DNA from: Stellaceae bacterium | GTDB lineage: Bacteria > Pseudomonadota > Alphaproteobacteria > ATCC43930 > CGMCC-115725 | Assembly: GCA_046706015.1 (NCBI GenBank) | Contig: JBJKPV010000123.1 | Location: 1-31,129, forward strand | Length of the DNA stretch: 31,129 nucleotides | Direction of reading: 5' to 3' | Shown: positions 1-31,129 of the stretch, piece after piece | Layout of the letters: each line of letters starts with the position of its first letter | Position numbering within the stretch: the first letter of the stretch is position 1 | Program-made: the position numbers and the translations under genes | The notes under the pieces: generated by a model | Told to the model about the DNA's origin: nothing | Database searches by the model: none | What the model saw: only the letters and a program-made list of their open reading frames with translations

Positions 1-820
1 GATAGAAGTGCTGGCGATGCGCGCGCCAAAAGCGCTCGCCACGCGCGACGCGGAGCGCCAAGGTGAGCGTCGCGTCGGCGAGGTAGTAGAGCGGCAGGAT
101 CATGGCCGGTGCCCACAGCCCCTTGGCCGCCATCGCCAGCAGCAGCCAGCCCATCAGATAGCCAAGCGGCACGCTGCCGACATCGCCCAGGAAGATCCGC
201 GCCGGCGGCCAGTTCCACCACAGGAAGCCGGCAGCACCGGCGGCGACGGCAAGGGCGAGTGCCGGCGTGTTGTCATTGGCCGCGCCGCCGAGGAGCGACA
301 CGCCGACAACGCCGAGACCGAGAAAGACTGTTTCGGTGCAGGTGATGCCGTCGATGCCGTCCATGAAATTATAGAGGTTGATGAACCAGACCCAGAGCAG
401 CACAACAGCGGCGTGATCGAGGAACGGCGGCAGCAGGCCCTGAAAGATCGGATGGCTTGCCGGTAAAGCGAAGACGCCGAGGCTCGCGGCGATGATGTGA
501 CCGATGAGCCGCAAGCCGACGCCCAACCCGCCGAGATCATCCGCCCAGGACAGCAGCGCCAGCAGCGCGGCAACGCCGATCACGATTATGGCGCCCGGCG
601 GCGCGCGGCCGCCCGCGGCCAGCATCAGCCAACCGAATAAGGCGAGCGGGACGAGCGCCAGGCCGCCGCCGCGCGGCGTCGGCACTTGATGCGAGGAGCG
701 CTCGACCGGATGGTCGAGGATCGCCCTTCGTCGGAGCCACGACAAGACGATGCCGGTAAGCCACGCGGTTCCGACAAGGATGGCCAGCGGCACCGCCACC
801 CAGATCCAAAACGCTTCCAT
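1..820 (-). CDS. WecA/MraY-family (Glycos_transf_4) undecaprenyl-phosphate sugar-1-phosphate transferase, 3' end outside the window
   Basis: Not in the ORF track because it runs off the window. Manual minus-strand translation from ATG at 820 gives MEAFWIWVAVPLAILV...DHPVERSSHQVPTPRGGGLAL...WFINLYNFMDGIDGIT...RAHRQHFY. These are the PTPRGGG, NFMDGIDG and AHRxH motifs of WecA/WbpL-like enzymes. Confidence 0.93.
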   Translation of the reverse strand, partial: MEAFWIWVAVPLAILVGTAWLTGIVLSWLRRRAILDHPVERSSHQVPTPRGGGLALVPLALFGWLMLAAGGRAPPGAIIVIGVAALLALLSWADDLGGLGVGLRLIGHIIAASLGVFALPASHPIFQGLLPPFLDHAAVVLLWVWFINLYNFMDGIDGITCTETVFLGLGVVGVSLLGGAANDNTPALALAVAAGAAGFLWWNWPPARIFLGDVGSVPLGYLMGWLLLAMAAKGLWAPAMILPLYYLADATLTLALRVARGERFWRAHRQHFY

Positions 821-880
821 GCCGGGGTGATATGCTGCCGATCACGCCGGCGCAATGTCCACGCTTGTGCCGCCCGAGGA

Positions 881-1531
881 TCAGTCGTCCGTCGCGGGCC
901 GCCACGCCGTCCCGCCGCGGCCGAGATCCTCGCGACAGAGCGTCATTGGCGCGATCTCGGCAACGCGCGCCTTCTCAACCGTCTGCCGCAAGTCGCGGCA
1001 GACAAGCCCATGATGCGAGATATAGACATCGCGCGCCGGCGCCACGATTCCTTGCGCATCGGCGGCCTTCCATTCGATCGCGGTACCGGTCGCGGCCGCG
1101 GCGGCAAGCATGCTCGCCTGCGCCAGATCCATGCGCGCTGCCGGCGTCAGATTCGCGCGCAACGGCGCCGCGACCACCTCATCGGCCAATTCGGCGCTGA
1201 GAAGCGGCGGCGCCGCATCGCTCAGGGGGCCGGGATAAGGGCTGGTCGAGCGGATCGCAACTGGCGGCGGCTTGCGGTTGATCAGGGCCCCGAGCGGCGC
1301 CGGCTGGTTGATGCGCTCCCAGGTGGCGGACCAATCGATTTTGCTCAGCCCGTCGAAGGGGTGAATGTTTTCGAACTGGCTGCAGCCCGCGAGCGCCGAC
1401 GCGCAGATGAGCGCGATCAAGGCGGCGCCGCGAGTTTTGCCGCGACGCTGCCGGCGCGGCGGTATTGCGGCGCGTGCCGGGGGATTGCCCCGCGCCTCCG
1501 GCATGGCTTGGGTTGCGGCTGCTGCTCCCAT
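881..1531 (-). CDS. Lipoprotein with a C-terminal RT0821/Lpp0805 (17 kDa surface antigen-like) domain
   Basis: Basic stretch, hydrophobic segment and lipobox LAGC, then a Pro-rich linker. The C-terminus AIEWKAADAQGIVAP...GLVCRDLRQTV...TLCRED has the W...CR...C pattern of this family. The start may be the ATG at 1504. Confidence 0.65.
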   Translation of the reverse strand: MGAAAATQAMPEARGNPPARAAIPPRRQRRGKTRGAALIALICASALAGCSQFENIHPFDGLSKIDWSATWERINQPAPLGALINRKPPPVAIRSTSPYPGPLSDAAPPLLSAELADEVVAAPLRANLTPAARMDLAQASMLAAAAATGTAIEWKAADAQGIVAPARDVYISHHGLVCRDLRQTVEKARVAEIAPMTLCREDLGRGGTAWRPATDD

Positions 1532-1556
1532 TTGGGCCGATTTTGAGCGATGATGG

Positions 1557-1572
1557 TGAACGGCCCGTTAAC
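1557..1572 (+). promoter_or_regulatory. CtrA-like box (TGAA-N7-TTAAC, one mismatch to TTAA-N7-TTAAC)
   Basis: TGAA CGGCCCG TTAAC lies in the short divergent gap between the lipoprotein and methyltransferase genes. Confidence 0.3.
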
Positions 1573-1585
1573 CGGCACGGCGGCC

Positions 1586-2191
1586 ATGAGCGATCAGGAG
1601 CGGGACAGGGGATGGAAGGCCTATTACGAGGCGACCGCGGGACGGCCGCCGCGGCCTACGTTGCTCTGGGCGCTCGACCATTTCGGTGCGGACGCGCCGC
1701 CGGGCACCGCCGTCGATCTCGGCTGTGGCGACGGGCGTGACGCGATCGAACTCCTGCGCCGCGGCTGGGCGGTGATTGCGATCGACTCGGCGCCGGAAGC
1801 GATCGCGCGGCTGAAGGCGCGCTCCGATCTGCCGCCTTCATCGAAGCTCATCGCGCAATGCGGGCGGTTCGAAGACGTGTCCTGGCCGGAGGTCGCGCTC
1901 GCCAATGCGAGCTTTGCCTTGCCGATCTGCCGCCCGCAGGATTTCCCGGCGCTGTGGGAAAAGCTGACCCGGTCGCTCGTGCCGGGCGGGCGCTTTGCCG
2001 GGCAGCTCTATGGCACGCATGACAGCTGGGCATCGAACCCCGCCATGACCTTCTTCGACGAGGCCGGCGCGCGGCGCCTCTTCGAGGCTTATGCGATCGA
2101 GCTGTTCGAGACGGAAGAAAGCGACGCGGTGACGCCGCGCGGCGTCGCCAAGCACTGGCACATCTTTCACGTGGTCGCGCGCAAACGCTGA
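1586..2191 (+). CDS. Class I SAM-dependent methyltransferase (TehB-like)
   Basis: Motif I VDLGCGDGRD, motif II VIAIDSA and SLVPGGRFAGQ. The start was chosen at MSDQERD (1586); the ORF track extends to 1550. Confidence 0.85.
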   Translation: MSDQERDRGWKAYYEATAGRPPRPTLLWALDHFGADAPPGTAVDLGCGDGRDAIELLRRGWAVIAIDSAPEAIARLKARSDLPPSSKLIAQCGRFEDVSWPEVALANASFALPICRPQDFPALWEKLTRSLVPGGRFAGQLYGTHDSWASNPAMTFFDEAGARRLFEAYAIELFETEESDAVTPRGVAKHWHIFHVVARKR

Positions 2192-2198
2192 GCCGCGC

Positions 2199-2417
2199 TC
2201 AGCGCCAGTGGCGACGATAATGCCCGCCGCCGATCACCACGGTGCCGACCACCGGCGGCCCGTAATAATAAGGATAGTAGCCGCCGTCGTAACCGCCGTA
2301 ATAGCCGCCATAAGAATAATAGCCGGGCGCCGGATAGGCGACGCAGCCGCTCAAGCCCAGCGCCGCCGCCGCGAGCAGCAGCGCGTTTCTCCAGCCTCGT
2401 GCCGCAAGGCGCATCAT
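2199..2417 (-). CDS. Small Tyr/Gly-rich lipoprotein
   Basis: Signal peptide with lipobox LSGC, followed by VAYPAPGYYSYGGYYGGYDGGYYPYYYGPP and a His/Arg-rich tail. Confidence 0.75.
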   Translation of the reverse strand: MMRLAARGWRNALLLAAAALGLSGCVAYPAPGYYSYGGYYGGYDGGYYPYYYGPPVVGTVVIGGGHYRRHWR

Positions 2418-2732
2418 CGAACCTCCGTCGCTTGCGAGATCGCGCGGGCGCTATCGATATTCTAGGCCGCGCCGCGCGCCTCTATCCCTGGCTCCAGAAC
2501 GCTGTGGCGGGTCGGTTTCTTCACGCGCCATGAAAAGATCACGCGGTGTGCGAGGTTTTGCCGCAATTCGGACGCGGCGCGGCGATGCTCGCGATTTGCC
2601 CACTCGGCAGCTCAGCCCACGCACCGATTCAATTCATCACGAATTCTTGTTCTCCGTTGGCGTCGGCGCCTGGACCGGATCTCGCCGCCACGCAATAATG
2701 CCGCCCCTCGGTCGATCACTGGAGGAACACCG

Positions 2733-3698
2733 ATGATGTTTTTTCGCAGCGCCGTGATGGCGGCGCTGGGCGTGTTGCTGGCGAGCAGCGCCGGCGCGCA
2801 AACGCTTGGCATGGCGACGTCGAGCCCCGGCTCGCTCTATCACAATATCGGCACGGCGATCGCCAAGGTCGCCAATGAGCACGGGCTCAACATAACGATC
2901 CAACCTGCCACCAGCCCGAACCAATACATGCCGGCGGTCAATGCCGGCGATTTCGAGTTCGGCATCGGCAATCTTCAGGAATTCAACTACGCGCTTCAGG
3001 GCAAGGCGTGGTTCAGCGGCAGCGCCAGTCCCAATCTGCGCGTGGTGGCGCTGCTCTATCCGCTGAAGGAGGCGATCTTCGTTCGCAAGAGCTCCAACAT
3101 CAAGACGATCGCCGACCTCAAGGGCAAGCGGATGACGGCGGGCTTTACCGCGCAGAACACGATTCTGCCGCAGCTCGACGCGCTCTATGCGACGGCGGGC
3201 TTGACCCGCAATGACGTCGTCAAGGTGCAGGTGCCGAGCGTGGTCGCTGGCGCCGATGCTTTCATGGCAGGCGATTCCGATGGCTTCATCTTCGCGCATG
3301 GCGCGGGCAAGGTACGCGAGGCCGACGCCGCGGTCGGCGGGATCCGGGCTTTGCCGATTCCGAATACGCCGGCCGATCTCGCCGCGATCAAGAAGCATTG
3401 GTCGACCGGTTTTCTCGTCGAGATGAAACCCGGCCCGGCCAATCCCGGTGTGCTGGCGCCCGGCTATTTCATCGCCTACCCGCAGCTGATCTTCACCAAC
3501 AAGAACGTCTCAGACGACGTGGTTTTCAAGATGACCAAGATCATCTACGAGAATAAGGCCGGGATGGGTGCCGTGTTCGCGCCGATGAAGAGCTTCGACC
3601 CGAAGAAGGACATGGTCGGCGAGACCGCGCCGGGCCAATATCATCCGGGCGCGATCAAATTCTACAAGGAAGTCGGCATCTGGCGCGATCCGACCTAG
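2733..3698 (+). CDS. TAXI-family TRAP transporter solute-binding protein
   Basis: SD GGAGGA at about 2721, signal peptide, ATSSPGSLY, DLKGKR and C-terminal YHPGAIKFYKEVG typical of TAXI receptors. It lies directly upstream of a fused TRAP permease. Confidence 0.92.
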   Translation: MMFFRSAVMAALGVLLASSAGAQTLGMATSSPGSLYHNIGTAIAKVANEHGLNITIQPATSPNQYMPAVNAGDFEFGIGNLQEFNYALQGKAWFSGSASPNLRVVALLYPLKEAIFVRKSSNIKTIADLKGKRMTAGFTAQNTILPQLDALYATAGLTRNDVVKVQVPSVVAGADAFMAGDSDGFIFAHGAGKVREADAAVGGIRALPIPNTPADLAAIKKHWSTGFLVEMKPGPANPGVLAPGYFIAYPQLIFTNKNVSDDVVFKMTKIIYENKAGMGAVFAPMKSFDPKKDMVGETAPGQYHPGAIKFYKEVGIWRDPT

Positions 3699-3726
3699 CA
3701 TCGCGGCTGCGGGGCGGGAGTAGGCT

Positions 3727-5685
3727 GTGAGCTTGGCTCATGGCGGCGAGCCGGCGCCGCAAGCCCGCTCCTTCGGCATGATCCTCGCTTATGGGCTGGG
3801 TGCGCTCCTGACCTTGGGTGCGGCGGGCTGGTCGCTTGACCTGCCGCGCTACCTCGCTTGGTCGCTCTATCCGCAGCAATTCTTCGCCGCGGCCCTGGCA
3901 TTAGGCTTGGCGCTGGCGTTTCTCGTGCTGCCGGCGCGGCGCGGGACGCCGCGCGAGCGGGTGCCATGGTACGATTTCGTGGCCTCCGCGTTGGGTTTCC
4001 TCGCGGCTGGATTCCTCGCGATCCACTATCCGCAGCTCGTCAACGAGATCTTCATGCGGCCGGTAGCGGCCTATGTGCCGGGCGCGATCATAGTGCTGCT
4101 TCTGCTCGAGGCGCTCCGGCGCGCGACGGGCTGGGCGCTCTTCATCATCGTCGGCGTCTTCATCCTTTACGCGCTGTTCGGCAATCTGATTCCGGGTCGC
4201 CTCGCCGCGCGCGCGCAGGATTGGCCCAAGCTCGCCGCCTATCTCGCGCTGGACGCCAACGGCGTTCTCGGTCTGCCCATGGCGGTGGTGTCGACGATCG
4301 TCGTCGCCTTCGTTTTCTTCGGCAACGTCCTGGGCGCGACCGGCGGAAGCCGCTTCTTCACCGACGCTTCGCTGGTGGCGATGGGGCGCTTCCGCGGCGG
4401 GCCGATGAAGATTTCGGTACTCGCCTCCTGCCTTTTCGGTTTGATCTCGGGCAGTGCGGTCGCCGATGTGGTGGCGATCGGCATCGTCTCCATTCCGCTG
4501 ATGCGGCGCGCCGGCTATCCGCCGCACAAGGCAGGCGCGGTCCAGTCGGTTGCGTCCACGGGCGCGCAGATGATGCCGCCGGTGATGGGTGCCGCCGCCT
4601 TCGTCATGGCCGAGTTCCTTCAGGTCTCCTATGCCGCGGTCGCGCTGGCCGCGCTCGTGCCGGGCCTCCTTTACTACACCGCGCTCTTCATTGCCGCCGA
4701 TCTCGAATCGGTGCGTCTCGGCATGAAGGGCTTACCGCGCGCGGAGCTGCCGCCGGCGCGCAGCCTCTTGAGCGGCTGGTATTTCGTCGTCCCCTTCGCC
4801 GTCCTGATCCTCGCGCTCTTTCGCTATAACTGGCAGCCGGAGAAGGCGGCGTTGGTCGCCGCCGCCGTCGCCGCCGTGCTCGCGCTTCTCTCCGGTTATC
4901 AGGGAAGGCGGCCGACGCTTTCCGAGCTCGCCGAGACTGTCGCGCAGACCGGGCGCGGCGTGGTCGTCATCATCCTGATCGGCGCCGGCGCCGGCATCGT
5001 CATCGGCGTGCTCAACGTCACGGGCCTCAGCTTCAATCTGACCTATCTCCTGGTTCAGATCGGCTCGTCCAGCGCCGCGCTGCTGCTCGTGCTCTCCGCC
5101 ATCGTCTGCATCATCCTCGGGATGGGCTTGCCGACGCTGGGCGTCTATGTCCTGCTCGCCGCACTGGTGGCGCCCGCGCTGATCCAGCTCGGCATCAACC
5201 CGATGGCCGCGCATCTCTTCATCTTCTATTTCGGCATGATGTCGATGATCACGCCGCCGGTGGCGGTTGCGGCCTTCGCGGCGGCCGCGATCGCGAACGC
5301 CGATCCGATGCGCACTGGCTTCGCCCCGATGCGCTTCGGCTGGACCGCTTTCATCGTGCCGTTCCTGTTCGTCGCCTCGCCGAGCCTCATCCTGATCGGC
5401 AGCCCTTGGTCGATCTTCCAGGCGGTCGTCACCGCCTTTCTCGGCGTGTGGTTGGTTTCGATAGGGCTCGCCGGAGATTTCGTGCGCCCGATCGGGTGGC
5501 TGTCGCGCGGCCTCTTCGCCGCGAGCGGGGTCTTGGCGCTCATCCCGGGCGGCGCCTTCGCCGGCGGCATTTTCACCGACATCTTCGGCGTCGGGGTTGG
5601 GGTCGTGCTCCTCGCCTATGAGCTGGCCCGGCGGCCGCGTCGTGACCGCGTGCTTCCTGCATCGGCCGGCCGCGCGGGCGAATGA
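3727..5685 (+). CDS. TRAP transporter fused 4TM/12TM permease (DctQM-type)
   Basis: 652 aa and highly hydrophobic, with GRFRGGPMKISV, ASTGAQMMPPVMGAAAFVMAE, LGMGLPT and SMITPPVAVAAFAAA motifs. GTG start. Confidence 0.95.
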   Translation: MSLAHGGEPAPQARSFGMILAYGLGALLTLGAAGWSLDLPRYLAWSLYPQQFFAAALALGLALAFLVLPARRGTPRERVPWYDFVASALGFLAAGFLAIHYPQLVNEIFMRPVAAYVPGAIIVLLLLEALRRATGWALFIIVGVFILYALFGNLIPGRLAARAQDWPKLAAYLALDANGVLGLPMAVVSTIVVAFVFFGNVLGATGGSRFFTDASLVAMGRFRGGPMKISVLASCLFGLISGSAVADVVAIGIVSIPLMRRAGYPPHKAGAVQSVASTGAQMMPPVMGAAAFVMAEFLQVSYAAVALAALVPGLLYYTALFIAADLESVRLGMKGLPRAELPPARSLLSGWYFVVPFAVLILALFRYNWQPEKAALVAAAVAAVLALLSGYQGRRPTLSELAETVAQTGRGVVVIILIGAGAGIVIGVLNVTGLSFNLTYLLVQIGSSSAALLLVLSAIVCIILGMGLPTLGVYVLLAALVAPALIQLGINPMAAHLFIFYFGMMSMITPPVAVAAFAAAAIANADPMRTGFAPMRFGWTAFIVPFLFVASPSLILIGSPWSIFQAVVTAFLGVWLVSIGLAGDFVRPIGWLSRGLFAASGVLALIPGGAFAGGIFTDIFGVGVGVVLLAYELARRPRRDRVLPASAGRAGE

Positions 5686-5771
5686 GGGATCGCCGGGACG
5701 CGGCCTGTTCGTGCAGCGGGCGGTCCGAGAACATTTTAAGATTGTATTATCTATAAATATACTACTTATGA

Positions 5772-5813
5772 TTGATCTGCATCAAAGCAGGATGCGCAAG
5801 GCCCAACTAGGCT
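5772..5813 (+). promoter_or_regulatory. FNR/FixK/FnrN class II promoter: perfect TTGAT-N4-ATCAA box (5772-5785) plus -10 element TAGGCT (5808-5813)
   Basis: TTGAT CTGC ATCAA is an exact consensus. A box centre at -41.5 places +1 at about 5820-5821, and TAnnnT falls at -12 to -7. Confidence 0.8.
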
Positions 5814-5820
5814 CTGCCGC

Positions 5821-6006
5821 ATGATCAATTATTGGTGCCGATTCTTCGATGGCCGAGGCGCGGTGTTCGCGGCGGAAAAGCTGTTCGCCGCGGACGATGC
5901 CTCGGCTGTGGCGCAGGCGGAGCGCCTGCTTACGCGCCCCGCCGAAGGCGTTGAGATTCAGGACGGGGACCGCATCGTGGCGCGGCGGATGGTGTGTGAT
6001 GAATGA
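5821..6006 (+). CDS. Small hypothetical protein (61 aa), alphaproteobacterial Y..R.FD..G...A.DD..A...A..L....VEI..G.R.V type
   Basis: The ATG sits at the predicted transcription start of the FNR/FixK promoter and has no SD. The sequence pattern resembles a recurrent small-protein type of rhizobia and relatives. Confidence 0.7.
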   Translation: MINYWCRFFDGRGAVFAAEKLFAADDASAVAQAERLLTRPAEGVEIQDGDRIVARRMVCDE

Positions 6007-6184
6007 ACCGATCGATGTCGTTGCCGAGCAGATCCATGGGCTGAGGGTTCGCGCACGGCGCTGCCGCCGGATCGCGAGTGCTTGCGTCAGCGAGGCGGGC
6101 GCGCAGGCGCTTGAGACTGAGGCCGCCCATGTCGAGGCCGAGCTCGACAGTGTCATCGCGCGGCTGCGTCGCAGCGTGCAATAA
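5999..6184 (+). CDS. Small hypothetical alpha-helical protein (61 aa, MNEPIDVVAEQIHGLRVRARRCRRIA...)
   Basis: The ATG overlaps the upstream ORF end by 8 nt, suggesting translational coupling. Coiled-coil-like amphipathic pattern. It is in frame with ORF-track entry 5849..6184. Confidence 0.55.
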   Translation: MNEPIDVVAEQIHGLRVRARRCRRIASACVSEAGAQALETEAAHVEAELDSVIARLRRSVQ

Positions 6185-6213
6185 GCTCGACCGGCGACAA
6201 GAGCGGGAAGATT

Positions 6214-6288
6214 TGGTGCCGGATGAGAGGATTGAACTCCCGACCTTCGGTTTACAAAACCGCTGCTCTACCGCTGAGCTAATCCGGC
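6214..6288 (-). tRNA. trnT: tRNA-Thr (anticodon UGU)
   Basis: The reverse complement is GCCGGAT TA GCTC AGCGGTA GAGC A GCGGT TTTGTAA ACCGA AGGTC GGGAG TTCAATC CTCTC ATCCGGC ACCA. This is a complete cloverleaf with encoded CCA. Confidence 0.97.
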
Positions 6289-6516
6289 ATTTCAACGACC
6301 TGGCACGGCGCGAGCTGTGCGCTCGCGGCGCTGGACCAAGAAGGGTCTGGTCGGCGTTATAGCCTGCTTAGGGCGGTGCCTGCCAGTTCTCTGCCGTCGA
6401 TCGCATCCACGCCTCCAATGCGCCTGGCATAGGCGCGCAACGGCGGCGCCCGTTACCGCCGCGGCGGACGCAAGCGCAAGGGATATGCCGCCGGGCTCAG
6501 GAACGCGACGAATCGA

Positions 6517-8085
6517 TCAGGCGGTCGGGAAGAATTGATAGAGCCAAGTCTCGCTTAAGGTCTTGCCGTTAAGGCGCAGGAAGCAGCGCAGGTTCAAGGG
6601 CTGGTTGCCCTGAGCATGCACATCGAAAAAGGCGCGCCAAATCTTGGTGCCGACCACTCGGATGACATAAGCGTTACTGATCGTGCCGCGCGACAAGGTC
6701 ACGACCGGCTTGACGTCGAAGCGCGGCGCCATCGCGGCAAGCGGCCCGCCCATGAAATCGATCACGAATTTCCAGCTGTCGCGATCTTGCGGTGACGGCT
6801 TGCCCGGAATGCCGCCATGCCCGATGCGCGTGGCGATCACATGCGCGACATCGGTCGCGGGATGCGGCTCGTCATCCTGCCAATAGAGGCGATAAGCGAG
6901 CGGCAAGGTCTCGCCGGCTTTGACCGAGCCGTGCGGCTGCCAATAGGCGACGATGTTGTCGTGAATTTCATCCGTGGTCGGAATCTCGACGAGTTGTACG
7001 GCACCGGCGCCCCAATTGCCCTTGGGTTCCACCCAAATGCTGGGCCGCCGGTTATAAAAAGCGCCGTCATCCTGATAGTCGGCGAAGTCGCGGTCGCGCT
7101 GCATCAGGCCGAAGCCCTTGGGATTGACGTCGAGGAAGGAATTGACCTGGAGCGACGGCGGATCGACGAGCGGGCGCCAAATCCGCTCACCCTTCCCGGT
7201 CCACAAGGCCAGGCCGTCGCTGTCATGGATCTCGGGACGCCAATCCGTATCGGCGCGGCGATCGTTCTCGCCGTACCAAAACATGCTGGTGAGCGGCGCG
7301 ACGCCGAGACGGGCGATATCGCTCCTCATGAAGAGTGTCGCGTCGATATCCATGACCGCGCCCTTGCCCTTGGTAACGCGAAAGCGATAAGCGCCGGTGA
7401 GACTGCGTCCGTCGAGCAAGGCGTAGACATCGATCACGGGTTCGCTAGCCGATGGTTCGGCCAGCCAGAATTCGACGAAGCGCGGGAATTCCTCCCTGGT
7501 GGAAAGCCCGGTGTCGACGGCGATGCCGCGCGCCGAGGCGCCATATTGATTGTCGGAGCCGGCGCTGCGGAAATAGCTCGCGCCCTGAAAGGCGAGCCAG
7601 TCCGTTTTGGCGTCGTGGCCGTCCATGACGCGAAACCCGGAAAATCCGAGCGTCGCGGGCAGCTTTTGCTCGAGACCGGTGGCGCCGTAGTCGAAATCGG
7701 CCGGCGTGTAGAGAACTTGGCGCGCCATGCCGCCCGAGACGGCGTTGATGGTGACGGGCACGGCGACGAATTTGTCGAGATGGAAAAAAGCAACGGGAAA
7801 CGGCCCGGGACCGGTGCGCCATAGAGCCCGGTCCATGCGAAATTTGATTTTCTGCACCGTGTCGAAATCGATCGTCTTGACGATGTCCGGCGCGGGCGCG
7901 GTTGGCGCAACATAGCTCTTCTTGGCGAGCGTCGCCGCACGTTGCTTCAGCAAGTCGAAGCTGAAAGGCTGAGATGGGCCTAATAGCGCGCCGCCCGGCG
8001 CCGCCCGCGCAGTGCCATGTCCGGCCGAAATCGTCAACAACGCATAGGCAATCGCCGAATTGATGAAGCCCCGGCGGTCGATCAA
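6517..8085 (-). CDS. opgD: Glucan biosynthesis protein D/G family (OpgD-like, Tat-exported; GH186 family by established knowledge)
   Basis: Twin-arginine signal MIDRRGFI, with FQGASYFRS, QYGASARG, REEFPRF, PLTSMFWYGE, RPEIHDSDGL, GFGLMQRDR, EIHDNIVAYW and terminal SETWLYQ motifs. The Tat signal favours OpgD over Sec-exported OpgG. Confidence 0.92.
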   Translation of the reverse strand: MIDRRGFINSAIAYALLTISAGHGTARAAPGGALLGPSQPFSFDLLKQRAATLAKKSYVAPTAPAPDIVKTIDFDTVQKIKFRMDRALWRTGPGPFPVAFFHLDKFVAVPVTINAVSGGMARQVLYTPADFDYGATGLEQKLPATLGFSGFRVMDGHDAKTDWLAFQGASYFRSAGSDNQYGASARGIAVDTGLSTREEFPRFVEFWLAEPSASEPVIDVYALLDGRSLTGAYRFRVTKGKGAVMDIDATLFMRSDIARLGVAPLTSMFWYGENDRRADTDWRPEIHDSDGLALWTGKGERIWRPLVDPPSLQVNSFLDVNPKGFGLMQRDRDFADYQDDGAFYNRRPSIWVEPKGNWGAGAVQLVEIPTTDEIHDNIVAYWQPHGSVKAGETLPLAYRLYWQDDEPHPATDVAHVIATRIGHGGIPGKPSPQDRDSWKFVIDFMGGPLAAMAPRFDVKPVVTLSRGTISNAYVIRVVGTKIWRAFFDVHAQGNQPLNLRCFLRLNGKTLSETWLYQFFPTA

Positions 8086-8302
8086 CAGCTTTTACCTCAC
8101 ATGAAAAAAAGCAACGAGAGTCGCGCCACCGGTCGCGACCTCGTCGGTGACGATCCGCCTATAGAACGCGCGGCGAGACGAAGCGGGCTGTGATTATTAT
8201 GTGCCTCGCAAATCGCAACGCCGAAAACGCCGGCCGCGTGTCACGGATTGGTCATCGCGCGAAGGGGACATAAATTCGATATCGCGGCGTTGTTCCCCGC
8301 AT

Positions 8303-10438
8303 ATGCAGCCCAACATCGATTCTGAAATTCGAGCCCCTGTCCGTTCTTTTGTCGGCGAGGGTGGAAGCGATATCGACCGCAACGATGGCGAGCACGCGAC
8401 CGCGATCGAGCACGCCAATGCGGCGAGCCTCGATCTATCGCCATCGCCGATGCCGCCGCCTCATCCGCAGCCGATGCCGGCGCAGCGGTTTGCGTTCTGG
8501 ACTCTGTCTCGGTTGCCGCTCGCCCTGCTCGGGACGCTGTGCGCTTTGCTCGGGCGAGACCGTGGCGCGAAGCTCCCGGAGTTACGATCGGGGCGACCAC
8601 AGGCGAGGCGTCGGCTCGTGGTCCGCCGGTGGCTTTATCTCGCCCTTGTTCTCGGTACGACAGCAACGGCGGCGATCCGCCTCTGGGCAATTTTGCGCGT
8701 CGACGGGCTGAGTGCACTCGAAATGAGCTTGCTCGCGCTGTTCGTCGTGCTGTTCGGCTGGATTGCGTCTTCATTCTGGCTGGCGATCTTCGGGGTCTAC
8801 GCGCGGCGACGCGCCCCGCGCGAGAAGCATCCCGATCCGGCGCGGCGCGCGGTCAGGCGCGTTCCGACGCGACTCTCGCGCACCGCCATCGTCATGCCGA
8901 TCCACAACGAGGATCCGGGCCGCGTCTTCGCGGGGATCGACGCGGTTCGCTGGTCGCTCGCGCAGACGGATCGCGGCCGTGCCGAATTCGACTTCTACGT
9001 GCTGAGCGATTCGACCAATCCGTCATGCCTTCGCGCCGAGGAAATCGCCTGGCGCCGCCGCTCCGGCGCGGGCGCGCCGCTCTTTTATCGTCGCCGCGTG
9101 CGAAACCTCGGCCGCAAGAGCGGCAATATCGCCGATTTCTGCCGCAATTGGGGCGCGCTCTACGATTACATGGTCGTGCTCGACGCCGACAGCTTGATGA
9201 CCGGCGATACCTTGGTCGCGCTGGTGGCGATGATGGATGCCAATCCGCGCACCGCGCTGATTCAGGCACCGCCGCGCCTCATCGGCCGCGAATCGTTGTT
9301 TGCGCGCACGCAGCAATTCGCGTCGAGCGTTTATGGCGAAATCTACGCCGCCGGTCTCGCCTATCTTCAGGAAGCGGACGGAAATTATTGGGGACACAAC
9401 GCGATCATCCGCGTGCAGCCCTTCATCCGCCATTGTGGCCTGCCGGAACTTCCCGGCCCGATGCCCTTCGGCGGCGAGATCCTGAGCCACGACTTCGTCG
9501 AAGCGGCTTTGCTGCGTCGCGCGGGCTGGGACCTTCGCCTCGCGAGCGAGCTCGAGGGCAGCTTCGAGGAGCCGCCGCCCACGCTGATCGATCATCTGAA
9601 GCGCGACCGGCGCTGGTGCTATGGCAATCTCCAGCATCTGATGCTGATCGGCGCGCGCGGGTTCACGCTGCCGAGCCGCCTGCATTTCGTCAATGGCGTG
9701 ATGACCTATCTGTCGTCGCCCTTGTGGCTGGTGATGCTGATCCTGTCCTCGATCGAGGCTTTCCGGATCGAGGCGGTTGCGCCGGTTACCTATGTCGGCC
9801 GCTATCCCCTGCTGACCTGGCCGATGCCGCACGCGCTCGCCTTCATCGCACTGGTCGCGGCGACACTCGTGTTGCTGTACGGGCCGAAGCTCATCTGTTG
9901 TGCGAGTTTGCTGCGCGACAGAGAGGCGCGCCGCGCGCATGGCGGGGGGCGCCGGTTGGCGCTGAGTGTCCTCGCCGAAAGCGCATTCTCGACATTGATC
10001 GCGCCGATCGTGATGTTGTCGCACAGCTGGTTCGTCGCGAATTTTCTGCTCGGCCGCCGCGTCGGCTGGGCCGCGCAGCGCCGTTGCGACGGTGGAATCG
10101 ATTGGCGTACGGCATCGCACGCATTTGCGCCGCATACGGTGATCGCGCTCGCCGCCGCCCTCGCGATGTGGCACTACATTCCCTCGGCTTTGCCGTGGTA
10201 CGGCCCGCTACTTGCGGGTCCTGCGCTTGCCATCCCGCTCTGCATCGCCAGCAGCACGTCTCTTCTGGGACGCGCAACGTTGCGTCGCCGCCTGTTTCTC
10301 GTGCCGAGCGAGACCATCGGGCTTCCCGTTCTCGATTGCATGCGAAAGTCGCTGGCAGCGCCAGACATCGCGCGCGCGACGCGCTTCGATGCGCCGGCGA
10401 GCATCCGTCCGGCTGCTCATCGGCGATTGGCCAATTGA
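8303..10438 (+). CDS. opgH: Glucans biosynthesis glucosyltransferase H (GT2)
   Basis: MPIHNEDP, LSDST, RKSGNIADFC, VLDADSLM, NYWGHNAIIR, LSHDFVEAALLRRAGW, EEPPPTL and RDRRWCYGNLQH motifs. The start is uncertain (8201, 8303 or later). Confidence 0.95.
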   Translation: MQPNIDSEIRAPVRSFVGEGGSDIDRNDGEHATAIEHANAASLDLSPSPMPPPHPQPMPAQRFAFWTLSRLPLALLGTLCALLGRDRGAKLPELRSGRPQARRRLVVRRWLYLALVLGTTATAAIRLWAILRVDGLSALEMSLLALFVVLFGWIASSFWLAIFGVYARRRAPREKHPDPARRAVRRVPTRLSRTAIVMPIHNEDPGRVFAGIDAVRWSLAQTDRGRAEFDFYVLSDSTNPSCLRAEEIAWRRRSGAGAPLFYRRRVRNLGRKSGNIADFCRNWGALYDYMVVLDADSLMTGDTLVALVAMMDANPRTALIQAPPRLIGRESLFARTQQFASSVYGEIYAAGLAYLQEADGNYWGHNAIIRVQPFIRHCGLPELPGPMPFGGEILSHDFVEAALLRRAGWDLRLASELEGSFEEPPPTLIDHLKRDRRWCYGNLQHLMLIGARGFTLPSRLHFVNGVMTYLSSPLWLVMLILSSIEAFRIEAVAPVTYVGRYPLLTWPMPHALAFIALVAATLVLLYGPKLICCASLLRDREARRAHGGGRRLALSVLAESAFSTLIAPIVMLSHSWFVANFLLGRRVGWAAQRRCDGGIDWRTASHAFAPHTVIALAAALAMWHYIPSALPWYGPLLAGPALAIPLCIASSTSLLGRATLRRRLFLVPSETIGLPVLDCMRKSLAAPDIARATRFDAPASIRPAAHRRLAN

Positions 10439-10677
10439 ATTGATGTGACGCGCGCAGCCGCAATGACCCCGTGAACGATCAAGGCCATGCACAAAAGAGT
10501 GGCAGGCGGTGCGTCGCGAGCCGAACACAGAATGACCACACCGGAGGCTTGAACATGATGGTTACTATCCCGCAAGTGCGAAATGAGCAAGGCCTCTCCG
10601 AATTAAGGTCCGTTATTCACGCCAACGCGACCTTGATTGACTTCGCTTTTATTTCACTACCGTGAAGGAGAAGCGCC

Positions 10678-11439
10678 ATGTCTATGCCGGTCTATGCCGG
10701 AACAGCGCGGAACTATCGCTCTAGTTTCCGTAATACTTCCAACAGGACGCATGATTGGTGGCGCTTGCACGCGGCAGCCATCGACCGCAACTTCGTCCGT
10801 CAGCGCCCTGCCGGGCTGTTTCGTGCGCCCGCCGAGCAGGCAACGAAGCTGTTGTTCGATCTCATCCTCGCCGCTCTTCTCGTCATCGGGCTTTCGCCGG
10901 CATTGCTTTGTCTCGCCGCTCTCGTGCGCAAAGGCGGCGGCAAAGTCATCTTCGGCCACAAGCGCATCGGTGCCTATGGCCGCGTCTTCACCTGTTGGAA
11001 ATTCCGCACCATGGTGCCGAATGCGGACCAGGTCTTGGCCCGCGTCCTCGCCGGCGACGCAAATGCGCGCGCGGAATGGGAAAAGGATTTCAAGCTCAGG
11101 GACGATCCGCGGATCACACGCGTCGGACGCGTCTTGCGCACCACCAGCCTCGACGAGCTACCGCAGCTCTTCAATGTCTTGAAGGGCGAGATGAGTCTCG
11201 TCGGTCCGCGACCGATCGTGGCCGACGAAATCCGGCGCTATGGCGCGGCCTTTCATGACTATACGCGGTGCCGGCCGGGCATCACTGGCGCTTGGCAGGT
11301 GAGCGGCCGCAACGATATCGATTACGGCACGCGGGTAAGGCTCGATCAGGATTACGCGCGCCACTGGTCATTCCTGAGCGATTGCGCGATCCTCTTGCGC
11401 ACGGCTGTCACCGTGCTCAAACGCAGCGGTGCGTATTGA
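10678..11439 (+). CDS. Priming phosphoglycosyl transferase (ExoY/WbaP C-terminal-domain type, Bac_transf)
   Basis: SD AAGGAG at 10665. It carries KLLFDLI, FTCWKFRTM, DPRITRVGRVLRTTSLDELPQLFNVLKGEMSLVGPRP and RPGITGAWQVSGRN. Confidence 0.95.
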   Translation: MSMPVYAGTARNYRSSFRNTSNRTHDWWRLHAAAIDRNFVRQRPAGLFRAPAEQATKLLFDLILAALLVIGLSPALLCLAALVRKGGGKVIFGHKRIGAYGRVFTCWKFRTMVPNADQVLARVLAGDANARAEWEKDFKLRDDPRITRVGRVLRTTSLDELPQLFNVLKGEMSLVGPRPIVADEIRRYGAAFHDYTRCRPGITGAWQVSGRNDIDYGTRVRLDQDYARHWSFLSDCAILLRTAVTVLKRSGAY

Positions 11440-12260
11440 GCGCGACAACAGGGCACGCGCGCGTCGCCCTTGAAACGCGCGATTCGTCTGCGCATGCCAC
11501 GCCTGCCGATATTCCGGTGCCGGCGTCGGCGGCGCGTATCGCTGGCCTTCTCGTGGTACTCGCGGCGGCGGCAGCGCTCGGTGGCTGCGCCACGGCGAGC
11601 GGCGATCTGCCGCCGATTCCCATGATTCCTGTGCCGCAGGCCGGAACCTTGTCCGCGCTTCCGCCTTACAAGGTGCAGGTCGGCGACGTGCTGGACGTCA
11701 AGCTCTACCTCAATCCGGAGCTGAACGATCAGGTCACGGTTCGGCCCGACGGAATGTTCTCGACCTCGATCGCCCAGGACGTCCCGGCCTACAACCACAC
11801 CCCGGCGCAGATCGCGGCCGAATTGCGCCAGGACTATGCGAACACGCTGAAGAACCCGCATGTCAACGTGATCGTCCATTCCTTCGCGCCCAACAAGATC
11901 TATGTCGGCGGCGAGGTCAGGGACCCCGGCGAATACATCACGGTCGGGCCCAATCTCACCATCAGTCAGGCGCTGGCCCGCGCCGGCGGCGTCAAGCTCA
12001 GCGGCGATCGCGCGCGTATCTTCGTCATTCGCCGCGGTCCGCACGACAAGGCCGAAGCCTTCTCGGTCGACTACAAAGACATCATTTCCGGCCGCCATCC
12101 ACAGGACGACGTACGGCTCGCGCCCTATGACGTGGTCTATGTGCCGCGGACCGGCATTTACGAGGTGTGGACGTTCTGGAACCAGTTCGTCCAGCAATTC
12201 GTGCCGGTCAATTGGGGCTTCTCCTACAGCGTCAACCCATCGGTTACGACCGGCAAATGA
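11436..12260 (+). CDS. wza: Outer-membrane polysaccharide export lipoprotein (OPX, Wza family)
   Basis: Probable TTG start overlapping the upstream TGA, lipobox LGGC, Poly_export motif YKVQVGDVLDV...VRPDG, SLBB (IYVGGEV..PG) and a C-terminal amphipathic WNQFVQQFVP helix. Confidence 0.9.
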   Translation: MSATTGHARVALETRDSSAHATPADIPVPASAARIAGLLVVLAAAAALGGCATASGDLPPIPMIPVPQAGTLSALPPYKVQVGDVLDVKLYLNPELNDQVTVRPDGMFSTSIAQDVPAYNHTPAQIAAELRQDYANTLKNPHVNVIVHSFAPNKIYVGGEVRDPGEYITVGPNLTISQALARAGGVKLSGDRARIFVIRRGPHDKAEAFSVDYKDIISGRHPQDDVRLAPYDVVYVPRTGIYEVWTFWNQFVQQFVPVNWGFSYSVNPSVTTGK

Positions 12261-12290
12261 CGATATTGCCTCAGCCCATCGACACGACGC

Positions 12291-13793
12291 GTGAGTTCGG
12301 CCGCGAGAAAGGAGGAAATTTTGCCGTTTGACCTTCTCGCCGTATTGTTCCGCCACAAGACCGCGGCGCTATGCGTCTTCTCCGCCGTGGTCCTGGCGGG
12401 CATCGCCTATCTGCTGGTCGCGACGCCCAAATACGAATCGGTCGCCCAGCTGATCGTGCGCTTCGGCGATCGCTCTGTTCCCAATTTCCAGCAGGCGCCG
12501 CCGACCGAACTCACGCCGTCGGACCGGCGTGAGATCGTGACCGCGAACGCGGCGATTCTGAGCAGCCACGATCTGGCGCAGGCGACGATCGAATCCTTCG
12601 GTCTCGCCAAGGTCTATCCCGCTATTGCCGCCGATCCGCCGAACCACGGCACGCCCATGGACGCGGCGGTAAGGCGGTTCTCCGACAATCTCTCGGTCGA
12701 TGTCGGGACGCAGGATAATGTGCTCTCGGTCGCGTTCTTTCATCCCGATGCGTCGCTTGCGCCGAAGATCGTTCACAAATTGGTGTCGCTCTATATCGAG
12801 CGCGAGACCGCCGTCTATCAGAACCCGCAAGCCGCCTTCCTCGACAAGGAAGTGAAGGCTGCCAATAAGCGCCTGCTCGCGGCGCAAAGCGCGCTCGAGG
12901 CCTTCAAGGAAAAATGGCACATCACGAATTACGACCAGGAGGTCATGGACCTGCTGAAGCAGCGCGGCGACGTCGACACCAATCTTCGCGCCGCGGAAGC
13001 GAGTCTCGACCAGGCGCAGCATCGCAAGCAGGATCTCGAGCAGCTGATGCGCACGGTCCCCGAGAAGGTGCCGGAACCGGCGAGTGGCGAGAAATACCGC
13101 GCGCTCGACGACGCCGAGATCCGCCTCGCCAATCTCCGCTCGAAGCTCAATCAGATGCTGGTCACATACCGGGCGAACAGCCCCGCCATGGCCTCGCTCA
13201 AAGCCGGCGTCGCCACTGCGGAGGCCGACGTCAAAGCGCGTCGGGCGGAGCTGAGCCATCGCTCGCTCACCGATATAAATAAGGTCTATCAGACGCTCCA
13301 GACCGACTATCTCCGTACCGCCGCCGATGCGGAAAGCAACAGCCAGCCGGTCAAGGTGCTGAGCGGCCAGCTCAAGACGATCGACGATCGGCTCAACGTC
13401 CTGCAGCAGAATCGCGGCAACTTGGACGACCTCACGCGGCACGCGCAGATCGCCGAGGCCGCCTATCGCTCGCTCTCGTCGCAATACGAAGACGCGCGCG
13501 TCAAGGACAATCTCAACCAGCAGCGGATTTCGCCGGCCACAATCATCAGCCAGCCAACCCAGCCCTACAAGCCGGCACGGCCGCGCAAGCTCGTGACGCT
13601 CCTCGCCTGCATCTTTGCCGGCGGGATTCTGGCAATCGGCTGCGCGCTCGCACTCGAGGCACGCGACGATCGCTTCGTCACTGCGGAGCAGATCGTGTTC
13701 ATCCTCGATCTCCCCGTCCTTGCCAGCTTCGGAGAGCGACACCGCAGCCTGCCGCTGCCGCGCGCGCTTATCGCCCCGGGAGACAGCACGTGA
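12291..13793 (+). CDS. Polysaccharide copolymerase, Wzc/GumC/ExoP N-terminal (transmembrane/periplasmic) part without a kinase domain
   Basis: GTG start, N-terminal TM with PKYESVAQL, long coiled-coil region, Pro-rich QPYKPARPRK before the second TM, and a short tail without a Tyr cluster. Confidence 0.9.
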   Translation: MSSAARKEEILPFDLLAVLFRHKTAALCVFSAVVLAGIAYLLVATPKYESVAQLIVRFGDRSVPNFQQAPPTELTPSDRREIVTANAAILSSHDLAQATIESFGLAKVYPAIAADPPNHGTPMDAAVRRFSDNLSVDVGTQDNVLSVAFFHPDASLAPKIVHKLVSLYIERETAVYQNPQAAFLDKEVKAANKRLLAAQSALEAFKEKWHITNYDQEVMDLLKQRGDVDTNLRAAEASLDQAQHRKQDLEQLMRTVPEKVPEPASGEKYRALDDAEIRLANLRSKLNQMLVTYRANSPAMASLKAGVATAEADVKARRAELSHRSLTDINKVYQTLQTDYLRTAADAESNSQPVKVLSGQLKTIDDRLNVLQQNRGNLDDLTRHAQIAEAAYRSLSSQYEDARVKDNLNQQRISPATIISQPTQPYKPARPRKLVTLLACIFAGGILAIGCALALEARDDRFVTAEQIVFILDLPVLASFGERHRSLPLPRALIAPGDST

Positions 13794-15757
13794 GGAAAGG
13801 TAACCTCGCTTACGGCGATTTTTACGAGCGCGAGGCGACGCCGCGCGAGCAGGAGTTCCGCGAGATCGAGCTGAGCACGCCCGACGATCTGCCTTTGGTC
13901 GATCTGATCGAGCTCTATGCCGGCATCGAATACGCGCTGCCAAGCGACCAGGGCCTGGTCGTCCAGTTCGTCAGCGCCACATCGGGGTTCGGCAGCGAAC
14001 AGGTTGCGCTCGACATGGCCTGGGCGGGAGCCAGCGTGCTCGGCCGACGGATGCTGCTGCTCAATTGCAACAAGTCCCGGCAGCGCCTGCCGCCGCCGCG
14101 CGGCGCGCAACCCGCCGCGCAACCCGTGATCGAACGCCACGTGCCGGTGAACCACATCGTCAAGGTGTCGGGCCAGGTGCTCTTCCACGCGGAATGGCGA
14201 AGCTGGCATTCGAAATCGGGCGCGTTGGTCGGTGCCGATGTGATCGACGGCCACCTCGACGAACTGCGCGCGTTTTTCGACATGATCGTCATGATCGCGC
14301 CGCCGGCGGATGGTGACCCGCTGGCGATGATCATGGCGCGGCACGTCGACGGCAATGTGATCATCCTCGAAGCCGAGCAGACCCGCCGGTCCGCGGCGAT
14401 ACGTCTGCGCGAGATTCTCGCTCGAGCCGGCAGCCCGATCGTCGGTGCCGTGCTCAACAACCGGCGCAATCACCTGCCGCGCAGGCTTTCGCGGCTCCTC
14501 TATCGGCAGCGTGGTCCGGCGATGCATGTGATGGTCGCAAACAATATCTATCCGCCGATCGTCGCCGGCGGCGCGGAACTCATCGTCTCCTATCTCTGCG
14601 AAGGCCTTGCGCGGCGTGGGCATCGAGTCACGGTCGTCTCGACCTGCTCACCGGATATGGAGCCTTATCCAGCGGAGATCCGCAACGGGGTCGAGGTCAT
14701 TCGCTTCTTTCCGCCGAACGTCTATTGGTCGTTCACGCGCGATCGCAATCCGGGCGTCAAGAAATGGCTGTGGCACGCCCGCGACGCGTGGAATCGCCAA
14801 GCCGGGCTTCGCTTGCGGGAGATCCTCAACGCGGCGCGGCCGAGCGTGCTGCATTCGCATCTGATCGACGGCATGTCGGCCTCCGTCTGGGGCTACGCGC
14901 GGCGTGCGGGCGTGCGCGTCATCCATACCGCGCATGACTATCACCTGCTTTGCCCGCGCGCTTTCATGCTGACCTCGGACTGGAATCTGTGCGCTCAGCC
15001 GAGCCTTCCGTGCCGCGTCTATCGCAATTGGCATATCGGCACGACGCGGCATGTCGACCTCTTCGTCAGCCCGTCGCGATTTCTGCTCGAGATGCATGAG
15101 CGCGCCGGCTTGCGCGTCGCCAAGCGCGCGGTGGTGCCGAACGGCATTCCGCTGCCCGCGGCGCTCGATCAGGTCCGGCAGGCGCGCCCGCCGGATAGCC
15201 ATACACGGTTTCTCCTGCTTTCGCGTCTGACGGTCGAGAAGGGCGTGCTCGTCCTGTTGGACGCTGTCGCGCGGCTATCCCCCGATCTCGGTATCGAGGT
15301 CGTGATCGCGGGCAAGGGGCCCTTGGAAGACCGCGTACGCGCCGCCGCCGCGGCGGACCCGCGCATCACCTATCTCGGCTATGTCAACGGCAAGGCCAAA
15401 ATCGAGGCGCTGTCGCGGGCCGGCTACTTATTGCTGCCCTCGCTCTGGTACGAGAACGCGCCGGTGGCGATCGTCGAGGCTGCGGCTTATGGGCTTGGGC
15501 TCCTCGCAAGCCGCATCGGTGCCATTCCGGAGTTCATTGAAGAGAATCGGACCGGACTGCTGTGTCGGCCTGGCGATCCTGAGGCCTTGGCTGAAGCCAT
15601 GACGCGCGTCGCACTCGAGCCCCATGCCTTGCCGGATTTGGCCGCGCGCTCGGCGGCGGTCGCGCAACGCCACCGTGTCGAACACATGATTGATGCCTAT
15701 GAGGAACTCTACGTCGCCTCGCTCAGCCGCCAAGCGACCTTCGCCGGCGGAAGCTGA
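13790..15757 (+). CDS. Fusion of a degenerate CpsD/CapB (BY-kinase-like) P-loop domain (aa ~1-240) and a GT4 glycosyltransferase (from MHVMVANN at 14522)
   Basis: GTGA overlap with the copolymerase. The N-half has VQFVSATSGFGSE, MLLLNCN, FDMIVMIAPP, HVDGNVIILEAEQTRR and IVGAVLNNRR, matching BY-kinase topology. The C-half has YPPIVAGGAE, HTAHDY, SRLTVEKG and the E-x7-E motif ENAPVAIVE. Confidence 0.85.
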   Translation: MRKGNLAYGDFYEREATPREQEFREIELSTPDDLPLVDLIELYAGIEYALPSDQGLVVQFVSATSGFGSEQVALDMAWAGASVLGRRMLLLNCNKSRQRLPPPRGAQPAAQPVIERHVPVNHIVKVSGQVLFHAEWRSWHSKSGALVGADVIDGHLDELRAFFDMIVMIAPPADGDPLAMIMARHVDGNVIILEAEQTRRSAAIRLREILARAGSPIVGAVLNNRRNHLPRRLSRLLYRQRGPAMHVMVANNIYPPIVAGGAELIVSYLCEGLARRGHRVTVVSTCSPDMEPYPAEIRNGVEVIRFFPPNVYWSFTRDRNPGVKKWLWHARDAWNRQAGLRLREILNAARPSVLHSHLIDGMSASVWGYARRAGVRVIHTAHDYHLLCPRAFMLTSDWNLCAQPSLPCRVYRNWHIGTTRHVDLFVSPSRFLLEMHERAGLRVAKRAVVPNGIPLPAALDQVRQARPPDSHTRFLLLSRLTVEKGVLVLLDAVARLSPDLGIEVVIAGKGPLEDRVRAAAAADPRITYLGYVNGKAKIEALSRAGYLLLPSLWYENAPVAIVEAAAYGLGLLASRIGAIPEFIEENRTGLLCRPGDPEALAEAMTRVALEPHALPDLAARSAAVAQRHRVEHMIDAYEELYVASLSRQATFAGGS

Positions 15758-15767
15758 CCGGGCGCGC

Positions 15768-17708
15768 GTGCGGGTCGCTCTCGCTGCCTTTCTCTTATGC
15801 CTGCTGGCCTTGGCGGCGCCTGTCTATGCCGAGTCGCTCCCGTCCGATGCCGGGATCATCAACGTTCGCGATTACGGCGCGCGCGGCGACGGAAGGCACG
15901 ACGATACCAAGGCGCTCTTGAACGCCATCGCGGCGAGTGGCGGCGATACCGGCCGCGCCTTTTGGCAAGATCGCATCGTTTATCTTCCCAACGGCACCTA
16001 TCTCGTCTCCGCGCCTCTGGTGAAGCGCTATGCCGGCGGGCGGTTCGGCTCGGGCATGATCCTGGTCGGCCAGTCGCGGAACGGCACCGTCATTCGCCTC
16101 GAAGATCACGCACCGGGTTTTGACGATCAGCGCCATCCGCGAGCGGTCGTCTTCACCACCTCGAAGCTTCTCGACGGCACGCCGACCAGCGGCGGCAAGA
16201 ATTATCCGGCGCTCGGCGAAGGCAACGACGCCTATATGAACTCGGTCGAGGATCTGACCATCGATGTCGGCAAGAACAATCCCGGCGCGATCGGCATCGA
16301 CTATCTCGCCAACAATATTGGGGCCGTGCGCGACGTTACGTTGAAGGCGCCGACTGGCAGCGGCGCCATCGGCCTTTCGATCCAACGCAAATGGCCGGGG
16401 CCGGCGCTGATCGAGAATCTCCTCGTCGAAGGCTTTGCGACGGGCATCGCGGTGGCGCAAACGGAATATGGGCTGACCTTCGACCATATCCGGCTGCGCG
16501 GCCAGCATGGCCCGGCGCTACGCAACGACCAGAACGTTCTTTCCATGCACGATCTCGAAATCACCGATCCGGCACCGGCCATCGTCAATAGCGGCGCCAA
16601 AGGCTTCATCGCGATCGATGGCGGATCGATCGGGCTGACCACCGGCGCACCCAAGCTTGCGAGCGCTGTCGCCAATGCCGGCTTCGTTGTGACCCGCGGC
16701 CTCGCCCTCGCGCGCGCCGGCCAGGAGGACGTGCAAGGTGAAAAAGCAACGATGCTGAATGGCATTCTCGCGGCGGGCGGCAAATGGAAGACGGTAGCCT
16801 GGCCGGCCTGGCTGCCGCGACTTCGCGACGCCCCCGCGGATCCGGCGATCGCGCCCAAGAACTGGGCGAACGCGGCGCATTTCGGCGCCGTGCCGAACCC
16901 GACGCATGATTCGGCGGAGGGGTTGCGGCGGGCTTTTGCCTCCGGTGCTTCCGTGGTCTACCTGCCGCACGGAACTTATGCGATCAGCCGCGCGATCGAG
17001 ATACCGCCGGGCGTGCGCCGCATCGTCGGCATGAATTCGACGATCAAGATCTTGCTGCCGCGACGGCCCGATTTTGCGCGCGACAAGGGCATGTTGCGTG
17101 TTGAGAGCAACGGCCCGCCGCTATCGATCGAGAACCTGGCGCTCGACAACACCAATCTCGGCCACCAGCTCGGAATCGAGGTGGCAGGGCCGCGCACGGT
17201 CACGATCCGCGATGTCGTTGCGGCCGGGGTCACGCTGCTCGACCGTAAACAGGCGGGCGGCCCGGTTTTCCTCGAGGATGTCTGCTGCGGCGCGATCGAG
17301 CTGGACGGTCCCGCCTCGGTGATCGCGCGGCAGCTCGACACCGAGGGCGGCGGCGTCCGCATCCTTGATCGTGGCAGCCCGCTCTCGATCCTGGGGCTCA
17401 AGACCGAAGGCATCGCGACGATTCTCGGCAATCGCGACGGCGCGCATGCCGATGTCTGGGGCGGCCTCGTCTATATGGTCCACAATGACGGCGGCACGCG
17501 CGTTCCGGCATTTCGCAACGCGGATGCATGGCTGCTCGCAGCCTTCGCCGAGGAATCGCTGCGCGCGGCGAGCCATTACAACGTCTATCTCGCGGGCCAG
17601 ACTCCGCAGGGCGAAGCAGTATTGACGCCCGATCGTTTTCCCACGCGCGGCTTCGGGCACTTCGTCCCGGATCTGCGCGCGACGCCGGCGGGTCCTCAGC
17701 CTCAGTAA
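15768..17708 (+). CDS. Secreted right-handed beta-helix glycan-active protein (Pectate_lyase_3 / GH55-like, two repeats)
   Basis: Signal peptide VRVALAAFLLCLLALAAPVYA from a GTG start. INVRDYGARGDGRHDDT...VYLPNGTYLVS recurs as HFGAVPNPTHDS...VYLPHGTYAIS. Confidence 0.8.
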   Translation: MRVALAAFLLCLLALAAPVYAESLPSDAGIINVRDYGARGDGRHDDTKALLNAIAASGGDTGRAFWQDRIVYLPNGTYLVSAPLVKRYAGGRFGSGMILVGQSRNGTVIRLEDHAPGFDDQRHPRAVVFTTSKLLDGTPTSGGKNYPALGEGNDAYMNSVEDLTIDVGKNNPGAIGIDYLANNIGAVRDVTLKAPTGSGAIGLSIQRKWPGPALIENLLVEGFATGIAVAQTEYGLTFDHIRLRGQHGPALRNDQNVLSMHDLEITDPAPAIVNSGAKGFIAIDGGSIGLTTGAPKLASAVANAGFVVTRGLALARAGQEDVQGEKATMLNGILAAGGKWKTVAWPAWLPRLRDAPADPAIAPKNWANAAHFGAVPNPTHDSAEGLRRAFASGASVVYLPHGTYAISRAIEIPPGVRRIVGMNSTIKILLPRRPDFARDKGMLRVESNGPPLSIENLALDNTNLGHQLGIEVAGPRTVTIRDVVAAGVTLLDRKQAGGPVFLEDVCCGAIELDGPASVIARQLDTEGGGVRILDRGSPLSILGLKTEGIATILGNRDGAHADVWGGLVYMVHNDGGTRVPAFRNADAWLLAAFAEESLRAASHYNVYLAGQTPQGEAVLTPDRFPTRGFGHFVPDLRATPAGPQPQ

Positions 17709-18067
17709 GGCCGTTGCAGGATGTAAGGATCGATTACCGGCTTCGGCGGCGGCGCGGGCACCGCGGCGATGCAGGCGCCTTTCACGCGCTTGCTGGCGGC
17801 GTCGCAGCTCGCGCGGTCGGCATAAAGGCAGGAGACCGCGTTGCCCGACTGAACGACGCAGAACGGTGCGCCGCCGGCGGGCGTGAGGAACTCGGTTGGA
17901 TTGGCCTCGCAGCGCCCGCCCTGCCGGGCCGCCTCGCGCTGACAGGAGGCCGGGTCGACATAGGTGCATTGTGGCGTCATGCCGGTGACATTGACGCAAA
18001 ACGGCGCTGCATAAGCGGGACCCGCCGCCAGCAGCGCATAGGAGGCGAGGAGAAGAGCGATTTTCAT
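17702..18067 (-). CDS. Secreted 121 aa protein with two tandem 4-Cys modules (DUF3551-like)
   Basis: Signal peptide MKIALLLASYALLAAGPAYA, then PFC-x9-C-x7-C-x10-C twice and a Pro-rich tail. ATGA overlap with the flippase stop. Confidence 0.8.
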   Translation of the reverse strand: MKIALLLASYALLAAGPAYAAPFCVNVTGMTPQCTYVDPASCQREAARQGGRCEANPTEFLTPAGGAPFCVVQSGNAVSCLYADRASCDAASKRVKGACIAAVPAPPPKPVIDPYILQRPY

Positions 18068-19416
18068 GGGCTCACCTTCTGCAATCGCTGAATCGAGCGT
18101 GCCATCAGCGCGAGGAGCGTGGCGGAGCTCAGCGCCTGGGCGACGCTGTAGCAAAGGATCGCCGAGGGCGCGCGCAGCCCGAAATGGATCGACACCGCGA
18201 AGACGCCGAGAATGAGGAGGAGGCGTCCGAACTGCCAGCAAGCGGCGAGCGACTGCTTCTCGAGCAGCTGAAGCGTGTGAAAAACCGGCATGACCACGAG
18301 CTGGGCGAGATAGCCGATGCTCATCGCCTGGAGATAGACGACGGCGTCAGCCCATTCCTGACCGAAAACGGCGGGAAAGAATGCGACCGCCGCCACATTC
18401 GCGAGCGCGATCCACGCCGCGGACAGCATGAATTGGCGGCTCGTCACCTGATAGAAGCGCGCGCGAAGTTTTGCCGGGTCGCTCGAAATCGTCCGTCCGG
18501 CCTCGCCGACGAAAACCTGCAAGATCGAGGTCGCGACCAGCGCCAAGGGTCGTGCGACCACGCGCTCGGCCAGAAAGATGAAGCCGGCGATGCGTGCCGA
18601 GTATTCCCACGACACCAGCAAGAAGAGCAGCTGATTGCCGCCGGCCGCATCGATCAAGGCCGCCCAGCTCGCGATCAGCGGGAAATGGCGATAGCGCCAG
18701 GCGAGCGCGCGCATCTTCGTCAGCGACACGCTGCGCAAGCGCAGGCGCTGCCCGCCTCCGACCTTCCACAGCAAGCCGAAGGTACCCGCGGATTGGCCAA
18801 GGATGGACCCAATGACGAGGCCCGGCGCACCCAGGCTGGTGGCGCCAAGCCCAATCTGCGTCAAGGGACCGACGATTCCTTGGCTGATCCGTGTTTGGGC
18901 GATCGCGCGAAAGCTGCCGTGCCGCGTCGCCATGTAGAGCGCGATATAATAGCCGCCGAGGCAGAAAAACCCGGTAACGAGGAGCGCGCGGTAGAGATCG
19001 ATGCGGTCGAAATCGATCGGCGTCGGCCACAACGCCTGGATCGAGGCTTGCGGCAGAGCGAAGGCCACGATGGCGAGGAGGGACGTTGCCGCGAGCAATG
19101 CGCAGCCGCACACGGCCATGAGGTTGACCGCATCGTCGTCGGTGGGTGCCAAAGGCAAGGTGAGGTCGTAGCGGAGCGAGCTCAGCACGACGAAGATCGC
19201 GAGAATCGCGGTATAGACGCTCAAGACGCCAAATTGCTGCGGGGAATAGAGCCGCGTCAGCGCGGGGGCGAGCGCGACGCTCATCGCCTGTCCGCCCGCG
19301 GCGCCGGTCAGCATGATGGAGACATTCTTCAGAAAGGGGCGACGGGCGAGCGCCGCACTCAGCCGGCGGAGCGCCGCGAGCGGCGCGATGGCGCGTCCTG
19401 CCTCTTCGATGGGCAC
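18064..19416 (-). CDS. wzx: Wzx flippase (polysaccharide biosynthesis / MOP superfamily)
   Basis: Multi-TM protein with PALTRLYSPQQFGVLSVY, LRYDLTLPL, YRHFPL and PAVFGQEWADAVVYLQ. The GTG start at 19416 is an estimate; the ORF is open to 19590. Confidence 0.88.
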   Translation of the reverse strand: MPIEEAGRAIAPLAALRRLSAALARRPFLKNVSIMLTGAAGGQAMSVALAPALTRLYSPQQFGVLSVYTAILAIFVVLSSLRYDLTLPLAPTDDDAVNLMAVCGCALLAATSLLAIVAFALPQASIQALWPTPIDFDRIDLYRALLVTGFFCLGGYYIALYMATRHGSFRAIAQTRISQGIVGPLTQIGLGATSLGAPGLVIGSILGQSAGTFGLLWKVGGGQRLRLRSVSLTKMRALAWRYRHFPLIASWAALIDAAGGNQLLFLLVSWEYSARIAGFIFLAERVVARPLALVATSILQVFVGEAGRTISSDPAKLRARFYQVTSRQFMLSAAWIALANVAAVAFFPAVFGQEWADAVVYLQAMSIGYLAQLVVMPVFHTLQLLEKQSLAACWQFGRLLLILGVFAVSIHFGLRAPSAILCYSVAQALSSATLLALMARSIQRLQKVSP

Positions 19417-19911
19417 CGTGCTCGACGCGCATGCAGCATCGCTCTCGCTTCTTTGTTCGGAAGAGCGCAAGACGAGTCGGGATGAAGGTCGCGACAATCT
19501 TCGCGTCGCACGAAGCACGAAATCGCGTGCCGTCAATGAGTTTCGAATGTCCGTCACTAGACGCATTTCCGAACTGATTGACAACGTCAAAGCGCGGGCC
19601 GCGTTCCTCGAAACGCGCGCGAAAGCGACGGATCACAGCGATGTCACACGGTCGACTGCGTGCTTGCCAGTTTCGCGAGCACTCGGCCGCGTTCGCGCAG
19701 TCACGCCGATATCACACCGACACTGCAAGGAATTGCGCGTTAATACGATGCCATCGATCGACCGTCACGCAGGACGACACAATCGCGCAAATGACGAGAA
19801 TGGGCGAGACCGTGTTCGAGAGATTCGTTGTCGCGGCGGGGTCGCGCCAAATCCGGCGCAGCGGATCCGGGTCCGGCGCGCCCCGGCCGACGCGCCATTA
19901 GGCAAGCCGCA

Positions 19912-21540
19912 ATGTCGATGTTCGCTGGGGTCGCCAGTCGCCATTCTGGCGAGCAGGACTCCTATCTTCATCGCGTGGCGCCACTGGCGCTGCTTGCGGG
20001 CGCGCTTGCGATCTTCACGCTGCTGCGAGCCCTTCTTCTTGCCGTGGCGACGAGCGCCGCGATCGATTGCCTCGGCCTCGACATCATTACTTTTGCCGGC
20101 GCCGCGCTTTTGGCCGGCATTCGCTACCAGGAGATCGCACCTTTTGCACGGCCGCTGTTGCGGGGGATCGGTGCTGTCGTTCTGGTTCAGGTCGCGTTCG
20201 ATGTCGTCGCGTTGATCGACGACCCGGTAAGCATGACATCGGGCGCCAACGGCGCCTTTTTTGGGGCCGGCGGCGTGCTGGCGTTGATCGCCGGCATCGG
20301 CGCCCTGTGGCGTCCGAGCTTTCTCCTTCCGCTCTTCTTTCACTACGTGGCATTTCGCCACCAGCTGAGCATTGTCGGCGGCATCGAGATATCCCAAACG
20401 GATTACCTGAGCATGCTCGATATCGGCGAGTTCATCGCGCTCGGCACGCTCTTGGTCGCATACGTGACGCGGCCGGCCTTCCTCGGCCGGTTCGGTTCGG
20501 TGAGCGTCAATGCCGCTGAATTGCGCGCCGGCGCCTGTGCGCTCATCGTCGCCTGGGCGATCGGCGCGCATCTGGGAAATTATTTCGTCTCCGGCTGGAC
20601 CAAGATACGCGCCGGCGGTGCCGATCCGCTCTTTTGGCTTCTCCACAATCCGACTCAGACCGCGATCCTCATCGGGCTCGAGCGCGGCGACAACATCTTG
20701 GCCGCCTGGCCTTGGCTCGTCCAGCTGAGCTGGGACGCGATTACCAAGCTCCTCATCCCGGTCAACATCTTCGTACTCGGCACGCAGTTTCTGGTGCCGC
20801 TCGCCGCGCTGCACCGCCGCGCGCTGATGGTTTTCACCGTCCTCTTCGACCTCTTTCACGTCGTCGTCTATTTCACCCTGGGCGCGGCGTTCTTTTTCTG
20901 GGTCGCGGTCAATATCCTCATCTATCTGTCGCTGAAGCGGATCGACGACCGCGCCTGGACGCCGGCGCTGAGCCTCGTCACGATCGCGGCGATCCTGACG
21001 GCGCATTGGACCTTCTATACGAGCCATCTTGGCTGGCTCGACACCGCGAAGCTGGCCAGTCCGCGCTTCTTTGCCGAAACCCGCGACGGGCGCGAGGTTC
21101 CGGTTCCGTCGGTCTATTTCGGGAATGTGTCCTATTCGATTGCGCAGACCGCGATGTACGTCCCCGACGACAATTTCGCGATGCGTGTCGGCGGCAACAC
21201 GCATGACCCCTCGGCTTGGCGACGCGCGCAGCGCTGCACGCCCGATTTCGTCCATCGCCAGGACACGGGCGTGGGTCTGCCGGCGGTCGAGAGCATGGTG
21301 CGGGGCGCCGACGCCGCGATGCGCCGCCATCCGATCGTCAAGAATGACAATCTCTATTACTTCTACCCCTACCACATGGTTGCCAACCCGATGATGTTCG
21401 CGGCCTTCAATCGGTTGAAGATCGGCGACATCGTGCGTTACCACTATGTGGTCGAGTCGGTTTGCCTCGGGCTGAAGCACGGCAAGCTGGTCCGCGACGT
21501 CCTCAAGCGAACGGATTTCCCGATCGATGTCGGCCGCTGA
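19912..21540 (+). CDS. HTTM-like (vitamin-K-dependent carboxylase / LMF superfamily) polytopic membrane protein with a C-terminal soluble domain
   Basis: About 10 hydrophobic segments. NYFVSGWTKI...W matches the HTTM Y..(S/A)G..K motif and LFDLFHVVVYFTLGAAFFFW matches FH....G..F. It overlaps a DCC gene, a known HTTM neighbour. Confidence 0.65.
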   Translation: MSMFAGVASRHSGEQDSYLHRVAPLALLAGALAIFTLLRALLLAVATSAAIDCLGLDIITFAGAALLAGIRYQEIAPFARPLLRGIGAVVLVQVAFDVVALIDDPVSMTSGANGAFFGAGGVLALIAGIGALWRPSFLLPLFFHYVAFRHQLSIVGGIEISQTDYLSMLDIGEFIALGTLLVAYVTRPAFLGRFGSVSVNAAELRAGACALIVAWAIGAHLGNYFVSGWTKIRAGGADPLFWLLHNPTQTAILIGLERGDNILAAWPWLVQLSWDAITKLLIPVNIFVLGTQFLVPLAALHRRALMVFTVLFDLFHVVVYFTLGAAFFFWVAVNILIYLSLKRIDDRAWTPALSLVTIAAILTAHWTFYTSHLGWLDTAKLASPRFFAETRDGREVPVPSVYFGNVSYSIAQTAMYVPDDNFAMRVGGNTHDPSAWRRAQRCTPDFVHRQDTGVGLPAVESMVRGADAAMRRHPIVKNDNLYYFYPYHMVANPMMFAAFNRLKIGDIVRYHYVVESVCLGLKHGKLVRDVLKRTDFPIDVGR

Positions 21541-21925
21541 CGCGACATCGCGCGATATTTGGATCATCTACGACGGCGAATGTCCGTTCTGCCGCTCTTA
21601 CGTTCTCTTCTACCGTTTGCGTGATCAAGGCAGGCGCGTCCATCTCCTCGATGCGCGCGCGGCCGATCCGGTGGTCGAGGAGATCCGACGCCGCAAGCTC
21701 GATCTCAATCGCGGCATGGTCGTGAAGATCGACGATCGGCTCTATTTCGGATCGGAGGCGATCAATCTCTTGGGGATATTGGGAAGCACCGCGAGTCTCT
21801 TCAATCGCATCAACCATATCCTCTTCGGCCATCCGCGCTGCGCCCGCCTGCTTTATCCGATTCTTGTCCGCGGCCGTCTTCTGACGTTACGGCTGCTCGG
21901 CCGACCATTGATCGACAGTTTCTGA
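21527..21925 (+). CDS. DCC1-like thiol-disulfide oxidoreductase (DUF393)
   Basis: N-terminal IIYDGECPFC is the DxxCxxC signature. Also YFGSEAINLL and C-terminal LYP..VRGR. It overlaps the upstream gene by 14 nt. Confidence 0.9.
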   Translation: MSAADATSRDIWIIYDGECPFCRSYVLFYRLRDQGRRVHLLDARAADPVVEEIRRRKLDLNRGMVVKIDDRLYFGSEAINLLGILGSTASLFNRINHILFGHPRCARLLYPILVRGRLLTLRLLGRPLIDSF

Positions 21926-21937
21926 ACGCCGAGGAGA

Positions 21938-23044
21938 ATGGCAATGCCCGACACGCTTGGCTTCGAGCTCCGCGAGGATGCGGGCTGCTGGACGGTTTCC
22001 CGCGCGGCGGCCAATCGTCCGGTCGTGGCGACGATCGTCATCCCCACCTATCGCGCCGCCGCGACGCTGAACCGCGCGCTGTTGAGCGCGTTGAGTCAGA
22101 CAATGACCGATATCGAAGTGATCGTGGTCGACGACGCGTCGACCGACGCGTCTTGGGATCTGGCGCTCGAGGCGATGCGCCACGAGCCGCGGCTGCATGG
22201 AATCAGGAACAAGCGCAATTGCGGCAAGCCGGTCGGAATGAATCGGGCGATCGCGCTCGCCCGTGGCCGCTGGCTCGCGGTCTTGGATGCGGACGATTGG
22301 TACCGGCCCGAGCGGCTGGAGATGCTGATCGCGTTGGGCGAGAGCACGCATGTCGATCTCGTCGCCGATAACCAGCTCTTCTACGACGCGGGCGCGTCTC
22401 GCGTCGTGGGATCGGCTTGGCCGGAGGCAACGGGCGCGTGGCCACTGAGCTTCGACGACTTCCTTGCAGGGTCCGATGCCTATGAGAGCTTTAATCTCGG
22501 CATGTTGAAGCCCGTCATCCGCACCGATTTCCTGCGTCGTACCGGGCTCGGCTACCAGGAGCGCGCGCGGCACGGCCAGGATTTCTTCCACCTCCTGGAA
22601 TTCTTCCTGCAGGGCGGAAAGGCCGTCGTCTCCGACCGGGCGCTCTACCATTACACGCTGCCTTTCGGCGCGGTCTCGCGGCGTTGGTCGCATGCCGAGC
22701 GCCGGCGATACGACTTTCAGACTGCTTGCGACATCAACCGGCAGTATCTCGTCGCGGCGCACGCCACGCTCACCTCCGCACAAGCGGCGCAACTGAAACG
22801 TCGCAATGATAAGCTCACATCACTCGAAATGTTTTTCCAGGCGCGCGAGCGGTTTGGGCAAGGCGATGCGACCGGCGCCGCGGCGAGGATCCTGCGTCGT
22901 CCGGCTACCTTGGCTTATGCTTGGCGGCGGCTGCGCCGCCGTTGGGCGCCCCAGAGCGCATCGCGCCCGATCGAGCGCATCGCCGCCCGCGCTCGCCGGC
23001 ACGCGCGCCAAGCCACAAGCGAGGTTTCCGCTCGCGTATCATGA
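21938..23044 (+). CDS. GT2 glycosyltransferase (ExoO/ExoU-like)
   Basis: IVIPTYRAAATL, VIVVDDASTD, GKPVGMNRAI, WLAVLDADDW and GQDFF motifs. Confidence 0.93.
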   Translation: MAMPDTLGFELREDAGCWTVSRAAANRPVVATIVIPTYRAAATLNRALLSALSQTMTDIEVIVVDDASTDASWDLALEAMRHEPRLHGIRNKRNCGKPVGMNRAIALARGRWLAVLDADDWYRPERLEMLIALGESTHVDLVADNQLFYDAGASRVVGSAWPEATGAWPLSFDDFLAGSDAYESFNLGMLKPVIRTDFLRRTGLGYQERARHGQDFFHLLEFFLQGGKAVVSDRALYHYTLPFGAVSRRWSHAERRRYDFQTACDINRQYLVAAHATLTSAQAAQLKRRNDKLTSLEMFFQARERFGQGDATGAAARILRRPATLAYAWRRLRRRWAPQSASRPIERIAARARRHARQATSEVSARVS

Positions 23045-25371
23045 AGAGCGACCAGAATTTCGCCGACAACAATTTCACCGTCTTGCGCCTGCTGCTGGCG
23101 CTGATGGTGGTGCTCGGCCATTTCCAGCTTCTCGCCGGCGTTCGATACCCACCTTGGCCCTTCAACTACGCGGCTATGGCCGTTGACTGCTTCTTCGTCG
23201 CGAGCGGCTATCTCGTCACCAGCAGCTTCGATCGCGATTCCGGCCTGTCGCGCTTTTATATCCGGCGCTTCTTTCGCATCTATCCGCTCTACATCGCGGT
23301 CGTGACCGCGCAGACCTTCGTCCTCGGCGCGCTCGTTTCGGGCGGCGCGCTCGCCAATCTTCACTCGCTCTTGCGCTATTTCGTCGTCAACGCCGCTTTC
23401 GCGAATTTCCTCCAATACGATGTCGGCTCGCATGTCCTGCGCGGTCTCGTCAATCCCAGCCTCAATCCAAGCCTGTGGACCCTCAAGATCGAGTTCGCCT
23501 TCTATCTCATTCTGCCCGCGCTGTGGTGGGCGGTGCGCCGTTACGGCACGTCTGTCCTCGTCGCGATCTTCGTCCTCTCGGCCCTTTATTACGGCGTTCT
23601 CAACCATGCCGGAGAGTACCGGCTCGCCAAGCAACTCCCAGGTCAGCTTCAGTTCTTCGTGCTGGGAATGGCGGTCTATAAGTTTCGCGACCGCCTCGCA
23701 ATCCCGCCTTGGCTCGGCCTCGTCGCGACCTTGGCCCTTGCCGCATTCTGCACGAGCTTGCTCGCAAGTCGCCCGCCGGTGATCTATCCGTTCACGGTCG
23801 GCAGCCTCGTCGCCGTCGCCGCGCTGGCCGCGCCGCGCCTCAGGCTCACGACCGACATCTCCTATGGCGTCTATCTGCTGCATGGGCCGATCATTCAATT
23901 GTCCCTGCTGTTCGGCCTCTACCAAGCCGGCAGGCTGGGGCTCGGCGCGACCGTCGCCGCAGTCTTGGTCTTGGCGGCGATCGTCGAGCGCGTGATCGAG
24001 CGGCCGGGCATCGCGGCCGGTCGCCGGCTGTCGCGGAAATTTGGGCCGCCCGCGGCGCCGCGTGTCACACCCGCAGCTTCGACCGCGACGGCGCGCGCGT
24101 TGGAGCCTGGATTCTCTTCCGCCGCCGCGGCGCCCGGCCTCACCGTCGTCGTGCTCAATGATTTCTGTCACGTGCAAGGTGGTGCGAGCAAGGTTGCAGT
24201 CGACGAGTCGCTCAGCCTGACCCGCTCGGGAACGAACGTGATTTTTCTCGGCGCGGTCGGCCCCGTCTGTGCGGAGCTTCGCCGTTCGGCTGTGGCGGTC
24301 GAGTGCCTTGGTCAAAGCGAGCTGCTCGATTTCGCGCGGCATCCCGGTGTTGCGCTTCAAGCCTTGTGGAATTTCAAGGCGGCGCGCCGCGCCCGCGCGA
24401 TCCTCCAAGCGCTGCCGCGCGACAACACGATTGTCCATGTCCACGGCTATACCACGGCGCTGAGCACCAGCCCGGTGCGAATGGCGCGTCGGCTGGGGTT
24501 TCCGGTCGTGTGCACGCTCCATGATTTCTTCGCGGCCTGCCCCAACGGCGCGTTCTTCGATTATCTGGCCGAGAAACCATGCCTGCGGCGGCCGCTGTCC
24601 CGCCAATGCGTCGCCGCGCGTTGCGACAAGCGTCGCTATGCGCATAAGCTTTTCCGCGTCCTGCGCAGCTGGCTTCAGCGCCACGCCGGTCGTTTCCCCG
24701 ACGCGATCGAGGACTACATCGCGCTCTCGAACCAATCGGGCGCGCTGTTGGCGCCTTACCTGCCGCGACAAGCGCGGCTCCATCATCTCCCGAACCTCGC
24801 CGATGTCGTGCCGCAGCCGTCGGTCGCGGCCGCGAAGAGCCGCGCGATCCTTTACATCGGCCGACTCGATATTGAAAAAGGCGTCCGGCTCCTCGCCGAG
24901 GTGAGTCATCGCTTGGGCATTGCAATCGTCTTCGTCGGCGACGGGCCGCTGCGCCCGGAGCTTGAAGCGATCCCAGGCGTATCCGTAACCGGGTGGCTGG
25001 GCCGCGACGAAGTCCGGCGCCACCTCGATCAGGCGCGCTGTCTCGTCTTTCCAAGCCTCTGGTACGAGACCTACGGTCTCACCGTCAGCGAGGCGGCCGC
25101 GCGCGGCATTCCCGCGATCGTCAGCGACATCTCCGCGGCGGCGGAGCGCGTCCGCGACGGCGTGACCGGCTGGCGTTTTCGCAGCGGCGATGCCGGCGAT
25201 CTCGCGCGCTGCTTGAGGCTGATCGAGGACGACGCCGTGGTGGCGGCGGCCGGCGACGCGGCCTATCGCGCCTTCTGGAGCGACGCCGAAACGCCCGACG
25301 TGCACGCGAAAAAGCTCATGGGTATCTACGACATCACCCTGCGCAGAAGGACCGCGGCGTGCGCGGCGTGA
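23041..25371 (+). CDS. Fusion of an acyltransferase-3 (OafA-type) membrane domain and a GT4 glycosyltransferase
   Basis: ATGA overlap. AT3 motifs RLLLALMVVLGH, DCFFVASGY, RRFFRIYP, SLWTLKIEFAFY and ISYGVYLLH. An Ala/Pro linker (~24030-24140) leads to a GT4 with QGGASKV, TLHDFF, GRLDIEKG and E-x7-E ETYGLTVSE. Confidence 0.9.
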   Translation: MKSDQNFADNNFTVLRLLLALMVVLGHFQLLAGVRYPPWPFNYAAMAVDCFFVASGYLVTSSFDRDSGLSRFYIRRFFRIYPLYIAVVTAQTFVLGALVSGGALANLHSLLRYFVVNAAFANFLQYDVGSHVLRGLVNPSLNPSLWTLKIEFAFYLILPALWWAVRRYGTSVLVAIFVLSALYYGVLNHAGEYRLAKQLPGQLQFFVLGMAVYKFRDRLAIPPWLGLVATLALAAFCTSLLASRPPVIYPFTVGSLVAVAALAAPRLRLTTDISYGVYLLHGPIIQLSLLFGLYQAGRLGLGATVAAVLVLAAIVERVIERPGIAAGRRLSRKFGPPAAPRVTPAASTATARALEPGFSSAAAAPGLTVVVLNDFCHVQGGASKVAVDESLSLTRSGTNVIFLGAVGPVCAELRRSAVAVECLGQSELLDFARHPGVALQALWNFKAARRARAILQALPRDNTIVHVHGYTTALSTSPVRMARRLGFPVVCTLHDFFAACPNGAFFDYLAEKPCLRRPLSRQCVAARCDKRRYAHKLFRVLRSWLQRHAGRFPDAIEDYIALSNQSGALLAPYLPRQARLHHLPNLADVVPQPSVAAAKSRAILYIGRLDIEKGVRLLAEVSHRLGIAIVFVGDGPLRPELEAIPGVSVTGWLGRDEVRRHLDQARCLVFPSLWYETYGLTVSEAAARGIPAIVSDISAAAERVRDGVTGWRFRSGDAGDLARCLRLIEDDAVVAAAGDAAYRAFWSDAETPDVHAKKLMGIYDITLRRRTAACAA

Positions 25372-25439
25372 ACTGTCGTTTCATCTTCGGTCCGGCCGCG
25401 CAGTCGGCATCGACCCCATTGCAGAAAGAGCCATAACGC

Positions 25440-26414
25440 ATGTTCGGTTATCTGTCGGTCGCACAATTATCGGCCGCGATCCGCGCCAAGCTGACCATCA
25501 TCCCCGACGACATCGATCTCGTTGTCGGCATTCCGCGCAGCGGCATGATCCCGGCCTATCTGATCGGCCTGTTCCTGAACCGCCTCGTCATCGATCTCGA
25601 AACCTTTCTCAATGACGGGCCGGCGCCGGGTCATGGCGCGCGGCGCATCGGCGCGGAGGTCGCGAGCCCACTCGATGCCAGGCACGTGCTTCTCGTCGAC
25701 GACAGCCTGGCCTCTGGGGCATCGATGAATGCCTGCATCGGCCGGGTCGCAGCGTCGCGTTTCGCCGGCCGGCTGACGAGCTGCGCCGTCGTCGTTGAGC
25801 CCGCGATGGCGGAGCGGGTCGATCTCCATTTCGTGCAGATGCCGCAGCCGCGCATCTTCGAATGGAATGCCTTCCACCATCCTTATATCGAGATGTCATG
25901 CTTCGATCTCGACGGTCTTCTTTGCGCCGATCCGACGCCGCAGGAGAACGATGACGGGCCGCGCTATCGCGCGTTTCTTCGCGCCACGCCGCCGCTTTTC
26001 AGGTCGACCCGTCGCATCGGGCATATCGTCTCCGCGCGGCTCGAGAAATATCGGCCCGAGACCGAAGCCTGGCTCGCCGCTCATGGCATCAGCTATGGCG
26101 CCCTCCATCTCATCGACCTGCCTAGCCGTGCCGAGCGCATGCGCCTGGGGGCGCATCACCGGCACAAGGCACGGGTGTTCCGCGAGAGCGGCAGCGTTCT
26201 CTTCTACGAGAGCGATCCGGACCAGGCGCAAGAGATCGCGCGCCTTGCGGGCAAGCCCGTCTTGTGCGTTGCCGACATGGATCTGCGCTTACCCGATGGC
26301 TTCCAGGTCAAAGCGCATATCAAGAACGCGAAATGGCATTTGCGCCGCCCCTTGGGTCGGTTCAAGGGGCAATTGCGCGAGAAGATGCGCGGCCTGGTGC
26401 GCTGCGTGCCGTGA
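25440..26414 (+). CDS. Fusion of a type I phosphoribosyltransferase (N-terminal) and a HAD-superfamily phosphatase (C-terminal)
   Basis: DLVVGIPRSG and PRPP loop VLLVDDSLASGASM. Then HAD motif I FDLDGLL, motif II VSAR, a motif III Lys (HKARV) and acidic motif IV FYESD. Confidence 0.85.
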   Translation: MFGYLSVAQLSAAIRAKLTIIPDDIDLVVGIPRSGMIPAYLIGLFLNRLVIDLETFLNDGPAPGHGARRIGAEVASPLDARHVLLVDDSLASGASMNACIGRVAASRFAGRLTSCAVVVEPAMAERVDLHFVQMPQPRIFEWNAFHHPYIEMSCFDLDGLLCADPTPQENDDGPRYRAFLRATPPLFRSTRRIGHIVSARLEKYRPETEAWLAAHGISYGALHLIDLPSRAERMRLGAHHRHKARVFRESGSVLFYESDPDQAQEIARLAGKPVLCVADMDLRLPDGFQVKAHIKNAKWHLRRPLGRFKGQLREKMRGLVRCVP

Positions 26415-27037
26415 CCCTCGTCGATGCCTTGCGCACGGCCAAACGCACCGCTTTGCGCAACGCAAAGCGTGTCGGAAAGCCGTTCGGCTACAGTGAGGTC
26501 AATTGGCTGCGCGTGCGGCAGATAGAGCGCTGGCAGGAATTTCTCGGCCGGCAGGCCCCGCTCGGCGACGGGCTGGAAATCTCGCCGGGCTGGAACGAGA
26601 TGTGGCGCCGCCTTCCTTGGCGCGTCTATGAGACGGTCGATTATCCCGATTTCGACATTTGCCGCGAGCGGCTCGATCGGCGCTTCCATATCGTCATCGC
26701 CGATCAAGTGCTGGAGCACGTCGCCGACCCGCGCGGCGCGGTCGCCAATATACGGGCGATGCTGCAGCCCGGCGGCTACGCGTTAATCGCGGCACCGTTT
26801 CTCTTTCGCGTCCACGCGAGGCCTCACGACTACTATCGCTGGACCGAGCTGGGCCTGAAGACGCTCTGTCGCGACGCCGGCTTCGACACCGCCGCGATCG
26901 CAGTCGAATCCTGGGGCAACAAGGCCTGCGTCAAGGCGCATCTCGGCGGTCCGGTGCGCGATTACGGCTTCGGCCGCGATTTGAGCAACGATCCGGAATA
27001 TCCGGTCATGGTCTGGGCATTTGCGCGGAACCTATGA
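26411..27037 (+). CDS. Class I SAM-dependent methyltransferase-like protein (Methyltransf_11 type)
   Basis: GTGA overlap with the PRT-HAD gene. FHIVIADQVLEHVADP...LQPGGY and PHDYYRWT. Motif I is degenerate (LEISPG). Confidence 0.75.
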   Translation: MTLVDALRTAKRTALRNAKRVGKPFGYSEVNWLRVRQIERWQEFLGRQAPLGDGLEISPGWNEMWRRLPWRVYETVDYPDFDICRERLDRRFHIVIADQVLEHVADPRGAVANIRAMLQPGGYALIAAPFLFRVHARPHDYYRWTELGLKTLCRDAGFDTAAIAVESWGNKACVKAHLGGPVRDYGFGRDLSNDPEYPVMVWAFARNL

Positions 27038-27053
27038 TATCCCGGCTGGCTCC

Positions 27054-27776
27054 TCAGCCCATGGCGGCTTCGGCGCGCGTGTCTTGCAGGATCTCGGCGA
27101 CCGCCTCGGGGCCGGCGGCGATGCGAAGATGAGGCAGGTCGCGTTCGAGCGTCGCCTGGTCGCGTGCCGTGCCGAACCAGACGACGGTCTCGCATAAGCT
27201 CATGAGCGGCAGATCGTCGCGATGATCGGTGAAGACGATCCGCGGCCGCTCGTGCCAGCCGAGGCCGGCAAGGAATTGCATCACGGCATCCCGCTTCTGC
27301 GCGCCGGCATTGCTCGGCTCGCTCGGCGCGCGCTGTCGCTTTGTCGCCAGCACATGTGCGAATCCCAAGGCGCGGCCCAAGCCCTCGGCATAATCCGCGA
27401 CCGCTGCCGTCGCGAGCACGGTATCGATCGACCCGGTCGCGATCGCCGCGAGCGCCGGCGCCATTTCCGGGCGCACCGCGCGCAAGAGCTGGCCGATCAA
27501 TAATTGTTCGGCGGCACCGCGATCGCCCGCCGTTGCCGCCTGCCAACGGTGCTGCAGGCGTCGCTTGAAATCCTCATGGCCGATCAAGCCGGTTTTGCGC
27601 AGGGCCAAGAGAAGAAGCGTCGCCGCGACGGCGCGCGTTCGCTGCGCGGGGCGGAGCTGCGCGAACGGCGCGCGCAGCATGAAGCGGACCCAGCAGGGAA
27701 AGCTGTTGACGGCGAGTATGGTGCCGTCGAGGTCGAAGATCAGGACGGGGTCGCGTTCAGCGCGTCGAGCGACCAT
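27054..27776 (-). CDS. HAD-superfamily (subfamily IB-like) phosphatase
   Basis: Motif I LIFDLDGTI, motif II VLATAA, Lys in GAQKR and motif IV FTDHRDDLPL. The start is 27776 or 27788, overlapping the PRTase gene end. Confidence 0.85.
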   Translation of the reverse strand: MVARRAERDPVLIFDLDGTILAVNSFPCWVRFMLRAPFAQLRPAQRTRAVAATLLLLALRKTGLIGHEDFKRRLQHRWQAATAGDRGAAEQLLIGQLLRAVRPEMAPALAAIATGSIDTVLATAAVADYAEGLGRALGFAHVLATKRQRAPSEPSNAGAQKRDAVMQFLAGLGWHERPRIVFTDHRDDLPLMSLCETVVWFGTARDQATLERDLPHLRIAAGPEAVAEILQDTRAEAAMG

Positions 27777-28360
27777 GGGAAGCGGCATAATTGACCTTGA
27801 TAGAGCGCATAATCCGGCTGAATGAGTGGCTCTTCCGTCGTCACGGTGATGACCGCGGAGCGCAGCAGGGTCGCGTGCGGCAGGCGCGCGCGGACGGTCT
27901 CGCAAACCTGCAGCAACGTGGCGCCGCTATCGACCGCGTCATCGACGACGAGCGCCAGGCTTTCGCCCGCGGACGCTCTCGCCCAAGCATCGAGCGTCGC
28001 GAGCTCGGCCTCGTCGAAGCGATGCGGAACGGCAGGCCGCGCCGGCGGCTTGCGCGTCAGCATCGCGTGCTCTATCACGCGGAGGCGATCGACGACCGGA
28101 CGCGGCAGGTGCCCGATCACTTCGCTCACCACGGCGGCGCGAGCCTTGTGCGCGGTCGACGGCCGGCGGCAGGTCATGGCGATGACCGGCAGGTTCGATC
28201 TGTCTTCCCGCGCCATCGCCTCGGCGACGATCAGCCCGCCCGTCCTGATGCCAATGAGAAGATCGGGACGTCGGTCGCGCGCGACCAGCTCCATGAGCGC
28301 GCCACAAGCGTCGGCGAAGCCGCGCTTATCGAAGCTGATCACGCCCCTCGGACGCTTCAT
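27740..28360 (-). CDS. Stand-alone type I phosphoribosyltransferase
   Basis: ATGA overlap with wzy. PDLLIGIRTGG, PRPP loop LVVDDAVDSGATL, AVITVT and C-terminal PDYALY...CRFPWS. Confidence 0.88.
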   Translation of the reverse strand: MKRPRGVISFDKRGFADACGALMELVARDRRPDLLIGIRTGGLIVAEAMAREDRSNLPVIAMTCRRPSTAHKARAAVVSEVIGHLPRPVVDRLRVIEHAMLTRKPPARPAVPHRFDEAELATLDAWARASAGESLALVVDDAVDSGATLLQVCETVRARLPHATLLRSAVITVTTEEPLIQPDYALYQGQLCRFPWSLDALNATPS

Positions 28361-29727
28361 CGCAAGGCCGCCATGCGGCTTGCACGCAACGGCATGTCGA
28401 TCCGCCCGCGCGTCTCGCAGACCAAGGCGCCCAGCGCGGCGCCAAGAAAGAGGGCTGCGGCTTGGTCTTCGAGCACGGAGAGCACCGTCCCATAGCCGAA
28501 GACGAAGGCGATAATCGCGACCGCGGTTGCAGCGCGCTCCTGCGATCCGGAAATCGGCCGGAACACGAGCCAGAGGATCGCGGTCAGGTAGAAGAGCGCG
28601 AAAACGCCGAAATAGGCGTAGAGGAGGATGAAGATATTGTCGGCCGGGTTGAAGCTGTCGATCGCATAAAGCCGCTGCGGTCCGCCGATGCCACCGAGGC
28701 CGACGCCGAAGAACAGCATTTGATGCCGCGTGATCCAGCGCCAGGCCTCGGGCCAAGTATAATCCATGCGCAGATAGAGCGATGCTGTGCTGAAGACGCC
28801 GCTGCCGTGCTCCATGTGTAGATCCATGATCAAAAACGGCAAACCGACGGCGGCGATCATGAAACCGGCGCAGCTAAGCCGAAGCCAGCGCAGGCGGTGC
28901 GCGGCCGGGAACAGCAAGATGGCGGCGATGGGCAGAAAGGCGACGAGCGCGCCCTTTTGCGTCGTGAGCAGAACGGCACCGACGGATACGAGCAGCAGCG
29001 CGGCGCGCCACAACCAACGCTGGATGCGCGCGAGCAGCACGATTGCAAGCGGCGGGACGAGGGCGGCGACCGAGATCGAACTGCGCGTGAAGCCGGCGAC
29101 GCGGCGGGCGAATTCGTTTTGAACGTCCCAATTCTTCGACACGTCGACATTGAGGTCGCCGACCACGGTCTTGATCCCGGTCCAGGGAAAGGTCAGCACG
29201 AATTTGTCGAGCCCGATGCCGACCATCGTGATCAGCCAGACCGCCAACAGGAAGGCGAAGACGCGGTCGCCGGGGCGCAACAGCAACGAGGCGACGAAAT
29301 AGCCGAAGAGCAGGTTGACCAGGACCTTCACGCCGTAGGCGACGCCGGCGACACTGCCGATCGTCCCCATCAAGACGAGTCCGTGAAAGGCGATCAGTGC
29401 CCCGAATAGCGCAAAAGCCGGGTGAAGGCGCAGGCGCATCGCCTGCGCCGCCACGAGCAGGGCGAGCGGGACGAGGATCAGCGCGTCGCGCAGGAGGATG
29501 AAATTGTCTTTTCCCGATAAATAAAGCCCATAGCGAATCGGTGCCTCGAGCGCGTAGATCCCGAGATAGACGAGGCTGGACAAGAGGAAGACCTTGCCCA
29601 TCCGTGCGCTGTCGATGTTGCTGAGACCGTCGAGCGCCGCACTGACGGGCAGCGGCCGGCCTTGCACGGCACCACTACCCATGCGCCGCGGCCGCGCGCG
29701 ATCGTTCGCGATCTCGGTTTGAGCCAT
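28357..29727 (-). CDS. Wzy polymerase / O-antigen-ligase-like membrane protein (Wzy_C)
   Basis: About 12 TM segments, RVAGFTRSS loop, and a late periplasmic loop followed by FGVGLGGIG and ADNIFILLYAYFGV. It sits in a Wzx-containing locus that has no other polymerase. Confidence 0.75.
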   Translation of the reverse strand: MAQTEIANDRARPRRMGSGAVQGRPLPVSAALDGLSNIDSARMGKVFLLSSLVYLGIYALEAPIRYGLYLSGKDNFILLRDALILVPLALLVAAQAMRLRLHPAFALFGALIAFHGLVLMGTIGSVAGVAYGVKVLVNLLFGYFVASLLLRPGDRVFAFLLAVWLITMVGIGLDKFVLTFPWTGIKTVVGDLNVDVSKNWDVQNEFARRVAGFTRSSISVAALVPPLAIVLLARIQRWLWRAALLLVSVGAVLLTTQKGALVAFLPIAAILLFPAAHRLRWLRLSCAGFMIAAVGLPFLIMDLHMEHGSGVFSTASLYLRMDYTWPEAWRWITRHQMLFFGVGLGGIGGPQRLYAIDSFNPADNIFILLYAYFGVFALFYLTAILWLVFRPISGSQERAATAVAIIAFVFGYGTVLSVLEDQAAALFLGAALGALVCETRGRIDMPLRASRMAALR

Positions 29728-29942
29728 GCACTATCACGATAGGAGGAGACCCGACGGCCGCAACCTTGCGCGCCGTGACCAATATGTGGCTCGGCTTCGC
29801 GATGGTCGGCTGCGCTGTGGAGGCGCCTGCCACAGTTTTGCCCAACTGGCATGGAGGCGTGGCGATGCGCCGGGAGGGCGTCGATTGGGGCGCGCCGCCC
29901 TTCCAGGTGGTTTGCGCCGACTGCGTCAACCTGTCTCGCCGG

Positions 29943-29970
29943 ATAACCGGTTCTTAACCGGATTCGTTAA
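29943..29970. promoter_or_regulatory. CtrA-like box (ATAA-N7-TTAAC) plus an extra TTAA half-site
   Basis: GG ATAA CCGGTTC TTAAC CGGATTCG TTAA. This is an AT-rich island in the divergent intergenic region between wzy and the next gene. TAACCGG is repeated with 11 nt periodicity. Confidence 0.4.
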
Positions 29971-30172
29971 AAATCGAGGCAACGGCCCGCCTCCCGCGTG
30001 GCATCGCAGGAAGGGCGGGCGCGATGTCGCAGCGCGGCCCCGGCCGTTCACAGAAGGCATATCGAGATGAACCCGCCTGTCCCGATCGCGGTGCTTTCCT
30101 CCGCCCCGGTCATGGACGGGCGCCGCCGCGATCAAGCGCCGAGAGCGGACCGTCGACAGGCCGGGGACTGAG

Positions 30173-30754
30173 ATGATGCGGTTAGCGGGCGGAAGCGCGA
30201 CAGCCAGCGCGCGCACTTTCGAGATCCAAAGAAACGCGGGCGGCCGCTGGATGCTCGATACGGTCGCCGACGACAAGCAGATCGCGATCAACCTCGCCAA
30301 TGCGCTGTTGCGCAGCGGCCGCGCGCCCACGGGCGTGCAGGTGGTCGCCGTGATGGAAACGGATGTCGGACGCTTCAAGGAAGTGCAGGTTTATCGCGCG
30401 ACGCCGGAAGATCAGCTCGACCGCGATGCCGCCCCGCCGCGGCGCGTCGCTCGGCCGAGCGCGAAAATGCGGATCGATCGCACCCGTCACGAGATCGCGC
30501 GCGATGCGCGCTCACAGCCCAATCAGACGACTTCGCCGCAGCTGGCCGCCGCCGTCAAGGCGCGCGCGGCGGCCGTGCGGCGCACGCGCGTCGCGACTTT
30601 GACGTTGATCGGGGTTGCGATCGTCTGGTGCTCGATCTTCTATCTCTGGCGTCAGCCGCAAACGCCCTGGGCCTTTGATTCGTCCGCGGCGCAGCACGAA
30701 AGCGCCCAGCCCAACAGCTTCGAGTCGAAGTTCCGCAACATCTTTTCGCACTAG
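30173..30754 (+). CDS. Hypothetical protein with a soluble N-terminal domain, basic linker and one C-terminal TM helix
   Basis: Ordered-looking N-terminus (FEIQRNAGGRWMLD...AINLANALL...VQVVAV) and TM segment TLTLIGVAIVWCSIFYLW. Codon usage looks like that of neighbouring genes. Confidence 0.65.
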   Translation: MMRLAGGSATASARTFEIQRNAGGRWMLDTVADDKQIAINLANALLRSGRAPTGVQVVAVMETDVGRFKEVQVYRATPEDQLDRDAAPPRRVARPSAKMRIDRTRHEIARDARSQPNQTTSPQLAAAVKARAAAVRRTRVATLTLIGVAIVWCSIFYLWRQPQTPWAFDSSAAQHESAQPNSFESKFRNIFSH

Positions 30755-30916
30755 TGTCGGGGTTTCGAAGTTCGCACCGCCGCCGATATCGGCACCGGGC
30801 GAATTTCGGAATCGGGGCACGAGCCTCGGCGCGGCATCGCAGCGCGCATTAACGCTTTCGTAGCGATGATGCGCTGAGATTAACCACGTTCTCCGCCAGC
30901 TTCGGCACGGCAAGGG

Positions 30917-31129
30917 ATGGTGATCATGGCTCGACGCTTGGGGAAACCGGTGCGCTCCTTCTTCGCCGCGGCGCTCTTTGCGGGCTTTGGCCTCGTCGCC
31001 GGCGCGCAGCCGGCGGCGGCGGATCCCGGCCTCTGGGTGGCGAAGGGCCCGCACGCCACGGTCTATCTCTTCGGCACGATTCATGTGCTGCGCAAGGGTC
31101 AGAGCTGGAAGTCGCCCGCCGTCGCCGCA
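30917..31129 (+). CDS. TraB/GumN family protein, 3' end outside the window
   Basis: Manual translation: MVIMARRLGKPVRSFFAAALFAGFGLVAGAQPAAA-DPGLWVAKGPHATVYLFGTIHVLRKG. This is a signal peptide plus the P.LW...YLFGTIH hallmark. Confidence 0.88.
   Translation, partial: MVIMARRLGKPVRSFFAAALFAGFGLVAGAQPAAADPGLWVAKGPHATVYLFGTIHVLRKGQSWKSPAVAA

Follow-up and report, generated by a model that had tools for sequence, protein, structure and literature searches.

Positions 10678-29727 of the window (the whole 31,129-nucleotide stretch that was analysed, from a Stellaceae metagenome-assembled genome, MAG) hold a genuine exopolysaccharide (EPS) gene cluster of standard architecture, common to many soil Alphaproteobacteria. 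With a probability of roughly 60%, the region and the pathway proposed for it represent one version of an exopolysaccharide or capsule locus of the Wzx/Wzy-dependent type that is conserved in Alphaproteobacteria. The unusual part of the locus is its two pairs of a phosphoribosyltransferase (PRT) and a HAD phosphatase, which probably add ribose taken from PRPP. A first-pass annotation had put the cluster forward as a candidate new system; the comparisons below place it instead within a widespread, conserved alphaproteobacterial family.

Gene content and conservation of the locus

Every component listed by that annotation was recovered in place, in a frame supported by GC3, with domains assigned by Pfam and NCBIfam matches. 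The same scan detected no nucleotide-sugar synthesis domain in 10678-29727, as had been claimed. Pfam identified the initiating phosphoglycosyltransferase (PGT), MOP-family Wzx, PCP-2 and OPX (Wza) components of a Wzx/Wzy pathway, which upholds the assignment to an EPS or capsule locus of this type.

The cluster recurs at 50-90% amino-acid identity in a Stellaceae MAG, Telmatospirillum siberiense, three further genomes (including two complete ones) and several metagenome contigs, and gene order at this level of identity matches in L005/G006, L030, L037, L039, G240, G085, G270 and T. siberiense (L057). At least one cultured carrier, T. siberiense, is directly confirmed, and Niveispirillum, in which only homologues of the AT3::GT4 and GT4 proteins described below were seen, is a likely one. 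The variants share a core that runs from the PGT through Wzx, followed by an acyltransferase-glycosyltransferase fusion (AT3::GT4) and then HAD-PRT-Wzy, and the accessory genes travel with the wzx/wzy core in related genomes, in line with the first-pass annotation. A block of HTTM-like, DCC and GT2 genes is optional. In other members a pyruvyltransferase takes the place of the PRT-HAD fusion and the methyltransferase, an alternation that may be likened to serotype-like decoration modules.

Priming, export and polymerisation

The priming enzyme is a small PGT (Bac_transf, WbaP C-terminal type) at 10678..11439 on the forward strand (PF02397, E = 1e-61). TIGR03022 and TIGR03025 match only its C-terminal parts, below cut-off, and orthologues are present in L030, L037, L039, G085 and G270. 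It is followed on the same strand by a Wza-like outer-membrane polysaccharide export protein (11436..12260, start approximate; Poly_export and SLBB), whose likely TTG start was fixed by a 274-aa gene call in L030, and by a PCP-2 copolymerase without a kinase domain (12291..13793; Wzz and GNVR; TIGR03007 at E = 1e-36, below cut-off) with two terminal transmembrane segments. The Wzx flippase lies on the reverse strand (18064..19416, start approximate; Polysacc_synt_3, PF13440, E = 2e-11) and has about 12 hydrophobic segments; its orthologues are also called Polysacc_synt_3. The Wzy-like polymerase (28357..29727, reverse), with ~10-12 transmembrane segments, has no Pfam match. It was tentatively assigned from its language-model neighbours, which are Wzy_C/O-antigen ligase clusters (0.99), and its T. 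siberiense orthologue has a weak match to PF04932 (Wzy_C).

Adjoining the PCP-2 gene is a 237-aa BY-kinase-like pseudokinase (13790..14500, forward) with weak matches to CapB, VpsO, BceF and Wzc. The Walker A, A' and B motifs are degenerate in the window protein and in all orthologues examined (four aligned); in the alignment with VpsO/CapB, GFGSE stands for GEGKT, LLLNCN for LLIDCD and VMIAPP for VIDTPP. The pseudokinase orthologue ends without Tyr, and there is no Tyr cluster. In the window the pseudokinase ORF runs into the following GT4 gene, codon 238 (14501-14503) being TAT and not TAG. Position 14503 is T in the window and G, giving a TAG stop, in five related sequences; L030 and the contigs of three metagenome runs carry this stop. 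Judged by these alignments, the fusion comes down to one TAG-to-TAT change confined to the source MAG; the pseudokinase-tethered glycosyltransferase of the first-pass annotation is thus a single-base peculiarity of that genome.

Pairs of a BY pseudokinase and a PCP-2, and their scaffolding role, have been published for EcpK/EpsV and HfsB/HfsA (PMC12004946). As in EcpK/EpsV (Myxococcus xanthus EPS) and HfsB/HfsA (Caulobacter holdfast), the PCP lacks a kinase domain, the separate BY-kinase-like protein has degenerate Walker A/A'/B motifs and no Tyr-rich tail, and its gene adjoins the PCP gene in a Wzx/Wzy locus. Unlike in those systems, the pseudokinase ORF of the source MAG enters the next GT4 through the lost stop codon.

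Glycosyltransferases and accessory proteins

The GT4 glycosyltransferase downstream of the pseudokinase (14522..15757, forward; Pfam GT4 families) comprises 411 aa from its own ATG, and nearly all of the 120 homologues listed are stand-alone proteins of 401-422 aa. A GT2 glycosyltransferase (21938..23044, forward; PF00535, E = 3e-32) precedes a single ORF in which an AT3 acyltransferase is fused to a GT4 (23041..25371, forward; PF01757, Acyl_transf_3, and GT4 families). This AT3::GT4 fusion is conserved, with ~85 homologous clusters of 740-795 aa and identical architecture, and gene calls in L037, L039 and L057 agree with it. The SAM-dependent methyltransferase (26411..27037, forward, start approximate; Methyltransf_23/11/12) aligns with its L005 orthologue from residue 49.

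A secreted right-handed beta-helix protein (15768..17708, forward; PF12708, E = 2e-28, with a signal peptide) is conserved in all locus variants and likely acts on the polymer as a glycanase, lyase or epimerase. Kept between its gene and wzx in all variants is the gene for a small secreted 8-Cys, DUF3551-like protein (17702..18067, reverse; PF12071 at 22 bits, below the cut-off of 26.5) with a signal peptide and two Cys4 modules. An HTTM-like membrane protein with a C-terminal soluble domain (19912..21540, forward) was recognised by fold comparison, which gave the HTTM/VKGC (vitamin-K carboxylase-like) fold; neither this protein nor any of 36 homologues matches Pfam HTTM, and PF05090 has no match in the window's own genome, a MAG that is 60% complete. 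Its gene overlaps by 14 nt that of a DCC1-like thiol-disulfide oxidoreductase (21527..21925, forward; PF04134, E = 6e-12) with an intact CxxC in the sequence DGECPFC. The pair also stands beside wzx in Bradyrhizobium (L038) and is missing from the locus in G085, G270 and T. siberiense; what had been described as a built-in redox module is therefore optional. We class this pair, like the DUF3551-like protein, as accessory.

The PRT and HAD proteins

The first pair is a fusion (25440..26414, forward; PF00156) of a type I PRT (residues 1-145) with a capless HAD phosphatase (147-281), and is a candidate PRPP-dependent glycan (phospho)ribosyltransferase. The second is split between PRT2, a stand-alone type I PRT (27740..28360, reverse; PF00156, 32.5 bits), and its partner HAD2, a HAD-IB family phosphatase (27054..27788, reverse; PF12710, E = 7e-18). 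PRT2, HAD2 and Wzy form one unit in every locus variant examined. The PRT precedes the HAD in the fusion, and the PRT gene is the upstream one in the split pair. The PF00156 scores are barely above threshold (31-32 bits). Both PRTs keep a canonical PRPP loop with its acidic pair, the PRT2 loop VDDAxDxGxT being invariant, and each is paired with a HAD phosphatase with intact catalytic motifs: motif I Asp-x-Asp is kept in both, and DLDGT and TDHxDD are invariant in HAD2.

The structural model of the fusion is a type I PRT joined to a capless HAD like the T4 PNKP 3'-phosphatase, an enzyme that acts on the end of a DNA polymer. PDB and fold searches with the PRTs and HADs returned only nucleobase PRTs and generic HADs: the nearest structures were nucleobase PRTs, XGPRT and HGXPRT among them, together with regulators of the PyrR/PurR type, and a PDB profile search with PRT2 gave purine PRTs only. 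No similarity of the PRTs or HADs to solved ribofuranosyltransferases was found in single-sequence and profile PDB searches or in two fold searches.

The PRT-HAD family comprises at least 1,418 clusters at 50% identity across several phyla, and its members are repeatedly fused to GT2, GT4, GT8 or WbsX domains. Glycan loci that contain a member include those of Steroidobacter, Azospirillum, Mesorhizobium, a Stutzerimonas-type contig and a contig that looks Bacteroidota-like from its Por_Secre_tail neighbour. In an exo-like locus of Mesorhizobium, the family member directly follows an exoT-like wzx, and a UDP-glucose dehydrogenase-type enzyme is encoded in the same locus.

Comparison with known systems

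Transfer from PRPP followed by HAD dephosphorylation is the experimentally shown route to glycan ribofuranose (PMC11127046, PMC11294581, PMC10299916, PMC12096443), and the logic itself is therefore not new. The dual-domain ribofuranosyltransferases (gPRT and PRP) of Klebsiella O4/O7 (ORF5/ORF7), Thermobacillus composti and Salmonella (STM0726) would share both steps with the proteins described here, PRPP-dependent phosphoribosyl transfer and HAD 5-phosphate removal, and are likewise encoded within polysaccharide loci, stand-alone or fused to GT modules. In those prototypes, however, a HAD with a helical cap (PRP) is N-terminal to a large, divergent gPRT, whereas here a small canonical type I PRT (PF00156) with an adjacent acidic pair precedes a HAD that is capless when fused and HAD-IB when separate. 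The characterised gPRT and PRP examples are all ABC-transporter-dependent, while the pathway here would be Wzx/Wzy-dependent.

Haemophilus influenzae b Bcs3 (CriT/CrpP) and Campylobacter jejuni Cj1432 also combine a PRPP-using PRT-like core with a HAD, with GT fusions possible, but in the reverse domain order. CriT has 330-440 aa, three helical bundles and an acidic pair split over two loops (PMC10299916), unlike the PRT domains here, which have 145-206 aa and retain the classical VDD-x-x-x-G-x-[ST] loop. The ORFs scanned include no UbiA-type protein, both PRTs being soluble type I, and the fold lists contained no GT-C glycosyltransferase, the sole candidate membrane protein being HTTM-like. 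The locus therefore differs from three-component periplasmic pentofuranose addition, which uses a UbiA-type PPPRS, a flippase and a GT-C.

The rhizobial succinoglycan-type exo loci (Sinorhizobium, Mesorhizobium) are also of the alphaproteobacterial Wzx/Wzy type; they direct acidic EPS that carries acyl, pyruvyl or other groups, they encode secreted glycanases, and one Mesorhizobium exo-like locus shares a member of the PRT-HAD family. They differ in gene content and order: the present locus lacks an ExoP-type fused kinase and GH16 glycanases, and has a beta-helix enzyme, the AT3::GT4 fusion, the DUF3551-like protein and the split PRT2/HAD2.

Proposed pathway and alternatives

The sequence data establish the identity, fold, motifs, conservation and context of the genes, and from these we infer all chemical steps of the pathway; the repeat-unit composition offered by the first-pass annotation is likewise a prediction. 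The small PGT would prime undecaprenyl phosphate, and the repeat unit would be built up on the lipid from housekeeping nucleotide sugars by three glycosyltransferases: the GT2, the stand-alone GT4 and the GT4 domain of AT3::GT4. The PRTs would transfer phosphoribose from PRPP, and the partner HAD phosphatases would remove the 5-phosphate to give beta-ribofuranose or a residue derived from it. The AT3 domain would O-acylate and the methyltransferase O-methylate the unit, which would be flipped by Wzx and then polymerised by Wzy. Export would proceed through the kinase-less PCP-2 and Wza, with the BY pseudokinase as a phosphorylation-independent scaffold, and the secreted beta-helix enzyme may trim or modify the exported polymer. 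We tentatively propose, at somewhat under even odds, that both PRT/HAD systems represent new families of PRPP-dependent glycan (phospho)ribosyltransferases that evolved independently on a canonical type I PRT fold and work in Wzx/Wzy pathways.

PRPP-dependent ribosylation by PRT and HAD, as first annotated, is the best reading. The acceptor of a type I PRT could, alternatively, be a small molecule, and it is conceivable, though unlikely, that the pairs do not decorate the glycan directly but either supply a soluble riboside or another small-molecule precursor or regulate by sensing PRPP, as is the case for some proteins of the PRT fold. The nucleobase PRTs and PyrR/PurR-type regulators among the nearest structures, and the lack of similarity to solved glycan ribofuranosyltransferases in the PDB and fold searches, fit such a role. 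The invariant catalytic PRPP loop and HAD motifs argue against it, as do the covalent linkage of the module to GT2, GT4, GT8 and WbsX domains in many proteins, its presence in glycan loci of several unrelated lineages and the resemblance of the capless HAD to a polymer-acting phosphatase. We consider it similarly unlikely that the PRTs act on the glycan and the final residue is not plain ribofuranose, the ribose-5-phosphate being kept, or the residue oxidised to riburonic acid or epimerised. The EPS of M. loti R7A bears terminal beta-D-riburonic acid (PMC8227245, PMC6144797), the Mesorhizobium exo-like locus pairs a PRT-HAD member with its dehydrogenase-type enzyme, and lipid-linked ribofuranose is epimerised in other systems (PMC11127046). 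However, the link of that locus to R7A is putative, the Pfam/NCBIfam scan found no oxidase or epimerase encoded in the window's locus, and the intact HAD catalytic motifs argue for 5-phosphate removal.

Very improbable, by comparison, is a categorically new EPS system defined by a glycosyltransferase-tethered pseudokinase and an obligatory redox module. It would account for the single ORF shared by the kinase-like domain and GT4, and for the translationally coupled HTTM-like and DCC genes at the head of the GT operon. Comparison with relatives already largely refutes it: the single-base fusion does not recur in L030, in the three metagenome populations or among the ~120 GT4 homologues listed; three versions of the locus do without the HTTM-like/DCC pair; the priming, export and polymerisation parts are standard; and pseudokinase/PCP-2 pairs are already in the literature.

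Implications

An explanation for the ribofuranose of bacterial glycans came only in 2022-2025, through one enzyme family in ABC-transporter-dependent pathways. If the ribosylation proposal is true, the mechanism would extend to exopolysaccharides that plant-associated and soil bacteria make by the Wzx/Wzy route, and the PRT-HAD family would be a widespread, so far unrecognised source of ribofuranose-derived residues; the terminal riburonic acid in the symbiotic EPS of Mesorhizobium loti could be one of these. The locus family offers a compact natural set of decoration variants (ribosyl and methyl versus pyruvyl, with or without HTTM-like/DCC), and with its cultured carrier or carriers it therefore makes the ribosylation hypothesis directly testable. 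If the PRT and HAD modules do carry out this chemistry, they would also offer a simple marker at the sequence level by which polymers containing ribose could be predicted from genomes, and may explain the ribose-derived residues in rhizobial EPS that are read by legume receptors.

Gene content of the locus and its surroundings

The window is an entire 31-kb contig of a 60%-complete metagenome-assembled genome (MAG) with 65% GC, whose nearest genome relative is another Stellaceae MAG (G006). Third-position GC favours a single coding frame at every position. Searches against Pfam and NCBIfam bore out the gene inventory that the first-pass annotation had given for 10678-29727. The region encodes a small Bac_transf phosphoglycosyltransferase (PGT), a Wza-type exporter, a Wzz/GNVR copolymerase (PCP) that lacks a kinase domain, a 655-aa ORF with a GT4 as its C-terminal 411 aa, a PF12708 beta-helix protein that carries a signal peptide, a small secreted 8-Cys protein (17702-18067, minus strand) with a sub-threshold DUF3551 match, Wzx, a 542-aa polytopic protein without a Pfam match, a DCC1-like CxxC protein, a GT2, an AT3::GT4 fusion, a 324-aa PF00156 protein and a methyltransferase. 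On the minus strand lie a 456-aa polytopic protein, a 206-aa PF00156 protein (PRT2) and a HAD-IB protein (HAD2). No nucleotide-sugar synthesis domain was found in this region with either database.

The AT3::GT4 architecture is kept in ~85 homologous clusters (740-795 aa), and by sequence the fusion is judged genuine and conserved. The 456-aa protein was assigned as the candidate Wzy from its language-model neighbours, its position and a weak Wzy_C match in the Telmatospirillum siberiense orthologue.

Outside the locus, the window holds opgGH, a tRNA gene, a TAXI/DctM TRAP transporter and a WecA/MraY-family gene. The EPS locus is directly preceded by the periplasmic glucan genes opgG (minus strand) and opgH (plus strand), at 6517-10438, which are placed likewise in the related metagenome contig L030 and not in the Rhodospirillales contig L039. 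The tRNA gene (6217-6288, minus strand; 67.6 bits), between the TRAP transporter genes and opgG, was the sole Rfam match, no riboswitch or other RNA being found upstream of the locus, and a scan for promoter and terminator consensus sequences had an outcome no better than with shuffles. At the contig edge (2-820, minus strand) is a partial WecA/MraY-family (PF00953) polyprenyl-phosphate sugar-phosphate transferase gene, a possible candidate for a second priming enzyme outside the locus. A 193-aa ORF (30173-30754, plus strand) has good GC3, one predicted TM segment and no family match, and is absent from the locus in relatives. A PEP-CTERM/exosortase link, prompted by sub-threshold TIGR0300x matches, was rejected, as no exosortase was found in the 60%-complete genome.

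Two phosphoribosyltransferase/HAD pairs

[quoted passage not shown] This two-step route has been shown in Klebsiella O4/O7 and Salmonella T1 (PMC11127046, PMC11294581, PMC11231755), for the H. influenzae b capsule (PMC10299916) and for C. jejuni HS:2 (PMC12096443). In these published enzymes the HAD lies ahead of a transferase that is large (330-440 aa) and divergent, whereas in the 324-aa protein of the window (PRT-HAD; 25440-26414, plus strand) the PF00156 domain comes first. An alignment of 15 orthologues showed that its classical PRPP loop, with two adjacent acidic residues, and all of its HAD motifs are invariant; its AlphaFold model has a pLDDT of 76. PRT2 (27740-28360, minus strand) and HAD2 (27054-27788, minus strand) are separate genes with motif conservation equal to that of PRT-HAD. 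Recent paralogy between PRT2/HAD2 and PRT-HAD was rejected, the similarity being at motif level only. No sequence link of PRT or HAD to the solved ribofuranosyltransferases was found, and in the PDB, whether searched by single sequence or by profile, the only matches were to nucleobase PRTs and generic HADs.

Searched by profile, 1.84 billion representatives yielded at least 1,418 clusters with the PRT-HAD architecture at E ≤ 1e-30. Many members sit within proteins of 600-2,276 aa, beside GT2, GT4, GT8, WbsX or TPR domains, and in public records they are named no more specifically than "phosphoribosyltransferase family protein" or "uncharacterized HAD superfamily protein". The module may be N-terminal, central or C-terminal in proteins of up to 2,276 aa, and ATP-grasp (TupA-like) domains also accompany it. 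Two family members, P0243 (628 aa) and P0244 (640 aa), have two PRT-HAD profile matches each, and may carry tandem modules in one polypeptide.

Every PRT-HAD context inspected was a polysaccharide locus: in Steroidobacter (with PGT, Wza, PCP, a ParA-like kinase, GT4, GH16, GT8, GT2, SGNH, AT3 and Wzx), on a Stutzerimonas-type marine contig, in a multi-GT locus whose contig has Bacteroidota-like features (a Por_Secre_tail neighbour), in Azospirillum oleiclasticum and in Mesorhizobium. In Mesorhizobium sp. B4-1-4 the member (L058:9654-10676) is immediately downstream of an exoT-like wzx in an exo-like EPS locus, and the family is present in 6 of 8 sampled Mesorhizobium species. It is common in that genus and in Rhizobium etli/phaseoli. 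In M. loti R7A, a terminal beta-D-riburonic acid is part of the EPS; reviews assign it no biosynthetic origin (PMC8227245, PMC6144797). Many Mesorhizobium strains are named in the PRT-HAD cluster listings, R7A and MAFF303099 not among them, and a connection between PRT-HAD and this riburonic acid is a lead, not evidence. The unnamed M. loti genes mlr5265/mlr5266 give EPS phenotypes.

Related loci and their variants

In a tblastn comparison of all window proteins with fetched loci, the genes recurred in conserved order, at 50-90% identity, in the Stellaceae MAG (L005/G006), L030 (~90% identity), the Rhodospirillales contigs L037 and L039, three complete genomes (G240, G085 and G270) and the T. 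siberiense type strain (L057). They share a core of PGT, Wza, PCP, a kinase-like protein, GT4, the beta-helix protein, the DUF3551-like protein, Wzx and AT3::GT4, followed by HAD-PRT-Wzy on the opposite strand. Around this core, a block of HTTM-like (the 542-aa protein), DCC and GT2 genes is present in the window, G006, L030, L037, L039 and G240. All three genes are missing from G085 and G270; T. siberiense is without the HTTM-like and DCC genes and has a GT2 at the corresponding position. PRT-HAD and the methyltransferase occur in the window and G006, and a pyruvyltransferase takes their place in L037, L039 and T. siberiense. The accessory genes do co-occur with wzx/wzy in relatives, as the first-pass proposal of a new EPS or capsule system would have it. 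PRT-HAD and the HTTM-like gene were found in G006 alone among 60 species representatives around the genome of the window, and PRT2 in 4 of 300 evenly drawn Alphaproteobacteria; the locus family is therefore patchy, which is usual for polysaccharide loci.

Pseudokinase and HTTM-like/DCC genes

The N-terminal 237 aa of the 655-aa ORF gave weak matches to CapB, VpsO, BceF and Wzc, and the alignments show degenerate motifs: Walker A reads GFGSE instead of GEGKT, Walker A' LLLNCN instead of LLIDCD, and Walker B VMIAPP instead of VIDTPP. The motifs are likewise degenerate in orthologues from three other genomes, and by these motifs the protein is a conserved BY pseudokinase. Such pseudokinase/PCP pairs have been published, namely EcpK/EpsV and HfsB/HfsA (PMC12004946). 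The pseudokinase had been read as a tether for the GT4, and the window does encode both in one frame, with TAT at 14501-14503. The 95%-identical L030 has TAG at this junction, and the G at 14503 also occurs in contigs of three independent metagenome runs (wetland, soil and paddy). With this TAG, the pseudokinase gene of relatives ends 18 nt ahead of the start of the GT4; the two are called as separate genes in L030, L037, L039 and L057, and nearly all GT4 homologues (at least 120, among the matches listed) stand alone at about 411 aa. Because of these separate genes, stand-alone GT4s and the TAG, the fusion is best read as a stop-codon loss private to this MAG or a consensus error in it: the pseudokinase is conserved and the tether is not.

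The 542-aa HTTM-like protein (19912-21540, plus strand) has no HMM match, and its language-model neighbours were suggestive only. Its structure model (pLDDT 89.6, pTM 0.89) matched "HTTM domain-containing protein" clusters in AlphaFold-DB (E 9e-18 and 6e-14), as well as a vitamin-K carboxylase (E 3e-4) and a DUF393-named protein (A0A7I8CC30); human GGCX topped the PDB list (probability 0.99, low TM). The modelled fold thus supports the original HTTM-like call. A GT-C reading, with periplasmic three-component ribosylation, was rejected: HTTM/GGCX entries appear in the fold lists, GT-C enzymes do not. The pair formed with DCC (21527-21925, plus strand) also lies divergently next to wzx in an unrelated polysaccharide locus of Bradyrhizobium (L038:8121-12089), suggesting a mobile wzx-associated module. 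A redox module dedicated to the 8-Cys protein is unsupported: the pair is optional in this locus family, and the DUF3551-like protein is also present without it. In Steroidobacteraceae-type loci on two MAG contigs from Gammaproteobacteria (one of them labelled Povalibacter), DCC1-like genes (L006:7458-7853 and L007:5435-5737) lie ~2.5 kb upstream of PRT-HAD; a profile search found no HTTM-like homologue near these DCC genes in the fetched region.

Proposed pathway

The region is a Wzx/Wzy-dependent EPS or capsule pathway. From gene identities, folds, motif conservation and context, we infer each of its chemical steps: the repeat unit would be assembled in about four Leloir transferase steps, decorated probably by two PRPP-derived ribosyl additions and also by acylation and methylation, and exported with a phosphorylation-independent PCP-2/pseudokinase pair. 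Both the export machinery and the logic of ribosylation are already known. What is new is that the proposed ribosylation enzymes are two uncharacterised families on a canonical PRT fold, of a kind not previously characterised in a Wzx/Wzy pathway. The cluster as a whole is ordinary, and the PRT-HAD family is the part that merits experiment.

What the first reader, a model, noticed from the sequence alone, without database searches (positions are those of the whole stretch)
19912..21925. HTTM-like membrane protein + DCC thiol-disulfide oxidoreductase heading a glycosyltransferase operon
Seen: the two genes overlap by 14 nt and lead directly (12 nt gap) into GT2, AT3-GT4, PRT-HAD and MTase. The HTTM-like protein has two Cys in its C-terminal soluble domain (QRCTP, SVCLG). 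Established: HTTM domains are shared by vitamin-K-dependent carboxylases, lipase maturation factors and Bacillus SdpB, and DCC (DxxCxxC) genes are frequent neighbours. Their bacterial function is largely unknown. Inference: a trans-membrane redox or maturation relay recruited for EPS production, or a new membrane-embedded glycan-modifying enzyme.
Basis: partly seen in the sequence, partly recalled or inferred. Interest (0 to 1): 0.7.

Follow-up and report, generated by a model that had tools for sequence, protein, structure and literature searches.

The report
Hidden carboxylase-like enzyme with thiol partner
Two overlapping genes at the head of a sugar-polymer operon encode an unannotated 11-helix membrane protein, probably a very distant cousin of the vitamin K-dependent carboxylase, and its small CxxC redox partner; the pair travels together through many bacteria, often beside sugar-building genes, and nobody knows what chemistry it does.

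Summary
The membrane-protein gene (19912-21540, 542 aa) overlaps a DCC1-like DxxCxxC gene (21527-21925) by 14 nt. A 12-nt gap then leads into GT2, AT3-GT4, PRT and methyltransferase genes.

The "HTTM" label is not an annotation. Pfam and NCBIfam give no hit, even at E 10. Four indirect lines support a distant HTTM/GGCX relationship:
- GGCX is the best structural match, by a modest margin.
- A profile-profile match (P 0.003; 0 of 167 shuffles) aligns K231 and H316 with GGCX K218 and H287.
- The topology is the same: N-terminus in, C-terminal domain out.
- The partner is the same: all three canonical HTTM genes sampled carry a DCC.

The pair is a module. DCC lies directly downstream in 40 of 46 testable loci, and one natural DCC-membrane protein fusion exists. 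GT2, Wzx or GT87 genes flank the membrane-protein gene in at least 7 of about 13 independent contexts; other contexts are housekeeping.

The two invariant Cys are periplasmic, DCC is cytoplasmic, and no membrane Cys is conserved. A thiol relay across the membrane is therefore unlikely.

Best reading (about 0.5): a quinone-linked, GGCX-type enzyme that acts at the periplasmic face and is serviced by DCC. The chemistry is untested. Earlier notes of this scan report similar HTTM-DCC modules in glycan loci of other genomes.

The parts
19591..19911 (.). Divergent intergenic region between wzx (- strand) and the membrane-protein gene (+ strand). It presumably holds both promoters.
   Evidence: ORF map. 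The sigma-70 consensus scan found nothing above chance.
19912..21540 (+). Gene for the 542-aa, 11-TM membrane protein (called MEMB here). It has no Pfam or NCBIfam family and is a candidate divergent HTTM/GGCX-like enzyme.
   Evidence: (AF2 pLDDT 89.7).
20569..20604 (+). Codons H220 to K231 (motif HLGNYFVSGWTK) at the periplasmic end of TM7. K231 aligns with the catalytic K218 of human GGCX.
   Evidence: H220 and Y224 are invariant and K231 is at least 90% conserved in 106 sequences. hhalign pairs K231 with HTTM K186. HTTM K186 corresponds to GGCX K218.
20848..20859 (+). Codons D313 to H316 (FDLFH). H316 aligns with the invariant HTTM His, which is GGCX H287.
21016..21537 (+). C-terminal periplasmic domain (residues 369-542) with invariant C442 (21235-21237) and C518 (21463-21465) and a conserved YPHH motif. 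No known fold was found for it.
   Evidence: Folded alone at pLDDT 85. Foldseek best E 0.14. VIA-wide best Z 3.8. No PF22777 hit. Topology.
21527..21925 (+). DCC1-like thiol-disulfide oxidoreductase, 132 aa, without a signal peptide. The DGECPFC motif is at 21572-21592. The gene overlaps the membrane-protein gene by 14 nt.
   Evidence: PF04134, E 5.8e-12. It is the only DCC found in this 60%-complete genome. The motif is kept in all 32 called partner genes and in the fusion P0251.
21938..23044 (+). GT2 glycosyltransferase without C-terminal TM helices, 12 nt after DCC.
23041..25371 (+). AT3 acyltransferase fused to a GT4 glycosyltransferase. Its ATGA start overlaps the GT2 stop.
25440..26414 (+).
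Evidence: PRT domain only.
26411..27037 (+). SAM methyltransferase. The likely GTG start overlaps the PRT stop (GTGA).
18064..19590 (-). Wzx-type MOP flippase, transcribed divergently from the membrane-protein gene. Bradyrhizobium has the same arrangement with an unrelated Wzx.

Best explanation
The 542-aa protein belongs to a large unannotated family that is a very divergent branch of the HTTM (vitamin K-dependent carboxylase, GGCX-like) membrane-enzyme superfamily. It has 11 TM helices, a cytoplasmic N-terminus, and a conserved Lys/His centre (H220, Y224, K231, D313, H316) at the periplasmic side. Its 175-residue periplasmic C-terminal domain is of unrecognised fold, probably stapled by a C442-C518 disulfide. 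This domain replaces the GGCX lumenal (carboxylase) domain. The protein works as an obligate two-protein module with the cytoplasmic DxxCxxC protein DCC. The proposed mechanism is inferred, not shown. A membrane quinol bound in the HTTM-like core is deprotonated by K231 and oxygenated, as in GGCX. This drives a proton abstraction or oxidation on a substrate held by the periplasmic domain. DCC uses its dithiol to return the spent quinone (or its epoxide) to the reduced state, playing the role VKOR plays for GGCX. In this operon and its relatives the substrate is most likely a flipped lipid-linked sugar unit or the growing exopolysaccharide. Shown: gene structure, conservation, the DCC pairing and the fusion, topology, recurrent glycan neighbours, and weak but consistent fold and profile links to GGCX. 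Inferred: quinone use, oxygen chemistry, DCC as recycler, and the glycan substrate.
For: Homology to HTTM:
- Foldseek against the PDB puts GGCX in 12 of the first 17 rows (best E 0.023, prob 0.94).
- In the VIA second look, 14 GGCX entries lead with Z 9.2-10.4 and 313-338 aligned residues. One alignment is tighter: 246 residues at 4.7 A. The next family, otopetrin, scores Z 8.5.
- hhalign of 106 family members against 31 bacterial VKGC-like proteins gives P 0.0032 over 91 columns. It pairs K231/P239/W242/H316 with the invariant HTTM K186/P196/W200/H255.
- None of 167 shuffles that keep the hydrophobic-segment layout reach that score (32.1 against a maximum of 27.9).
- HTTM K186 and H255 correspond to GGCX K218 and H287. 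K218 is the catalytic base (bioRxiv 10.64898/2026.03.26.714578).
- Topology is N-in, C-domain out, as in GGCX: K+R 12.6 inside against 2.2 outside.

Partner:
- DCC lies directly downstream in 40 of 46 testable loci.
- P0251 is a natural DCC1-like + membrane-protein fusion.
- All three full-length canonical HTTM genes found in 301 Alphaproteobacteria have an adjacent, overlapping or fused DCC.
- An HTTM-DCC1 fusion is also described in bioRxiv 10.64898/2026.08.19.745780.

Glycan link:
- GT2, Wzx or GT87 genes lie directly next to the membrane-protein gene in the Stellaceae-type, L007, Bradyrhizobium, Acetobacteraceae, L046, L047 and L037 contexts.

Quinone lead:
- A Flavodoxin_2 (NAD(P)H:quinone oxidoreductase-type) gene lies near the pair in 5 loci.
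Against: - No HTTM family model detects the protein. Pfam gives nothing at E up to 10, and the six-frame search of the genome gives nothing at E up to 1.
- The profile of the family finds no PDB sequence.
- hhalign probability is only 10%. Only the central ~90 columns match; the N- and C-terminal parts give P 0.16 and 0.57, no better than the controls.
- Structural Z of about 10 lies within the range helical membrane bundles can reach by chance, and the lead over otopetrin is under 2 Z units.
- The GGCX quinol ligands D263 and N290 have no conserved counterpart at the aligned positions (T291/Q292, V319).
- The C-terminal domain is not the VKGC lumenal domain.
- DCC is on the cytoplasmic side and the putative active site on the periplasmic side, unlike VKOR and GGCX, which face the same side.
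- Six homologues lack a DCC within 10 kb.
- Distant members sit among housekeeping genes.
- No experiment exists for any member.
Confidence: 0.5

Rival explanations
1. The membrane protein is a non-redox polytopic glycan-processing enzyme, such as a polymerase, ligase or transferase that uses a polyprenyl-phosphate-linked donor in the manner of Wzy, GtrC or GT-C enzymes. DCC would be only an assembly or regulatory partner.
For: It has 11 TM helices plus a periplasmic domain, and it sits next to Wzx and GT2 genes in several unrelated gene orders. In Acetobacteraceae it lies beside a DprE1-like oxidase and a HAD-UbiA fusion, which make polyprenyl-phosphate pentose donors. In the Bradyrhizobium locus no other Wzy candidate was seen within 10 kb. 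Such enzymes are often invisible to Pfam.
Against: Structural searches rank GGCX first. The only GT-C entry listed (AftB) has Foldseek prob 0.03. The window already has a separate 456-aa polytopic Wzy candidate, conserved in the syntenic loci. This reading does not explain an 87% conserved CxxC partner and a fusion. The window's GT2 has no TM helices, so it is not a GtrB/ArnC-type polyprenyl-phosphate sugar synthase. Distant members lie outside glycan loci.
Confidence: 0.18
2. The pair is a maturation factor for secreted disulfide-rich proteins, in the manner of LMF1, SdpB or MauE/MauD. In this locus the client would be the secreted 8-Cys protein encoded at 17702-18067 (- strand).
For: Protein-language-model neighbours include lipase maturation factor and MauE clusters at 0.85, which counts only as a lead. 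A signal-peptide-bearing 8-Cys tandem protein is encoded next to wzx.
Against: The 8-Cys gene occurs only in the closest synteny group. No small Cys-rich secreted protein recurs in the Bradyrhizobium, Acetobacteraceae or other contexts. DCC is cytoplasmic, so it cannot act on periplasmic clients directly.
Confidence: 0.1
3. The pair is a general membrane quinone/thiol homeostasis module with no specific role in polysaccharide synthesis. Its place at the head of this operon would be a lineage-specific accident.
For: In L048 the neighbours are a thiolase, a pyridine-nucleotide disulfide oxidoreductase and a methylase. In L042 they are UvrA, PepP and PheS. In L041 the neighbour is ETF, and in L036 an aldehyde dehydrogenase. 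The only constant neighbour is DCC.
Against: GT2, Wzx or GT87 genes are direct neighbours in at least 7 of about 13 independent contexts, built from non-orthologous GT2 and Wzx genes. In the window the pair is translationally coupled into the GT operon.
Confidence: 0.14
4. The pair is a DsbD/CcdA-like thiol-disulfide relay across the membrane. Electrons would pass from the DCC CxxC through the membrane protein to its two C-terminal Cys.
For: The partner has a CxxC motif, and the membrane protein has two invariant Cys.
Against: No Cys is conserved in any TM helix or cytoplasmic loop; the only invariant Cys are C442 and C518, both in the periplasmic domain. A relay needs membrane-embedded Cys.
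Confidence: 0.03

Closest known systems
[quoted passage not shown]
   Same: It is the best structural match. The topology is the same: N-in with an extracytoplasmic C-terminal domain. The motif Y-F-x-(A/S)-G-x-x-K is shared, with K231 aligned to the catalytic K218. The F-H motif is shared (H316 and H287), as are the P...W residues after the Lys. A dedicated thiol oxidoreductase accompanies both.
   Different: The Pfam HTTM model does not hit, and sequence identity is about 8-10%. D263 and N290 equivalents are not conserved. The VKGC lumenal (carboxylase) domain is absent, replaced by a domain of unrecognised fold with a Cys pair and a YPHH motif. There are extra N-terminal helices. No Gla-type protein substrate is in sight; the neighbours are sugar enzymes.
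   Same: A membrane HTTM-type protein is followed by, overlapped with, or fused to a DCC1-like DxxCxxC protein. The DCC beside the Inquilinus HTTM gene scores 172 bits on the model built from partners of this family.
   Different: In those modules the membrane part is recognised by PF05090, and the extracytoplasmic part is DUF5819 or the VKGC lumenal domain. Here neither is recognised. In the fusion P0251 the DCC is N-terminal, not inserted after the HTTM core.
Giant-virus vitamin K epoxidase (truncated GGCX) with VKOR and a desaturase (bioRxiv 10.64898/2026.03.26.714578)
   Same: A GGCX-type core keeps the catalytic Lys but lacks the carboxylase residues and N290. It is paired with a thiol oxidoreductase and is proposed to act on a non-protein substrate.
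   Different: The partner there is VKOR, not DCC, and the proposed substrate is a lipid, not a glycan. Those viral proteins are still recognisable as GGCX by sequence.
[quoted passage not shown]
   Same: It shows that bacteria use GGCX-type chemistry on a substrate other than a clotting factor.
   Different: MloH is a recognisable carboxylase orthologue that acts on a peptide-polyketide intermediate. No carboxylase domain is present here.

Membership tests
HTTM domain family (Pfam PF05090) | Match to the family model above its gathering score | tested here: not met
   Pfam gives no hit at E up to 10. The six-frame PF05090 search of the genome finds nothing at E up to 1. Ten distant family members also give no HTTM hit.
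HTTM/GGCX superfamily (distant homology) | GGCX-like fold of the membrane core | tested here: inconclusive
   GGCX is the top hit in Foldseek (E 0.023, prob 0.94, TM 0.28) and in the VIA second look (Z 10.4, 325 aligned at 8.3 A; Z 9.6, 246 aligned at 4.7 A). The next family, otopetrin, scores Z 8.5. In the wide search otopetrin (8.6) outranks the GGCX representative (7.8).
HTTM/GGCX superfamily (distant homology) | Catalytic Lys (GGCX K218) in the (Y)xxAGxxK motif at the extracytoplasmic end of a TM helix | tested here: met
   K231 is at least 90% conserved and Y224 invariant. hhalign pairs K231 with the invariant HTTM Lys (P 0.0032; 0 of 167 shuffles). That Lys maps to GGCX K218. K231 lies on the periplasmic side.
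HTTM/GGCX superfamily (distant homology) | Conserved His of the F-H-x-x-N motif (GGCX H287) and the quinol ligands D263 and N290 | tested here: inconclusive
   H316 is invariant and aligns with H287. The positions aligned with D263 and N290 are T291/Q292 and V319, which are not acidic or Asn. The bacterial VKGC-like set also has His at the D263 position, and the giant-virus epoxidases have Ile at N290.
Vitamin K-dependent carboxylase proper (GGCX/MloH orthologues) | VKGC lumenal domain (PF22777), which carries the carboxylation residues | tested here: not met
   No PF22777 hit, whereas P0272 has one. The C-terminal domain folded alone gives no significant match: GGCX 399-490 scores only Z 2.9, and the best of all is Z 3.8. 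hhalign of the C-terminal parts gives P 0.57.
HTTM-DCC two-component module | A DCC1-like DxxCxxC protein encoded adjacent to, or fused with, the membrane protein | tested here: met
   40 of 46 testable loci have it. P0251 is a fusion. Three of three canonical HTTM genes sampled have a DCC. The motif is kept in 32 of 32 partners.
DCC1-like thiol-disulfide oxidoreductase (PF04134) | Family model above its cut-off, and the DxxCxxC motif | tested here: met
   47.3 bits against a cut-off of 27.8. DGECPFC lies at residues 16-22.
DsbD/CcdA-type transmembrane thiol relay | Conserved Cys pairs inside the membrane domain | tested here: not met
   The only conserved Cys in 106 sequences are C442 and C518, both in the periplasmic C-terminal domain.
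Wzy / O-antigen polymerase-ligase and GT-C glycosyltransferases | Family model or fold match | tested here: inconclusive
   No Pfam hit. No such fold appears among the leading structural matches; AftB is at Foldseek rank 46 with prob 0.03. A separate Wzy candidate exists at 28357-29727.
Lipase maturation factor (LMF1) / MauE / DoxX-type membrane proteins | Sequence or fold match to these families | not testable with these tools
   The only link is a language-model neighbour score of 0.85 for the homologue P0084. No alignment or solved LMF1 structure was available.

The most novel reading that the evidence does not exclude
Bacteria use vitamin-K-carboxylase-type chemistry on a surface polysaccharide or its lipid carrier in the periplasm. 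A membrane quinol is oxygenated to make a strong base or oxidant. The enzyme family is so diverged that no database recognises it, and a cytoplasmic DCC dithiol protein acts as the functional counterpart of VKOR. This would define both the long-unknown role of bacterial DCC proteins and a new class of glycan modification.
Probability: 0.3. Interest if true: 0.85.

Novelty: new variant of a known kind. Interest (0 to 1): 0.62.

Why it matters
The functions of bacterial HTTM proteins and of DCC (DUF393) proteins are open questions. Apart from MloH, no bacterial substrate is known. This family has 625 representative clusters at 50% identity and no annotation at all. It extends the HTTM-DCC module beyond what family models can see, and it ties the module repeatedly to Wzx and GT2 genes. 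The family occurs in cultured, tractable bacteria (Bradyrhizobium, Belnapia, Dankookia, Siccirubricoccus, Paeniroseomonas), so the question can be tested directly by deletion and polysaccharide analysis. If the chemistry is GGCX-like, it would be a new, oxygen- and quinone-dependent way to modify a glycan.

Tried and rejected
- Pfam at E 10 and NCBIfam on the membrane protein found nothing.
- The profile of the family against PDB sequences found nothing.
- The profile against single HTTM sequences gave only noise (prob 0.1-0.3).
- hhalign in global mode failed to give a usable alignment.
- hhalign of the N-terminal and C-terminal thirds against the matching HTTM parts was not significant (P 0.16 and 0.57; mismatched controls 0.4 and 0.28). 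My by-eye match of WRPSFLLPLF to the GGCX YRISCVLFLLP stretch is therefore not claimed.
- One shuffle run failed on a file-format error and was repeated.
- The C-terminal domain alone showed no fold match. Several 2H phosphoesterases appear at Z 2.5-3.8, which I treat as noise.
- A search for longer fused forms (1008-2875 aa) found none, which is weak evidence.
- The idea that the 8-Cys protein is the client was rejected as a general explanation, because it is absent from the other synteny groups.
- The idea that the window's GT2 is a GtrB-type polyprenyl-phosphate sugar synthase was rejected, because it has no TM helices.
- The promoter and terminator scan was not above chance.
- The Atlas could not read the window's own protein, so the homologue P0084 was used.
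- The first two literature searches were mostly noise.
Full report
**What is in the sequence**

The window is 65% G+C DNA from an uncultured alphaproteobacterium (a MAG of 2.87 Mb in 411 contigs, 60% complete). It carries a Wzx/Wzy-type exopolysaccharide locus. Pfam identifies these genes:
- priming sugar transferase, 10678-11439
- Wza-like exporter, 11268-12260
- Wzz/GNVR copolymerase, 12291-13793
- GT4, 13790-15757
- pectate-lyase-like beta-helix protein, 15690-17708
- Wzx flippase on the minus strand, 18064-19590

The operon in question runs divergently from wzx. An ATG at 19912 opens a 542-aa ORF that ends at 21540. A 132-aa ORF starts at 21527, inside the end of the first, so the two overlap by 14 nt; it ends at 21925. 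After a 12-nt gap holding GAGGAG, GT2 starts at 21938. AT3-GT4 starts at the ATGA overlap at 23041. The PRT gene follows at 25440. A methyltransferase probably starts at the GTGA overlap at 26411.

**Family assignments**

The small protein is a clear DCC1-like thiol-disulfide oxidoreductase (PF04134, 47.3 bits against a cut-off of 27.8; motif DGECPFC). It is the only DCC detected in this incomplete genome.

The large protein has no family. Pfam gives nothing even at E 10, NCBIfam gives nothing, and the six-frame PF05090 (HTTM) search of the genome gives nothing at E up to 1.

**The family**

The word-indexed search found 157 relatives. All are hypothetical proteins without Pfam domains, from Stellaceae, Rhodospirillales, Acetobacteraceae and Bradyrhizobium. 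An exhaustive profile search of 1.84 billion representatives found 625 clusters at E up to 0.001, of which 263 are at E up to 1e-30.

An alignment of 106 members, down to 21% identity, leaves these residues invariant: H220, Y224, W242, H316, F327, N334, P399, C442 and C518. Nearly invariant are R134, P135, D164, N223, F225, S227, K231, N246, N285, Q292, D313, H487 and H488, among others.

**Structure and topology**

AlphaFold2 with a 30-sequence alignment gives a confident model (pLDDT 89.7, pTM 0.88). It shows eleven membrane helices followed by an alpha/beta domain (residues ~369-542).

Over the 106 members, the loops predicted to be cytoplasmic carry 12.6 Lys+Arg on average, against 2.2 in the short periplasmic loops. 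The N-terminus is therefore inside. K231 sits at the periplasmic end of TM7, and the C-terminal domain with C442 and C518 is periplasmic.

DCC has no signal peptide. In the natural fusion P0251 (653 aa) it precedes TM1 (DCC1-like at 10-115, membrane protein at 142-650). It is therefore cytoplasmic.

**Is it HTTM-like?**

*Fold.* Foldseek against the PDB gives no hit at E up to 0.001. Even so, 12 of the first 17 rows are human GGCX (best E 0.023, prob 0.94, TM 0.28). The independent wide search is a tie: otopetrin Z 8.6, GGCX representative Z 7.8. In the second look over Foldseek's list, 14 GGCX entries lead with Z 9.2-10.4 and 313-338 aligned residues; one alignment is tighter, with 246 residues at 4.7 A. 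Otopetrin follows at Z 8.5. These Z values lie in the range helical bundles can reach without homology, so fold alone is inconclusive.

*Sequence.* I fetched canonical HTTM genes from 301 alphaproteobacterial genomes and collected relatives of the Inquilinus VKGC-like protein. The profile-profile comparison gives P 0.0032 (probability 10%) over 91 columns. In this alignment the motif NYFVSGWTK...P..W pairs with the HTTM motif YIYAGIVK...P...W, and FDLFH pairs with YACFH. None of 167 shuffles that keep the layout of hydrophobic segments reaches the real score (32.1 against a maximum of 27.9 and a median of 17.9); the reversed profile scores 15.1. The HTTM profile aligned to GGCX places these residues at K218 and H287. 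K218 is the base that deprotonates vitamin K hydroquinone. The N- and C-terminal thirds show no significant similarity.

*Partner.* All three full-length canonical HTTM genes in the sample have a DCC. L051 has HTTM followed by an overlapping DCC, the same order as here. L050 has a convergent DCC, which scores 172 bits on the model built from this family's partners. L054 is an HTTM-DCC1-DUF5819 fusion. A recent preprint describes the same kind of fusion.

*Weak lead.* Language-model neighbours of a homologue include lipase maturation factor and MauE clusters at 0.85.

I put distant HTTM-superfamily membership at about 0.8. The protein is not a member of PF05090 as defined, and not a carboxylase orthologue. 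The VKGC lumenal domain is absent. The C-terminal domain, folded alone (pLDDT 85), matches nothing: Foldseek best E 0.14, VIA-wide best Z 3.8, GGCX 399-490 Z 2.9.

**The pair as a module**

In 48 loci from species-representative genomes, a DCC gene lies directly downstream of the homologue in 40 (tblastn; HMM). Two of the eight exceptions are contig ends. Six loci lack DCC within 10 kb. The DxxCxxC motif is kept in all 32 called partners.

**Neighbourhoods**

I therefore called genes by GC3 and clustered the neighbours. I then ran Pfam on representatives. Gene orders are written with | around the pair, M for the membrane protein, D for DCC, and (-) for the minus strand.

| Context | Neighbours |
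|---|---|
| Closest relatives (L001-L008, L039; 57-64% identity) | Whole EPS locus of the window conserved |
| Bradyrhizobium (11 loci) | GH16-RTX giant protein, a different Wzx(-) \| M D \| GT2(-), aldose epimerase, AT3 |
| Acetobacteraceae (about 10 loci) | Unannotated 564-aa polytopic protein, DprE1-like FAD oxidase, HAD-UbiA fusion, GT2, GT2 \| M D; in five loci also a Flavodoxin_2 NAD(P)H:quinone-oxidoreductase-type gene |
| L007 | M D GT2, ferritin-like protein, cyclase, sulfotransferase |
| L046 | GT87(-) \| M D |
| L047 | GT2 \| M D |
| L037 | Wzx \| M \| GT2, without DCC |
| L048 | Thiolase, disulfide oxidoreductase, methylase |
| L042 | UvrA, PepP, PheS |
| L041 | ETF |
| L036 | Aldehyde dehydrogenase, transposase |

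The GT2 and Wzx genes in different groups are not orthologous, so the glycan link has arisen or been kept several times. It is not universal.

**Mechanism**

The two invariant Cys are periplasmic and most likely form a structural disulfide. I could not measure the distance in the model, because coordinates are not exposed. No Cys is conserved in the membrane part or on the cytoplasmic face. A DsbD-like thiol relay from DCC across the membrane is therefore very unlikely.

What can connect a cytoplasmic dithiol protein with a periplasm-facing Lys/His centre in an HTTM-type core is a membrane quinone. My best reading (confidence 0.5) is a GGCX-type enzyme. K231 activates a bound quinol, and the oxygenated quinone supplies a strong base or oxidant for a reaction on a substrate held by the new periplasmic domain. 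DCC recycles the quinone product, as VKOR does for GGCX.

Precedents for GGCX cores acting on substrates other than Gla proteins are MloH and the giant-virus epoxidase-desaturase modules, which also lack N290 and the carboxylase residues.

In this operon the substrate is most likely the flipped lipid-linked repeat unit or the polymer. All of this paragraph's chemistry is inference.

The rivals are set out in the report sections with their evidence and weights: a non-redox Wzy/GtrC-like glycan enzyme (0.18), a general quinone/thiol module placed here by accident (0.14), an LMF1/SdpB-like maturation factor for the local 8-Cys protein (0.10), and the thiol relay (0.03).

**Novelty**

The literature searches found no paper on this family or on HTTM-DCC modules in polysaccharide loci. 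The nearest published items are the DUF5819/HTTM-DCC1 complex prediction and the viral VKOR-epoxidase work.

Earlier notes of this scan report HTTM-DCC or GGCX-like genes in glycan loci of other genomes, mostly Bacteroidota. I did not test those notes. They agree with the present reading and suggest a widespread phenomenon.

I class this as a new variant of a known kind. It is an HTTM-DCC module whose membrane component has diverged beyond family-model detection and carries a new periplasmic domain.

Noticed in passing
L026:12249-12869 (and the same cluster in L033, L034, L035, L040): A Flavodoxin_2 / FMN_red protein (NAD(P)H:quinone oxidoreductase type) is encoded 2-3 genes downstream of the membrane protein-DCC pair in five Acetobacteraceae loci. 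It may supply quinol to the module.
   Followed up: partly
L010:2265-8968 (Acetobacteraceae synteny group): Upstream of GT2-GT2-membrane protein-DCC lie a DprE1-like FAD oxidase (FAD_binding_4+ALO), a HAD-UbiA prenyltransferase fusion, and an unannotated 564-aa polytopic protein. This set looks like a polyprenyl-phosphate pentose (arabinose/ribose) donor pathway with its membrane transferase.
   Followed up: partly
window 17702-18067 (- strand): A 121-aa secreted protein carries two copies of a 4-Cys module (PFC...C...C...C), and its start overlaps the wzx stop. It is conserved only in the closest syntenic loci (for example L002 and L003), not in the other contexts of the pair.
   Followed up: partly
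window 28357-29727 (- strand): A 456-aa polytopic membrane protein has no Pfam hit even at E 0.1 and is conserved in the syntenic loci. It is the likely Wzy polymerase of the locus.
   Followed up: partly
L029, L030, L037 (one MAG, MFD09671.bin.1.54): One genome carries three paralogues of the membrane protein, none with a DCC within 10 kb. The one in L037 sits between a Wzx gene and a GT2 gene.
   Followed up: partly
L050:2457-3287 and L007:14610-15662: A 'putative cyclase' (PF04199) gene lies next to a canonical HTTM-DCC pair (Inquilinus) and also near the membrane protein-DCC-GT2 cluster of L007. This may be coincidence or a shared accessory gene.
   Followed up: no
L054:1474-3246: A single 590-aa protein combines HTTM (11-278), DCC1-like (300-403) and a weak DUF5819 match (462-489). 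It appears to be an all-in-one version of the split module described in the 2026 preprint.
   Followed up: partly
window 21016-21537 (C-terminal domain): Folded alone, this domain has no PDB match. Eleven of the top 32 weak hits (Z 2.5-3.8) are 2H phosphoesterases (CPDase, LigT, Usb1, ASCC1, AKAP18). The domain has a conserved YPHH motif. This is probably noise but was not excluded.
   Followed up: no
L011:2875-8112: The Bradyrhizobium loci carry a 1745-aa secreted protein with GH16, RTX repeats, Ig-like domains and a Trp-rich C-terminal domain, next to the Wzx gene that faces the pair.
   Followed up: no

Follow-up and report, generated by a model that had tools for sequence, protein, structure and literature searches.

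The sequence analysed here (the window) is a stretch of 31,129 nucleotides on contig JBJKPV010000123.1 of a Stellaceae bacterium, the genome of which is represented by a 60% complete MAG. The gene of interest, which encodes a fusion of a phosphoribosyltransferase (PRT) domain and a HAD phosphatase domain, is located on the forward strand at positions 25440–26414. It lies in a same-strand run that encodes, in order, an HTTM-like membrane protein, a DCC1-like protein, a GT2 glycosyltransferase, a fusion of acyltransferase-3 and GT4 domains, the PRT–HAD protein and a methyltransferase. The partners immediately upstream, as assigned with Pfam, occupy positions 21938–25371 (GT2, 21938–23044; acyltransferase-3/GT4 fusion, 22921–25371; both on the + strand). 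The class I methyltransferase gene downstream (26411–27037, + strand; Pfam Methyltransf_23/_11) has a possible GTG start that overlaps the TGA stop of the PRT–HAD gene (GTGA, 26411–26414) and may be translationally coupled to it; alternative in-frame starts are present at 26333 (ATG) and 26264 (GTG). Other products of the locus are a Bac_transf priming enzyme, Wza, a Wzz/GNVR copolymerase, a GT4 enzyme, a pectate-lyase-like protein and Wzx, and the PRT–HAD gene sits in a Wzx/Wzy exopolysaccharide (EPS) operon. Two polytopic membrane proteins with no assigned family are encoded at 19828–21537 and, on the strand opposite the PRT–HAD gene, at 28360–29727. The latter gene overlaps (ATGA) with a second, stand-alone PRT gene (PRT2; 27743–28360) on the same opposite strand, which is followed by a HAD-IB gene (27057–27788). 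The similarity of this second PRT and of the HAD-IB protein to the fused protein in BLASTP is confined to loop motifs (E values of 0.03 and 0.16), and they were ruled out as its paralogues.

The PRT–HAD gene is an intact ATG-to-TGA open reading frame that encodes 324 residues. Its GC content by codon position (0.68/0.46/0.79) agrees with that of real genes in this window, which has an overall GC content of 65%. The preliminary description of the locus had reported a PRPP loop and a HAD motif I within a single 324-residue chain in a glycan operon, and on this point the open reading frame, the Pfam match, the structural model and the profile searches all agree. The N-terminal domain (residues 1–147; 25440–25880) is a type I PRT domain. 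It is matched by PF00156 at residues 7–148 with a score of 31.1 bits (the Pfam cutoff is 26.3), and the PRPP loop VLLVDDSLASGAS, in which an acidic pair is followed by the S/T-x-x-G sequence of type I PRTs, is inside the matched region. The stretch HVLLVDDSLASGASM (residues 82–96; 25683–25727), which contains the vicinal DD pair, aligns to the PRPP loop of 4z1o and corresponds to the PRPP (ribose-5-phosphate) binding loop. The sequence GIPRSGMIPA (residues 30–39; 25527–25556) is at the position of the type I PRT pyrophosphate-binding loop and, by analogy with other type I PRTs, is a candidate for this role. The domain finishes with the sequence PRIFEWNAFHH (residues 137–147; 25848–25880), a family-specific 'hood' motif that could form the acceptor site.

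The HAD phosphatase domain follows directly (residues 148–284; 25881–26291) and has a minimal cap. Neither Pfam nor NCBIfam returned a match to the C-terminal half of the protein, even when this half was scanned alone, and the HAD assignment was therefore taken from structure and profile comparisons. The four catalytic motifs of the superfamily (DxD, S/T, K and an acidic pair) are present on a Rossmannoid fold: motif I, CFDLDGLLCADP (residues 154–165; 25899–25934), with Asp156 as the putative nucleophile and Asp158 as the putative acid/base; the motif II region HIVSARLEKYR (residues 195–205; 26022–26054); and the stretch from Lys243 of motif III to the motif IV sequence FYESD (residues 243–259; 26166–26216). 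A family-specific NDDGxxY insert (residues 170–176; 25947–25967) lies between motifs I and II and is predicted to form a small flap at the usual cap site. An AlphaFold2 model calculated with 89 homologues (pLDDT 93.9, pTM 0.84) contains the two domains and a long C-terminal helix (residues 288–320). In the model the PRT core has a five-stranded parallel sheet, and a single short helix (residues 174–182) is found between HAD motifs I and II where a cap would be. This is the compact, PRT-first build that had been noted in the preliminary description. The C-terminal helix (26301–26399) is modelled with lower pLDDT. It is basic and amphipathic, with a net charge of +5 to +6 per 18 residues and a hydrophobic moment of 0.4–0.57, and it is outside the module that is kept in the fusion proteins described below, the matches of which stop near residue 280. 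The character of this helix suggests that it is probably a membrane-surface anchor.

Conservation was assessed in a set of 89 homologues that are 35–77% identical to the PRT–HAD protein. Judged from this alignment, both catalytic sets are essentially invariant. In the pyrophosphate-loop region Arg33 and Ser34 are each present in 87 of the 89 homologues and Gly35 is present in all of them; in the PRPP loop Asp87 is found in 83 (with Glu in five others), Asp88 in 88, Ser89 in 85 and Gly93 in 87. The residues of the 'hood' motif are retained to a similar degree (Arg138, 85/89; Phe140, 88/89; Trp142, 88/89; Asn143, 87/89) and, with Asp128, which is kept too, they make up a family-specific set in the PRT domain. 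In the HAD domain Asp156 of motif I is conserved in 87 homologues, and Asp158, Gly159 and Cys162 are conserved in all 89, as are Ser/Thr198, Arg200 and Arg205 in motif II and Lys243, Phe255 and Glu257 in motifs III and IV. Ser258 is present in 87 of 89, and position 259 is occupied by Asp, Glu, Ser or Asn. The insert is also well preserved (Asn170, 82/89; Asp171, 86/89; Asp172, 87/89; Tyr176, 89/89).

An exhaustive structural search of 48,161 PDB representatives placed the PRT domain nearest to small purine PRTs and the HAD domain nearest to T4 PNKP and Pnkp1. The same relatives were recovered by a family profile search (GpT-2, E = 9.6e-11; Pnkp1, E = 8e-5), and the profile match to Pnkp1 together with the structural search indicates that DLDG is a genuine HAD motif I and not a chance tetrapeptide. 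For the N-terminal domain, the best-matching solved structures and sequences are 6-oxopurine PRTs (4z1o, 1vdm, 7kl6 and XGPRT). Foldseek searches against the PDB and the Swiss-Prot models matched the N-terminal domain only (XGPRT and HGXPRT), with no two-domain relative, and no protein with the same two-domain fold is present in reviewed Swiss-Prot. A protein atlas pointed to a viral cluster (score 0.91), but no match was found with tblastn in 50,697 phage records.

The identity of these relatives raises the question of whether the protein could be a nucleobase or nucleotide enzyme, in which PRT and nucleotidase activities make a nucleoside (base + PRPP to NMP to nucleoside) and whose place in the locus would be fortuitous or due to a regulatory role. 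That purine PRTs are closest to the PRT domain among solved structures was counted against a ribofuranosyltransferase role. Public databases give the homologues no more specific label than 'phosphoribosyltransferase family protein' or 'hypothetical protein' and file them under 'nucleoside metabolic process', and nucleic-acid 3'-phosphates are the substrates of the closest HAD folds. The small 6-oxopurine PRTs (archaeal HGXPRT/GpT-2 4z1o, Pyrococcus horikoshii 1vdm and bacterial XGPRT) are, however, single-domain purine salvage enzymes that have neither the R138/F140/W142/N143 motif nor a fused HAD domain. They also have a conserved Asp after the DD pair, which is a catalytic residue that contacts purine N7. 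The DDxxD sequence of these enzymes (DDVAD in 4z1o) is replaced by DDSLA in the PRT–HAD protein, with Ala91 in the place of the Asp, and the column is variable in the family (Ala 18, Ser 18, Asn 14, Leu 9); the absence of this Asp and the variability of the column argue against purine chemistry. The source genome contains three further PF00156 genes, which presumably have housekeeping functions. The glycan-locus association and glycosyltransferase fusions of the family are overwhelming, as is the genetic link to ribofuranose (Ribf) in Escherichia coli (both described below), and we consider it extremely improbable that the protein is a nucleobase or nucleotide enzyme.

The relatives of the HAD domain are informative in another respect. 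The 3'-phosphatase domain of T4 polynucleotide kinase and Pnkp1 are capless HAD phosphatases that are fused to kinase or ligase modules, have 16–20% identity to the PRT–HAD protein and lack the NDDGxxY insert, which is specific to the WbaM family (see below). Capless HADs tend toward macromolecular substrates. An almost capless HAD domain would fit a glycan-bound phosphate as substrate, and the action of the nearest folds on polymer ends is consistent with this.

PRPP is the established Ribf donor in bacterial glycans, and a HAD phosphatase then removes the phosphate from the transferred ribose-5-phosphate (Rib-5-P) in every characterised case (PMC10299916, PMC11127046, PMC11231755, PMC11294581, PMC12096443). 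The phosphatase is N-terminal to the transferase in the characterised dual-domain enzymes (PMC10299916, PMC11294581, PMC12096443), so that the background given in the preliminary description, both on the donor and on the domain order, is borne out by these sources. In the characterised Ribf transferases the phosphatases have a helical cap (PMC11127046), and the transferase domains depart from the canonical PRT type. The PRP-gPRT enzymes (Klebsiella pneumoniae O4 ORF5 and O7 ORF7, Salmonella STM0726 and T. composti 7SHG) have the same two-step logic as is proposed here, namely transfer of Rib-5-P followed by removal of the 5-phosphate, and are also cytoplasmic enzymes with β-Ribf products (PMC11127046, PMC11294581, PMC11231755). 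CriT/CrpP of Haemophilus influenzae type b Bcs3 and the C-terminal and middle domains of Campylobacter jejuni Cj1432 likewise carry out PRPP-dependent O-ribosylation, after which a HAD-like phosphatase acts (PMC10299916, PMC12096443). CriT has a PRTase-like α/β core (PMC10299916, PMC12096443), in which Asp680 and Glu818 on separate loops take the place of the vicinal DD pair, and three helical-bundle domains (PMC10299916).

The PRT–HAD protein differs from both groups. The preliminary description had suggested a Foldseek comparison with the gPRT/PRP and Bcs3 domains, but the top matches were ordinary purine PRTs and PNKP-type phosphatases instead, and 7SHG and Bcs3 are absent from the top structural and profile matches. 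A sequence or structural relationship to 7SHG was not detectable, and the order of the domains is PRT then HAD in place of an N-terminal capped HAD followed by a C-terminal gPRT. Whereas CriT is C-terminal to its phosphatase CrpP within a polymerase of 1,200 residues and has the DD function split over two loops, the PRT–HAD protein is a compact chain that keeps the vicinal DD pair, and its model has no helical bundles. The reversed order, the canonical DD loop, the PNKP-like HAD domain and the absence of 7SHG and Bcs3 from the top matches place the protein outside the gPRT-PRP and CriT/CrpP families; it is like them in its proposed logic but is not a member of either.

A closer relative was found in E. 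coli. A blastn search of 5,426 complete E. coli genomes with a low-GC homologue from Polaribacter (L055) matched a gene annotated as 'phosphoribosyltransferase family protein'. This gene (L092:10931–11911) is flanked by cpsG and an 'O183 family' wzx; the galF–gnd O-antigen cluster to which it belongs has an 'O169/O183 family' wzy. Its product (327 residues) is 39% identical to the PRT–HAD protein over 288 residues that span both domains (BLASTP, E = 3e-76), and a homologue from E. coli O105 is also 39% identical (BLASTP, E = 2e-69). The O183 gene matches wbaM, as it is the only PRT gene in that cluster. On the basis of full-length homology over both domains, the PRT–HAD protein can be assigned to the WbaM family. 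WbaM (Shigella boydii type 10/E. coli O183) and the unnamed O105 homologue have the same PRT-first, HAD-second build, are of near-equal length and share the catalytic motifs when aligned by BLAST, and all three genes are located in Wzx/Wzy glycan clusters.

The O antigen of O183 has a D-Ribf-(β1→4)-D-GlcpA side branch, O105 is, like O5, O20, O54, O114, O153, O178 and O185, among the nine Ribf-containing E. coli serogroups, and O169 is without Ribf and has Glc in its stead (PMC7685785). According to this review, wbaM encodes a putative phosphoribosyltransferase, the role of which in the addition of β-Ribf to GlcA was confirmed in 2005 (PMC7685785). The family is therefore not unprecedented. A blastn search of the 5,426 genomes with the O183 gene gave matches in 13, which are identical to the query in two cases and about 68% identical in the other 11. 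The loci of five of these 13 were inspected and all are O183 or O105 clusters, with the three inspected from the 68% class being O105. The O169/O183 wzy gene is also found in 13 E. coli genomes; the two in which it is 100% identical carry the O183 PRT–HAD gene, and the 11 in which it is about 97% identical do not, as only the former two are among the blastn matches to that gene. Two of these 11 genomes are named O169:H41, and in the one O169 locus that was inspected the place of the gene is taken by IS elements together with a glycosyltransferase and a wzx that differs. The correlation between the gene and the sugar is thus reproduced: the gene is present in the Ribf-containing O183 and O105 and absent from O169. 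To our knowledge, the characterisation of WbaM to date is genetic and not biochemical or structural.

The protein from the window also departs from WbaM in several ways. Its host is an uncultured high-GC bacterium, its locus makes EPS and not O antigen, and its neighbours include a methyltransferase gene to which it may be coupled and a second PRT/HAD pair, which is split. The acceptor sugar need not be GlcA, and at 39% identity to WbaM the acceptor, and indeed the product, could differ.

Homologues of the PRT–HAD protein are numerous. More than 2,300 matches, nearly all of about 326 residues, were found in a collection clustered at 90% identity, 2,255 in a library clustered at 50% identity and at least 596 in contigs from one genome per species. 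The carriers in the last set are from the Steroidobacteraceae, Pseudomonas/Stutzerimonas, Rhizobiaceae, Sphingomonadales, Rhodobacterales, Polyangiaceae, Acidobacteriaceae, Bacteroidales, Flavobacteriales and Eubacteriales. Cultured carriers of a homologue or a syntenic locus include Steroidobacter, Sinorhizobium fredii and Stutzerimonas stutzeri strains. All three long contigs that carry homologues of 57–60% identity are Wzx/Wzy EPS loci, each with a GT4 gene directly upstream. To survey the surroundings more widely, the two immediate neighbours in 30 taxonomically diverse loci were scanned with Pfam. The resulting 60 proteins include 14 GT2 and nine GT1/GT4 glycosyltransferases, eight Wzx flippases, three Wzy_C proteins, three GH5 proteins and two pyruvyl transferases; WecG, acyltransferase-3 and GDP-mannose pathway enzymes are among the single cases. 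The PRT and HAD domains are fused to each other in every family member examined. Longer fusions are common, with 41 of the 150 best cluster representatives being at least 450 residues in length, and the additional domains are mostly GT2, GT4, GT8, WbsX, RgpF, TOD1/MUCI70, Wzx flippase, TupA-type ATP-grasp or methyltransferase domains (FkbM in four and Methyltransf_11 in three of 31). The enrichment in glycan loci that the preliminary description had named as a check is evident from both the neighbours and the fusions. This context and the identity to the O183 wbaM-type gene support the role that it had proposed, that of a PRPP-dependent glycan ribofuranosyltransferase.

The product of the PRT–HAD gene is in our view likely to be a WbaM-type ribofuranosyltransferase with two activities, which would work in the cytoplasm in association with the membrane. 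Its PRT domain would bind PRPP–Mg through its canonical PPi and DD loops and would transfer Rib-5-P, with inversion, from α-PRPP to a sugar hydroxyl on an undecaprenyl-diphosphate-linked repeat unit. This acceptor would be under construction by the neighbouring GT2 and GT4 enzymes, and the product of the first step would be a β-linked Ribf-5-P. Asp128, Arg138, Asn143 and His146 are candidates for the residue that activates the hydroxyl. The HAD domain would then strip the 5-phosphate using Asp156 as nucleophile and Asp158 as acid/base, together with Lys243 and Glu257, to leave β-D-Ribf, which would probably be a side-branch or terminal decoration of the polymer. The adjacent methyltransferase may modify the Ribf or a neighbouring residue. 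The use of PRPP and the phosphatase action are suggested by the domains themselves, and the β linkage in O183 fits inversion of α-PRPP. With the PRPP and HAD sites intact in one chain and a relative that is needed for an unphosphorylated terminal β-Ribf, the two-step reading is the most economical.

The basic amphipathic tail, which could sit on the membrane, would also suit a lipid-linked ribose donor of the three-component type, for which Rib-5-P would be transferred to undecaprenyl phosphate and dephosphorylated by the HAD domain, with the undP-Ribf then being used in the periplasm. This chemistry is known, as ORF15 of Citrobacter youngae combines a PRP and a polyprenyl-phosphate phosphoribosyltransferase in a single fusion protein (PMC11127046), and the two polytopic membrane proteins of the locus that have no assigned family (19828–21537 and 28360–29727) could be accommodated by such a pathway. 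The known lipid phosphoribosyltransferases are, however, integral-membrane proteins of the UbiA family (PMC11127046), whereas a soluble type I fold is present here. Fusions of the module to cytoplasmic GT2, GT4 and GT8 domains recur, and the O183 and O105 clusters contain no annotated GT-C and no extra flippase. Furthermore, the linkage in O183 is β (PMC7685785), whereas the three-component pentofuranose side chains that have been described are all α but one (PMC11127046). Weighing these points, we regard a lipid-linked donor as very unlikely.

The fate of the transferred group after the first step deserves separate consideration. The HAD domain and the known PRP/CrpP phosphatases are of different subfamilies, methyltransferase domains recur in the fusions as well as in the possibly coupled gene downstream, and the second PRT/HAD pair in the locus indicates more than one PRPP-dependent step. 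These observations would be consistent with Rib-5-P, or another PRPP-derived group, not being simply dephosphorylated to Ribf: the phosphate could be retained or bridged, the pentose could later be epimerised or methylated, or the HAD domain could act on a different phosphorylated intermediate of the pathway. The constant fusion of PRT and HAD in the members examined and the co-conservation of their catalytic sets argue instead for consecutive steps on one substrate, and the O183 product is a plain terminal Ribf (PMC7685785). An outcome other than simple dephosphorylation is in our judgement unlikely, and direct transfer followed by removal of the phosphate is the preferred reading.

The entry of Ribf into bacterial polysaccharides was solved only in 2022–2024, with the gPRT-PRP, CriT/CrpP and UbiA-type systems. 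Recent mechanistic work on Ribf transfer, as far as it was accessible to us, does not include the WbaM family, which seems to have arrived at the same chemistry with a different structure. A broader reading, which we offer tentatively and regard as possible but somewhat doubtful, is that the family arose independently of the other PRPP-dependent glycan ribofuranosyltransferases and forms a class of its own, in which a canonical type I PRT with an intact DD loop that has been retooled from N- to O-glycosylation is combined in reverse order with an almost capless PNKP-like HAD domain. The class would comprise more than 2,000 sequence clusters across the Pseudomonadota, Bacteroidota, Myxococcota, Acidobacteriota and Firmicutes, often in large multi-glycosyltransferase synthases, and in the window the enzyme would act alongside the second, unrelated split PRT/HAD pair, so that the polymer would contain two PRPP-derived pentoses, one of them possibly methylated. 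Recognition of the WbaM family would make the presence of ribose predictable for many EPS, capsules and O antigens of uncharacterised structure and would correct an annotation that now points to nucleoside metabolism. It would also offer a compact enzyme of 325 residues for chemo-enzymatic glycan synthesis. The acceptor in E. coli O183 is known (GlcA), which makes the biochemistry directly testable in that system.

Within the family, the PRT–HAD gene of the window is one more member and is notable mainly for the nearby second PRT/HAD pair and for the variable slot that it occupies. Homologues of the stand-alone PRT2 were found in two loci that are syntenic with the window, L090 (Niveispirillum) and L091. 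Both have the order Wzy-like protein, PRT2, HAD-IB and acyltransferase-3–GT4 fusion, with a Wzx flippase beyond, and in both a pyruvyl transferase is at the site that is held in the window by the PRT–HAD gene and the methyltransferase. The PRT–HAD gene thus occupies a slot that differs between related loci, which fits a side-chain decorating activity. In addition, the GT2 gene, the DCC1-like gene and the gene for the membrane protein of 540 residues are seen in L091, and the pectate-lyase-like gene is seen in L090.

The exopolysaccharide locus in the window is otherwise syntenic with two exopolysaccharide loci, L090 (from Niveispirillum) and L091, but differs from them at window positions 25440-27037. 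There the window carries the PRT-HAD gene and a methyltransferase, whereas both other loci have a pyruvyl transferase (PS_pyruv_trans; L090:9318-10304 and L091:9314-10303) in the same place. The difference is a swap of decoration cassettes, comparable to that between the Escherichia coli O183 and O169 loci, in which wbaM, the O183 relative of the PRT-HAD gene, is exchanged for a glycosyltransferase.

Upstream of the PRT-HAD gene, Pfam identifies a fusion of an acyltransferase-3 domain with a GT4 glycosyltransferase (22921-25371, + strand). The fusion is retained in both syntenic loci, at approximately 760 residues (L090:10555-12852 and L091:10276-12549), and is therefore not an assembly artefact.

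A second PRPP module lies on the opposite strand (27054-29727, - strand) and comprises a polytopic membrane protein, a stand-alone PRT and a HAD-IB gene, a cassette that is also present in L090 and L091. The membrane protein (456 residues) had no match in the Pfam scan and is possibly Wzy-like. Its gene is coupled to that of the 206-residue stand-alone PRT by an ATGA overlap at 28357-28360, and the HAD-IB gene follows with an overlap of approximately 40 nucleotides with the PRT gene. The stand-alone PRT belongs to a conserved family of its own (approximately 205 residues, 524 matches). The source genome is a fragmented metagenome-assembled genome (2.87 Mb in 411 contigs, approximately 60% complete) with three other PF00156 genes outside the window, which are presumably housekeeping PRTs and PRPP synthetase.

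Relatives of the PRT-HAD protein were also found elsewhere. Two cluster representatives, P0124 (628 residues) and P0125 (640 residues), carry the whole PRT-HAD module twice in tandem in a single protein; each has two matched stretches, and Pfam assigns PF00156 only. On plasmid pC of Rhizobium etli CIAT 652 (L088) the homologue is annotated as a hypothetical protein of 432 residues, with a putative glycosyltransferase (758 residues) nearby. Within a few genes of the homologue there are also rpiB, a RuBisCO-like gene and a transporter of the ribose ABC type; this link to ribose may be a coincidence. A 42 kb plasmid of Paracoccus sp. MC1862 carries a homologue within an LPS/EPS cluster (L089). 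Two genes upstream of it, a 621-residue `nucleoside hydrolase-like domain-containing protein' (L089:7464-9329) might be a riboside-cleaving enzyme that acts on the same polymer.

What the first reader, a model, noticed from the sequence alone, without database searches (positions are those of the whole stretch)
27054..28360. Second, split PRTase + HAD pair translationally coupled behind wzy
Seen: wzy, PRTase and HAD form one minus-strand unit. There is an ATGA overlap at 28357-28360 and an unusually long 37-49 nt overlap between PRTase and HAD. These are not recent duplicates of the fused gene, since the HAD motif IV types differ (FTDHRDD versus FYESD) and so do the flanks. Inference: two independent phosphoribosylation steps on one polymer, giving two different Ribf linkages or a Ribf-Ribf side chain. 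Alternatively one pair phosphoribosylates a different acceptor.
Basis: partly seen in the sequence, partly recalled or inferred. Interest (0 to 1): 0.7.

Follow-up and report, generated by a model that had tools for sequence, protein, structure and literature searches.

The report
Split ribose-adding enzyme pair in EPS locus
Two overlapping genes, a purine-salvage-like phosphoribosyltransferase and a phosphatase, form a conserved and uncharacterised pair that most likely adds the sugar ribofuranose to an exported polysaccharide; this would be a third, separately evolved version of a two-step chemistry first described in 2022.

Summary
On the minus strand, a Wzy_C-type membrane protein (28357-29727), a 206-aa type I phosphoribosyltransferase (PRT, 27740-28360) and a 240-244-aa HAD-IB phosphatase (27054-27776/27788) lie head to tail. 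There is an ATGA overlap between wzy and PRT, and a 37- or 49-nt overlap between PRT and HAD.

The pair shares only the PRPP loop and HAD motif I with the fused PRT-HAD gene at 25440-26414, so the two are not recent duplicates.

The PRT belongs to a large unnamed family (559 clusters at E<=1e-30). In all 42 related genomic loci fetched, from Alphaproteobacteria, Bacteroidota and Acidobacteriota, a HAD gene follows it directly and usually overlaps it.

Natural fusions tie the pair to glycan synthesis: GT2-PRT, PRT-HAD and HAD-pyruvyltransferase. The predicted fold is closest to xanthine-guanine PRTs, with a 55-aa helical insert and an altered base-binding hood. The genome has its own gpt and apt.

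Best reading: PRPP-dependent transfer of ribofuranose-5-phosphate to a glycan, followed by dephosphorylation. This is analogous to gPRT-PRP, CriT-CrpP and BtrL-BtrP, with no detectable homology to gPRT-PRP or CriT-CrpP.

The split pair is the conserved core of this EPS locus type. The fused gene is the accessory one, so "second" is a misnomer. The link to wzy reflects synteny of the whole locus. No activity was tested. By sequence look-up, the scan had noted this split family only in this window.

The parts
28357..29727 (-). Wzy_C-family polytopic membrane protein (456 aa), the putative repeat-unit polymerase of the EPS locus
   Evidence: There is no Pfam hit for the window protein itself. Many of its 246 close homologues (53-68% identity) carry PF04932 Wzy_C, and one is named an O-antigen ligase domain protein. 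Hydropathy shows about 10-12 hydrophobic segments. The gene lies directly upstream of the PRT in 16 of 19 alphaproteobacterial loci.
27740..28360 (-). Stand-alone type I phosphoribosyltransferase (206 aa). It has an intact PPi loop (IRTGG) and PRPP loop (VVDDAVDSGAT), a helical insert of about 55 aa (residues ~63-118, with invariant TCRR / LPRP / E-H motifs) and the C-terminal motif LCRFPWS.
   Evidence: PF00156 at 1.4e-8. AF2 model pLDDT 88.7. The best structural matches are XGPRT-type enzymes: 7kl6 Z 17.6, 4z1o Z 17.4, 1vdm Z 17.2. The family alignments are A1 and A3. There are 559 clusters at E<=1e-30.
27054..27776 (-). HAD-IB phosphatase (240 aa from ATG 27776, or 244 aa from ATG 27788). 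All four HAD motifs are intact: DLDGT, T/ATAA, K161 and TDHxDD.
   Evidence: PF12710 at 6.8e-18. All 25 family members scanned hit TIGR01490 HAD-IB. Invariant D15, D17, T19, K161, D184 and D188 appear in A2. AF2 model pLDDT 94.8. The best structural match is 3fvv, followed by SerB/PSP.
27740..27788 (-). PRT/HAD overlap (37 nt from ATG 27776, 49 nt from ATG 27788), suggesting translational coupling
   Evidence: Sequence. HAD starts lie within about 80 nt of the PRT stop in 42 of 42 loci, and most overlap it. DNA alignment of the seven closest loci.
28357..28360 (-). ATGA stop/start overlap between wzy-like and PRT
   Evidence: Sequence. This overlap is not conserved in related loci.
25440..26414 (+). 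Fused PRT-HAD gene (context only). It is unrelated to the split pair beyond superfamily motifs and is accessory to the locus type.
   Evidence: It is present only in the window and L001.
26264..27037 (+). SAM-dependent methyltransferase, convergent with the HAD gene (16-nt gap). Its true start probably lies downstream of 26264.
   Evidence: Pfam Methyltransf_23/11. The L001 homologue aligns only from residue 49.

Best explanation
The PRT and HAD genes encode a two-enzyme ribofuranosyltransferase. In the cytoplasm, the PRT binds PRPP through its canonical type I PRPP and PPi loops. It transfers ribofuranose-5-phosphate to a hydroxyl of a sugar in the growing undecaprenyl-diphosphate-linked EPS repeat unit; as an inverting enzyme it should give a beta linkage. 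The HAD-IB phosphatase then removes the 5-phosphate. The repeat unit can then be completed, flipped by Wzx, polymerised by the Wzy_C protein and exported. The overlapping reading frames keep the two proteins in fixed ratio, perhaps as a complex. Shown here: gene structure, intact catalytic motifs, folds, universal pairing, fusions to glycan enzymes, and non-membership of salvage families. Inferred: PRPP as donor, a glycan as acceptor, ribose-5-phosphate as the phosphatase substrate, and the beta linkage.
For: 1) The PRT has an intact PRPP loop with vicinal acidic residues and an intact PPi loop, and a confident type I PRT fold. 2) The HAD has all four catalytic motifs invariant and a confident C1-capped HAD fold. 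3) The PRT-then-HAD gene order is adjacent in 42 of 42 loci from three phyla, mostly overlapping. 4) Natural fusions: PRT-HAD (P0121, P0307, P0312), GT2-PRT (L037, L039, P0304) and HAD-polysaccharide pyruvyltransferase (L019). 5) Context: a complete Wzx/Wzy/Wza/PCP EPS cluster in the window, syntenic in about 19 alphaproteobacterial loci; a GT2 lies immediately upstream in 11 Bacteroidota loci. 6) It is not salvage. It scores far below the curated cut-offs for gpt (22.8 against 138) and hpt (15.6 against 150). The genome has its own gpt, apt and prs. The Gpt hood motif WILFPWD aligns to LCRFPWS. The gene is found in only 6 of 151 genomes of the order. 7) Precedent for the chemistry: gPRT-PRP (PMC11127046, PMC11294581, PMC11231755), CriT-CrpP of Hib Bcs3, which stays active when split in trans (PMC10299916), BtrL/BtrP (PMC13707489), and WbaM, a classical-PRT-type gene tied to Ribf in a Wzx/Wzy O antigen (PMC7685785).
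Against: No biochemical or compositional data exist for any member. No polysaccharide structure with ribose is known from any host of this locus. The PRT fold is closest to purine salvage enzymes, and neither protein shows detectable sequence or top-ranked structural similarity to the proven glycan enzymes T. composti PRP-gPRT or Hib Bcs3. In one Rickettsiales-like MAG (L020) the pair is not in a recognisable glycan locus. The alphaproteobacterial context is a single syntenic locus type, so those loci are not independent evidence.
Confidence: 0.6

Rival explanations
1. The pair makes a lipid-linked donor. The PRT phosphoribosylates undecaprenyl phosphate and the HAD dephosphorylates it to Und-P-Ribf. 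That donor is flipped and used outside the cytoplasm (possibly by the adjacent Wzy_C-type membrane protein) to decorate the polymer, as in the three-component pentofuranose systems.
For: The three-component logic (PRPP-dependent lipid PRT, HAD PRP, membrane transferase) is established (PMC11127046). 13 of 25 HAD family members weakly match the HAD part of NF006088, a HAD plus UbiA fusion family. A polytopic membrane protein sits directly upstream in 16 of 19 alphaproteobacterial loci.
Against: The known lipid PRTs are integral-membrane UbiA enzymes, whereas this PRT is a soluble Gpt-like protein with no hydrophobic segment. No UbiA or GT-C gene was found among the window ORFs scanned. The Wzy_C protein is the only polymerase candidate of a Wzx/Wzy locus, and it is absent from the Bacteroidota loci, where a cytoplasmic GT2 is the fused partner.
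Confidence: 0.1
2. The pair ribosylates a small molecule that is neither a glycan nor a lipid, such as a base-like or aglycone acceptor. This would give a nucleoside-like product that is then glycosylated or acts as a cofactor or signal, as in the PRT/HAD steps of nucleoside-antibiotic and aminoglycoside pathways.
For: The closest folds are purine PRTs. PRT plus HAD pairs are used for small-molecule ribosylation (BtrL/BtrP, PMC13707489). The adenine phosphopsicosyltransferase 7f06 appears among the structural matches at Z 12.1, and the alnumycin phosphatase 4ex7 among the HAD matches. In L020 the pair lies outside a glycan locus.
Against: There are no other secondary-metabolite genes nearby. 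There are fusions to GT2 and to a polysaccharide pyruvyltransferase. The pair is embedded in an export-competent EPS locus.
Confidence: 0.15
3. The PRT is an ordinary purine salvage enzyme (a second gpt/hpt) and the HAD a nucleotidase, sitting in the EPS locus by accident; or the PRT is a non-catalytic nucleotide or ppGpp sensor that regulates EPS synthesis.
For: The best structural neighbours are XGPRTs and a ppGpp-bound PRT-like protein (5vog, Z 15.7). Automatic source annotations call the homologues 'hypoxanthine phosphoribosyltransferase'.
Against: It fails all curated salvage HMM cut-offs. The hood Trp position is an invariant Leu, followed by Cys-Arg. A true gpt and apt are present in the genome. 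The distribution is patchy. It is always paired with a HAD and fused to glycan enzymes. The fully conserved catalytic loops argue against a pseudo-enzyme.
Confidence: 0.07

Closest known systems
Dual-domain ribofuranosyltransferases PRP-gPRT (Klebsiella pneumoniae O4/O7, Salmonella T1 STM0726, Thermobacillus composti structure) and CrpP-CriT of Haemophilus influenzae type b Bcs3
   Same: The proposed two-step logic is the same: a PRT-fold domain takes PRPP and puts Ribf-5-P on a sugar or alditol, and a HAD phosphatase removes the 5-phosphate. CriT and CrpP still work when separated in trans (PMC10299916).
   Different: Those enzymes are single polypeptides with the phosphatase N-terminal, and they work in ABC-transporter-dependent pathways. 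In CriT the ribose-binding acidic pair is split between two loops (D680/E818). Here the genes are separate and PRT comes first. The PRT is a canonical PF00156 enzyme with vicinal DD, closest to XGPRTs, and the context is Wzx/Wzy. No sequence-profile hit, and no hit among the listed structural matches, to the solved members was obtained.
WbaM-type fused PRT-HAD proteins (E. coli O183 / Shigella boydii 10), to which an earlier report of this scan assigned the window's own fused gene 25440-26414
   Same: Both have a classical type I PRT domain followed by a HAD-like domain, and both occur in Wzx/Wzy-dependent loci. WbaM is reported as required for adding Ribf to GlcA (PMC7685785).
   Different: The split PRT aligns to the window's fused gene only over the 41-column PRPP loop (hhalign probability 44%), and the HAD only over motif I. 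The HAD subtypes and motif IV differ. The pair is split, with rare PRT-HAD fusions of its own lineage. I did not verify the WbaM assignment of the fused gene.
BtrL / BtrP (NeoL / NeoP) of butirosin and neomycin biosynthesis
   Same: Two separate proteins carry out the steps. A PRPP-dependent phosphoribosyltransferase O-ribosylates a sugar-like acceptor (neamine) and a separate phosphatase removes the 5''-phosphate (PMC13707489).
   Different: The acceptor there is a small aminoglycoside within a secondary-metabolite cluster.
Xanthine-guanine phosphoribosyltransferases (Gpt/XGPRT: 7kl6, 4z1o, 1vdm; the genome's own gpt)
   Same: The type I PRT core, PPi and PRPP loops and the C-terminal F-P-W element are shared. 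hhalign to the genome's own Gpt gives probability 93% over the C-terminal half, and structural Z is 17.
   Different: The split PRT has a helical insert of about 55 aa with invariant basic residues. The hood motif W-I-L-F-P-W-D is changed to L-C-R-F-P-W-S. It scores far below the curated cut-off, is always paired with a HAD gene, is found in glycan loci, and is patchily distributed.

Membership tests
Type I phosphoribosyltransferase superfamily (PF00156) | PRPP-binding loop (hydrophobic run, two acidic residues, then D/T-S/T-G-x-T) and PPi loop on a five-stranded alpha/beta core | tested here: met
   PF00156 scores 34.6 bits against a cut-off of 26.3. VVDDAVDSGAT and IRTGG are conserved, with D140, D141, D144 and G146 invariant. 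The AF2 model has pLDDT 88.7, and structural Z is 17 to XGPRTs.
Purine/pyrimidine salvage PRTs (gpt, hpt, apt, pyrE, upp equivalogs) | Score above the curated NCBIfam cut-off of an equivalog model | tested here: not met
   The best scores are xanthine PRT at 22.8 bits (cut-off 138) and HGPRT at 15.6 bits (cut-off 150). The genome's own gpt scores 266 bits.
Purine/pyrimidine salvage PRTs (gpt, hpt, apt, pyrE, upp equivalogs) | Aromatic base-stacking residue in the C-terminal hood (the first W of W-I-x-F-P-W in Gpt-type enzymes; its role is recalled from the literature, not tested) | tested here: not met
   The aligned position is an invariant Leu, followed by Cys-Arg (LCRFPWS), both against 1vdm and against the genome's own Gpt.
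Purine/pyrimidine salvage PRTs (gpt, hpt, apt, pyrE, upp equivalogs) | Housekeeping distribution | tested here: not met
   It was found in 6 of 151 genomes of the order, 5 of 120 high-quality ones, and 1 of 10 other genomes of the genus.
PRP-gPRT / CrpP-CriT ribofuranosyltransferases | A PRT-fold PRPP-dependent transferase functionally coupled to a HAD phosphatase | tested here: met
   The genes are adjacent or overlapping in 42 of 42 loci, and natural PRT-HAD fusions exist. The coupling is genetic only; activity was not tested.
PRP-gPRT / CrpP-CriT ribofuranosyltransferases | One polypeptide with the phosphatase N-terminal and the transferase C-terminal | tested here: not met
   These are two genes with the PRT first. 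The rare fusions of this lineage are PRT then HAD.
PRP-gPRT / CrpP-CriT ribofuranosyltransferases | Recognisable sequence or close structural similarity to solved members (T. composti enzyme, Bcs3) | tested here: inconclusive
   Profiles A3 and A2 against all PDB sequences at E<=10 listed no such chain. None appeared in the Foldseek lists shown or in the top 50 of the wide VIA search. Absence from these lists does not exclude a distant relationship.
PRP-gPRT / CrpP-CriT ribofuranosyltransferases | Transfer of Ribf-5-P from PRPP to a glycan acceptor, followed by dephosphorylation | not testable with these tools
   This needs an enzyme assay or EPS chemistry.
WbaM-type fused PRT-HAD | Sequence similarity across both domains to the fused family (represented here by the window's fused gene) | tested here: not met
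   Only the PRPP loop (41 columns) and HAD motif I (14 columns) align.
HAD superfamily phosphatases, subfamily IB | Motifs I (DxDxT), II (T/S), III (K) and IV (acidic pair), with a C1 helical cap | tested here: met
   D15, D17, T19, K161, D184 and D188 are invariant. PF12710 scores 66 bits. All 25 members scanned hit TIGR01490, although the window protein itself is below the cut-off at 36.8 against 98.3. The model's best matches are 3fvv and SerB/PSP.
Three-component lipid-linked pentofuranose systems (PPPRS-PRP, flippase, GT-C) | UbiA-family integral-membrane polyprenyl-phosphate phosphoribosyltransferase | tested here: not met
   The PRT is a soluble PF00156 protein. No UbiA-family hit was found among the window ORFs scanned.
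Wzy_C (O-antigen ligase/polymerase) family, for the upstream gene | PF04932 domain in a polytopic membrane protein | tested here: inconclusive
   The window protein gives no Pfam hit even at E<=10. Many homologues at 53-65% identity carry precomputed PF04932. It has about 10-12 hydrophobic segments.

The most novel reading that the evidence does not exclude
This is a third, independently evolved lineage of glycan ribofuranosyltransferases. It arose from a Gpt-like purine salvage enzyme through a ~55-aa basic helical insert and a remodelled hood, and it works as a translationally coupled two-protein machine with a HAD-IB phosphatase. Its presence as a GT2-PRT-HAD cassette in many gut Muribaculaceae and other Bacteroidales would then point to an unrecognised ribofuranose-containing glycan in common gut commensals, as well as in a widespread alphaproteobacterial EPS.
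Probability: 0.45. Interest if true: 0.7.

Novelty: new variant of a known kind. Interest (0 to 1): 0.55.

Why it matters
Ribofuranose occurs in many bacterial surface glycans, but its route of incorporation was solved only in 2022-2024, and only for two enzyme types: PRP-gPRT/CriT, and the lipid-linked UbiA route. The proven cytoplasmic PRP-gPRT/CriT enzymes come from ABC-transporter-dependent pathways. A canonical Gpt-like PRT paired with a HAD-IB phosphatase in Wzx/Wzy loci would widen the set of markers used to predict ribose in glycans from sequence. It would correct the widespread automatic label 'hypoxanthine phosphoribosyltransferase' on these genes. It would show a salvage enzyme recruited to glycan synthesis, and it would give glyco-engineers a small two-protein module. 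The window is also unusual in holding two unrelated PRT-HAD systems in one locus, which makes it a natural test case for acceptor specificity.

Tried and rejected
Gene context came from the search for related loci and my own tblastn instead.
2) One search scanned L019:7300-8281 out of frame and found nothing. The correct frame (7295-8281) is a polysaccharide pyruvyltransferase. The first tblastn used the same wrong frame and is disregarded.
3) The phylogeny against the genome's gpt, apt and the fused-gene PRT domain gave saturated branches (length 10) for all three. It cannot root or place them. It shows only a Proteobacteria clade (support 97/93) separate from the Bacteroidota sequences.
4) The promoter and terminator scan of 26800-30300 gave nothing above shuffled expectation.
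5) PADLOC defence models gave no hit for any of the three proteins.
6) The Kelly et al. 2022 paper is not held. Its content is cited only through later open papers.
7) The paper search for ribose-containing polysaccharides of Niveispirillum, Telmatospirillum or Stella found nothing relevant. The first WbaM search was swamped by an unrelated acronym.
8) A 'longer' homologue search found only one fusion. The exhaustive representative search found three more.
9) I considered that the Wzy_C gene forms a dedicated three-gene module with the pair. I rejected this because the whole EPS locus is syntenic, the spacing is variable, and the gene is absent from the Bacteroidota loci.
10) Not done: expression data (sequencing runs), a fold of the Wzy_C protein, a PRT:HAD complex model, and any check of BtrL/BtrP or WbaM sequences themselves.
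Full report
**What is in the window.** The window (64.8% GC) carries a Wzx/Wzy-type exopolysaccharide locus between about 10.7 and 29.7 kb. The locus contains:
- a Bac_transf priming enzyme, a Wza-like exporter and a Wzz/GNVR co-polymerase;
- a GT4 fusion, a pectate-lyase-like protein, a Wzx flippase and a GT2;
- an acyltransferase-3/GT4 fusion, a fused PRT-HAD gene and a methyltransferase.

At its right end, on the minus strand, three genes lie head to tail:
- a 456-aa polytopic membrane protein (28357-29727);
- a 206-aa phosphoribosyltransferase (PRT, 27740-28360);
- a HAD hydrolase (27054-27776 or -27788).

The PRT start ATG overlaps the upstream TGA as ATGA at 28357-28360. The PRT stop (27742-27740) lies 37 or 49 nt inside the HAD frame, depending on which ATG is used. 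GC3 of 0.81-0.82 supports both frames.

**Identity of the two proteins.**
- The PRT matches PF00156 above the gathering cut-off. It has the PPi loop (IRTGG) and the PRPP loop with two vicinal Asp (VVDDAVDSGAT).
- The second protein matches PF12710 (HAD) at 6.8e-18. In an alignment of 25 family members the catalytic residues of all four HAD motifs are invariant: D15, D17, T19, K161, D184 and D188.
- AlphaFold models built on these alignments are confident, at pLDDT 88.7 for the PRT and 94.8 for the HAD.
- The PRT model is closest to small xanthine-guanine-type purine PRTs. VIA-align gives 7kl6 Z 17.6, 4z1o Z 17.4 and 1vdm Z 17.2; Foldseek gives E 1e-8. Relative to these it carries an extra helical segment of about 55 residues (~63-118) with invariant TCRR, LPRP and E-H motifs.
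- The HAD model is a C1-capped HAD-IB enzyme, closest to 3fvv and the SerB/PSP phosphatases.

**Relation to the fused gene in the same locus.** BLASTP and profile-sequence (hhalign) comparisons align the split PRT to the fused protein only over the PRPP loop (41 columns, probability 44%). The two systems are not recent duplicates.

**The pair is a conserved cassette.**
- The PRT has at least 524 close stand-alone homologues of about 205 aa. An exhaustive profile search finds 559 representative clusters at E<=1e-30 and 926 at E<=1e-10.
- Forty-two genomic loci were fetched: 20 from Alphaproteobacteria (Stellaceae, Niveispirillum, Telmatospirillum, other Rhodospirillales, a Hyphomicrobiales megaplasmid and a Rickettsiales-like MAG), 21 with Bacteroidota-type context (Muribaculaceae, Duncaniella, Bacteroides, Odoribacter and others) and one from Acidobacteriota.
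- In 41 of them a gene with the DxDGT motif begins within about 50 nt of the PRT stop, in another frame. In the 42nd (L041) it follows after 78 nt.
- Most pairs overlap by 1-49 nt. Among the seven closest loci the 37-nt-overlap ATG is always present, while the 49-nt position reads TTG or CTG. So 27776 is the more likely HAD start.
- That ATG lies in the CCA-TGG codons of the PRT's invariant FPWS motif, so its conservation is partly imposed by the PRT.

**Links to glycan synthesis.** Three kinds of natural fusion exist:
- PRT-HAD: P0121, P0307 and P0312.
- GT2-PRT: L037, L039 and P0304.
- HAD fused to a polysaccharide pyruvyltransferase, PF04230 at 3e-17, in L019.

In Bacteroidota a GT2 gene is immediately upstream of the PRT in 11 loci. 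In 8 of these a GHL10 gene lies upstream of the GT2; a ninth locus (L035) has the GHL10-GT2 pair about 3 kb upstream of the PRT.

In Alphaproteobacteria much of the EPS locus is syntenic within the fetched flanks: the Wzy_C gene, PRT, HAD and the AT3-GT4 fusion in most loci, and GT2, Wzx and a small Cys-rich protein where the flank reaches them. The pyruvyltransferase gene follows the HAD on the same strand in 13 of 19 of these loci. The fused PRT-HAD gene and its methyltransferase occupy that slot only in the window and in L001. The split pair is thus the conserved core of this locus type, and the fused gene is the accessory one.

**The upstream 'wzy'.**
- The window protein gives no Pfam hit. 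Many of its 246 homologues, at 53-68% identity, carry PF04932 Wzy_C, and it has about 10-12 hydrophobic segments.
- In a locus with Wzx, Wza and a co-polymerase, 'repeat-unit polymerase' is the reasonable label.
- It lies directly upstream of the PRT in 16 of 19 alphaproteobacterial loci. The spacing there varies from about -47 to +135 nt, the whole locus is syntenic, and no such gene accompanies the pair in Bacteroidota.
- The wzy link is therefore locus synteny, not a specific functional coupling.

**Salvage is unlikely.**
- Against NCBIfam the PRT scores 22.8 bits on the xanthine PRT model (cut-off 138) and 15.6 bits on HGPRT (cut-off 150).
- The same, 60%-complete, genome encodes a true gpt (266 bits), an apt and prs.
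- Aligned to that Gpt (hhalign probability 93% over the C-terminal half), the hood motif W-I-L-F-P-W-D corresponds to L-C-R-F-P-W-S. Leu and Arg are invariant and Cys is invariant outside the Acidobacteriota and Bacteroidota rows. From the literature as I recall it, the first Trp stacks on the purine in Gpt-type enzymes.
- The gene is found in only 6 of 151 genomes of the order, and in 1 of 10 other genomes of the genus.
- A tree with gpt, apt and the fused-gene PRT domain as outgroups gave saturated branches and is uninformative about deeper relationships.

**Comparison with what is known.**
- Cytoplasmic Ribf addition is known from PRP-gPRT enzymes. These are single polypeptides with the HAD phosphatase N-terminal and a PRT-like transferase C-terminal, and the proven examples work in ABC-transporter-dependent systems (PMC11127046, PMC11294581, PMC11231755).
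- It is also known from CrpP-CriT in the Hib polymerase Bcs3. There the PRT-like domain has its acidic pair split between two loops, and the two parts still work when separated in trans (PMC10299916).
- A second route uses a UbiA-type lipid PRT with a PRP domain, a flippase and a GT-C (PMC11127046).
- BtrL and BtrP are separate PRPP-dependent O-ribosylation and phosphatase enzymes in aminoglycoside synthesis (PMC13707489).
- WbaM of E. coli O183 is annotated as a phosphoribosyltransferase and reported as required for adding Ribf to GlcA in a Wzx/Wzy O antigen (PMC7685785). An earlier report of this scan assigned the window's fused gene to that type; I did not verify this.

Profiles of the split PRT and HAD families find no solved PRP-gPRT or Bcs3 chain at E<=10. 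None appears in the structural lists. A weak lead is that 13 of 25 HAD members match the HAD part of NF006088, a HAD-UbiA fusion family. The pair therefore works like these systems by inference, but it is not a demonstrable member of any of them.

**Mechanism proposed, with odds.**
- Most likely (about 0.6): the PRT transfers Ribf-5-P from PRPP to a sugar of the lipid-linked repeat unit in the cytoplasm, and the HAD removes the 5-phosphate. The overlapping frames keep the two proteins in fixed ratio.
- Rival: synthesis of a lipid-linked Ribf donor (about 0.1).
- Rival: ribosylation of a small molecule (about 0.15).
- Rival: salvage or a sensor role (about 0.07).
- In the window and L001 a second, unrelated PRT-HAD enzyme and a methyltransferase are added to the locus.

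**Limits.** No activity, expression or polysaccharide chemistry was available. The alphaproteobacterial loci are one syntenic type and are not independent of each other. The look-up of encoding contigs and the protein atlas were closed. One Pfam call (41, third protein) was out of frame and was corrected.

Noticed in passing
L019:6575-8281 (+); also L002, L003, L005-L008, L010, L013, L015-L018 directly after the HAD gene: A polysaccharide pyruvyltransferase gene (PF04230, 3e-17) follows the HAD gene on the same strand in 13 of 19 alphaproteobacterial loci. In L019 it is fused in frame to the HAD as one 568-aa ORF. The window and L001 instead carry the fused PRT-HAD gene plus a methyltransferase in that slot, so this is a variable decoration slot.
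   Followed up: partly
L022, L024, L027, L028, L033, L036, L038 and others (about 3.5-7.2 kb in locus coordinates): Gut Bacteroidales carry a compact GHL10 (PF02638) - GT2 - PRT - HAD island flanked by housekeeping genes rather than a capsule locus. In L037 and L039 the GT2 and PRT are one protein of 511-515 aa. The glycan made by this island is unknown.
   Followed up: partly
L020:5977-7887: In a Rickettsiales-like MAG the PRT-HAD pair is followed by an Rce1-like CPBP membrane protease. Its neighbours are MipZ and TauE genes, so no glycan locus is evident.
   Followed up: no
L003 (CP131057.1, 801,789 bp, labelled plasmid): The same EPS locus type, with wzy, PRT, HAD, pyruvyltransferase, AT3-GT4, wzx and the Cys-rich small protein, lies on an 802-kb plasmid of a cultured Hyphomicrobiales strain. 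One source names the wzy homologue as Radicibacter daui. This strain is a possible experimental host.
   Followed up: no
window 26264-27037 (+): The methyltransferase ORF, as listed from GTG 26264, overlaps the 3' end of the fused PRT-HAD gene by 151 nt. The L001 homologue aligns only from residue 49, so the real start is probably near 26400, close to the fused gene's stop.
   Followed up: no
window 22921-25371 (+) and L001-L019: The acyltransferase-3/GT4 fusion is conserved at 57-70% identity in nearly all alphaproteobacterial loci of this type, so it is a stable fusion and not an assembly artefact. The small Cys-rich ORF next to wzx is also conserved in L003, L006 and L008.
   Followed up: no
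window 19828-21540 (+): This 570-aa ORF has coding-like GC3 (0.80) but gave no Pfam hit even at E<=10.
   Followed up: no
whole genome G000: The source is a fragmented MAG (2.87 Mb, 411 contigs, about 60% complete). Statements that a gene is absent from this genome are therefore weak.
   Followed up: no
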